Positions 1 to 64,000 of a stretch of DNA of 64,000 bases are shown here, in pieces; positions within the stretch are counted from its first letter, which is position 1; each line of letters opens with the position of its first letter. The stretch lies in assembly GCF_964355755.1 (NCBI RefSeq), contig NC_092680.1:13463045-13527044 (forward strand). Direction: 5' to 3'. Under the pieces are notes generated by a model. That model was not told where the DNA came from, did not search any database, and was given only the letters and a program-made list of their open reading frames with translations. The DNA comes from Antedon mediterranea. Lineage: Eukaryota; Animalia; Echinodermata. Position numbers and translations under genes: made by a program.

Positions 1-146
1 TGCACTTCTACACATAGAGGTTAATCTTCTGACAAAGTTATACGATGTAATGTTGATCAGAATTTGAGATACACGTGACACAAAATTTTGGGAAAGAAAG
101 AAGAATAACATAGAAAAAAAAAAAAAAGATCCTGACAATAACAAGA

Positions 147-171
147 GGTTATCCGCCAAGAGCGGATAACC
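147..171. other. Right-terminal hairpin / asymmetric TIR (representative copy; 5' end on the - strand)
   Basis: GGTTATCCGC-CAAGA-GCGGATAACC, a 10-bp perfect stem. Its distal arm is an inverted repeat of the GGTTATCCGC near the left end, as described for Helitron2 ATIRs / Helentron subTIRs. Confidence 0.85.
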
Positions 172-173
172 AA

Positions 174-215
174 CTAGATTTGAACTCGTCACTACGGACG
201 AGTTAGGTTATCCGC
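174..215 (-). other. Left-terminal signal (representative copy): subTIR + hairpin + CTAG, putative rolling-circle terminator
   Basis: On - it reads GCGGATAACC-T-AACTCGTC-CGTAGT-GACGAGTT-CAAAT-CTAG, i.e. an 8-bp stem just upstream of a CTRR end, like Helitron 3' ends. Confidence 0.8.
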
Positions 216-3200
216 AGTCCTAAAGCCACGTGCACGTCATACGTTGGAATATTGCGCGCAGAAAAACGATTCTGCCATTGAAAAAATGTGAGTGCGCTCT
301 CTATTTTGTGTCACGTCAAAGTGTATACGGTATACGCTATATACCGTATACGTACTACATACAGTTCAGAATAGGTGAAAATAAGTGACCAAAGTTATTG
401 ACGCTTTTGCACATGATGACGTCATAACAATTTTTAAAATGGTGAATCATGCGAAAGATAATTGATTGACATAGACAATATAAAGAAATGGAGGGCAATG
501 GAATACGGATAAGTGGAGATGCGCTCTATTAAATGTGATGAGCTATACGAAAGAGAAAAAAATCCTATATTTTATATTCGAGTGGCCATACGATGACGTC
601 ACAATGTCCTGATAGCCATATTGATACATGATTCGATATCTACAACTCATCTACTACCAGAATATGTAATTATAAAAAAGTTTACCACGTAGTTTAGAAT
701 CTATGACTGTTTAAAAAAAGGCATAATTTTGACAAATTTTTGGACTTTTTCATCAAAATTGCGCGCAAATTGTTTAATTCTACGTGCTCGTATGACGAGA
801 TTTTAAGGCAAAATTGATTGAAAATTGGTAAATATATTATAAAAGACAGAAAAAACAAAAATCAAGCAAAAAAAAGATGTTTTTGCGCTACGTGCGCACG
901 GGCGCGTAAAAAAAGTGCGCACGCGTGGGAATTTTTGAAATGCTCAAAATGACATGAAACGCGTAGAAAGTTGATTAGAAATTGATTTTTCGCAATTTGA
1001 AATTTTAAACGCGCGTGCGCGCGTAACTTTTTGTAAAACATGCCATTTTCTCTCCATAGAAAGTTAGCGCATAATATGACTTAAATTTTCACCAAGTTTC
1101 TATACAAAATGATTTTTAGTTTTTATTCTATGATCAATCATTGAAATTCATAAAATCGCGCGTAACTTACGCTGCGCGACTCAAAATTCATAAAAAAAAG
1201 TTTCTTGCACATCTACAGCTACAGGGCAATCTTTTCACAAAGTTATACAACTTTATGTTGGCCAGAATTAGAGATACGCAGCGAACAAAATTCGTGGAAA
1301 GAAAGAAGAATATAGAAAAAAAAAAAAAAGAAAAAAAAAAAAAAGATCCTGACAATAACAAGAGGTTATCCGCCAAGTGCGGATAACCAAAAAAAGAGAA
1401 CTAGATTTGAACTCGTCACTTCGGACAAGTTAGGTTATCCGCAGCGCAAATGCCACGTGCACGTCATACGTTGGAATATTGCGGGCAGAAAAACGATTAT
1501 GCCATTGAAAAAATGTTAGTGCGCTCTCTATTTTGCGTCACGTCAAAGTATATACGGTATACACTATATTCTGTATACGTACTACATACAGTGCAGAATA
1601 GGTGAAAATAAAAGACCCTAGTTATTGACGCTTTTGGACATGATGACGTCATCACAATTTAAAAAATGGTAGATTATGCGAAAGATAATTGATTGGCCTA
1701 GACAATTATAACAAAATGGGGGGAAATGGAATACGGATAAGTAGAGATGTGCTCTATTAAATGTGATGAGCTATGCGAAAGAGAGAAAAATCCTATATTT
1801 TATATTCGAGTGGCCATACGAAGACGTCACAATGTCCGAATAGCCATATCGATGCATGATTCGATATCTACAACTCATCAACTTCCAGAATGTGTAATTT
1901 AAAAAAAGTTCACCACGTAGTTTATAACCTATGACTTTAAAAAAAAAAGCATAATTTTCACGAATTGTTTAACTTTTTCATCAAAAACACGCGCAAATTG
2001 TTCAATTCTACGTGCTCGTATGACGTGATTTTAAGTCGAAATTGATTGAAAATTAGTAAATTTACTAGAAAAGGGTGGAAAAACAAAAATCAAGCAAAAA
2101 AAAGATGTTTTTGCGCTACGTGCGCACGCGCGCGAAAGAAAAGTGCGCACGCGTGGGAATTTTTGAAATGCTCAAAATGACATGAAACGCGTAGAAAGTT
2201 GATTAGAAATTGATTTTTTGCATTTTGAAATTTTAAACGCGCGTGCGCGCGTAACTTTCTTTAAAACATGCCATTTTCTCTCCATAGAAAGTTAGCGCAT
2301 GGTATGACTTAAATTTTCACCAAGTTTCAATACAAAATGACATATAGTTTTTATTCTATGATCAATCATTGAAATTCATAAAATCGCGCGTAACTTACGC
2401 TGCGCGACTCCAAATTCATAAAAAAAAGTTTCTTGCACATCTACAGCTACAGGGCGATTTTTTGACAAAGTTATACAATCATATGTTGGCCAGAATTAGA
2501 GATACGCTGCCAACAAAAAATGGGAGAGAAGTGTGTAAAGAAAGAAATAAATACTAGATTTGAACTCGTCACTACGGACGAGTTAGGTTATCCGCATCGA
2601 AAAATCCACGCGCACGCCACACGTCAGAATTTTGCGCGCAGAAAAACGATTATGCCATTGAAAAAAAATTTAGTGCGCTCTCTATTTTGCGTCACGTATA
2701 AGTATATACGGTATACGCTATATACTGTATAGGTACTACATACAGTGAAGAATATGTGAAAATAAGTGGCCCAAGTTATTGACGCTTTTGGACATGATGA
2801 CGTAATAAAAATTTCAAAAAATGGTAAATCATGCGAAAGATAATTGATTGACCTAGACAATACAAAAAAATGGAAGGCAATGGAATACGGATAAGTGGAG
2901 ATGCGCTCTATTAAATGTGACGAGCTACGAGGAAAGAGACAAAAATCCTATATTTTATATTCGAGTGGCCATACGATGACGTCGCAATGTCCGTTTAGCC
3001 ATATTGATGCATGATTTGATATCTGCAACTCATCTACTACCAGAATATGTAATTATAAAAAAGTTCACCACGTAGTTTAAAATCTATGACTGTTTAAAAA
3101 AAGGCATAATTTTGACAAATTTTTGAACTTTTTAATAAAAAATGCGCGTAAATTGTTTAATTCTACGTGCTCGCATGACGTGATTTTAAGTCGAAATTGT

Positions 3201-6200
3201 TTGAAAGTTTGTAAATTTACTAAAAAAAGACAGGAAAAACAAAAATCAAGCAAAAAAATGATATTTTTGCGCTACATGCGCACGCGCGCGTAAAAAAATT
3301 GCGCACGCGTGGGAATTTTTGAAATGCTCAAAATGACATGAAAGGCGTAGAAAGTTGATTAGAAATTGATTTTTCGCATTTTGAAATTTTAAAAGCGCGT
3401 GCGCGCGTAACTTTTTTGAAACAAGCCATTTTTAATCCAAAGAAAGTTTGCGCATTATATGACTTAAATTTTCACCAAGTTTCAATTAAAAACGACTTTT
3501 AGTTTTTATTCTATGATCAATCATTGAAATTCACAAAATCGCGCGTAACTTACGCTGCACAACTCGAAATTTGAAAAAAAAAGTTTCTTGCACATCTACA
3601 GCTACAGGGCAATATTTTGACAAAGTTATATAATCATTTGTTAGCCAGAATTAGAGATATGCTTGCAACAAAATTCGGGGAAAGAAAGAAGAAAATAGAA
3701 AAAAAAAGAGAAAAATAAAAAAAAATAACAAGAGGTTATCCGCCAAGTGCGGATAACCAAAAAGATCCTGACAATAACAAGAGGTTATCCGCCAAGTGCG
3801 GATAACCAACTAGATTTGAACTCGTCACTACGGACGAGTTAGGTTATCCGCAGCGCAAAAGCCACGTGCACGTCATACATTAGAATATTGCGCGCAAAAA
3901 AACGATAAAAATGTTAGTGCGCTCTCGATTTTGCGTCACGTCTAAGTATATACGGTATAACACTATATACTGTATACGTACTACATACAGTGCAGAATAG
4001 GTGAAAATAAGTGACCAAAGTTATTGACGCATTTGAACATGATGACGTCATCACAATTTTAAAAATGGTGAATCATGGGAAAGATAATTGATTGACCTAG
4101 ACAATAATAAAAAAAATGATGGAATTGGAACACGGATAAAGGAGATGCGCTCTATTAAATGTGACGAGCTATGACGAAAGAGAAAAAAATCCTATATTTC
4201 ATATTCGAGTGACCAAACGATGACGTCACAATGTCCGGTTAGCCATATCGATACATGATTCTACATCTACAACTCATCAACTTTCAGAATGTCTAATTTA
4301 AAAAAAGTTCACCTCGTAGTTTACAATCTATGACTGTTTTAAAAAAGACATAATTTTGACGAATTTTTGAACTTTTTCTTCAAAAACGCGCGCAAATTGT
4401 TCAATTCTACGTGCTCGTATGACGTGATTTTAAGTCGAAATTGATTGAAAATTGGTAAATTTACTAGAAAAGGCTGTAAAAACAAAAATCAAGCAAAAAA
4501 AAGATGTTTTTGCGCTACGTGCGCACGCGCGCGTAAAAAAAATGCGCACGCGTGGGAATTTTTGAAATTCTCAAAATGACCGGAAACGCGTAGAAAGTTG
4601 ATTAGAAATTGATTTTACGCATTTTGAAATTTTAAACGCGCGTGCGAGCGTAACTTTCTGTAAAACATGCCATTTTTAATCCATACAAAGTTTTCAGTTG
4701 ATATGACTTAAATTTTCACTAAGTTTCAAAACAAAATGAGTTCTAGTTTTTAATCTATGATCAATCATTGAAATTCATAAAATCGCACGTAACTTACGCT
4801 GCGCGACTCTAAAGTCAAAAAACGAAACGTCCTGCACATCTACAGCTACGGATCAATCTTATGACAAAGTTACACAATCTTATGTTCTCCAAAATTAGAG
4901 ATACGCTGCGAACAAAATTCCGGGAAAGAAAGAAGAATAAGATAGAAAAAAAAAAAAAAAGATCCTGACAATAACAAGGGGTTATCCGCCAAGTGCGGAT
5001 AACCAACTAGATTTGAACTCGTCACTACGGACGAGTTAGGTTATCCGCAGCGTAAAAGCCACGTGCACGTCATACGTTAGAATATTGCGCGCAGAAAAAC
5101 GATTATGGCATTGAAAAAATGTTAGTGCGCTCTCTATTTTGCGTCACGTCTGAGTATATACGGTATAACACTATATATTGTATACGTACTACATACAGTG
5201 CAGAATAGGTGAAAATAAGTGACCAAAGCTAATGACGTCTTTTGAACATGATGACGTCATCATAATTTTAAAAATGGTGAATCATGCGAAAGATAATTGA
5301 TTGACCTAGACAATAATAAAAAAATTGAGGGAATTGGAATACGGATAAAGGAGATGCGGTCTATTAAATGTGACGAGCTATGAGGAAAGAGTAAAAAATC
5401 CTATATTTCATATTCGAGTGGCCATACGATGACGTCATAATGTCCGGTTAGCCATATTGATGCATGATTTGATATCTGCAACTCATCTACTACCAGAATG
5501 TGTAATTTTAAAAAAGTAAACCACGTAGTTTACAATCTATGACTGTTTTAAAAAAGGCATAATTTTAACAAATTTTTTAACTTTTTCATCAAAAACGCGC
5601 GCAAATTGTTCAATTCTACGTACTCGTATGACGTGATTTTAAGTCGAAATTGATTGAAAATTGGTAAATTTACTATAAAAGGCTGAAAAAACTAAAATCA
5701 AGCAAAAAAAAAATGTTTTTGCGCTACGTGCGCACGCGCGCGTAAAAAAACTGCGCACGCGTGGGAATTTTTGAAATGCTCAAAATGACATGAAACGCTT
5801 AGAAAGTTGATTAGAAATTGATTTTTCGCATTTTGAAATTTTAAACGCGCGTGCACGCGTAACTTTTTGTGAAACATGCCATTTTTAATCCATAGAAAGT
5901 TTGCGCATGATATGACTTAAATTTTCACCAAGTTTCAATACAAAATGACTTTTGGTTTTTAATCTATGATCAATCATTGAAATTCATAAAATCGCGCGTA
6001 ACTTACGCTGCGCAACTCCGAAATCGTCCAAAAGCTTGGCTGCACATCTACAGCTATAGGTCAATCTTATGACAAAGTTATACAATCTTATGTTGGCCAG
6101 AATTAGAGATATGCGACCAACAAAATTCGTGGAAAGAAAGAAGAACATAGAAAAAAAAAAAAAAAAAAAAAAAAACTAGATTTGAACTCGTCACTACGGA

Positions 6201-8478
6201 CGAGTTAGGTTATCCGCCTCGCAAAACCCACGCGCATGACACCTAAGTTAGAATATTGCGCGCAGAAAAACGATTATGCCATTGAAAAAATGTTAGTGAG
6301 CCCTCTATTTTGTGTCGCGTCTAAGTGTGTACGGTATACACTATATACTGTATACGTACTACATACAGTGCAGAATAGGTGAAAATAAGTGACCAAAGTT
6401 ATTGACGCATTTGAACATGATGACGTCATCACAATTTTAAAAATGGTGAATCATGCGAAAGATAATTGATTGATCTAGACAATATAAAAAAATTGAGTAA
6501 AATGGAATACGGATAAGTGGAGATGCGCTCTATTAAATTTGACGAGCTATGACGAAAGAGAAAAAAATCCTATATTTTATATTCGGGTGGCCATACGATA
6601 ACGTAACAATGTCCGGTTAGCCATATCAATGCATGATTCAAGAAAAACAACTCATCTACTTCCAGAATATGTAATTTTAAAAAAGTTCACCACGTAGTTT
6701 AGAAGTTATGACTGTTTAAAAAAAGGTCTAATTTTGACGATTTTTTGAAGTTTTTCATCAAAAACACGCGCAAATTATCCAATTCTACGTGCTCGTGTGA
6801 CGTGATTATAAGTCGAAATTGATTGAAAATTTATAAATTTTCTAGAAAAGGCTGAAAAAATAAAAATCAAGCAAAAAAAAGATGTTTTTGCGCTACGTGC
6901 GCACGCGCGCGTAAAAAATTAGCGCACGCGTGGGAATTTTTGAAATGCTCAAAATGACATGAAACGCATAGAAAGTTGATTAGAAATTGATTTATCGCAT
7001 TTTGAAATTTTAAACGCGCGTGCGCGCGTAACTTTTTAAAACCATGCCATTTTTAATCCATAGAAAGTTAGCGCATGATATGACTTAAATTTTCACCAAG
7101 TTTCAATACAAAATGACTTTTGGTTTTTAATCTATGATCAATCATTGAAATTCATAAAATCGCGCGTAACTTACGCTGCGCGACTCGAAAATCAAAAAAC
7201 AAAGTTTCTTGCACATCTACAGATATAGGTCAATCTTATGACAAAGTTATACAATCATTTGTTAGCCAGAATTAGAGATATGCTTGCAACAAAATTCGTG
7301 GAAAGAAAGAAGAAAAAAGAAAAAAAAGAAAAAAAACTAGATTTGAACTCGTCACTACGGACGAGTTAGGTTATCCGCAGCGCAAAAGCCACGCACACGT
7401 CATACGTTAGAATATTGCAAGCAGAAAAACGATTATGCCATTGAAAAAAATGTTAGTGCGCCCTCTATTTTGCGTCGCGTCTAAGTATACGGTATAACAC
7501 TATGTACTGAATACGTACTACATACAGTGCAGAATAGGTGAAAATAAGTGACCAAAGTTATTAACGCTTTTGAACATGATGACGTCATCACAATTTTAAA
7601 AATGGTGAATCATGTGAAAGATAATTGATTGACCTAGACAATATATCATCATGGAGGGAAATGGAATACGGATAAGCGGAGATGCGCTCTATTAAATGTG
7701 ATGAGCTATGACGAATAAGAAAAAAATCCTATATTTTACATTCCAGTGGCCATACGATGACGTCACAATGTCCGGTTAGCCATATTGATGCATGATTTGA
7801 TATCTGCAACTCATCTACTACCAGAATATGTAATTATAAAAAAGTTCACCACGTAGTTTAGAATCTATGACTGTTTAAAAAAAGGAATATTTTTGACAAA
7901 TTTTTTAACTTTTTCATCAAAAATGCGCGCAAATTGTTTAATTCTACGTGCTCGTATGACGTGATTTTAAGTCGAAATTGATTGAAAATTGGTAAATTTA
8001 CTAGAAAAGGCTGAAAAAACAAAAATCAAGCAAAAAAAAGATGTTTTTACGCTACGTGCGCACGCGCGCGTAAAAAAATTGCGCACGCGTGGGAATTTTT
8101 GAAATGCTCAAAATAACATGAAACGCGTAGAAAGTTGATTAGAAATTGATTTTTCGCATTTTGAAATTTTAAACGCGTGTGCGCGCGTAACTTTTTGTGA
8201 AACATGCCATTTTTAATCCATAGAAAGTTTGCGCATTATATGAATTAAATTTTCACCAAGTTTCAATACAAAATGACGTTTGGTTTTTAATCTATGATCA
8301 ATCATTGAAATTCATAAAATCGCGCGTAACTTACGCTGCGCAACTCCGAAATCGTCCAAAAGCTTGGCTGCACATCTACAGCTATAGGTCAATCTTATGA
8401 CAAAGTTATACAATCTTATGTTGGCCAGAATTAGAGATATGCGACCAACAAAATTCGTGGAAAGAAAGAAGAACATAG

Positions 8479-8510
<32 letters not shown>

Positions 8511-11500
8511 TCCTGACAATAACAAGGGGTTATCCGCCAAGTGCGGATAACCAAAAAAAGATCCTGACAATAACAAGGGGTTATCCGCCAAGTGCGGATA
8601 ACCAACTAGATTTGAACTCGTCACTACGGACGAGTTAGGTTATCCGCAGTCCTATAGCCACGTGCACGTCATACGTTGGAATATTGCGCGCAGAAAAACG
8701 ATTATGCCATTGAAAAAATGTGAGTGCGCTCTCTATTTTGTGTCACGTCAAGTGTATACGGTATACACTATATACCGTATACGTACTACATACAGTTCAG
8801 AATAGGTGAAAATAAGTGACCAAAGTTATTGACGCTTTTGCACATGATGACGTCATAACAATTTTTAAAATGGTCAATCATGCGAAAGATAATTGATTGA
8901 TATAGACAATATAAAGAAATTGAGGGCAATGGAATACGGATAAGTGGAGATGCGCTCTATTAAATGTGATGAGCTATACGAAAGAGAAAAAAATCCTATA
9001 TTTTATATTCGAGTGGCCATACGATGACGTCACAATGTCCTGATAGCCATATTGATACATGATTCGATATCTACAACTCATCTACTACCAGAATATGTAA
9101 TTATAAAAAAGTTTACCACGTAGTTTAGAATCTATGACTGTTTAAAAAAAGGCATAATTTTGACAAATTTTTGGACTTTTTCATCAAAATTGCGCGCAAA
9201 TTGTTTAATTCTACGTGCTCGTATGACGAGATTTTAAGGCAAAATTGATTGAAAATTGGTAAATATATTATAAAAGACAGAAAAAACAAAAATCAAGCAA
9301 AAAAAAGATGTTTTTGCGCTACGTGCGCACGCGCGCGTAAAAAAATTGCGCAAGCCTGGGAATTTTTGAAATGCTCAAAATGATATGAAACGCGTAGAAA
9401 ATTGATTAGAAGTTGATTTTTTGCATTTTGAAATTTTAAACGCGCGTGCGCGCGTAACTTTCTGTGAAACATGCAATTTTTAATCCATAGAAAGTTTGCG
9501 CTTGATATGACTTAAATTTTCACAAAGTTTCAATACAAAATAACTTTCGGTTTTTAATCTATGATCAATCATTTAAATTCATAAAATCGCGCGTAACTTA
9601 CGCTGCGCAACTCAAAATTCATAAAAAAAAGTTTCTTGCACATCTACAGCAACAGGGCAATCTTTTGACAAAGTTATACAATCATATGTTGGCCAGAGTT
9701 AGAGATACGCTGCGAACAAAATTCGTGGAAAGAAAGAAGAACATAGAAAAAAAAAAAAAAGAAAAAAAAAAAGATCCTGACAATAACAAGAGGTTATCCG
9801 CCAAGTGCGGATAACCAACTAGATTTGAACTCGTCACTACGGACGAGTTAGGTTATCCGCCTCGCAAAACCCACGCGCATGACACCTAAGTTAGAATATT
9901 GCGCGCAGAAAAACGATTATGCCATTGAAAAAATGTTAGTGAGCCCTCTATTTTGTGTCGCGTCTAAGTGTGTACGGTATACACTATATACTGTATACGT
10001 ACTGCATACAGTGCAGAATAGGTGAAAATAAGTGACCAAAGTTATTGACACATTTGAACATGATGACGTCATCACAATTTTAAAAATGGTGAATCATGCG
10101 AAAGATAATTGATTGATCTAGACAATATAAAAAAATTGAGTGAAATGGAATACGGATAAGTGGAGATGCGCTCTATTAAATTTGACGAGCTATGACGAAA
10201 GAGAAAAAAATCCTATATTTTATATTCGGGTGGCCATACGATGACGTCACAATGTCCGGTTAGCCATATCAATGCATGATTCGAGAAAAACAACTCATCT
10301 ACTTCCAGAATATGTAATTTTAAAAAAGTTCACCACGTAGTTTAGAAGTTATGACAGTTTAAAAAAAGGTCTAATTTTGACGATTTTTTGAAGTTTTTCA
10401 TCAAAAACACGCGCAAATTATCCAATTCTACGTGCTCGTGTGACGTGATTATAAGTCGAAATTGATTGAAAATTTATAAATTTACTAGAAAAGGCTGAAA
10501 AAATAAAAATCAAGCAAAAAAAAGATGTTTTTGCGCTACGTGCGCACGCGCGCGTAAAAAATTTGCGCACGCCTGGTAATTTTTGAAATGCTCAAAATGA
10601 CATGAAACGCATAGAAAGTTGATTAGAAATTGATTTATCGCATTTTGAAATTTTAAACGCGCGTGCGCGCGTAACTTTTTAAAACCATGCCATTTTTAAT
10701 CCATAGAAAGTTTGCGCATGATATGACTTAATTTTTCACCAAGTTTCAATACAAAATGACTTTTGGTTTTTAATCTATGATCAATCATTGAAATTCATAA
10801 AATCGAGCGTAACTTACGCTGCGCGACTCGAAAATCAAAAAACAAAGTTTCTTGCACATCTACAGATATAGTTCAATCTTATGACAAAGTTATACAATCA
10901 TTTGTTAGCCAGAATTAGAGATATGCTTGCAACAAAATTCGTGGAAAGAAAGAAGAAAAAAGAAACTAGATTTGAACTCGTCACTACGGACGAGTTAGGT
11001 TATCCGTAGCGCAAAAGCCACGCGCATGACACATAAGTTAGAATATTGCGCGCAGAAAAACGATTATGCCATTGAAAAAAATGTTAGTGAGCCCTCTATT
11101 CTGTGCCACGTCTGAGTATATACGGTATACACTATATATTGTATACGTACTACATACAGTGAAGAATATGTGAAAATAAGTGGCCCAAGTTATTGACGCT
11201 TTTGGACATGATGAAGTCATCACAATTTTAAAAACGGTATATCATGCGAAAGATAATTGATTGGCATAGACAATATAAAAAAATGGGGGGAAATGGAATT
11301 TGGATAAGTGGAGATGCGCTCTATTAAATGTGATGAGCTATGACGAAAGAGACAAAAATCCTATATTTTATATTTGAGTGGCCATACGATGACTTCACTA
11401 TGTCCTGTTAGCCATATCGATGCATGATTCGATATCTACAACTCATCAACTTCCAGAATATGTAATTTAAAAGAAGTTCACCTCGTAGTTTACAATCTAT

Positions 11501-12113
11501 GACTGTTTTAAAAAAGGCATAATTTTGACGAATTTTTCAACTTTTTCTTCAAAAACGCGCCAAATTGTTCAATTCTACGTGCTCGTATGACGTGATTTTA
11601 AGTCGAAATTGATTGAAAATTGGTAAATTTACTAGAAAAGGCTGAAAAAACAAAAATCAGGCAAAAAAAACATGTTTTTGCTCTACGTGCGCACGCGCGC
11701 GTAAAAAAAAGGCGCACGCGTGAGAATTTTTGAAATGCTCAAAATGCCCTGAAACGCGTAGAAAGTTGATTAGAAATGGATATTTCGCAATTTGAAATTT
11801 TAAACGCGCGTGCGCGCGTAACTTTATGTCAAACATGCCATTTTTAATCCATAGAAAGTTTTCCCTTGATATGACTTAAATGTTCACCAAGTGTCATTAC
11901 AAAATGACGTTTGGTTTTCAGTCTATGTTAAATACGCGAAATTCATAAAATCGCGCGTAGCTTACGCTGCGCGACTCTAAAGAAAAAAAACGAGCTGTCC
12001 TGCACTTCTACAGATAGAGGTAAATCTTCTGACAAAGTTATACGATGTAATGTTGATCAGAATTTGAGATACACGTGACACAAAATTTTGGGAAAGAAAG
12101 AAGAATAACATAG

Positions 12114-12144
<31 letters not shown>

Positions 12145-15100
12145 TCCTGACAATAACAAGAGGTTATCCGCCAAGTGCGGATAACCAAAAAAAGAAAAAA
12201 AATAAAAAAAAAAAGATCCTGACAATAACAAGAGGTTATCCGCCAAGTGCGGATAACCAAAAAAAAAAGATCCTGACAATAACAAGAGGTTATCCGCCAA
12301 GTGCGGATAACCAACTAGATTTGAACTCGTCACTACGGACGAGTTAGGTTATCCGCAGTGCAAAAGCCACGTGCACGTCATACGTTAGAATAGTGCGCGC
12401 AAAAAAATAAAACGATTATGGCATTGAAAAATGTTAGTGCGCTCTCTATGTTGCGTCGCGTCTAAGTATATACGGTATAACACTATATACTGTATACGTA
12501 CCGTACTACATACAGTGCAGAATAGGTGAAAATAAGTGACCACAGTTATTGACGCATTTGAACATGATGACGTCATCACAATTTTTAAAGTGGTGGATCA
12601 TGCGAAAGGTAATTGATTGATCTAGACAATATAAAAAAATTGAGTGAAATGGAATAAGGATAAGTAGAGATGCGCTCTATTAAATTGACGAGCTATGACG
12701 AAAGAGAAAAAAATCCTATATTTTATATTCGGGTGGCCATACGATGACGTCACAATGTCTGGTTAGCCATATCAATGCATGATTCGAGAAAAACAACTCA
12801 TCTACTTCCAGAATCTGAAATTTTAAATATTTTCACCTCGGAGTTTAGAATCTATGACTTTTTAAAAAAAGGCATAATTTTCACAAATTTTTGAACTTTT
12901 TCATCAAAAACGCGCGCAAATTGTTCAATTCTACGTGCTCGTATGACGTGATTTTAAGTCGAAATTGATTGAAAATTGGTAAATGTACTAGAAAAAGCTG
13001 AAAAAACAAAAATCAAGCAAAAAAAAGATGTTTTTGCGCTACGTGCGCACGCGCGCGTAAAAAATATGCGCACGCGTGGGAATTTTTGAAATGCTCACAA
13101 TGACCTGAAACGCGTAGAAAGTTGATTAGAAATGAATTTTTCGCAATTTGAAATTTTAAACGCGCGTGCGCGCGTAACTTTATGTCAAACATGCCATTTT
13201 TAATCCATAGAAAGTTTGCCCTTGATATGACTTAAATGTTCACCAAGTGTCATTACAAAATGACTTTTGCTTTTTAGTCTATGTTAAATACGCGAAATTC
13301 ATAAAATCGCGCGTAGCTTACGCTGCGCGACTCTAAAGTAAAAAAACGAGCTGTCCTGCACTTCTACACATAGAGGTAAATCTTCTGACAAAGTTATACG
13401 ATGTAATGTTGATCAGAATTTGAGATACACGTGACACAAAATTTTGGGAAAGAAAGAAGAATAACATAGAACTAGATTTGAACTCGTCACTACGGACGAG
13501 TTAGGTTATCCGCAGCGCAAAGGCCACGTGCACGTCATACGTTAAAATATTGCGCGCAGAAAAACGATTAAGTCATTGAAACAATTTCAGTGTGCTCTCT
13601 ATTTTTCGTCACGTCTGGGTATATACGGTATACACTATATACTGTATACGTACTACATACAGTGCAGAAAAGGTGAAAATAAGTGACCAAAGTTATTGAC
13701 GCTTTTGGACATGATGACGTCATCACAATTTTTAAACTAATGAATCATGCGAAAGATAATTGATTGACTTAGACAATATAAAGAAATGGAGGGCAATGGA
13801 ATACGGATAAGTGGAGATGCGCTCTATTAAATGTGATGAGCTATACAAAAGAGAAAAAAATCCTATATTTTATATTTGAGTGGCCATACGATGACGTCAC
13901 AATGTCCAGTTAGCTATATTGATGAATGATTCAATATCTACAACTCATCTACTTCCACATTATGTAATTTAAAAAAAGTTCACCACGTAGTTTAGAATCT
14001 ATGACTTTTTAAAAAAAGGCATAATTTTCACGAATTTTTGAACTTTTTCATCAAAAACGCGAGCAAATTGTTCAATTCTACGTGCTCGTATGACGTGATT
14101 TTAAGTCAAAATCCATTGAAAATTGGTAAATTTACTAGAAAAAGCTGAAAAAACAAAAATCAAGCAAAAAAAATTTGTTTTTGCGCTACGTGCGCACGCG
14201 CGCGTAAAAAAATGCGCGCTGTTGGGAATTTTTGAAATGCTCAAAATGACCTGAAACGCGTAGAAAGTTGATTAGAAATTGATTTTTCGCAATTTGAAAT
14301 TTTAAACGCGCGTGCGCGCGTAACTTTTTGTGCAACCTGTCATTTTTAATCTACAGAAAGTTTGCGCTTTTTATGACTTCAATTTTCACCAAGTTTCAAT
14401 ACCAAATGACTTTTGGTTTTTAATCTATGATCAATATTTAAATTTCATAAAATCGCGCGTAACTTACGCTGCGCAACTCGAAATTTGAAAAAAAAAGTTT
14501 CTTGCACATCTACAGATATAGGGCAATCTTTTGACAAAGTTATACAATCTTCTGTTGGCTAGAATTAGAGATACGCTGCCCACAAAAAATGGGAGAGAAG
14601 TGTGGAAAGAAAGAAATAAATACTAGACTTGAACTCGTCACTTCGGACGAGTTAGGTTATCCGCAGCGCAAACGCCACGTGCACGTCGTACGTTAGAATA
14701 TTGCGCGCAAAAAAACGATTATGCCATTGAAAAAATGTTATTGCGCTCTCTATTTTGTGTCACGTCAAAGTATATACGGTATACACTATATACTGTATAC
14801 GTACTACATACAGAGCAGAATAGGTGAAAATAAGGGACCCAAGTTATTGACGCTTTTGGACATGATGACGTCATCACAATTTAAAAAATGGTAGATTATG
14901 CTAAAGATAATTGATTGGCCTAGACAATATAAAAAAATGGAGGGCAATGGAATACGGATAAGTGGAGATGCGCTCTATTAAATGTGATGAGCTATGCGAA
15001 AGAGACAAAAATCCTATATTTTATATTCGAGTGGCCATACGATGACGTCATAAGGTCCGGTTAGCCATATCGATGCATGATTCGAAATCTACAATTAATT

Positions 15101-16279
15101 ATCTTCAAGAATATGTAATTTTAAAAAAGTTCACCACGTAGTTTACAATCTATGACTGTTTTAAAAAAGGCATAATTTTGACGAATTTTTTACCTTTTTC
15201 ATCAAAAACGCGCGCAAATTGTTCAATTCTACGTGCTCGTATGACGTGATTTTAAGTCGAAATTGATTGAAAATTGGTAAATTTACTAGAAAAAGCTGAG
15301 AAAACAAAAATCAAGCAAAAAAAAGATGTTTTTGCGCTAAGTGCGCACGCGCGCGTAAAAAAACTGCGCACGCGTGGGAATTTTTGAAATGCTCAAACTG
15401 ACCTGAAACGCGTAGAAAGTTGTTTAGAAATTGATTTTACGCATTTTGAAATTTTAAACGCTCGTGCGCGCGTAACTTTTTATGAAACATGCCATTTTTA
15501 ATCCATAGAAAGTTTGCGCATGATATGACTTAAATTTTCACTAAGTTTCAATGCAAAATGACTTTTGGTTTTTAATCTATGATCAATCATTGAAATTCAT
15601 AAAATCGCGCGTAACTTACGCTGCGCTACTCCGTAATCGTCCAAAAGCTTGGCTGCACATCTACAGCTATAGGTCAATCTTATGACAAAGTTATACAATC
15701 TTATGTGGGCCAGAAGATAGAGATACGCTGTGGACAAAATTCTGGGAAAGAAAGAAGAATAAGATAGAAGAAAAAAAAAAAAAAGATCCTGACAATAACA
15801 AGAGGTTATCCGCCAAGTGCGGATAACCAACTAGATTTGAACTCGTCACTACGGACGAGTTAGGTTATCCGCAGCGCAAACGCCACGCGCACGTCATACG
15901 TTAGAATATTGCGCGCAGAAAAATGATTATGCCATCCATTGAAAAAATGTTAATGCGCTCTCTACTTTTATGGTGAAAGTGTGGTGAATTGTGTCTGGGC
16001 CTACAGCATTTATGTTACTTTTGGCGACGATTGCGTGCCATATTAGTAAAGAACAACGTGGTTACACCTCCATGTTGGATTTGTAATATTATAGCCTAGT
16101 ATTGCTCCCGATATTGCTTTGCAATTTTATATTGTTAAAACGAACATATAGCCTATATTAAAAAAGTTTAAACACAATTGTGTTAAATATAATAGTTAGA
16201 AATAGGTAAGATATATTTTGATTAATTTGGATTGTTAATTTGTAATATTTAATTGTTTTTGTGTTTGCCATCAAAATGA

Positions 16280-16625
16280 AATGGCCTAGCCTAGGCTAGG
16301 GGCCTAGCTAGGCTAGGCCTATCCGTATCCCGGATTACCTCTTCAGGAAGGCCTAGACCTAGCCTAGGTTTAGTTGTACAGTACTGTAGTAGAGGCATAA
16401 TGACGCTAGCCTAGTTCCATTTTGCATCTGGCTTATAACTATATATTAATTCCTAATTTGTTAACAAACTTTATCTTGAATACCATGCCTTAAAATTAAA
16501 CACCGGTATAATATAGCCTACTCTACTTAGGCCTAGCATTGTTATGTTAGCAAGCTGAGTCTGCTTTGCGAAGTTCTCTTCTATGCCTACTAGCCTAGGC
16601 CTCCTAGGTAGGGGCTAGGCCTAGT
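16280..16625. repeat. Low-complexity AGGCCT/CTAG-rich patch
   Basis: Dense GGCCTAGCCTAGGCTAGG-type palindromic words. Confidence 0.7.
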
Positions 16626-16784
16626 TTTTAGTTGTATAAGTTCCTAAAGAGTTGGAAGAGATACATGTACAGTAATAACATTATTGTTTCTACAGTACTT
16701 CATAATCTCTAGAATATCGTAAATAGTGAACATAAAATAAATAATTTGTAGAGATGATTTATGGTCTCATGATTGGGAGTGCAG

Positions 16785-19700
16785 TGTTGCCTGTTATTTT
16801 GTAGGCATTTACTATTATGAAACATTTACATAATTCAGATTTTATTGTTTGTGATCAAACTATTAAATGAAATTACCATTGAGACATCATGTAGGCACCA
16901 ATTAGCTGGCCCATAACCAAAGTCATTTTCATTTTCTAATTTTTCAGACATTGATTAAGAAGCTTGTTGATTTGGAAAAAGTGTTAATGTTGTTTATTGC
17001 CATTATCAATGTTTTTCCTTGTATTTTTTAGATTGTAATTGTTTTTTATTAACAGAAGATTTACAGTTTCAGCTACAGCTGTGAGTATTAGTAGGGCAAT
17101 TCCACAATTTTTTTTGGGATTTTGAAAATTTTCAACTTTTAGCAGTCTTAACATGTTTGATATCAAACTAAAGCTAATGTTATATACTTTCAGGATATTT
17201 AAGTGGTAAAAAAAAAAAGAGATATATACAGACATATTTCCATTTAAAATAATGATATTTAGAAACTTAAAAAATAAAACAATATGAGGTTTACTTAAAT
17301 CCCATAACAGACAACTAAATCCTAATTTATACATGTCATTTCTTTTTAGAATTAAAGAACTAAATATATTGTTTGAGATTTTGTTTAAAAAAATTGAATT
17401 AATCAACATAGAAATATTAAGGAGGGGCCAACATAATTATTAATAAGTTTGTCGGGTTGTTACCAAAAAACATTTTTTTAATTTAAGAACCATGTACCTT
17501 CTTGACAATTATAATATTTTCCAAACTATTAAAAATTATAGCTTTACATACACTCATAAGGTTACTTTTTTTTTAAACCTTATTTTTACATTTTTATATG
17601 ATATTAAAAAGTGTCTGGTTGTTACCGAGGCTTTAAAATCAATAATCAAAATATATAGTATATAGTTTTAAAAAATTGAATTAATCAACATAGAAATATT
17701 AGATAGGGGCCAACATTTATTAATGATTTTGTCGGGTTGTTACCGAAAAACAACATTTATTTTTAAATTTAAGAACCATGCACCTTCTTGACAATTATAA
17801 TATTTTCCAAACTATTAAAAATTATAATTTTACATATACTCATGAAAAAATGTTAATGTTGTTTATTGCCATTATCAATGTTTTGCTTTGTTTTTTTTTA
17901 GATTGTAGAAAATATACAGTTTTAGCTACAGCTGTGAGTATTAGTAGATTATCTGTTAAACAGAGAAAACATATTTTCCTTACTTTGTGAACTGTTGCCT
18001 GCCCTAATCAGCCGTTTCATACCCAAAGTCATTTTGAGGAAATTTCTTAATTTTTCAGACATTGATTAAGAAGCGTGTTGATTTGGAAAAAGTGTTAATG
18101 TTGTTTATTACCATTATCAATGTTTTTCCTTGTTTTTTTTAGATTGTAGAAAATATAGAGTTTCAGCTACAGCTGTGAGTATCAGTAGATTATCTGTTAA
18201 ACGGAGAAAACATATTTTCCTTACTTTGTGAACTGTTGCCTGCCCTAATCAGCCGTCTCATACCCAAAGTCATTTTGAGGAAATTTCTTAATTTTTCAGA
18301 CATTGATTAAGAAGCTTGTTGATTTGGAAAAAGTGTTAATGTTGTTTATTACCATTATCAATGTTTTTTCTTGTTTTTTTTTAGATTGTAGAAAATATAC
18401 AGTTTCAGCTACAGCTGTGAGTATTAGTAGATTATCTGTTAAACGGAGAAAACATATTTTCCTTACTTTGTGAACTGTTGCCTGTTATTTTTCAGACATT
18501 GATTAAGAAGCTTGTTGATTTGGAAAAAGTGTTAATGTTGTTTATTGCCATTATCGATGTTTTTCCTTGTATTTTTTAGATTGTTATTGTTTTTTATTAA
18601 CAGAAGATTTACAGTTTCAGCTACAGCTGTGAGTATTAGTAGGGCAATTCCACAATTTTTTTTGGGATTTTGAAAATTTTCAACTTTTAGCAGTCTTAAC
18701 ATGTTTGATATCAAACTAAAGCTAATGTTATATACTTTCAGGATATTTAAGTGGTAAAAAAAAAAGAGATATATACAGACATATTTCCATTTAAAATAAT
18801 GATATTTAGAAACTTAAAAAATAAAACAATATGAGGTTTACTTAAATCCTATAACAGACAACTAAATCCTAATTTATACATGTCATTTCTTTTTAGAATT
18901 AAAGAACTAAATATATTGTTTGAGATTTTGTTTAAAAAATTGAATTAATCAACATAGAAATATTAAGGAGGGGCCAACATAATTATTAATAAGTTTGTCG
19001 GGTTGTTACCAAAAAACATTTTTTTAATTTAAGAACCATGTACCTTCTTGACAATTATAATATTTTCCAAACTATTAAAAATTATAGCTTTACATACACT
19101 CATAAGGTTACTTTTTTTTTAACCTTATTTTTACATTTTTATATGATATTAAAAAGTGTCTGGTTGTTACCGAGTTGGTCACAGACTGACATGTCAGTCT
19201 GTGACCAGTGTTATTACAGTAAGCTAAACCAACATTTTTACAGTAAAATTTATTTCAATATGCTTTAAAATCAATAATCAAAATATATAGTATATAGTTT
19301 TAAAAAATTGAATTAATCAACATAGAAATATTAGATAGGGGCCAACATATATTAATGATTTTGTCGGGTTGTTACCGAAAAACAACATTTATTTTTAAAT
19401 TTAAGAACCATGCACCTTCTTGACAATTATAATATTTTCCAAACTATTAAAAATTATAGTTTTACATATACTCATGAAAAAATGTTAATGTTGTTTATTG
19501 CCATTATCAATGTTTTGCCTTGTTTTTTTTAGATTGTAGAAAATATACAGTTTTAGCTACAGCTGTGAGTATTAGTAGATTATCTGTTAAACAGAGAAAA
19601 CATATTTTCCTTACTTTGTGAACTGTTGCCTGCCCTAATCAGCCGTTTCATACCCAAAGTCATTTTGAGGAAATTTCTTAATTTTTCAGACATTGATTAA

Positions 19701-21046
19701 GAAGCGTGTTGATTTGGAAAAAGTGTTAATGTTGTTTATTACCATTATCAATGTTTTTCCTTGTTTTTTTTAGATTGTAGAAAATATAGAGTTTCAGCTA
19801 CAGCTGTGAGTATTAGTAGATTATCTGTTAAACGGAGAAAACATATTTTCCTTACTTTGTGAACTGTTGCCTGTTATTTTGTAGACATTTTGTATTATGA
19901 AACATTTACATAATTCAGATTTTATTGTTTGTGATCAAACAATTAAATGAAATTACCATTGAGAAAACATGTAGGCCGCAATCAGCCGGCCCATACCCAA
20001 AGTCATTTTGAGGAAATTTCTTAATTTTTCAGACATTGATTAAGAAGCATGTTGATTTGGAAAAAGTGTTTATGTTGTTTATTGCCATTATTAATGTTTT
20101 TACTTGTATTTTTTAGATTGTAGAAAATATAGGCCTACAGTTTCAGCTACAGCTGTGAGTATTAGTAGATTATCTGTTAAACGGAAAAAACATATTTTCC
20201 TTACTTTGTGAACTGTTGCCTGTTATTTTGTAGGCTTTTTCTATTATGAAACATTTACATAATTCAGGTTTTATTGTTTGTGATTAAAATATTAAATGAA
20301 ATTAACATTGAGACAACACCCAAATACCCAGTCATTTTGAGGAAATTTCTTAATTTTTTAGACATTGATTAAGAAGCATGTTGATTTGGAAAAAGTGTTT
20401 ATGTTGTTTATTGCCATTATTAATGTTTTTACTTGTATTTTTTAGATTGTAGAATATATAGGCCTACAGTGTCAGCTACAGCTGTGAGTATTAGTAGATT
20501 ATCTGTTAAACGGAGAAAACATATTTTCCTTACTTTGTGAACTGTTGCCTGTTATTTTGTAGGCTTTTTCTATTATGAAACATTTACATAATTCAGATTT
20601 TATTGTTTGTGATTAAAATATTAAATGAAATTAACATTGAGACAACACCCAAATACCCAGTCATTTTGAGGAAATTTCTTAATTTTTTAGACATTGATTA
20701 AGAAGCATGTTGATTTGGAAAAAGTGTTTATGTTGTTTATTACCATCATTAATGTTTTTCCTTGTTTTTTTTTAGATTGAAGAAAATATTCAGTTTCAGC
20801 TACAGCTGTGAGTATTAGTAGATTATCTGTTAAACGGAGAAAACATATTTTCCTTACTTTGTGAACTGTTGCCTGTTATTTTGTAGGCATTTTCTATTAT
20901 GAAACATTTACATAATTCAGATTTTATTGTTTGTGAATATTAAATGAAGTTAGCATTGAGACTACATGTAGGCCCTAATCAGCCGTCTCATACCCAAAGT
21001 CATTTTGAGGAAATTTATTAATTTTTCAGACATTGATTAAGAAGCA
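16785..21046 (+). repeat. Complex internal tandem repeat of the autonomous element (~240-350 bp modules plus a ~1.55 kb higher-order duplication)
   Basis: CAGCTACAGCTGTGAGTAT occurs ten times. Segment ~16940-18240 is duplicated at ~18488-19870; the ORF track shows the matching spurious peptides at 16984/18532 and 17778/19038. Confidence 0.85.
19176..19207. repeat. Perfect 32-bp palindrome
   Basis: TGGTCACAGACTGACA|TGTCAGTCTGTGACCA. Confidence 0.95.
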
Positions 21047-21607
21047 ATTACACCCCTTGATACAGTTAATATCAAGATGTGATAAAACAAATACATTACA
21101 AATTGTTAAAAATGCAAAATAAAGTTTACATCATTTAAAATCGGTAAAATCTACTACAGCTACCATGAAATGTGTTATACAGTATTTTGTGTATTATGAG
21201 TGTGCTGCCAATTAATCATTATTAATTTTACATGATACCTATGACAGGGCCTTATTAAAAAAAATACATTAGTTTTTGTAGTTTATTTTAACCTATAAAA
21301 AAAATTGGGTTATGTAAAAGATACCAACTAGAATCATATAGTTTGGACTACATTATTTTCAAGTTATGACTCACAACATAGTATGTTTCTTTGATCTATC
21401 ATCTCTAACTACTAATGAGTTTAATTAAGCGATTAAATCGCACAAAGATTGTGAAGTGAATGATTATATCATGCGTATTACAATTATGCTGCTTGAGCAT
21501 GCTTACTAATACTATGCAAGAATTTTCTCTTATAAGTCATGGGGTAGAAAAAATATATAACATTATTAATAATTTTTCTTTCTCTTTTATTGCAGAGTTT
21601 TGAAGAA

Positions 21608-21687
21608 TTAATCCGCTGGGTCTCAGAAGAGACCCGGATCTCCGAAAGAGATCCTGCTCTCCGAAAGAGAGTACCAACGAGGATTAA
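21608..21687 (+). other. Putative structured RNA/ssDNA element: three tandem hairpins inside a closing stem
   Basis: TTAATCC..GGATTAA encloses GGGTCTC-AGAA-GAGACCC, GGATCTC-CGAAA-GAGATCC and TGCTCTC-CGAAA-GAGAGTA. Confidence 0.7.
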
Positions 21688-21819
21688 CCGATTATAAGTA
21701 TTCCATATCAGCAACAACGAAAGCAAATTTAAAGCAAAATCTCCACTGGATGAATTATTTTAAGTAAAATCTCCACTGGATGAATAAAACGAAATCTCAA
21801 ATCTTTTTATAGACAGCAG

Positions 21820-21868
21820 TCTATTATCTATCTATCTATCTAAATCTATCTATCTTTCTATTATCTAT
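21820..21868. repeat. Imperfect (CTAT)n microsatellite
   Basis: ctattatctatctatctatctaaatctatctatct. Confidence 0.7.
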
Positions 21869-22069
21869 AGAAACTTTATCAAGGCTTTTGCAGAACCAAA
21901 AAAGTTAGGCGTAGTGAATATAAACATTAGTTGTCTCGAAACACAATTTGGAAAGATAAATATAAGTTTAGCAGGAAAAAAAACATATTTCTATAAAGTA
22001 ATTACGAAGTAGAATACATCAATTGTATAGAATTTGAAAACAATTTCTGGATTTGATTAACCATACATA

Positions 22070-25000
22070 ATGGATACACTATTAATAACCTTTATTATTG
22101 GTATGTTGTTTTTAATGATGTTCTTAATGTTATGGTGCTTTTTTAAGAATAATAAAGAAAATACAAATAAAGAGTACAATAATGTCAATACAGCTGGTAA
22201 TGTTGATAGTGGTATTATAGATACAACAGAATTTGAAACAGTCATTGATGAAATCTTGGACCTACTTGACCAATGTTGCTTATCTAAGAATGTCAAAGAC
22301 ATGAGCACTATAAAACTGGAAAATGATGATACATGTAATGTCGATTGTGAAGTTATCAAAGATACAACGGAATTTAAAGAAATAATTGATGATATCATAA
22401 ACATATTATCTTATGGTACAGAGGTCGCTTCAGAGTTTGATGATACATGCGATTTGTGTAGTATTGAAGTGAAAGCAGACGACAATTGCATAACATGTGA
22501 CTGTTGTAGTCAATATTTTCATGTGAAATGTGTAAGAGATGTTTTTGAAGACAAACTATGTGATTCCAGAGTAATTTGGATTTGTTCAATGTGTGGGTAT
22601 AGTAATTTTGTTGATAACATATTGGGTGAAATAGGTATTCCCTGTCATTTCAATAGATATACGATTCTAGAACCTGATGAATCTGACACTGCAGACTTAA
22701 AAAAAAATAAGGAAAAACGTAATAATGCCAAATTAAAAAAATGTCAAACAGGAAGTGAAGATTTACTTGGTAGTGATTGGATAAGGGTAAAATCAAAGAA
22801 AAGAACCGACAACAGAAAAAAAAGATGTAAAAAAAGAGGAAATAAGAAAAGGAGAAAGCGCGTTATAAATGGTATAAGTATAGAACCAGGTGTAAAATAT
22901 ATTGGCAAAGGTGTAAAAGATTTCTATGAAAGACGAAATAATAACAAAATGGAATGGAATATGAATACAAATACTTACAGAGAATACAACAAAGAAAATG
23001 CTAAAACGAATGTATTGGGAAATTCACAGACAATAATTGACGACAGTGGTAGGCCTATGTGTGATGTTTTGAAAAATACCAAAGTAACAAACGGAATACA
23101 ACAACAATCAGGTGGTGGTTCGAAACGTTTACGAAATAACAAGGGTCGTTTTGTCAAAACTAAGAAGATTGATAACAAAAAAGCACAAGGTAATGTGAAT
23201 TTAAAGAATGATTGCGATACTATGAAAGATATAAAGAACATGGGTAATAATGACAATTCTGAAACGAAAACTGACATGGATTTTAAAATGGAATGTACTG
23301 TAGAAAACGACAACACAGCGACTGACGATGCGAAAGCACAAAATAATAGCAAAATGAATGACAGAAGTAGAATAATTGATAGTAATGGTACAGATCATAA
23401 AAATCAAACATGTGCAAGTTGTGAATTTGAGGAAAATGAAGTATTGATAATTGATGACGGATGCAAAAAAGCAGTGACTGAAAAAATTAGGTCCCATACT
23501 AAATCTAAATGTGACCAACATACAATCGATGTGGATATTGAAGTTTTAACAAAAAATGATTTTTCGGAAGAATTGATAATCGATGATGTAACAAAACAAA
23601 AAAATACACGAAAAAGGCAGAAAACACAATCAATAAATGAATTACAAGTATATAATAGTAATGAAAATATAACTGTAGCACAGGGTAATTTTAATCAAGG
23701 GAATTATAGATTTGGCTTTGCAAGTGGTAAACAGTGTGTTGCAAATAGTCTTGTAGCTATTCTTTATTCTACAAAGAGGAATGGAAATGAATTTTACACC
23801 AAAGACCTTGATACAATATTGACTCTTGGAAACGAGTTGTACCGTTACATTCAGAAAGATTCCACTATGCACGAGGACCTTTTAATGATTTCTGAACTGC
23901 CGAAAGAATTGGATATCTTGGATAACACATTTGTAATATCTCCCAAAGAATCAGTTTTTGGCATAATAGATGGAAATCTCGAATTTATGGCTGAATATGG
24001 AGCCTTGTCATTAAACCAAGCTCTTGAACAAGAATTACACCAACATGATGCATTTTTTATGAATTTCAACAGAAGCACATTTTCTATTATCAAACGTGTA
24101 AATGGATTTCTTATATTTGATCCACATGCAAGAGATCGATTTGGTTGTGTTAGTGAACATGGAAAGAGTATTTTACTTTACAGTCCATCTTGGCAAGGTG
24201 TGTACGATTATTGTATAAGATTAGCAAGGTCAATGAACTGTAATTTACATGAAACCGAGTTTGAACTGACTGGTGTAAATATTGAAAATAAGTCTATGAT
24301 GTTATGTTCCGCTTCTGTGCTCGATGATAATTGTGAACAAAGAAACTTGGGAAACGTTGACGTTGATGAACCTAGTACGTCTTATCAGTATAAATGTAGT
24401 ACAAGATTACCAGACAAGAATATTGATTCTAACGTTAAAGGCAAAACACATAATAAAGAAGGTCATGTCTCATCAAGTAATGGATGGCAAAGTGATAGTG
24501 ATATTGAAATTGTTAATGTTCAGTATGCAGAAAGACCTGACAAGAATTTTAAATTTATTCCTACCTCAGAAGCACAAAAGAAAAACATGTGTAATGAAGT
24601 AGGTATTCATTGTGAACATACCGATATGAATTGTGGTATTAACAGAGCTAGTCAGATTGGACATCCTCTTCAAATTACGAATATTACAGGTGATGGTAAT
24701 TGTTTTTATCGTGCAATTTCATACATTATTTCTGGTACTGAAGATAATCATTTACTTTTAAGAAGAGCAATTACTAATCATTTATTGGAGACTGGTGACT
24801 TGTTTATTAATACATTTAGTCACGAATATAGATCAGTTAAGGAATATGTGTTTAAAAAAAGAGTAATGGATAATGGAACGTGGGCATCCAATACTGAAAT
24901 AAGTGCAATGGCAAACTTGCTTAATACAGATATTTATTCATTTAATGATCAACTTTTGACGTGGCAATTGTTTTCTGCTAAAAAGCCGGGAAGAATAGAT

Positions 25001-28000
25001 GATGTTACAACTGACAATGGTATATATATTTTGTACACCATGAATGTGCATTTTAATGTAGTGGAATCTGTCAATGTCAGTCAAAATAATTTTCAGGAAA
25101 CAACAGGACAAGTTGATATGGATGTGACATCCCAAAAGAATTATACAACACAGAAACGAAAGCAAATGAGAAAAGAAACATGTCACACATTTGAAGACAT
25201 AGAACCAAAACACAAAAAGAGTAAAACTGTTGAGGGACCTTGTTCTGGAAATGAAGTAAAAATATTGAGAAGGAAAAGAAAAATATCTTATGAAAATAGA
25301 AAACAAAGAGAAAAGAATCGTCAGAGAATGAAAAGAATAAGAGAAAAAAAAGATAATTCAATAGAAAAAAATGAAAATAGAAACAAATATCAAAGTGATC
25401 CTGCATACAGAAAAGAAAAGAAACGTAAAGTAAAAGAGGCACAACAAATAAGATATGCTGATGATGATTATAAATTCCAAAAAAGGAAGGAAAACAGAGA
25501 AAGACAACACAAAATGTATAGATGTGAACCTGAATATAATGTAAAAGTACGAAATAAAGCGAGACATAACTACAACATTGATTTGGATTACCGAACAACC
25601 AAACAAATCAACAATCTGTTAAATTATAAATGTAATAACAAATTTACGCAAAATTTGAAAGAAAAATTGAAGAATAGATACAAAAATGACATAATATTTA
25701 GACATAAAACTAGACAAAATAATAAACAAAGAAATGCAGAAAAGTATCACAATGATTCAAAATTCAGACAAAATTTGAAGCAAAAATTAGCAGCGAAGTA
25801 TCGTAATAATTCAAAATTCAGAAAAAACGTTACGCAAAAATTGGCAGAGAAGTATCGGAGTAATTTGAAATTTCGTCAAAACTGCAAACAAAAATTGGCA
25901 GATAAGTATCGGAGTAATTTGAAATTTCGTCAAAACTGCAAACAAAAATTGGCAGAGAAATATCGAGGTAATTTAAAATTTCGTCAAAGTATTAAGGAAA
26001 GGTGTAAGCAAAGATTTGCAGAAAAGTATCATGGTGATGAAGGGTTCCGAAAAAATATTATGAAGAAAAACATGAAAAATAGGGAAAAAAAGAAAAAAGA
26101 AAACAGTAATTTTGAGTTTGTCTTAGAAAATTTCAGGGAAACAGTTTCTCGTGGTCCTGAATATGTTTGTTGTGTATGCTTTAAAATGTTATTCAAAGAT
26201 CAAGTTATGAAGTGCATCAAAGCTAAATACAAAATTCAGGCTTGTATAAATGAAAAGTATTTGCATATTTGCAACAATGAATGTAATAAACCTTGTCAAT
26301 TTATGGAATCACCAAGATGTCGTTTATGGATTTGTTTCACATGCCACAGGAAATTGTTAAATGGGAAAGTCCCTGCAGAAGCCAATTCAAACAATTTACA
26401 ACTACACGATATTCCTCCTGAGCTTAGGTGTTTAAATAATTTAGAGCAGCATTTGATTGGATTGAACATTCCTTTTATGAAATTAATGAATTTACCTAAA
26501 GGTGGACAGCATGGAATACATGGACCTGTTGTATGTGTACCTTCAAATACTATTGAAACTGTAAAAATGCTTCCTAGACCACAGGTTGATGATCAATTAA
26601 TATCTGTCAAATTGAAGCGAAAGTTGTCTTACAAAGGTTATTACAAATATAAATATGTTAATACTGCCAATGTTATTCAAGCTCTTAGATTTCTACAAGA
26701 TCATAACAAGTGCTATTTTGATATAGCTATTAATGAAGAATGGCACAATTATTTATCTGAAAAAAACATCGAAAATACAAATAATAATGTAGATGAAAAT
26801 CAAACATGTATAGAAAATAATGAAGAAGAAGAAGAAGAAGAAATAGAAGACCGATTATGTGGTGCTACCTTTGATACAAGTCTTCAACCTGTTGACAGGC
26901 GACAAAATTTGGTTGATGAATATTTTAATGACATAATTTGTTGTGCACCATGTGAAAACAATAGTCCAATTGCATTGTTAAGTAATAAAAGCAATGAAGC
27001 AAAATCATTTCCAGTTTTATTTCCAACAGGCCAACCTACATTCCATGATACGAGAGATGTTAAAATAACACTTGGACGTTATTTTCACAATAGATTAATG
27101 CATATAGATAACAGGTTTGCACAAAATACAGAATTCATATTTTATGCTCAATCTTTGTATGAACTTCAACAAATTTTATCTAGTATTTCCATTGCATTGC
27201 GGAAAGGGTCAAGTAAAAAGGATGATTTTAGCAAAGTTACTGTATCCGATTTAAAAAATGTTACCAAAATTCAGGAGATTTTAAAATCTGATAAGGGTTA
27301 TAAATTTTTAAAACAAATTCGTGGAACTCCACCGTACTGGCAAGCTACACAAAAAGATATAATAGCAATGGTTAGACAGATAGGAAAGCCAACATTCTTT
27401 CTTTCATTCTCAAGTGCTGACTTCCGTTGGAAAGAAATAATGACGACATTGTTAAGTCAGTCAGGAGACCAAAGAAGCATTGAAGAATTGGAATGGGCAG
27501 ATAAATGTAATTTGTTGAAATCAAATCCAGTGACTGTTGCCAGAATGTTTGACAAACGCTTTCATACTTTTTTGAAAAATGTAATTTTGTCAGAAGCACA
27601 GCCTATTGGTAAAGTCGTAGATTATTTTTACCGAATTGAATTTCAAATGAGAGGAAGTCCACATGTTCATATGTTAGTATGGGTTGAAAATGCTCCTATT
27701 TTTGGTACAGATAAAGATAACGAAGTTATTAATTTTGTTGATAAATATATTTCTTGTGCTGTGCCATGTGAAACTGTAGATCCTGAACTGAATGAAATTG
27801 TTAAAAGTGTGCAAATTCACAGTAAAAGACATTCTAAATCATGTAAAAAAAAGGGAACAAATTGCAGATTCAACTTCCCCAGACAACCTTCTGCAAATAC
27901 ATTTGTTATGAGACCTACAATTGTGGATAAAGACAATGATGATAATGATGACAACAAACAAGCAATGGAGCTGTTAACCTCAGTAAAAGATGCTGTGACT

Positions 28001-31000
28001 AATGAAGAAACATATAGAAATGCAATAGAACTTTTCCAAAGTTTAGGTATTACACAGAGCGCATTTGAGAAAGCAAATAATTCTGTAGCTACTGAGGAAA
28101 AGATTGTTATAAAGAGAAATCCTCAAGATGTGTGGGTAAATCAATACAATCCTTCCTTATTGAGAGCATGGAATGCTAATATGGATATTCAGTATATTAC
28201 AAATGTATATGCATGTATTATTTACGTTATAGGATATATGTCGAAATCTGAACGGGAAATGGGCTTACTTTTATCTCATGCAGCATCAGAAGTAAAAGAA
28301 GGCAATGAAGATGCTAGGCAAAGTTTGCGAAAACTTGGTAATGTTTATATGAATAATCGAGAAGTGTCTGCACAAGAAAGTATTTATCGTGTTTGTAGTT
28401 TAAGATTAAAAGAATGTTCAAGGAAAGTTGAATTTATCCCAGTAGGACCTAATCCTGTTAGAATGAGTTTACCACTAAGTGTAATTAAAAACAAAGCAGA
28501 TGATGATGTAAGTGCATGGTTGCCAAATAAGATTGACAAATATAAAGCTCGACCTAATAGTTCTGAATTTAATAAAATGTGCCTTGCAAAATTTTGTTCA
28601 GAATATAGAATATTGAGTTCATCAGAAATGAAAGGAAATAAACAAAAAAAGAATGTATTTCAATTAAAAAAACAGTTGGGATTCATCCAAAAAAGAACAA
28701 GAACTAGCAATGCTATAATAAGATACCCACGATTTCCAATAGATGCAGCACCTGAGAAATATTTTTTGAGTATACTTCAGTTATTTCTACCATTTCGAAA
28801 AGATGAACAGTTAAAACCTCAAAACTTTGAAACGTATGAACAATTTCATGAGAAAGGATGTGTGAAATTATGTGGCTGTCAATTACAAACGGTAAAGTCA
28901 ATAGTTCATGGAAACATGGAACAATATGAAAAAAGTGCTGATGATGTTGAAGAAGCACAGGAATGTTTATCAAAATTTGGCCCACAAGAAGATGCATGGA
29001 GCCTATTATGTCCAGAAAGCGAAAAAGAAAGGTTAAACAACCCAAAGCCAAATGTAGAGGTTGATGATGAAGAAGATGAATTTTTCATTCCAGATTTTGG
29101 AATTCAAAAAAATCATACATCTAAAGTAGAGTCTAATTCATCTAATATTCCAAGACCAGAATTAAACAAAATGATTCGATCTTTAAATGAAAAACAACAA
29201 CATATATTTTATAAGACAAGACAATGGTGTTTAGACAAAGTTAATGGTAAAAAACCTGAAGCATTTTACACTTTCATAACTGGTGGCGCTGGTACTGGAA
29301 AAAGTCATTTGGTAAATTGTATTTATAATGAAGCGACACGTATTCTTGGAAAGATTATGGAAAATCCCGATGATTTGTCAATATTAAAATTAGCTCCTAC
29401 AGGAATCGCAGCATATAATATTAAAGGCCAAACAATTCATAGCGCTTTGTCTATCCCGATTAATATTTCACATCCGTATCAACCACTTGGAGAAGAAAAA
29501 ATAAGTGCACTTCGTAATAAATTGGGTCAGTTGCAAATTGTTATTATAGATGAAATATCAATGGTAAATCAAAGGTTACTTTGGTATATCCACGGACGAT
29601 TAAGGCAAATAAAACAAGTACGCAATGATAGTCCATTTGGTAACATTTCAGTAATTGCTGTTGGTGATTTTTATCAGTTACCCCCGGTGATGGGCAGTTC
29701 GTTATATAAAGACACATTGGAAAGCTCACTGTGGATAGATAACTTTAAGCAAGTACAGTTAGATCAAATCATGAGGCAAAAAGAAGATAAAGAATTTGCT
29801 TTATTGTTAAACAAATTGCGTACAAAAGAAAAACATGATTGTTTGTCTGATAACGATTTATTAGTTCTAAAAACACGTGAAACAGGTGAAGAATGTGAAG
29901 ATGCTGTTCATATTTACCCACGCAACAAACAAGTTGATGAATGGAATAAAAAAATGTTACACAAAACCTGTACAGGCATTGTATGCATTGAAGCAGAAGA
30001 TAGTGTAGTAAACAGCAAGAAACAGAACAAAAATTGTGACAAACCTCGGAATTCACGTCAAACTAGTTTACTAAATTATTTGTGGATCGCAATTAATGCC
30101 AGAGTGATGTTGATTAAAAATGTAGATGTTAAAAAAGGCTTAACGAATGGATGTATGGGACATGTTGATGAAATAGTCAAACCTGACCATAACACCAAAC
30201 CAGTATCTATTAAAGTAAAATTTGACAATAATGACATTGGTATTCAGGCAATTGAAATGTTTAAAGAATCTATGGGGAAAAAATACAGTCGAAAACAATT
30301 TCCTCTCAAATTAGCTTATGCATGCACAGTTCATAAAGTTCAAGGAATGACAATGGATAAAGCAGTGGTTTGCCTTAAAGATACTTTTACGCCTGGACAA
30401 GCATATGTAGGCCTCAGTCGTGTTACTTCAATATCTGGACTTACTATTGAAAATTTTAAACCTAGTCTGATTTATTGTGATCCAAACATAAAGAAGTGCT
30501 TACGTAATATGGATTCATACGTACAATGTAATAAACAAGGTCATGATTCGGATTCTAGATTTTCAATAATGTTACATAACATTCAAGGGCTTAAACAACA
30601 TTTTGTTGATCTTCATTGTAATGATTTGTTTATGAATTCTAATATCATATGTCTAACTGAAACATGGTTGAACAAGGATGATGATGTTTTTGACGTACGC
30701 ATTGAGCCGTATAAATTTTATCACCAAGCAAGGTATGATTCGTATTCTAATACAAATGATCTCAGTTCCAAAATAAAACATCAGGCTCATGGTGGCGTTG
30801 CAGTGTATGCCAAGAACACGTCTTCAAGCAGATTAAACATATGTAATAATGATATAGAAGCAGTTTCATTTTTAATAACAAGTCCGATTTCTGTTGCCGT
30901 GTCAGTAATTTATCGACCCCCAAGTTATGATATTAATCAATTCTGTCTAAATTTGAGAAAACATTTGGAAGAGTTACATAAAATGAGTACAAAATGTATT

Positions 31001-31213
31001 GTAATGGGTGATTTTAATGAAAATCTTTTCAAACAATCTTCTAGAGTAAATCATTTAATGTCAGAAAATGAGTACCAACAACATGTTACAAGTTCCACCA
31101 CTGAAAACAATACATTGATTGATCATGTATATAGCAAAGGTCTTGATTCAGTACAGGCTGAAGTAATTCCAGTTTATTATAGCTATCATGAAGTCATTCA
31201 AATTAAATTTTAA
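22070..31213 (+). CDS. Helentron/Helitron2 RepHel-endonuclease polyprotein, 3047 aa (TM-PHD-VTD/C76 protease-OTU-basic repeats-Zn/Rep HUH-Pif1 helicase-APE endonuclease)
   Basis: Single open frame from ATG to TAA. Rep motifs PTFFLSFS, YFYRIEFQMRGSPHVHMLVW (HUH) and YVIGYMSK (two Tyr). Pif1/SF1B motifs GGAGTGKS, IIDEISMV, VGDFYQLPPV, QFPLKLAYACTVHKVQGMT and GQAYVGLSRV. C-terminal EEP motifs HNIQGL, CLTETW, GGVAVY, IYRPP, MGDFNE, IDHVY and SYH. The true start could differ if upstream exons are spliced in. Confidence 0.95.
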   Translation: MDTLLITFIIGMLFLMMFLMLWCFFKNNKENTNKEYNNVNTAGNVDSGIIDTTEFETVIDEILDLLDQCCLSKNVKDMSTIKLENDDTCNVDCEVIKDTTEFKEIIDDIINILSYGTEVASEFDDTCDLCSIEVKADDNCITCDCCSQYFHVKCVRDVFEDKLCDSRVIWICSMCGYSNFVDNILGEIGIPCHFNRYTILEPDESDTADLKKNKEKRNNAKLKKCQTGSEDLLGSDWIRVKSKKRTDNRKKRCKKRGNKKRRKRVINGISIEPGVKYIGKGVKDFYERRNNNKMEWNMNTNTYREYNKENAKTNVLGNSQTIIDDSGRPMCDVLKNTKVTNGIQQQSGGGSKRLRNNKGRFVKTKKIDNKKAQGNVNLKNDCDTMKDIKNMGNNDNSETKTDMDFKMECTVENDNTATDDAKAQNNSKMNDRSRIIDSNGTDHKNQTCASCEFEENEVLIIDDGCKKAVTEKIRSHTKSKCDQHTIDVDIEVLTKNDFSEELIIDDVTKQKNTRKRQKTQSINELQVYNSNENITVAQGNFNQGNYRFGFASGKQCVANSLVAILYSTKRNGNEFYTKDLDTILTLGNELYRYIQKDSTMHEDLLMISELPKELDILDNTFVISPKESVFGIIDGNLEFMAEYGALSLNQALEQELHQHDAFFMNFNRSTFSIIKRVNGFLIFDPHARDRFGCVSEHGKSILLYSPSWQGVYDYCIRLARSMNCNLHETEFELTGVNIENKSMMLCSASVLDDNCEQRNLGNVDVDEPSTSYQYKCSTRLPDKNIDSNVKGKTHNKEGHVSSSNGWQSDSDIEIVNVQYAERPDKNFKFIPTSEAQKKNMCNEVGIHCEHTDMNCGINRASQIGHPLQITNITGDGNCFYRAISYIISGTEDNHLLLRRAITNHLLETGDLFINTFSHEYRSVKEYVFKKRVMDNGTWASNTEISAMANLLNTDIYSFNDQLLTWQLFSAKKPGRIDDVTTDNGIYILYTMNVHFNVVESVNVSQNNFQETTGQVDMDVTSQKNYTTQKRKQMRKETCHTFEDIEPKHKKSKTVEGPCSGNEVKILRRKRKISYENRKQREKNRQRMKRIREKKDNSIEKNENRNKYQSDPAYRKEKKRKVKEAQQIRYADDDYKFQKRKENRERQHKMYRCEPEYNVKVRNKARHNYNIDLDYRTTKQINNLLNYKCNNKFTQNLKEKLKNRYKNDIIFRHKTRQNNKQRNAEKYHNDSKFRQNLKQKLAAKYRNNSKFRKNVTQKLAEKYRSNLKFRQNCKQKLADKYRSNLKFRQNCKQKLAEKYRGNLKFRQSIKERCKQRFAEKYHGDEGFRKNIMKKNMKNREKKKKENSNFEFVLENFRETVSRGPEYVCCVCFKMLFKDQVMKCIKAKYKIQACINEKYLHICNNECNKPCQFMESPRCRLWICFTCHRKLLNGKVPAEANSNNLQLHDIPPELRCLNNLEQHLIGLNIPFMKLMNLPKGGQHGIHGPVVCVPSNTIETVKMLPRPQVDDQLISVKLKRKLSYKGYYKYKYVNTANVIQALRFLQDHNKCYFDIAINEEWHNYLSEKNIENTNNNVDENQTCIENNEEEEEEEIEDRLCGATFDTSLQPVDRRQNLVDEYFNDIICCAPCENNSPIALLSNKSNEAKSFPVLFPTGQPTFHDTRDVKITLGRYFHNRLMHIDNRFAQNTEFIFYAQSLYELQQILSSISIALRKGSSKKDDFSKVTVSDLKNVTKIQEILKSDKGYKFLKQIRGTPPYWQATQKDIIAMVRQIGKPTFFLSFSSADFRWKEIMTTLLSQSGDQRSIEELEWADKCNLLKSNPVTVARMFDKRFHTFLKNVILSEAQPIGKVVDYFYRIEFQMRGSPHVHMLVWVENAPIFGTDKDNEVINFVDKYISCAVPCETVDPELNEIVKSVQIHSKRHSKSCKKKGTNCRFNFPRQPSANTFVMRPTIVDKDNDDNDDNKQAMELLTSVKDAVTNEETYRNAIELFQSLGITQSAFEKANNSVATEEKIVIKRNPQDVWVNQYNPSLLRAWNANMDIQYITNVYACIIYVIGYMSKSEREMGLLLSHAASEVKEGNEDARQSLRKLGNVYMNNREVSAQESIYRVCSLRLKECSRKVEFIPVGPNPVRMSLPLSVIKNKADDDVSAWLPNKIDKYKARPNSSEFNKMCLAKFCSEYRILSSSEMKGNKQKKNVFQLKKQLGFIQKRTRTSNAIIRYPRFPIDAAPEKYFLSILQLFLPFRKDEQLKPQNFETYEQFHEKGCVKLCGCQLQTVKSIVHGNMEQYEKSADDVEEAQECLSKFGPQEDAWSLLCPESEKERLNNPKPNVEVDDEEDEFFIPDFGIQKNHTSKVESNSSNIPRPELNKMIRSLNEKQQHIFYKTRQWCLDKVNGKKPEAFYTFITGGAGTGKSHLVNCIYNEATRILGKIMENPDDLSILKLAPTGIAAYNIKGQTIHSALSIPINISHPYQPLGEEKISALRNKLGQLQIVIIDEISMVNQRLLWYIHGRLRQIKQVRNDSPFGNISVIAVGDFYQLPPVMGSSLYKDTLESSLWIDNFKQVQLDQIMRQKEDKEFALLLNKLRTKEKHDCLSDNDLLVLKTRETGEECEDAVHIYPRNKQVDEWNKKMLHKTCTGIVCIEAEDSVVNSKKQNKNCDKPRNSRQTSLLNYLWIAINARVMLIKNVDVKKGLTNGCMGHVDEIVKPDHNTKPVSIKVKFDNNDIGIQAIEMFKESMGKKYSRKQFPLKLAYACTVHKVQGMTMDKAVVCLKDTFTPGQAYVGLSRVTSISGLTIENFKPSLIYCDPNIKKCLRNMDSYVQCNKQGHDSDSRFSIMLHNIQGLKQHFVDLHCNDLFMNSNIICLTETWLNKDDDVFDVRIEPYKFYHQARYDSYSNTNDLSSKIKHQAHGGVAVYAKNTSSSRLNICNNDIEAVSFLITSPISVAVSVIYRPPSYDINQFCLNLRKHLEELHKMSTKCIVMGDFNENLFKQSSRVNHLMSENEYQQHVTSSTTENNTLIDHVYSKGLDSVQAEVIPVYYSYHEVIQIKF
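22448..22594 (+). other. PHD-type zinc finger within the polyprotein
   Basis: CDLC...CITCDCCSQYFHVKC...WICSMC fits C4HC3 with the conserved Trp before the last Cys pair. Confidence 0.8.
23675..24285 (+). other. Herpesvirus large-tegument-like deubiquitinase domain (peptidase C76/VTD-like)
   Basis: QGNFNQGNYRFGFASGKQCVANS (oxyanion Gln and catalytic Cys), LDTILTLGNELY, and FLIFDPHAR (Asp-x-His). Confidence 0.75.
24665..25066 (+). other. OTU-family cysteine protease domain
   Basis: ITGDGNCFYRAIS ... WASNTEISAMANLL ... VHFNVV; the Cys/His/Asn set is intact. Confidence 0.85.
25735..26065 (+). repeat. Coding 54-bp (18-aa) tandem repeat AEKYRSNLKFRQNCKQKL
   Basis: About six copies, two nearly identical at DNA level (~25843-25950); more degenerate Y-x4-[FY]-R/K copies extend upstream to ~25385. 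Confidence 0.85.
26950..28420 (+). other. Helitron-type Rep (HUH Y2) domain
   Basis: FPVLFPTG, IRGTPPYW, PTFFLSFS, EFQMRGSPHVH, CRFNFP, NANMDIQY, YVIGYMSK and REVSAQE motifs. Confidence 0.9.
29180..30450 (+). other. Pif1-family (SF1B) helicase domain
   Basis: Walker A GGAGTGKS at ~29282, LAPTGIAA, Walker B IIDE, and motifs III-VI recognisable. Confidence 0.92.
30560..31210 (+). other. APE-like (EEP) endonuclease domain, diagnostic of Helentrons
   Basis: HNIQGL, ICLTETW, GGVAVY, VIYRPP, GDFN, TLIDHVY and YYSYH. Confidence 0.88.
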
Positions 31214-33034
31214 TTTCAATGATTTTAATTACTTGGATTATGTTTATATGAATGGAAATTGAAATTGTATAGTATTAATTAATTGTTTTAACAATTTAGA
31301 AAATGAACTACTATTAGGCTTTATCACAACATGTGCAATATCAAAATATTCTATCTAATTATATACAGGGAAGTAATACTTAAAAAGACAAACAAAAAGA
31401 ATAATATAATAATAATGTGGCTCTCAGTCCATGAGAGGCTGTGAATAGTATCTAACTTCAACCCATGTCATTCTCCTTTTTAGGAGAAACAATATCAGGT
31501 GAGTTAAGTAAACACATTTTTATCTTTTTTTATGTGAATAATATAGGGACCTTTGTTTATATTATCTATGAATAATGTTCTGATTTTGAACATGAACTAG
31601 AAGTATGTAGTTTTACATACTAATCTTACAGTATCTACCAGTATTCAATTAATGTTAAAAATAAAAAGTTACAGACATTTACAGAAGAAAGAAATACGGT
31701 TTTGTTTTATACGATTACCAATAGGCCTATACCTATAATTTCAGTTTTATAATTGGTTTTATAATATTATGTTGTTGCTGCTCTCCACATGAATAATCAA
31801 TTAAATTTATTTTGGTTTTAGGTGTTCAATGGAATGGATTCATCTCTTCAAGGTTTTTAGGAATTCATTAATGCAGTCATTCGCTCTTTCATAATTGTTT
31901 AAACGCGGCAAAGGATTCAATTATTGATATAAGATTTATAGAGAGAATAGAAAAATAAGAATCTTTTACGTATCAATAAATATGTGTTTAAACAATCCAC
32001 GACTATTTACAAATTAACATGTATATACTAAGTACAGGTACAATTACTCATCACCAACATGTTTAGGAACTAATTTATAGCCGTATACGGGCTGCAGTGG
32101 CGCGCGCTCAGTTGAGTTAGTGTTTACCGACCGACCGGCATAGTGAGTTATAGAGTCTGCTAAAAACAGACTTATGTTGTGACAAATGTCCAATTTTATC
32201 TTTTTTGTTACATTTCTTTAAATAGGAACTAATTGTTATAAATACTGTAAATACATTTTATACATATTTCAATTTGAAATAAAAGATTATATTTTTAACA
32301 GTTATGGTGTGATGTTATTAGTTTTATCACTATTATATCCTTTGGTACAAGATTTTGACTTTAACTGAGATAGTAGGTTTTTTTTTTTAAAGATTTTCGG
32401 AAGGCAATTCATCTCAACGAGAACATAATGAATCAAGATGCACACTCTATAGTGAAGTGATGAAATATGACGACAACAAATTAAAAAAATTTTACCTTCT
32501 CAATTTAAAAGGCCATGGGATGACCTCACAGCATCAGATAGAAACATTTTGGAAGATTGTTAGTGAGGAAATTTAATGTAAAAGCGAGTCGCGGTCTTTT
32601 AAAAACGATTAACTTGTCTGTTTTATATCATACAGTATTAGGTCTAGTATATACTTATATACAGAAAAATGAAAATTCGACTTTTAAAATTTACCTGGCT
32701 ATATAATGACGTAACAACACCCGATAGACAAAATTCATGTCTAATATTCAACAGCTTCCATAATAAGTTTTAATGAAGAGGGTCAGTTTTCACTCCGAAG
32801 AGCTATAACAAATTGAAATATACTGTATAGAAGAAAAAAAAGTAACTCACCTTATTAAAATGTTTTTATATGATGATATAAAGAATTTTTTTTAAAAATT
32901 TATTTGAAAGATAGTTGATTAACCAAAACCTATTAACATTGGGCGCGCATTAGCGTGATGCTCTCTATTAAACGATTATGCCATTGAAAACATGTTAGTG
33001 TGCTCTCTATTTTGTGTCACGTCTAGGTATATAC

Positions 33035-33066
<32 letters not shown>
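33035..33066. repeat. (AGT)n microsatellite in the right arm of the autonomous element
   Basis: About ten AGT units, absent from the corresponding position of the non-autonomous units. Confidence 0.9.
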
Positions 33067-34084
33067 GAGTATATATACTATATACTGTATACGTACTACA
33101 GTATAATTATACAGTGCAGAATAGGTGAAAATAACGGGACCCGAATTTTCATCCAATTTTCACCATTGATTGACCTAGACAATATAATAAAATGGGGGAG
33201 AAATGGAATTCGGATAAGTAGAGATGCGCTCTATTAAATGTGATGAGCTATGACGAAAGAGACAAAAATCCTCTATTTTATATTCGAGTGGCCATACGAT
33301 GACGTCACAATGTCCGGTAAGCCATGTGGATGCATGATTCGATATCTACAACTCATCTACTTTCAGAATTTTTAATAAAAAATAAAATTCACCATGTAGT
33401 TTAGAATCTATGACTGTTTAAAAAAAGCATTATTTTCACGAATTTTTTAACTTTTTCATCAAAAATGCGCGCAAATTGTTTAATTCTACGTGCTCGTATG
33501 ACGTGATTTTAAGTCGAAATTGATTGAAAATTGGTAAATTTACTAGAAAAGGCTGAATAAACAAAAATCAAGCAAAAAAAAGATGTTTTTGCGCGATGTG
33601 CGCACGCGCGCGTAAAAAAATTGCGCACGCGTGGGAATTTTTGAAATGCTCAAAATGACATGAAACGCGTAGAAAGTTGATTAGAAATTGATTTTTCGCA
33701 TTTTGAAATTTTAAACGCGCGTGCGCGCGTAACTTTCAGTGAAACATGCCATTTTCTCTCCATAGAAAGTTAGCGCATGATATAAATTAAACTTTCGCCA
33801 AGTTTCAATTTAAATGGTTTAATAGTTTTCGTTCAAAATTAAATACGCGAAATTCATAAAATTGCGCGTAACTTACGCTGCGCAACTCGGACGGTACCGA
33901 AAACCTTATTACGACATCTTCAGATAGAGGTCAATCTTTTGATAAAGTTATACAATGTTATGTTGAGAAGATTTAGAGATACACTAGCAACAAAATTCTG
34001 GGAAAGAAAGAAGAATAAGAAAGAAAAAAAAAAAAAAAGATCCTGACAATAACAAGAGGTTATCCGCCAAGTGCGGATAACCAA

Positions 34085-37000
34085 CTAGATTTGAACTCGT
34101 CACTACGGACGAGTTAGGTTATCCGCAGCGCAAAGGCCACGTGCACGTCATACGTTAGAATATTGCGCGCAGAAAAACGATTAAGGCATTGAAACAATTT
34201 CAGTGTGCTCTCTATTTTTCGTCACCTCTAAGTATATACGGTATACACTATATACTGTATACGTACTACATACAGTGCAGAATAGGTGAAAATAAGTGAC
34301 CAAATTTTATTGACGCTTTTGAACATGATGACGTCATCACAATTTTAAAAATGGTGAATCGTGCGAAAGATAATTGATTGACCTAGACAACATAAAAAAA
34401 TGGGGGGGAAATGGAATACAAATAAGTGGAGATGCGCTATATTAAATGTGACGAGCTACGAGGAAAGAGACAAAAATCCTATATTTTATATTCGAGTGGC
34501 CATACGATGACGTCAAAATGTCCGGTTAGCCATATTGATGCATTATTTGATATCTGCAACTCATCTACTACCAGAATATGTAATTATAAAAAAGTTCACC
34601 ACGTAGTTTAGAATCTATGACTGTTTAAAAAAAGACATAATTTTGACAAATTTTTGAACTTTTTCATCAAAAATGCGCGTAAATTGTTTAATTCTACGTG
34701 CTCGTATGACGTGATTTTAAGTCGAAATTGTTTGAAAGCTGGTAAATTTTCTAAAAAAGACAGGAAAAACAAAAATCAATCAAAAAAATGATGTTTTTGC
34801 GCTACGTGCGCACGTGCGCGTAAAAAAATTGCGCACGCGTGGGAATTTTTGAAATGCTCAAAATGACATGAAACGCGTAGAAAGTTGATTAGATATTGAT
34901 TTTTCGCATTTTGAAATTTTAAATACGCGTGCGCGCGTAACTTTTTATGAAACATGCCATTTCTAATCCATAGAAAGTTTGCGCATTATATGACTTAAAT
35001 GTTCACCAAGTTTCAATACAAAATGACTTTTAGTTTTTATTCTATGATCAATCATTGAAATTCACAAAATCGCGCGTAACTTACGCTGCGCGACTCGAAA
35101 TTTGAAAAAAAAAGTTTCTTGCACATCTACAGCTACATGGCAATCTTTTGACAAAGTTATACAATCATATGTTGGCCAGAATTAGAGATACGCTGCGCAC
35201 AAAAAATGGGGGAGAAGGGTGGAAGGAAACAAATAAATACTAGATTTGAACTCGTCACTACGGACGAGTTAGGTTATCCGCAGCGCAAAAGCCACGTGCA
35301 CGTCATACGTTAGAATATTGCGCGCAGAAAAACGATTATGCCATTGAAAAAAATGTTAGTGAGCCCTCTATTTTGTGTCACGTCTAAGTATATACGGTAT
35401 ACGCTATACTGTATACGTACTACATACAGTGCAGAATAGGTGAAAATAAGTGACCAAAGTTATTGACGCTTTTGCAAATGATGACGTCATAACAATCTTA
35501 AAAATTGTTAACCATGCGAAAGATAATTGATTGACCTAGAAAATATAACAAAATGGGAGGAAATGGAATACGGATAAGTAGAGATGCGCTCTATTAAATG
35601 TGATGAGCTATGCGAAAGAGACAAAAATCCTATATTTTATATTCCAGTGGCCATACAATGACGTCAAAATATCCGGTTAGCCATATGGATGCATGATTTG
35701 ATATCTACCACTCATCTACATTCAGAATATGTAATTTTAAAAAAGTTCACTACGTAGTTTAGAATCTATGACTGTTTAAAAAAAGGCATAATTTTGACAA
35801 ATTTTTGAACTTTTTCATCAAAAATGCGCGTAAATTGTTTAATTCTACGTGCTCGTATGACGTGATTTTAAGTTGAAATTGTTTGAAAGTTGGTAAATTT
35901 ACTAAAAAAGACAGGAAAAACAAAAATCAAGCAAAAAAATGATGTTTTTGCGCTACGTGCGCACGCGCGCGTAAAAAAATTGCGCACGCGTGGGAATTTT
36001 TCAAATGCTCAAAATGACATGAAACGCGTAGAAAGTTGATTAGAAATTGATTTTTCGCATTTTGAAATTTTAAACGCGCGTGCACGCGTAATTTTTTGTA
36101 AAACATGCTATTTTTAATCCATAGAAAGTTTGCGCTTGTTATTACTTAAATTTTCACCAAGTTTCAATACAAAATGACTTTTGATTTTTAATCTATGATC
36201 AATCATTGAAATTCATAAAATCGCGCGTAACTTACGCTGCGCGACTCTAAAGTTAAAAAACAAAACGTCCTGCACATCTACAGCTAGAGGTCAATCTTAT
36301 GACAAAGTTACACAATCTTATATTGGCCAGAATTAGAGATACGCTGCGAACAAAATTCTGGGAAAGAAAGAAGAATAAGATAGAAAAAAAAAAAAAAGAA
36401 AAAAAAAGATCCTGACAATAACAAGGGGTTATCCGCCCAGTGCGGATAACCAACTAGATTTGAACTCGTCACTACGGACGAGTTAGGTTATCCGCAGTGC
36501 AAAAGCCACGTGCAAGTCATACGTTAGAATAGTGCGCGCAAAAAAATAAAACGATTATGGCATTGAAAAATGTTAGTGCGCTCTCTATGTTGCGTCGCGT
36601 CTAAGTATATACGGTATAACACTATATACTGTATACGTACTACATACAGTGCAGAATAGGTGAAAATAAGTGACCAAAGTTATTGACGCATTTGAACATG
36701 ATGACGTCATCACAATTTTTAAAATGGTGGATCATGCGAAAGGTAATTGATTGATCTAGACAATATAAAAAAATTGAGTGAAATGGAATAAGGATAAGTA
36801 GAGATGCGCTCTATTAAATTGACGAGCTATGACGAAAGAGAAAAAAATCCTATATTTTATATTCGGGTGGCCATACGATGACGTCACAATGTCTGGTTAG
36901 CCATATCAATGCATGATTCGAGAAAAACAACTCATCTACTTCCAGAATCTGAAATTTTAAATATTTTCACCTCGGAGTTTAGAATCTATGACTGTTTTAA

Positions 37001-40000
37001 AAAAGGCATAATTTTGACGAATTTTTGAACTTTTTCTTCAAAAACGCGCGCAAATTGTTCAATTCTACGTGCTCGTATGACGTGATTTTAAGTCGAAATT
37101 GATTGAAAATTGGTAAATGTACTAGAAAAGGCTGAAAAAACAAAAATCAAGCAAAAAAAAGATGTTTTTGCGCTACGTGCGCACGCGCGCGTAAAAAATA
37201 TGCGCACGCGTGGGAATTTTTGAAATGCTCAAAATGACCTGAAACGCGTAGAAAGTTGATTAGAAATAAATTTTTCTCAATTTGAAATTTTAAACGCGCG
37301 TGCGCGCGTAACTTTATGTCAAACATGCCATTTTTAATCCATAGAAAGTTTGCCCTTAATATGACTTAAATGTTCACTAAGTGTCATTACAAAATGACTT
37401 TTGCTTTTTAGTCTATGTTAAATACGCGAAATTCATAAAATCGCGCGTAGCTTACGCTGCGCGACTCTAAAGTAAAAAAACGAGCTGTCCTGCACTTGTA
37501 CACATAGAGGTAAATCTTCTGACAAAGTTATACGATGTAATGTTGATCAGAATTTGAGATACACGTGACACAAAATTTTGGGAAAGAAAGAAGAATAACA
37601 TAGAAAAAAAAAAAAAAGATCCTGACAATAACAAGAGGTTATCCGCCAAGAGCGGATAACCAACTAGATTTGAACTCGTCACTACGGACGAGTTAGGTTA
37701 TCCGCATTGCAAACGCCACGTGCACGTCATACGTTGGAATATTGCGCGCAGAAAAACGATTATGCCATTGAAAAAACGTTAGTGCGCTCTCTATTTTGCG
37801 TCACGTCAAAGTATATACGGTATACACTGTATTCTGTATACGTACTACATACAGTGCAGAATAGGTGAAAATAAGGGACCCAAGTTATTGACGCTTTTGG
37901 ACATGATGACGTCATCACAATTTAAAAAATGGTGGATCGTGCGAAAGATAATTGATTGGCCTAGACAATATAACAAAATGGCGGGAAATGGAATACGGAT
38001 AAGTGGAGATGCGCTCTATTAAATGTGATGAGCTTTGCGAAAGAGACAAAAATCCTATATTTTATATTCGAATGGCCATAAAATGACGTCACAATGTCCG
38101 GTTAGCCATATCGATGCATGATTTGTTATCTACAACTCATCTACTTCCAGAATCTGAAATTTAAAAAAAGTTCACCACGGAGTTTAGAATCTATGACTGT
38201 TTTAAAAAAGGCATAATTTTCTCAAATTTTTGAACTTTTTCATCAAAAACGCGCGCGAATTGTTCAATTCTACGTGCTCGTATGACGTGATTTTAAGTCA
38301 AAATTATTTGAAAATTGGTAAATTTACTAGAAAAGGCTGAAAGAACAAAAATCAAGCAAAACAAATATGTTTTTGCGCTAAGTGCGCACGCGCGCGTAAA
38401 AAAAATGCGCGCTCGTGGGAATTTTTGAAATGCTCAAAATGACCTGAAACGCGTAGAAAGTTGATTAGAAGTTGATTTTTCGCATTTTAAAATTTTAAAC
38501 GCGCGTGCGCGCGTAACTTTCTTCGCAAACTGCCATTTTTAATCCATAGTAAGTTTGCGCTTAATATGACTTAAATTTTCACCAAGTTTCAATACAAAAT
38601 GACTTTTGGTTTTTAATCTATGATCAATAATTGAAATTCATAAAATCACGCGTAACTTATGCTGCGCAGTTCGGACGGGACCGAAAACCTTATTACGACA
38701 TCTTCAGATAGAGGTCAATCTTCTGATAAAGTTATACAATGTTATGTTAAGAAGATTTAGAGATACACGCGCAACAAAATTCTGGGAAAGAAAGAAGAAA
38801 AAAGAAAAAAAAGAAAAAAAAAAAAAAAAAAAAGATCCTGACAATAACAAGGGGTTATCCGCCAAGTGCGGATAACCAACTAGATTTGAACTCGTCACTA
38901 CGGACGAGTTAGGTTATCCGCAGTTCAAAAGCCACGTGCACGTCATACGTTAGAATAGTGCGCGCAAAAAAATAAAACGATTATGGCATTGAAAAACGTT
39001 TGTGCGCTCTCTATGTTGCGTCGCGTCTAAGTATATACGGTATAACACTATATACTGTATACGTACTACATACAGTGCAGAATAGGTGAAAATAAGTGAC
39101 CAAAGTTATTGACGCATTTGAACATGATGACGTCATCACAATTTTTAAAATGGTGGATCATGCGAAAGGTAATTGATTGATCTAGACAATATAAAAAAAT
39201 TGAGTGAAATGGAATAAGGATAAGTAGAGATGCGCTCTATTAAATTGACGAGCTATGACGAAAGAGAAAAAAATCCTATATTTTATATTCGGGTGGCCAT
39301 ACGATGACGTCACAATGTCTGGTTAGCCATATCAATGCATGATTCGAGAAAAACAACTCATTTACTTCCAGAATCTGAAATTTTAAATATTTTCACCTCG
39401 GAGTTTAGAATCTATGACTTTTTAAAAAAAGGCATAATTTTCACAAATTTTTGAACTTTTTCATCAAAAACGCGCGCAAATTGTTCAATTCTACGTGCTC
39501 GTATGACGTGATTTTAAGTCGAAATTGATTGAAAATTGGTAAATGTACTAGAAAAGGCTGAAAAAACAAAAATCAAGCAAAAAAAAGATGTTTTTGCGCT
39601 ACGTGCGCACGCGCGCGTAAAAAATATGCGCACGCGTGGGAATTTTTGAAATGCTCAAAATGACCTGAAACGCGTAGAAAGTTGATTAGAAATGAATTTT
39701 TCGCAATTTGAAATTTTAAACGCGCGTGCGCGCGTAACTTTATGTCAAACATGCCATTTTTAATCCATAGAAAGTTTGCCCTTGATATGACTTAAATGTT
39801 CACCAAGTGTCATTACAAAATGACTTTTGCTTTTTAGTCTATGTTAAATACGCGAAATTCATAAAATCGCGCGTAGCTTACGCTGCGCGACTCTAAAGTA
39901 AAAAAACGAGCTGTCCTGCACTTCTACACATAGAGGTAAATCTTCGGACAAAGTTATACGATGTAATGTTGATCAGAATTTGAGATACACGTGACACAAA

Positions 40001-40029
40001 ATTTTGGGAAAGAAAGAAGAATAACATAG

Positions 40030-40060
<31 letters not shown>

Positions 40061-40103
40061 TCCTGACAATAACAAGAGGTTATCCGCCAAGAGCGGATAA
40101 CCA
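34085..40103 (-). mobile_element. Five subfamily A non-autonomous Helentron units
   Basis: Left ends at 34085, 35240, 36454, 37664 and 38880, with the same internal consensus and termini. Confidence 0.9.
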
Positions 40104-40108
40104 AAAAA

Positions 40109-43100
40109 CTAGACATGTAACTCGTCACTTTGACGAGTTTGGTTATCCGCCGCGCAAGTGGTGCAACATTAACATTAAGGGGATAGGTTGAGGACAAAAG
40201 GAAGTGTTCACGTTGGCATTATGACCTGAACTGAAGAATATGATATGTTGTTATTGCTGAATTTTATCTATATATAAATTCATATATAGTATACACAGGA
40301 TAATCTGTATCCATATCACATACAGTGTAGAATATGTGAACTTACGGGACCCGCTATTTATTGCAATTTTTAACATGTTGACGGTTTTAAAATGAAACGG
40401 GAAGGTAGCAATTCCGAAAGGAAATTATCTCAGCAACAACGTATTAGCGTGTAGAAGAAATTTGAATACGTGAAATATTGATGCGCGCTCTTTTAAATGT
40501 AATGAATTATGACGCAAAAGATGAAAATACGACCTTTTTTATTTAACTGGCCATATGATGACGTCACAACATCCGATTGGCAACATTTTTACATAATTTC
40601 GTATCTACAATCCAATAGCTTCCAGAAAAAGTTTTAATCGTGATTATCAAATTTTATTCTTACGAGCTATAACAGATTAAAATTTACTGTAAAGATGAAA
40701 TTGATGCCACACGTGATTTAAATTTTTAGGCATGATGACGTCAAAAAAATTAAAATATTTTTAACTCATGCGAAAGATAGTTGATTGACCTAGACAATAT
40801 CAAAATCGGGGTGAAAATGGAAAACGGATAAGTGGAGATGCGCTCTATTCAATGTGATGAGCTATGACGAAAGATACAAAAATCCTAAATTTTATATTCG
40901 CGTGGCCATACGATGACGTCACAATGTCCGGTTAGCCATATTAATACCTGATCCGATATCTACAACTCATCTACTTCTAGAAAATGTCATCCACAAAAAT
41001 TTGACCGTCTAGTTTAGAAATTACGACTGTTTAAAAAAAGTCATATTTTAAACGAATTTTTTAACCTTTTCATAAAAAACGCGCGCAAATTGGCCAATTC
41101 GACGTGCTCGTATGACGTATCTTTAAGTCAAAATTGTTTAAAATTTGGTAAAATTACTAGAAAAGGCTGGAAAAACATAAATCACGCGAAAAAATTACGT
41201 TTTCAATTCTACGTGCGCACCGCACACGTAAAAATGTGCGCACGCGTGGGAATTTTTGACATGCTTAAAACGACATGAAACGCGTAGAAAGTTGATTATA
41301 AATTAATTTTGCGCATTTTGAAATTTTAAATGCGCGTGCGCGCGTAACTTTGTGTATAACACGCAATTTTTTTTCAACAGAAAGTTAGCGCATGATATAA
41401 ATTAAACTTTTGCAAAGTTTCAAGTTGAAATGTTATTTGGTTGTCGAGCTATGTTAAATACGACAAAATCGTTAAATCGCGCGTAAGTCACGTTGCGCAA
41501 TTGTAAACGTCATGAAAAGCTTCGCTTGACGACGTTACGTAAATGTCAATATGTTAAGATAGTTACCAAAATGTTATGTTTGCGAGTTTTGGAGAAAAGC
41601 GTTACACAAAAATCATACAGAAAGAAAGAAGACTAGACATGTAACTCGTCACTTTGACGAGTTTGGTTATCCGCCGCGCAAGTGGTGCAACATTAACATT
41701 AAGGGGATAGGTTGAGGACAAAAGGAAGTGTTCACGTTGGCATTATGACCTGAACTGAAGAATATGATATGTTGTTATTGCTGAATTTTATTATTTAAAT
41801 TCATATATAGTATACACAGTCTAATCTGTATCCATATCACATACAGTGTAGAATAGGTGAAATTACGGGACCCGCTATTTATTGCAATTTTTAACATGTT
41901 GACGGTTTTAAAATGAAACGCGAAGGTAGCAATTCCGAAAGTAAATTATCTCAGCAACAACGTATTAGCGTGTAGAAGAAATTTGAATACGTGAAATATT
42001 GATGCGCGCTCTTTTAAATGTAATGAATTATGACGCAAAAGATGAAAATACGACCTTTTTTATTTAACTGGCCATATGATGACGTCACAACATCCGATTG
42101 GCAACATTTTAACATAATTTCGTATCTACAATCCAATAGCTTCCAGAAAAAGTTTTAATCGTGATTATCACATTTTATTCTTACGAGCTATAACAGATTA
42201 AAATTTACTGTAAAGATGAAATTGATGCCACACGTGATTTCAATTTTTAGGCATGATGACGTCATAAAAATTAAAATATTTTTCACTCATGCGAAAGATA
42301 GTTGATTGACCTAGACAATATCAAAATCGGGGTGAAAATGGAAAACGGATAAGTGGAGATGCGCTCTATTCAATGTGATGAGCTATGACGAAAGATACAA
42401 AAATCCTAAATTTTATATTCGCGTGGCCATACGATGACGTCACAATGTCCGATTAGCCATATTAATACCTGATCCGATATCTACAACTCATCTACTTCCA
42501 GAATATGCCATCCACAAAAAGTTGACCGTTTAGTTTAGAAATTACGACTGTTTAAAAAAAGGCATATTTTAAACGAATTTTTTAACCTTTTCATAAAAAA
42601 CGCGCGCAAATTGTCCAATTCGACGTGCTCGTATGACGTATCTTTAAGTCGAAATTGTTAAAAATTTGGTAAAATTACATGAAAAGGCTGGAAAAACATA
42701 AATCACGCGAAAAAAATACGTTTTCAATGCTACGTGCGCACCGCACACGTAAAAATGTGCGCACGCGTGGGAATTTTTTACATGCTTAAAACGACATGAA
42801 ACGCGTAGAAAGTTGATTATAAATTAGTTTCGCGCATTTTGAAATTTTAAATGCGCGTGCGCGCGTAACTTTGTGTAAAACACGCAATTTTTTTTCAACA
42901 GAAAGTTAGCGCATGATATAAATTAAACTTTTGCAAAGTTTCAAGTTGAAATGTTATTTGGTTTTCGACATATGTTCAATACGAGAAAATCGTTAAATCG
43001 CGCGTACGTCACTTTGCGCAATTGTAAACATCATGAAAAGCTTCGCTTGACGACGTTACATAAATGTCAAAATGTTAACATAGTTAACAAAATGTTATGT

Positions 43101-46100
43101 TTGCAAGTTTCAGAGAAAAGCGTTACACAAAAATCATACAGAAAGAAAGAAGAAGAATAAAAAGTTGATGATGATGATGATTTCGTACAATCACAAGAGG
43201 TTATCCTGCAACTTCGTTGCGGATAACCAAAAAGACTAGACATGTAACTCGTCACTTTGACGAGTTTGGTTATCCGCCGCGCAAGTGGTGCAACATTAAC
43301 ATTAAGGGGATAGGTTGAGGACAAAAGGAAGTGTTCACGTTGGCATTATGACCTGAACTGAAGAATATGATATGTTGTTATTGCTGAATTTTATTGTTTA
43401 AATTCATATATAGTATACACAGTATAATCTGTATCCATATCACATACAGTGTAGAATAGGTGAAATTACGGGACCCGCTATTTATTGCAATTTTTAACAT
43501 GTTGACGGTTTTAAAATGAAACGGGAAGGTAGCAATTCCGAAAGGAAATTATCTCAGCAACAACGTATTAGCGTGTAGAAGAAATTTGAATACGTGAAAT
43601 ATTGATGCGCGCTCTTTTAAATGTAATGAATTATGACGCAAAAGATGGAAATACGACCTTTTTTATTTAACTGGCCATATGATGACGTCACAACATCCGA
43701 TTGGCAACATTTTTACATAATTTCGTATCTACAATCCAATAGCTTCCAGAAAAAGTTTTAATCGTGATTATCACATTTTATTCTTACGAGCTATAACAGA
43801 TTAAAATTTACTGTAAAGATGAAATTGATGCCACACGTGATTTAAATTTTTAGGCATGATGACGTCAAAAAAATTAAAATATTTTAACTCATGCGAAAGA
43901 TAGTTGATTGACCTAGACAATATCAAAATCCGGGTGAAAATGGAAAACGGATAAGTGGAGATGCGCTCTATTCAATGTGATGAGCTATGACGAAAGATAC
44001 AAAAATCCTAAATTTTATATTCGCGTGGCCATACGATGACGTCACAATGTCCGGTTAGCCATATTAATACCTGATCCGATATCTACAACTCATCTACTTC
44101 CAGAATATGCCATCCACAAAAATTTGACCGTCTAGTTTAGAAATTACGACTGTTTAAAAAAAGGCATATTTTAAACGAATTTGTTAACCTTTTCATAAAA
44201 AACGCGCGCAAATTGTCCAATTCGACGTGCTCGTATGACGTATCTTTAAGTCGAAATTGTTTAAAATTTGGTAAAATTACATGAAAAGGCTGGAAAAACA
44301 TAAATCACTCGAAAAAAATACCTTTTCAATGCTACGTGCGCACCGCACACGTAAAAATGTGCGCACGCGTGGGAATTTTTGACATGCTTAAAACGACATG
44401 AAACGCGTAGAAAGTTGATTATAAATTAGTTTCGCGCATTTTGAAATTTTAAATGCGCGTGCGCGCGTAACTTTGTGTAAAACACGCAATTTTTTTTCAA
44501 CAGAAAGTTAGCGCATGATATAAATTAAACTTTTGCAAAGTTTCACTTTAAAATGTTATTTGGTTTTCGACATATGTTAAATACGAGAAAATCGTTAAAT
44601 CGCGCGTACGTCACGTTGCGCAATTGTAAACATCATGAAAAGCTTCGCTTGACGACGTTACATAAATGTCAAAATGTTAACATAGTTAACAAAATGTTAT
44701 GTTTGCAAGTTTCAGAGAAAAGCGTTACACAAAAATCATACAGAAAGAAAGAAGAAGAATAAAAAGTTGATGATGATGATGATGATGATGATTTCGTACA
44801 ATCACAAGAGGTTATCCTGCAACTTCGTTGCGGATAACCAATAAACTGTTGACGGTTTTAAAATGAAACGCGAAGGTAGCAATTCCGAAAGGAAATTATC
44901 TCAGCAACAACGTATTAGCGTGTAGAAGAAATTTGAATACGTGAAATATTGATGCGCGCTTTTTTAAATCTAATGAATTATGACGCAAAAGATGAAAATA
45001 CGACCTTTTTTATTTAACTGGCCATATGATGACGTCACAACATCCGATTGGCAACATTTTTACATAATTTCGTATCTACTATCCAATAGCTTCCAGAAAA
45101 AGTTTTAATCGTGATTATCACATTTTATTCTTACGAGCTATAACAGATTAAAATTTACTGTAAAGATGAAATTGATGCCACACGTGATTTAAATTTTTAG
45201 GCATGATGACGTCAAAAAAATTAAAATATTTTTTACTCATGCGAAAGATAGTTGATTGTCCCAGACAATATCAAAATCGGAGTGAAAATGGAAATTGGAT
45301 AAGTGGAGATGCGCTCTATTCAATGTGATGAGCTATGACGAAAGATACAAAAATCCTAAATTTTATATTCGCGTGGCCATACGATGACGTCACAATGTCC
45401 GGTTAGCCATATTAATACCTGATCCGATATCTACAACTCATCTACTTCCAGAATATGCCATCCATAAAAAGTTGACCGTCTAGTTTAGAAATTACGACTG
45501 TTTAAAAAAAGGCATATTTTAAACGAATTTTTTAACCTTTTCATAACAAACGCGCGCAAATTGTCCAATACGATGTGCTCGTATGACGTATCTTTAAGTC
45601 GAAATTGTTTAAAATTTGGTAAAATTACTAGAAAAGGCTGGAAAAACATAAATCACGCGAAAAAAATACGTTTTCAATGCTACGTGCGCACCGCACACGT
45701 AAAAATGTGCGCACGCGTGGGAATTTTTGACATGCTTAAAACGACATGAAACGCGTAGAAAGTTGATTAGAAATTAATTTTGCGCATTTTGAAATTTTAA
45801 ATGCGCGTGCGCGCGTAACTTTGTGTAAAACACGGAATTTTTTTTCAACAGAAAGTTAGCGCATGTTATAAATTAAACTTTTGCAAAGTTTCAAGTTGAA
45901 ATGTTATTTGGTTGTCGAGCTATGTTAAATACGACAAAATCGTTAAATCGCGCGTAAGTCACGTTGCGCAATTGTAAACGTCATGAAAAGCTTCGCTTGA
46001 CGACGTTACGTAAATGTCAATATGTTAAGATAGTTACCGAAATGTTATGTTTGCGAGTTTTAGAGAAAAGCGTTACACAAAAATCATACAGAATGATTTC

Positions 46101-49100
46101 GTACAATCACAAGAGGTTATCCTGCAACTTCGTTGCGGATAACCAAAAATAAAAAGATGACTAGACATGTAACTCGTCACTTTGACGAGTTTGGTTATCC
46201 GCCGCGCAAGTGGTGCAACATTAACATTAAGGGGATAGGTTGAGGACAAAAGGAAGTGTTCACGTTGGCATTATGACCTGAACTGAAGAATATGATATGT
46301 TGTTATTGCTGAATTTTATTATTTAAATTCATATATAGTATACACAGTATAATCTGTATCCATATCACATACAGTGTAGAATAGGTGAAATTACGGACCC
46401 GCTATTTATTGCAATTTTTAACATGTTGACGGTTTTAAAATGAAACGCGAAGGTAGCAATTCCGAAAGGAAATTATCTCAGCAACAACGTATTAGCGTGT
46501 AGAAGAAATTTGAATACGTGAAATATTGAGGCGCGCTCTTTTAAATGTAATGAATTATGACGCAAAAGATGAAAATACGACCTTTTTTATTTAACTGGCC
46601 ATATGATGACGTCACAACATCCGATTGGCAACATTTTTACATAATTTCGTATCTACAATCCAATAGCTTCCAGAAAAAGTTTTAATCGTGATTATCACAT
46701 TTTATTCTTACGAGCTATAACAGATTAAAATTTACTGTAAAGATGAAATTGATGCCACACGTGATATAAATTTTTAGGCATGATGACGTCAAAAAAATTA
46801 AAATATTTTTAACTCATGCGAAAGATAGTTGATTGACCTAGACAATATCAAAATCGGGGTGAAAATGGAAAACGGATAAGTGGAGATGCGCTCTTTTCAA
46901 TGTGATGAGCTATGACGAAAGATACAAAAATCCTAAATTTTATATTCGCGTGGCCATACGATGACGTCACAATGTCCGGTTAGCCATATTAATACCTGAT
47001 CCGATATCTACAACTCATCTACTTCCAGAATATGTCATCCACAAAAATTTGACCGTCTAGTTTAGAAATTACGACTGTTTAAAAAAAGGCATATTTTAAA
47101 CGAATTTTTTAACCTTTTCATAAAAAACGCGCGCAAATTGTCCAATTCGACGTGCTCGTATGACGTATCTTTAAGTCGAAATTGTTTAAAATTTGGTAAA
47201 ATTACTAGAAAAGGCTGGAAAAATATAAATCACGCGAAAAAAATACGTTTTCAATGCTACGTGCGCACCGCACACGTAAAAATGTGCGCACGCGTGGGAA
47301 TTTTTGACATGCTTAAAACGACATGAAAAGCGTAGAAAGTTGATTATAAATTAATTTTGCGCATTTTGAAATTTTAAATGCGCGTGCGCGCGTAACTTTG
47401 TGTAAAACACGCAATTTTTTTTCAACAGAAAGTTAGCGCATGATATAAATTAAACTTTTGCAAAGTTTCACTTTAAAATGTTAATTGGTTTTCGACATAT
47501 GTTAAATACGAGAAAATCGTTAAATTGCGCGTACGTCACGTTGCGCAATTGTAAACATCATGAAAAGCTTCGCTTGACGACGTTACATAAATGTCAAAAT
47601 GTTAACATAGTTAACAAAATGTTATGTTTGCAAGTTTTAGAGAAAAGCGTTACACAAAAATCATACAGAAAGAAAGAAGATTAAGAAAAAGATGATGATG
47701 ATGATGATGATTTCGTACAATCACAAGAGGTTATCCTGCAACTTCGTTGCGGATAACCAAAAAACTAGACATGTAACTCGTCACTTTGACGAGTTTGGTT
47801 ATCCGCCGCGCAAGTGGTGCAACATTAACATTAAGGGGATAGGTTGAGGACAAAAGGAAGTGTTCACGTTGGCATTATGACCTGAACTGAAGAATATGAT
47901 ATGTTGTTATTGCTGAATTTTATCTATATATAAATTCATATATAGTATACACAGGATAATCTGTATCCATATCACATACAGTGTAGAATATGTGAACTTA
48001 CGGGACCCGCTATTTATTGCAATTTTTAACATGTTGACGGTTTTAAAATGAAACGGGAAGGTAGCAATTCCGAAAGGAAATTATCTCAGCAACAACGTAT
48101 TAGCGTGTAGAAGAAATTTGAATACGTGAAATATTGATGCGCGCTCTTTTAAATGTAATGAATTATGACGCAAAAGATGAAAATACGACCTTTTTTATTT
48201 AACTGGCCATATGATGACGTCACAACATCCGATTGGCAACATTTTTACATAATTTCGTATCTACAATCCAATAGCTTCCAGAAAAAGTTTTAATCGTGAT
48301 TATCAAATTTTATTCTTACGAGCTATAACAGATTAAAATTTACTGTAAAGATGAAATTGATGCCACACGTGATTTAAATTTTTAGGCATGATGACGTCAA
48401 AAAAATTAAAATATTTTTAACTCATGCGAAAGATAGTTGATTGACCTAGACAATATCAAAATCGGGGTGAAAATGGAAAACGGATAAGTGGAGATGCGCT
48501 CTATTCAATGTGATGAGCTATGACGAAAGATACAAAAATCCTAAATTTTATATTCGCGTGGCCATACGATGACGTCACAATGTCCGGTTAGCCATATTAA
48601 TACCTGATCCGATATCTACAACTCATCTACTTCTAGAAAATGTCATCCACAAAAATTTGACCGTCTAGTTTAGAAATTACGACTGTTTAAAAAAAGTCAT
48701 ATTTTAAACGAATTTTTTAACCTTTTCATAAAAAACGCGCGCAAATTGGCCAATTCGACGTGCTCGTATGACGTATCTTTAAGTCAAAATTGTTTAAAAT
48801 TTGGTAAAATTACTAGAAAAGGCTGGAAAAACATAAATCACGCGAAAAAATTACGTTTTCAATTCTACGTGCGCACCGCACACGTAAAAATGTGCGCACG
48901 CGTGGGAATTTTTGACATGCTTAAAACGACATGAAACGCGTAGAAAGTTGATTATAAATTAATTTTGCGCATTTTGAAATTTTAAATGCGCGTGCGCGCG
49001 TAACTTTGTGTATAACACGCAATTTTTTTTCAACAGAAAGTTAGCGCATGATATAAATTAAACTTTTGCAAAGTTTCAAGTTGAAATGTTATTTGGTTGT

Positions 49101-49355
49101 CGAGCTATGTTAAATACGACAAAATCGTTAAATCGCGCGTAAGTCACGTTGCGCAATTGTAAACGTCATGAAAAGCTTCGCTTGACGACGTTACGTAAAT
49201 GTCAATATGTTAAGATAGTTACCAAAATGTTATGTTTGCGAGTTTTGGAGAAAAGCGTTACACAAAAATCATACAGAAAGAAAGAAGAAAAATAAAAAGA
49301 TGATGATTTCGTACAATCACAAGAGGTTATCCTGCAACTTCGTTGCGGATAACCA
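40109..49355 (-). mobile_element. Block of six subfamily B non-autonomous Helentron units (~1.55-1.6 kb; one truncated)
   Basis: Left ends CTAGACATGTAACTCGTCACTTTGACGAGTTTGGTTATCCGC at 40109, 41633, 43236, 46161 and 47765; a left-truncated copy from ~44847. Right end GGTTATCCTGCAACTTCGTTGCGGATAACC preceded by (GAT)n. Carries an extra diverged copy of an internal module. Confidence 0.9.
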
Positions 49356-52300
49356 AAAAAAAAAAAAAAAAAAAAAAAAGATCCTGACAATAACAAGAGG
49401 TTATCCGCCAAGTGCGGATAACCAACTAGATTTGAACTCGTCACTACGGACGAGTTAGGTTATCCGCATCGAAAAATCCACGCGCACGCCACACGTCAGA
49501 ATTTTGCGCGCAGAAAAACGATTATGCCATTGAAAAAAAATTTAGTGCGCTCTCTATTTTGCGTCACGTATAAGTATATACGGTATACGCTATATACTGT
49601 ATAGGTACTACATACAGTGAAGAATATGTGAAAATAAGTGGCCCAAGTTATTGACGCTTTTGGACATGATGACGTAATAAAAATTTCAAAAAATGGTAAA
49701 TCATGCGAAAGATAATTGATTGACCTAGACAATACAAAAAAATGGAAGGCAATGGAATACGGATAAGTGGAGATGCGCTCTATTAAATGTGACGAGCTAC
49801 GAGGAAAGAGACAAAAATCCTATATTTTATATTCGAGTGGCCATACGATGACGTCGCAATGTCCGTTTAGCCATATTGATGCATGATTTGATATCTGCAA
49901 CTCATCTACTACCAGAATATGTAATTATAAAAAAGTTCACCACGTAGTTTAAAATCTATGACTGTTTAAAAAAAGGCATAATTTTGACAAATTTTTGAAC
50001 TTTTTAATAAAAAATGCGCGTAAATTGTTTAATTCTACGTGCTCGCATGACGTGATTTTAAGTCGAAATTGTTTGAAAGTTTGTAAATTTACTAAAAAAA
50101 GACAGGAAAAACAAAAATCAAGCAAAAAAATGATATTTTTGCGCTACATGCGCACGCGCGCGTAAAAAAATTGCGCACGCGTGGGAATTTTTGAAATGCT
50201 CAAAATGACATGAAAGGCGTAGAAAGTTGATTAGAAATTGATTTTTCGCATTTTGAAATTTTAAAAGCGCGTGCGCGCGTAACTTTTTTGAAACAAGCCA
50301 TTTTTAATCCAAAGAAAGTTTGCGCATTATATGACTTAAATTTTCACCAAGTTTCAATTAAAAACGACTTTTAGTTTTTATTCTATGATCAATCATTGAA
50401 ATTCACAAAATCGCGCGTAACTTACGCTGCGCAACTCGAAATTTGAAAAAAAAAGTTTCTTGCACATCTACAGCTACAGGGCAATATTTTGACAAAGTTA
50501 TATAATCATTTGTTAGCCAGAATTAGAGATATGCTTGCAACAAAATTCGGGGAAAGAAAGAAGAAAATAGAAAAAAAAAGAGAAAAATAAAAAAAAAAAA
50601 GATCCTGACAATAACAAGAGGTTATCCGCCAAGTGCGGATAACCAACTAGATTTGAACTCGTCACTACGGACGAGTTAGGTTATCCGCAGAGCAAAAGCC
50701 ACGTGCACGTCACACGTTAGAATATTGCGCGCAGAAAAACGATTATGCCATTGAAAAAAATGTTAGTGCGCCCTCTATTTTGTGTCGCCTCTAAGTATAC
50801 GGTATAACACTATGTACTGAATACGTACTACATACAGTGCAGAATAGGTGAAAATAAGTGACCAAAGTTATTGACGCTTTTGAACATGATGACGTCATCA
50901 CAATTTTAAAAATGGTGAATCGTGCGAAAGATAATTGATTGACCTAGACAATATAAAAAAAATGGGAGAAAATGGAATAGGGATAAGTGGAGTTGCGCTC
51001 TATTTAATGTAACGAGCTATGAAGAAAGAGACAAAAATCCTATATTTTATATTCGAGTGGCCATACGATGACGTCATAAGGTCCGGTTAGCCATATTGAT
51101 GCATGATTCGATATCTGCAACTCATCTACTACCAGAATATGTAATTATAAAAAAGTTCACCACGTAGTTTAGAATCTATGAGAGTTTTAAAAAAAACATA
51201 ATTTTGACAAATTTTTGAACTTTTTCATCAAAAATGCGCGCAAATTGTTTAATTCTACGTGCTCGTATGACGTGATTTTAAGTCGAAATTGATTTAAAAT
51301 TGAAAAATTTACTAGAAAAGGCTGAAAAAACAAAAATCAAGCAAAAAAAAGATGTTTTTGCGCTACGTGCGCACGCGCGCGTAAAAAAAATGCGCAAGCC
51401 TGGGAATTTTTGAAATGCTCAAAATGATATGAAACGCGTAGAAAATTGATTAGAAGTTGATTTTTTGCATTTTGAAATTTTAAACGCACGTGCGCGCGTA
51501 ACTTTCTGTGAAACATGCCATTTTTAATCCATAGAAAGTTTGCGCTTGATATGACTTAAATTTTCACAAAGTTTCAATTTAAAATAACTTTCGGTTTTTA
51601 ATCTATGATCAATCATTTAAATTCATAAAATCGCGCGTAACTTACGCTGCGCAACTCAAAATTCATAAAAAAAAGTTTCTTGCACATCTACAGCTACAGG
51701 GCAATCTTTTGACAAAGTTATACAATCATATGTTGGCCAGAGTTAGAGATACGCTGCGAACAAAATTCGTGGAAAGAAAGAAGAACATAGAAACTAGATT
51801 TGAACTCGTCACTACGGACGAGTTAGGTTATCCGCCTCGCAAAACCCACGCGCATGACACCTAAGTTAGAATATTGCGCGCAGAAAAACGATTATGCCAT
51901 TGAAAAAATGTTAGTGAGCCCTCTATTTTGTGTCGCGTCTAAGTGTGTACGGTATACACTATATACTGTATACGTACTGCATACAGTGCAGAATAGGTGA
52001 AAATAAGTGACCAAAGTTATTGACGCATTTGAACATGATGACGTCATCACAATTTTAAAAATGGTGAATCATGCGAAAGATAATTGATTGATCTAGACAA
52101 TATAAAAAAATTGAGTGAAATGGAATACGGATAAGTGGAGATGCGCTCTATTAAATTTGACGAGCTATGACGAAAGAGAAAAAAATCTTATATTTTATAT
52201 TCGGGTGGCCATACGATGACGTCACAATGTCCGGTTAGCCATATCAATGCATGATTCGAGAAAAACAACTCATCTACTTCCAGAATATGTAATTTTAAAA

Positions 52301-53176
52301 AAGTTCACCACGTAGTTTAGAAGTTATGACAGTTTAAAAAAAGGTCTAATTTTGACGATTTTTTGAAGTTTTTCATCAAAAACACGCGCAAATTATCCAA
52401 TTCTACGTGCTCGTGTGACGTGATTATAAGTCGAAATTGATTGAAAATTTATAAATTTACTAGAAAAGGCTGAAAAAATAAAAATCAAGCAAAAAAAAGA
52501 TGTTTTTGCGCTACGTGCGCACGCGCGCGTAAAAAAATTGCGCACGCGTGGGAATTTTTGAAATGCTCAAAATGACATGAAACGCATAGAAAGTTGATTA
52601 GAAATTGATTTATCGCATTTTGAAATTTTAAACGCGCGTGCGCGCGTAACTTTTTAAAACCATGCCATTTTTAATCCATAGAAAGTTTGCGCATGATATG
52701 ACTTAAATTTTCACCAAGTTTCAATACAAAATGACTTTTGGTTTTTAATCTATGATCAATCATTGAAATTCATAAAATCGAGCGTAACTTACGCTGCGCG
52801 ACTCGAAAATCAAAAAACAAAGTTTCTTGCACATCTACAGATATAGTTCAATCTTATGACAAAGTTATACAATCATTTGTTAGCCAGAATTAGAGATATG
52901 CTTGCAACAAAATTCGTGGAAAGAAAGAAGAAAAAAGAAAAAAAAGAAAAAAAATAAAAAAAAAAAGATCTATGATCAATCATTGAAATTCATAAAATCG
53001 CGCGTAACTTACGCTGCGCGACTCTAAAGTTAAAAAACGAAACGTCCTGCACATCTACAGCTAGAGGTCAATCTTATGACAAAGTTACACAATCTTATAT
53101 TGGCCAGAATTAGAGATACGCTGCGAACAAAATTCCGGGAAAGAAAGAAGAATAAGATAGAAAAAAAAAAAGAAAA
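49356..53176 (-). mobile_element. Orphan A right end, three subfamily A units and a ~210 bp unit fragment
   Basis: Orphan terminus at 49380-49423; left ends at 49426, 50647 and 51794; fragment 52968-53176 joined through an ATC microhomology. Confidence 0.85.
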
Positions 53177-54754
53177 CTAGATTTGAACTCGTCACTTTGA
53201 CGAGTTCGGGTTATCCGCGCAAACGCAACATGCACATACGTTTAAAATATATGAACGCCGATAATTATTATGCCATCCTATGACATGAATTAAATATGTT
53301 TACAGTGCTGAATTGTACCTATTTTGTAGCATACATCATATTACAGTGTTTACAGAATACACTGTATATGTTATATACAGTGAAGCATAGACGGAATTAC
53401 GAGACCCATCTTTTAAATCTAATTATTAACACGATGACATCATCAAATTGACATATAAAAATAACAATTTTAGAAGATAATTATCTAATTAATTACATTA
53501 ATACAAATTTGAAGAATTTTGGGCACGTAAAAGTGAGATGCGCTCTCGTTTAAACGCAATGAACTTTTACGCAAGAGGTGAAAATACGACTTTTTTTATT
53601 CAATTGGCCATATGATGACGTCACAACATCTGATTGGCAAAATGTTCACATGATTTCGTATCTACAATCCAATAGCTTCCAGAAAACGTTTTAATCATGA
53701 TTATCACTTTTTATTCAGACGAGCTATAACAGAGTAAAATTTACTGTAAAGATGAACATAAGTGACCCACGTTATTTACATTTTTAGACATGATGCCGTC
53801 ATAACAATTAACATATTTTTATCTCATGCGAAAGATAATTGATTGACGTAGACAATAATAAAATCTCGGGGGAAATGGAATTCGTATGAGCGAGATGCGC
53901 TTTGTTGAATGTGATGAGCAATAACGCAATAGACAAAAATCCTATATTTTATATTCGAGTGGCCATATGATGATGTCACAATGTCCAGTTAGCCATATTC
54001 ATGCATGATTTGATATCTACAACTCATCTACTTCCAGAATCTGAAATTTTAAAAATGTTCACCACGGAGTTTAGAATCTATGACAGTTTAAAAAAAGGCA
54101 TAATTTTGACAAATTTTTGAACTTTTTCATCAAAAATGCGCACAAATTGTTTAATTCTACGTGCTCGTATGACGTGATTTTAGGTCGAAATTGATTTAAA
54201 ATTGATAAATTTACTAGAAAAGGCTGAAAAAACAAAAATCAAGCAAAAAAAAGATGTTTTTGCGCTATGTGCGCACGCGCGCGTAAAAAAATTGCGCACT
54301 TGTGGGAATTTTTGAAATGCTCAAAATGACATGAAACGCATAGAAAGTTGATTAGAAATTGATTTTTCGCATTTTGAAATTTCAAACGCGCGTGCGCGCG
54401 TAACTTTTTGTTAAACATGCCATTTTTAATCCATAGAAAGTTTGCGCATGATATTACTTAAATTTTCACAAAGTTTCAATACAAAATAACTTTTGGTTTT
54501 TATTCTATGATCAATCATTGAAATTCATAAAATCGCGCGTAACTTACGCTGCGCAACTCTAAATTCATTAAAAAAAGTTTCTTGCACATCTACAGCTACA
54601 GGGCAATCTTTTGACAAAGTTAAACAATTTTATGTTAATCAGAATTAGAGATATGCCACCAACAAAATTCGGGGAAAGAAAGAAGAATAACATAGAAAAA
54701 AAAAAAAAAGATCCTGACAATAACAAGGGGTTATCCGCCAAGTGCGGATAACCA
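53177..54754 (-). mobile_element. Single subfamily C non-autonomous Helentron unit (~1.58 kb)
   Basis: Left end CTAGATTTGAACTCGTCACTTTGACGAGTTCGGGTTATCCGC, a divergent left part with the B-like extra module, and an A-type right half and terminus. Confidence 0.8.
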
Positions 54755-54755
54755 A

Positions 54756-57700
54756 CTAGATTTGAACTCGTCACTACGGACGAGTTAGGTTATCCGCAGT
54801 CCTAAAGCCACGTGCACGTCATACGTTGGAATATTGCGCGCAGAAAAACGATTATGCCATTGAAAAAATGTGAGTGCGCTCTCTATTTTGTGTCACGTCA
54901 AAGTGTATACGGTATACACTATATACCGTATACGTACTACATACAGTTCAGAATAGGTGAAAATAAGTGACCAAAGTTATTGAGGCTTTTGCACATGATG
55001 ACGTCATAACAATTTTTAAAATGGTGAATCATGCGAAAGATAATTGATTGACATAGGCAATATAAAGAAATGGAGGGCAATGGAATACGGATAAGTGGAG
55101 ATGCGCTCTATTAAATGTGATGAGCTATACGAAAGAGAAAAAAATCCTATATTTTATATTCGAGTGGCCATACGATGACGTCACAATGTCCTGATAGCCA
55201 TATTGATACATGATTCGATATCTACAACTCATCTACTACCAGAATATGTAAATATAAAAAAGTTTACGACGTAGTTTAGAATCTATGACTGTTTAAAAAA
55301 AGGCATAATTTTCACAAATTTTTGAACTTTTTCATCAAAATTGCGCGCAAATTGTTTAATTCTACGTGCTCGTATAACGAGATTTTAAGGCAAAATTGAT
55401 TGAAAATTGGTAAATATATTATAAAAGACAGAAAAAACAAAAATCAAGCAAAAAAAAGATGTTTTTGCGCTACGTGCGCACGGGCGCGTAAAAAAAGTGC
55501 GCACGCGTGGGAATTTTTGAAATGCCCAAAATGACATGAAACGCGTAGAAAGTTGATTAGAAATTGATTTTTCGCAATTTGAAATTTTAAACGCGCGTGC
55601 GCGCGTAACTTTTTGTAAAACATGCCATTTTCTCTCCATAGAAAGTTAGCGCATAATATGACTTAAATTTTCACCAAGTTTCTATACAAAATGACTTTTA
55701 GTTTTTATTCTATGATCAATCATTGAAATTCATAAAATCGCGCGTAACTTACGCTGCGCGACTCAAAATTCATAAAAAAAAGTTTCTTGCACATCTACAG
55801 CTACAGGGCAATCTTTTCACAAAGTTATACAACTTTATGTTGGCCAGAATTAGAGATACGCGACCAACAAAATTCGTGGAAAGAAAGAAGAATATAGAAA
55901 AAAAAAAAAAAGAAAAAAAAAAAAAAAGATCCTGACAATAACAAGAGGTTATCCGCCAAGTGCGGATAACCAAAAAAAACTAGATTTGAACTCGTCACTA
56001 CGGACGAGTTAGGTTATCCGCAGCGCAAAAGACACGTGCACCATACGTTAGAATATTGCGCGCAGAAATACGATTACACCATTGAAATAATGTTAGTGCG
56101 CTCTCAATTTTGCGTCACGTCAAAGTATATACGGTATACACTATATTCTGTATACGTACTACATACAGTGCAGAATAGGTGAAAATAAGGAACCAAAGTT
56201 ATTGACGCTTTTGGACATGATGACGTCATCACAATTTAAAAAATGGTAGATTTTGCGAAAGATAATTGATTGACCTAGACAATATAAAGAAATGGAGGGC
56301 AATGGAATACGGATAAGTGGAGATGCGCTCTATTAAATGTGATGAGCTATACGAAAGAGAAAAAATCCTTTATTTTATATTCGAGTGGCCATACGATGAC
56401 GTCACAATGTCCGGTTAGCCATATCGATGCATGATTCGATATCTACAACTCATTATCTTCCAGAATGTGTAATTTAAAAAAAGTTCTCCTCGTAGTTTAC
56501 AATCTATGACAGTTTTAAAAAAAGCATAATTTTCACGAATTTTTTAACTTTTTCATCAAAAACGCGCGCAAATTGTTCAATTCTACGTGCTCGTATGACG
56601 TGATTTTAAGTCGAAATTGATTGAAAATTGGTAAATTTACTAGAAAAGGGTGGAAAAACAAAAATCAAGCAAAAAAAAGATGTTTTTGCGCTACGTGCGC
56701 ACGCGCGCGTAAGAAAAGTGCGCACGCGTGGGAATTTTTGAAATGCTCAAAATGACATGAAACGCGTAGAAAGTTGATTAGAAATTGATTTTTCGCATTT
56801 TGAAATTTTAAACACGCGTGCGCGCGTAACTTTCTTTAAAACATGCCATTTTCTCTCCATAGAAAGTTAGCGCATGATATGACTTAAATTTTCACCAAGT
56901 TTCAATACAAAATGACATAAAGTTTTTATTCTATGATCAATCATTGAAATTCATAAAATCGCGCGTAACTTACGCTGCGCGACTCAAAATTCATAAAAAA
57001 AAGTTTCTTGCACATCTACAGCTACAGGGCAATCTTTTGACAAATTTATACAATCATATGTTGGCCAGAATTAGAGATACGCTGCCAACAAAAAATGGGA
57101 GAGAAGTGTGTAAAGAAAGAAATAAATACTAGATTTGAACTCGTCACTACGGACGAGTTAGGCTATCCGCAGCACGTCATACGTTAGAATATTGCGCGCA
57201 GAAAAACGATTATGCCATTGAAAAAATGTTAGTGCGCTCTCTATTTTGTGTCACCTCAAAGTATATACGGTATACACTATATTCTGTATACGTACTACAT
57301 ACAGTGCAGAATAGGTGAAAATAAGGGACCCAAGTTATTGACGCTTTTGGACATGATGACGTCATCACAATTTAAAAAATGGTATATTATGCGAAAGATA
57401 ATTGATTGGCATAGACAATATAAAAAAATGGGGGGAAATGGAATTCGGATAAGTGGAGATACGCTCTATTAAATGTGATGAGCTTTGACGAAAGAGACAA
57501 AAATCCTATATTTTATATTTGAGTGGCCATACGATGACGTCACTATGTCTTGTTAGCCATATCGATGCATGATTCGATATCTACAAATCATCAACTTCCA
57601 GAATGTGTAATTTAAAAGAAGTTCACCTCGTAGTTTACAATCTATGACTGTTTTAAAAAAGGCAAAATTTTGACGAATTTTTCAACTTTTTCTTCAAAAA

Positions 57701-58259
57701 CGCGCGCAAATTGTTGAATTCTACGTGCTCGTATGACGTGATTTTATGTCGAAATTGATTGAAAATTGGTAAATTTACTAGAAAAGGCTGAAAAAACAAA
57801 AATCAAGCAAAAAAAAGATATTTTTGCGCTACGTGTGCACGCGCGCGTAAAAAAAATGCGCACGCGTGGGAATTTTTGAAATGCTCAAAATGCCCTGAAA
57901 CGCGTAGAAAGTTGATTAGAAATGGATATTTCGCAATTTGAAATTTTAAACGCGCGTGCGCGCGTAACTTTATGTCAAACATGCCATTTTTAATCCATAG
58001 AAAGTTTGCCCTTGATATGACTTAAATGTTCACCAAATGTCATTACAAAATGACTTTTGGTTTTTAGTCTATGTTAAATACGCAAAATTCATAAAATCGC
58101 GCGTAGCTTACGCTGCGCGACTCTAAAGAAAAAAAACGAGCTGTCCTGCACTTCTACAGATAGAGGTAAATCTTCTGACAAAGTTATACGATGTAATGTT
58201 GATCAGAATTTGAGATACACGTGACACAAAATTTTGGGAAAGAAAGAAGAATAACATAG

Positions 58260-58290
<31 letters not shown>

Positions 58291-61200
58291 TCCTGACAAT
58301 AACAAGGGGTTATCCGCCAAGTGCGGATAACCAAAAAAAAAAAAAAACTAGATTTGAACTCGTCACTACGGACGAGTTAGGTTATCCGCAGCGCAAAGGC
58401 CACGTGCACGTCATACGTTAGAATATAGCGCGCAGAAAAACGATTATGCCATTGAGAAAATGTTAGCGCGCTCTCTATTTTGCTTCACGTCAAAGTGTAT
58501 ACGGTATACACTATATACTGTATACGTACTACGTACAGTTCAGAATAGGTGAAAATAAGTGACCAAAGTTATTGACGCTTTTGCACATGATGACGTCATA
58601 ACAATTTTTAAAATGGTGAATCATGTGAAAGATAATTGATTGACCTAGACAATATAAAGAAATGGAGGGCAATGGAATACGGATAAGTGGAGATGCGCTC
58701 TATTAAATGTGATGAGCTATACGAAAGAGAAAAAAATCCTATATTTTATATTCGAGTAGCCATACGATGACGTCACAATGTCCTGTTAGCCATATTGATA
58801 CATGATTCGATATCTACAACTCATCTACTACCAGAATATGTAATTATAAAAAGGTTCACCACGTAGTTTAGAATCTATGACTGTTTAAAAAAGGCATAAT
58901 TTTGACAAATTTTTAGACTTTTTCATCAAAATTGCGCGCAAATTGTTTAATTCTACGTGCTCGTATGACGAGATTTTAAGGCAAAATTGATTGAAAGTTG
59001 ATACATTTATTATAAAAGACAGAAAAAACAAAAATCAAGCAAAAAAAAGATGTTTTTGCGCTACGTGCGCACGTGCGCGTAAGAAAAGTGCGCAAGCGTG
59101 GGAATTTTTGAAATGCTCAAAATGACATGAAACGCGTAGAAAGTTGATTAGAAATTGATTTTTCGCATCTTGAAATTTTAAACGCGCGTGCGCGCGTAAC
59201 TTTTTGCGCAACCTGCCATATTTAATCTACAGAAAGTTTGCGCTTTATATGACTTAAATTTTCACCAAGTTTCAATACAAAATGACTTTTGGTTTTTAAT
59301 CTATGATCAATAATTGAAATTCATAAAATCGCGCGTAACTTACGCTGCGCGACTCGAAATTTGAAAAAAAAAGTTTCTTGCACATCTACAGATATAGGGC
59401 AATCTTTTGAAAAAGTTATACAATCTTCTGTTGGCTAGAATTAGAGATACGCTGCCCACAAAAAATGGGAGAGAAGTGTGGAAAGAAAGAAATAAATACT
59501 AGACTTGAACTCGTCACTTCGGACGAGTTAGGTTATCCGCAGCGCAAAGGCCACGTGCACGTCATACGTTAGAATATTGCGCGCAGAAAAACGATTATGC
59601 CATTGAAAAAATGTTAGTGCGCTCTCTATTTTGTGTCACGTCAAAGTATATACGGTATACGCTATATTCTGTATACGTACTACATACAGTGCAGAATATG
59701 TGAAAATAAGGGACCCAAGTTATTGACGCTTTTAGACATGATGACGTCATCACAACTTAAAAAATGGTAGATTATGCGAAAGATAATTGATTGGTCTAGA
59801 CAATATAACAAAATGGGGGGAAATGGAATACGGATAAGTGGAGATGCGCTCTATTAAATGTGATGCGCTATGACGAAAGAGACAAAAACCCTATATTTGA
59901 TATTCGAGTGGCCATACGATGACGTCACAATGTCCGGTTAGCCATATCGATGCATGATTTGATTTCTAAAACTCATCTACTTCCAGAATCTGAAATTTTA
60001 AAAAAGTTCACCACGGAGTTTAGAATCTATGACTGTTTTAAGAAAGGCATAATTTTGACAAATTTTTGAACTTTTTCATCAAAAACGCGTGCAAATTGTT
60101 CAATTCTACGTGCTCGTATGACGTGATTTTAAGTCGAAATTGATTGAAAATTGGTAAATTTACTAGAAAAAGCTGAAAAAACAAAAATCAAGCAAAAAAA
60201 AGATGTTTCTGCGCTACGTGCGCACGCGCGCGTAAAAAAATTGCGCATGCGTGGGAATTTTTGAAATGCTTAAAATGACCTGAAACGCGTAGAAAGTTGA
60301 TTAGAAATTGATTTTACGCATTTTGAAATTTTAAACGCGCGTGCGCGCGTAACTTTAAAAAAAAGTGCGATTTCCAATCCATAGAAAGTTAGCGCATGAT
60401 ATAAACTACACTTTTGCCAAGTTTCAATTAAAATTGCTTTTTGGTTTTTGATCTATGTTAAATACGCGAAAATCACAAAAACGCGCGTAACTTACGCTGC
60501 GCGACTATAAAGTCAAAAAACGAAACGTCCTGCACATCTACAGCTACAGGTCAATCTTATGAAAAAGTTACACAATCTTTTGTTTGCCAGAATTTGAGAT
60601 ACGCTGCCAACAAAATTCCGGGAAAGAAAGAAGAATAACATAGAAAAAAAAAAAAAAAAAAAAAAAAAAAGATCCTGACAATAACAAGGGGTTATCCGCC
60701 AAGTGCGGATAACCAACTAGATTTGAACTCGTCACTACGGACGAGTTAGGTTATCCGCAGTGCAAAAGCCACGTGCACGTCATATGTTAGAATATTGTGC
60801 GCTAAAAAAAAAATTATCGCATAGAAGAAATGTTAGTGAGCCCTCTATTTTGCGTCACGTCTAAGTATATACGGTATACGCTATATACTGTATACGTACT
60901 ACATACAGTGCAGAATAGGTGAAAATAAGTGACCAAAGTTAATGACGCTTTTGACCATGATGACGTCATAACAATCTTAAAAATTGTTAACCATGTGATA
61001 GATAATTGATTGACCTAGACAATATAAAAAAATTGAGGGAAATGGAATACGGATAAGTGGAGATGCGCTCTATTAAATGTGACGAGCTATGACGAAAGAG
61101 AAAAAAATCCTATATTTTTTATTCGAGTGGCCATACAATGACGTCATAATATTCAGTTAGCCATATTAATGCAAGATTCGATAAAGACAACTCATCTACT

Positions 61201-64000
61201 TCCAGAATATGTAATTTAAAAAATGTTCACCACGTAGTTTAGAATTTATGACTGTTTTAAGAAAGGCATAATTTTGACAAATTTTTGAACTTTTTCATCA
61301 AAAACGCGCGCAAATTGTTCAATTCTACGTGCTCGTATGACGTGATTTTAAGTCGAAATTGCTTTAAAATTGGTAAATTTACTAGAAAAGGCTGAAAAAA
61401 CAAAAATCAAGCAAAAAAAAGATGTTTCTGTGCTACGTGCGCACGCGCGCGTAAAAAAATTGCGCACGCGTGGGAATTTTTGAAACGCTCAAAATGACCT
61501 GAAACGCGTAGAAAGTTGAATAGAAATTGATTTTACGCATTTTGAAATTTTAAACGCGCGTGCGCGCGTAACTTTAGGGAAAAGTCTGATTTTCAATCCA
61601 TAGAAAGTTAGCGCATGATATAAATTACACTTTTGCCAAGTTTCAATAAAAATTGCTTTTTGGTTTTTGATCTATGTTAAATACGCAAAATTCACAAAAT
61701 CGCGCGTAACTTACGCTGCGCGACTATAAAGTCAAAAAACGAAACGTCCTGCACATCTACAGCTACAGGTCAATCTTATGAAAAAGTTACACAATCTTCT
61801 GGTTTCCAGAATTTGAGATACGCTGCCAACAAAATTCAGGGAAAGAAAGAAGAATAACATAGAAAAAAAAAAAAAAAAAAAAAAAAAAGATCCTGACAAT
61901 AACAAGGGGTTATCCGCCAAGTGCGGATAACCAACTAGATTTGAACTCGTCACTACGGACGAGTTAGGTTATCCGCAGCGCAAAGGCCACGCGCACGTCA
62001 TACGTTAAAATATTGCGCGCAGAAAAACGATTAAGTCATTGAAACAATTTCAGTGTGCTCTCTATTTTTCGTCACGTCAAAGTAACGGTATACGCTATAT
62101 TCTGTATACGTACTACATACAGTGCAGAATAGGTGAAAATAAAGGACCCAAGTTATTGACGCTTTTGACATGATGACGTTATCACAATTTAAAAAATGGT
62201 AGATTATGCGAAAGATAATTGATTGGCCTAGACAATATATCAAAATGGGGGGAAATGGAATACGGATAAGTGGAGATGCGCTCTATTAAATGTGATGAGC
62301 TATGACGAAAGAGACAAAAATCCTTTATTTGATATTCGTGTGGCCATACGATGATGTCACAATGTCCGGTTAGCCAAATTGATGCATGATTCGATATCTA
62401 CAACTCATCTACATTCAGAATATGTAATTTAAAAAAAGTTCACCACGTAGTTTAGAATCTATGACTGTTTAAAAAAAGGCATAATTTTGACAAATTTTTG
62501 AACTTTTTCATCAAAAATGCGCGTAAATTGTTTAATTCTACGTGCTCGTATGACGTGATTTTAAGTTGAAATTGTTTGAAAGTTGGTAAATTTACTAAAA
62601 AAAGACGGGAAAAACAAAAATCAAGCAAAAAAATGATGTTTTTGCGTTACGTGCGCACGCGCGCGTAAAAAAATTGCGCACGCGTAGGAATTTTTGAAAT
62701 GCTCAAAATGACATGAAACGCGTAGAAAGTTGATTAGAAATTGATTTTTTGCATTTTGAAATTTTAAACGCGCGTGCGCGCGTAACTTTCTGTAAAACAT
62801 GCTATTTTCTCTCCATAGAAAGTTAGCGCATGATATGACTTAAATTTTCACCAAGTTTCAATACAAAATGACATATAGTTTTTATTCTATGATCAATCAT
62901 TGAAATTCATAAAATCGCACGTAACTTACGCTGCGCGACTCAAAATTCATAAAAAAAAGTTTCTTGCACATCTACAGCTACAGGGCAATCTTTTGACAAA
63001 GTTATACAATCATATGTTGGCCAGAATTAAAGATACGCTGCCAACAAAAAATGGGAGAGAAGTGTGTAAAGAAAGAAATAAATACTAGATTTGAACTCGT
63101 CACTACGTACGAGTTAGGTTATCCGCAGCGCAAAGGCCACGTGCACGTCATACGTTAGAATATTGCGCGCAGAAAAACGATTATGCCATTTAAAAAATGT
63201 TAGTGCGCTCTCAATTTTGCGTCACGTCTGAGTATATACGGTATACACTATAACTGTATACGTACTACTTACAGTTCAGAATAGGTGAAAATAAGTGACC
63301 AAAGTTATTGACGCTTTTGCACATGATGACGTCATAACAATTTTTAAAATGGTGAATCATGCGAAAGATAATTGATTGACCTAGACAATATAAAGAAATG
63401 GAGGGCAATGGAATACGGATAAGTGGAGATGCGCTCTATTAAATGTGATGAGCTATACGAAAGAGAAAAAAATCCTATATTTTATATTCGAGTGGCCATA
63501 CGATGACGTCACAATGTCCTGTTAGCTACATCGATGCATGATTCGATATCTACAACTCATCAACTTTCAGAATGTGTAATTTTAAAAAAGTTCACCACGT
63601 AGTTTAGAATCTATGACTTTTTTTAAAAAGGCATAATTTTCACGAATTTTTTAACTTTTTCATCAAAAACGCGCGCAAATTATTCAATTCTACGTGCTCG
63701 TATGACGTGATTTTAAGTCGAAATTGATTGAAAATTGGTAAATTTACTAGAAAAGGGTGGAAAAACAAAAACCAAGCAAAAAAAAGATGTTTTTGCTCTA
63801 CGTGCGCACGCGCGCGTAAGAAAAGTGCGCACGCTTGGGAATTTTTGAAATGCTCAAAATGACCTGAAACGCGTAGAAAGTTGATTAGAAATTGATTTTT
63901 CGCATTTTGAAATTTTAAACGCGCGTGCGCGCGTAACTTTCTATAAAACATGCCATTTTCTCTCCATAGAAAGTTATCGCATGATATGACTTAAATTTTC
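54756..64000 (-). mobile_element. Subfamily A array continuing past the window end
   Basis: Left ends at 54756, 55980, 57129, 58348, 59499, 60717, 61935 and 63085. Confidence 0.9.

What the first reader, a model, noticed from the sequence alone, without database searches (positions are those of the whole stretch)
1..64000. Self-targeting Helentron system: an intact autonomous element inside a polarised array of its own non-autonomous subfamilies
Seen: 36 left termini, all in the same orientation, with no host DNA between units. Adjacent units are usually different variants, while near-identical twins lie far apart (6176/9819/51794; 12315/36454/38880; 2554/49426; 40109/47765). Junctions fall either exactly at the previous end (GATAACCAA|CTAG) or inside the terminal A-tract. 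Known: Helentrons insert into T-rich (TT) targets without a TSD and can seed satellite DNA. Inference: simple rolling-circle concatemerisation would give identical neighbours, so this looks like serial, oriented insertion of independent copies into a landing pad that each element carries. The result would be a self-extending locus, a candidate centromeric, subtelomeric or piRNA-cluster structure with its mobilising enzyme embedded.
Basis: partly seen in the sequence, partly recalled or inferred. Interest (0 to 1): 0.85.

Follow-up and report, generated by a model that had tools for sequence, protein, structure and literature searches.

The report
Helentron inside its self-nesting copy array
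An intact-looking rolling-circle transposon, probably of a feather star, sits in a 64-kb-plus pile of its own small non-coding relatives, all facing one way, which likely grew by copies landing next to or just behind each other's ends and then recombining; self-insertion is known for this class, but the many exact end-to-end joints between unlike copies are unusual.

Summary
In detail: 36 CTAG ends, all on one strand, no host DNA between units, and an 18.3-kb element with an unbroken 3047-aa Rep/helicase/endonuclease ORF joined exactly to units on both sides. It is a Helentron (HLE2) with HINE partners. Nested insertion without target duplication is shown: twins supply the empty sites (10966 inside 9819; B units inside 40109). 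A-type neighbours are no more alike than random (p 0.54), which excludes simple concatemers. Three points weaken 'independent, self-targeted insertions'. Units are recombinant mosaics and two dimers recur in order. Six B units form one block (p 1.4e-5). Also, 28 of 33 long A-tracts lie in unit tails, so ordinary poly-T preference can explain polarity and tail insertions. It does not explain the 16 exact joints; re-use of the CTAG|TT nick site is the interesting, untested remainder. Centromere, telomere or piRNA roles could not be tested (no genome held). Self-insertion and multi-head Helitron arrays are already published.

The parts
15831..34084 (-). Autonomous Helentron, 18,254 bp. Strand given by terminal structure: 5' head (TT, subTIR hairpin) at 34084, 3' CTAG end at 15831. 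Exact head-to-tail joints on both sides.
   Evidence: convention from PMC4067079 passages
22070..31213 (+). Single-exon 3047-aa ORF: Herpes_teg_N-like, OTU, DUF6570, Rep (HUH at about 1863, Tyr motif at 2047), Pif1 helicase, AP-type endonuclease; antisense to the termini
1..15830 (-). Left array: 13 A-type non-autonomous units of about 1.15-1.35 kb plus the end of a unit cut by the window edge
34085..40108 (-). Five A-type units; 37664 lies between twins 36454 and 38880 with exact joints on both sides
40109..49356 (-). Block of six B-type units (about 1.6 kb; 44847 lacks its CTAG end), flanked by A6 and by A-tract plus an orphan A-type head
49426..64000 (-). Right array: 11 A-type units (last one cut by the window edge), one intermediate unit (53177, 1.58 kb) and a 207-bp fragment after a deletion joint at about 52970
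9819..12260 (-). Clean nested insertion: unit 10966-12188 splits the tail of 9819; removing it restores the run pattern of twin 51794 exactly, with no target duplication
15831..15872 (+). Example CTAG end: CTAG, palindrome AACTCGTC/GACGAGTT, subTIR GGTTATCCGC
   Evidence: DNA fold -7.4 kcal/mol
15804..15830 (+). Example head: 10-bp hairpin GGTTATCCGC-N5-GCGGATAACC followed by AA
   Evidence: DNA fold -11.4 kcal/mol
16939..21046 (.). Internal tandem repeats of the autonomous element (periods 241 and 329; a 690-bp duplicate at 99%)

Best explanation
This is a Helentron family (one intact-looking autonomous copy plus about 36 non-coding HINE copies) whose array likely grew by copies inserting, without target duplication, into the T-rich tail behind another copy's 5' head or at an existing end-to-end joint, and was likely reshaped afterwards by multi-unit copying, recombination and deletion. 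Shown: terminal anatomy, polarity, the ORF, two to three nested insertions, mosaic units. Inferred: (1) Rep nicks at the TT head and ends at the CTAG palindrome, as for other HLE2 elements; (2) poly-T preference sends copies to the tails, which hold the longest T-runs and all on one strand, giving polarity; (3) insertion at CTAG^TT yields two exact joints, so exact joints perpetuate themselves; (4) read-through past an end carries headless bodies and whole blocks (the B block, the six GAAATAAATA joints) and leaves spare heads elsewhere; (5) unequal exchange or conversion makes the half-twins.
For: Empty-site test: 9819 ends G-A3; after 10966 comes A7-G-A8-T-A11-GATC; removing the insert with its two terminal A gives A8-G-A8-T-A11, the pattern of twin 51794. 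The 14-nt remnant after the head at 46144 occurs only there and in the tail of 47765, the twin of headless 40109 (one A short if two A are assigned to the insert). The remnant after 174 occurs otherwise only in 2554/49426 tails. Five orphan heads (3807, 8603, 12258, 12312, 49423). Whole-unit twin matches start at or 1-2 nt before CTAG for 2554/49426 and 9819/51794; for 6 of 8 whole twin pairs neither neighbour pair is related. No junction lies in 43.3 kb of unit bodies or 17 kb of autonomous interior. Neighbour identity 89.28% against 89.35 +/- 0.37 shuffled, p 0.54. 28 of 33 A-runs of 10 or more are in tails; T-runs of 9 or more occur only in the autonomous interior. A headless joint (15769 to 15829) is present in contigs of 3 of 4 runs laid, from three studies.
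Against: 13 headless joints against only 5 orphan heads, so brackets do not close within the window. 8606-9819 and 50647-51794 match across the joint, yet only 8606 has a head, so some 'tail insertions' may be head deletions. Order-preserved dimers: 2 observed, p 0.03 at one threshold and 0.12 at another. Linkage decays along the unit (r2 0.197 to 0.074; Spearman -0.126, 0 of 1000 permutations as low), so recombination is substantial. No transposition activity is shown.
Confidence: 0.62

Rival explanations
1. Site-specific self-integration: the Rep recognises the subTIR or hairpin of a resident copy and joins an incoming circle at the CTAG|TT nick site by HUH strand exchange, so arrays are the designed target.
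For: 16 of 36 joints fall on one bond per unit that is not in a long run; the autonomous element and unit 37664 (between twins) have exact joints on both sides; several tail sites are in runs of only 5-9 A, of which bodies have many (P about 1e-9 for 14 of 14 in tails if runs of 6 or more are equal targets, 5e-5 for runs of 8 or more, assumes independence).
Against: Exact joints also arise from rolling-circle dimers and are copied by recombination. Some contigs carry 121-552 letters upstream of a CTAG end that do not lie on the stretch (3 of the 32 pieces shown, of 4817), which suggests solitary copies. Distances of tail sites from the head hairpin vary (about 21-45 nt by hand count), with no fixed spacing.
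Confidence: 0.2
2. Satellite-like evolution: a rolling-circle concatemer diverged and was then scrambled by unequal crossing-over, conversion and slippage, which gain and lose heads; true insertions are few.
For: Mosaic units (5 half-twin pairs at 2.5%, 11 at 3.5%), linkage decay, two order-preserved dimers, six identical variant joints, a microhomology deletion at about 52970.
Against: Slippage cannot put the twin's complex tail remnant behind an unrelated unit (9819/10966; 40109). Eight twin pairs match end to end, mostly with unrelated neighbours. No multi-unit A duplication of 96% or more in self-blast. Junction linkage overall r 0.08-0.10, p 0.16-0.24. An 18-kb element sits with exact joints inside.
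Confidence: 0.15
3. Assembly artefact or pure concatemer.
For: One unit pair is identical over 1520 columns; no read spans the array in the data seen.
Against: Median A-unit identity 89%, maximum between neighbours 92.5%; headless joints occur in contigs of other studies.
Confidence: 0.03

Closest known systems
Helentron / HINE / DINE-1 (Thomas, Vadnagara, Pritham 2014, PMC4067079; passages and section 6 read)
   Same: subTIR 2 nt from the 5' end and about 32-42 nt from the 3' end, 3' palindrome, inverted repeat at the 5' subTIR, T-rich target, no target modification, variable terminal T number, EN-bearing RepHel; ORF in minus orientation as in Helentron-Da-40.
   Different: Exact-match subTIR core is 10 bp, against 12-15 bp reported. 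The passages read describe dispersed copies, not a long polarised array of whole elements.
FoHeli Helitron2 elements of Fusarium oxysporum (Chellapan et al. 2016, PMC5148889; passages read)
   Same: Self-insertion, multiple short 5' termini with one 3' terminus, composite mobilisation, a copy inserted 2 bp from another, reversed ORF in FoHeli4/5, joined-end circles.
   Different: Single cases or short stacks there; more than 36 units with mixed variants here, and an endonuclease domain.
Centromeric Helitron tandem arrays of plants (Xiong, Dooner, Du 2016; not read, known from the review PMC12628747, passages) and TE dimers by site preference (McGurk and Barbash, same review)
   Same: Arrays of several to hundreds of units; dimers formed through insertion-site preference.
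   Different: Those arrays are ascribed to rolling-circle amplification of truncated HLE1 copies with many 5' ends and one 3' end; here 3' ends outnumber heads and neighbours are unlike.
Paramecium telomeric Helitrons (PMC13085455; passages read)
   Same: Helitrons with an absolute orientation bias, explained by a strand-specific target.
   Different: Their proposed target is the telomeric repeat and they form a separate clade; here the target is the element's own end region.
Self-inserting retroelements such as Zepp, DIRS-1 and HeT-A/TART (recalled, not checked by a call)
   Same: Polarised self-built clusters, some at centromeres or telomeres.
   Different: Retroelements; the chromosomal position of this array is unknown.

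Membership tests
Helentron (HLE2) | RepHel with HUH Rep and Pif1 helicase | tested here: met
   Helitron_like_N E 2.7e-36, PIF1 E 1.9e-29; motifs conserved against 5 homologues
Helentron (HLE2) | C-terminal AP-type endonuclease | tested here: met
   Exo_endo_phos E 1.4e-8 at 2837-3024
Helentron (HLE2) | HLE2 marker domains DUF6570, Herpes_teg_N (PMC11417382 passage) | tested here: met
   E 3.2e-20 and 6.9e-8
Helentron (HLE2) | Asymmetric subterminal inverted repeats with 3' palindrome | tested here: met
   exact core is 10 bp, shorter than the 12-15 bp reported
Helentron (HLE2) | Insertion into TT or T-rich target without duplication | tested here: met
   All 36 ends abut T on the element strand, 27 abut TT; empty-site reconstruction for 10966
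Helentron (HLE2) | Placement in the HLE2 clade on a tree | not tested
   No tree built; all listed near homologues share the same domain set
HINE partners of this element | Shared subTIRs and last 60 bp, no coding capacity | tested here: met
   A units share the terminal sequences with 15831/34084; no ORF of 150 aa or more in the arrays; B units share the subTIR but have other palindromes
Rolling-circle concatemer array | Adjacent units near-identical | tested here: not met
   0 of 25 adjacent A pairs related; maximum 92.5%; B neighbours 96.6-98.5%
Site-specific self-targeting element | Most genomic copies flanked by family members | tested here: inconclusive
   No genome held; short-read contigs show both multi-study joints and unlike flanks
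Centromeric, subtelomeric or piRNA-cluster array | Chromosomal position, CENP-A or small-RNA signal | not testable with these tools
   No genome; no raw-read run listed

The most novel reading that the evidence does not exclude
The Helentron Rep uses the joined CTAG|TT ends of resident copies as an attachment site and integrates circles of any family member, including the 18-kb autonomous element, by HUH strand exchange at its own nick site. The array would then be a self-extending, integron-like platform built by a eukaryotic rolling-circle transposon, a general route from Helentrons to mixed-variant satellites.
Probability: 0.22. Interest if true: 0.78.

Novelty: new variant of a known kind. 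Interest (0 to 1): 0.46.

Why it matters
How HLE2 elements integrate, and how transposons turn into satellites, are open questions. This locus offers an apparently intact enzyme, defined ends and natural empty sites in one place, so target choice (poly-T against end-to-end joint) becomes directly testable. If only poly-T preference is at work, it is a well-preserved example of known self-insertion.

Tried and rejected
No whole genome is held, so the genome-wide flank fraction could not be counted. The end motif gave 0 matches in metagenome contigs and viral contigs. 71 metagenome loci with distant RepHel or OTU relatives held no family termini (2 weak 44-52 nt body hits); 8 of the 71 were checked for self-repeats and none showed a comparable array, but most contigs end near the ORF. 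No RNA holder on record was listed: no evidence on expression. Depth (about 1e4-1e5 on unit sequence, tens on autonomous-only sequence) hints at a very high-copy family but is not a copy number. mis-cut unit 43236 (it included 44847), giving a false 100% neighbour; corrected to 96.55%, and the neighbour test was repeated. Circle integration by homologous recombination (reciprocal mosaics in neighbours): no clean case; best 10966/12315 against 36454/38880 at summed distance 0.04-0.05. A fixed spacing rule for tail sites, noted in earlier finding e1-9141695, was not seen by hand count. My first reading of the 2554 tail as a 37-nt insert was dropped for a 14-bp deletion plus orphan head. A maize Helitron paper recalled to report insertion near other Helitrons could not be fetched. 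The oyster HINE paper had no 'nested' or 'inserted' passage. No supplements were read; they may hold array examples.
Full report
Observation. A motif scan and blastn find 36 CTAG-type ends and 29 hairpin ends, all in one orientation. Outside 15983-32969 the window consists of family sequence only: 29 A units (about 1.2 kb, median identity 89%), 6 B units (about 1.6 kb, 96.6-100% to each other), one intermediate unit and fragments. The named twins are real.

Identity. The element at 15831-34084 carries one 3047-aa ORF without internal stop with Herpes_teg_N, OTU, DUF6570, Helitron Rep, Pif1 and endonuclease domains. Catalytic motifs match five homologues in alignment. The five best hits of 687 are named as proteins of the crinoid Antedon mediterranea, 81-92% identical in their best alignments, followed by sea urchin, mollusc and fish proteins, so the host is probably a feather star. 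The termini fit the Helentron/HINE plan in PMC4067079 (passages) if read on the minus strand: TT plus hairpinned subTIR is the 5' head, palindrome plus CTAG the 3' end. The ORF is therefore antisense to the termini, a known arrangement (Helentron-Da-40; FoHeli4/5). The autonomous 3' part is about 85-88% identical to complete A units, so they share its ends but are not fresh deletions of this copy. Activity is not shown.

Junctions. 16 of 36 are exact, 7 follow a head plus a short remnant, 7 cut a tail, and 6 are one repeated variant joint. None lies in unit bodies or in the autonomous interior.

Nesting is shown. Unit 10966 splits the tail of 9819: the runs before and after, less the insert's two terminal A, give exactly the tail of twin 51794. 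The remnant at 46147 is found only there and in the tail of 47765, the identical twin of headless 40109, one A short on the same count. The remnant after unit 174 belongs to the 2554/49426 tail type. Five orphan heads exist. Brackets do not close: 13 headless joints against 5 spare heads.

Not a simple concatemer. Consecutive A units average 89.28% against 89.35 +/- 0.37 in 20,000 shuffles (p 0.54), with a maximum of 92.5%; 0 of 25 directly adjacent pairs are relatives (0.8 expected). Order is random rather than over-dispersed. For 6 of 8 whole twin pairs neither flanking pair is related, and no multi-unit A duplication of 96% or more appears.

Not only independent insertions. Units are mosaics: 8606 is 174-like on the left and 50647-like on the right; 5 half-twin pairs at 2.5% distance; r2 falls from 0.197 to 0.074 with distance over 137 sites in 28 units. 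Two dimers recur in order (p 0.03 or 0.12 by threshold), though overall linkage across joints is weak (p 0.16-0.24). In one of these dimers only one copy has the head, so some tail joints may be deletions. The six B units are contiguous (p 1.4e-5) and are bounded by A-tract on both sides, which fits arrival as one 9.2-kb block or local copying.

Why polarised. HINEs prefer T-rich targets (PMC4067079 section 6). 28 of 33 A-runs of 10 or more lie in tails, and T-runs of 9 or more occur only inside the autonomous element. A liking for long T-runs thus predicts same-orientation tail insertion without any special system. It does not predict 16 exact joints, nor sites in short runs. Insertion at CTAG^TT would make two exact joints from one; 37664 between twins and the autonomous element itself look like this. 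Whether Rep prefers that site is the open point.

Outside the window. No genome is held. Contigs of 4 of the 12 listed runs were laid on 15300-16260. A headless joint appears in 3 of 4 runs (three studies, two organism codes; two studies if the best holder is the source), so such joints are not peculiar to this assembly. Three of the 32 pieces shown run on for 121-552 unlaid letters upstream of a CTAG end, which suggests solitary copies; their letters were not shown.

Known context. Self-insertion with multiple heads and composite mobilisation is described in Fusarium (PMC5148889, passages); plant Helitron arrays and site-preference dimers are reviewed in PMC12628747 (passages); strand-biased Helitrons occur in Paramecium (PMC13085455, passages). 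Eight searches (listings, plus passages of six papers) showed no report of a mixed-variant Helentron array with exact joints around an intact element, but subscription papers are not held. Earlier notes of this scan list 14 findings in at least 4 genomes under similar words (8 shown), which are unchecked but suggest self-nesting is common.

Verdict. Real and well preserved; a variant of known Helentron self-insertion. Interest 0.46; the site-specific reading has probability about 0.22.

Noticed in passing
window 16939-21046: Internal repeats of the autonomous element (periods 241 and 329; a 99% duplicate 16939-17629/18487-19174) repeat a short stretch bounded by splice-like signals upstream of the ORF; possibly duplicated 5' UTR exons.
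   Followed up: no
window 25736-25988: 54-bp coding repeat (basic, KY/RF-rich, 18 aa) inside the ORF, with similar repeats in homologues.
   Followed up: no
window 53177-54755: Intermediate unit: A-type CTAG start with B-like palindrome loop, 87% to A and 78% to B in best alignments, 86.6% to the autonomous 3' part.
   Followed up: partly
window 52970-53176: Deletion joint with 3-nt microhomology removes the head of 51794 and joins it to a 207-bp fragment 98.6% like the end of unit 35240.
   Followed up: partly
window 2553, 14622, 35239, 57128, 59498, 63084: Six units with different bodies end in one variant tail (GAAATAAATA) whose head is never seen in the window; either a hotspot or one old joint copied many times.
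   Followed up: partly
window 40485-40632 and 40840-40987: B units hold an internal duplicate of about 150 bp at 72% identity that A units hold once.
   Followed up: no
window 23690-24140: The Herpes_teg_N-like domain keeps a QCVANS motif conserved in all six aligned proteins, so the ORF may carry two cysteine-protease domains (this and OTU).
   Followed up: no
L012:14018-17814: About 950-bp direct repeat at 81% downstream of a distant RepHel in a metagenome contig.
   Followed up: no
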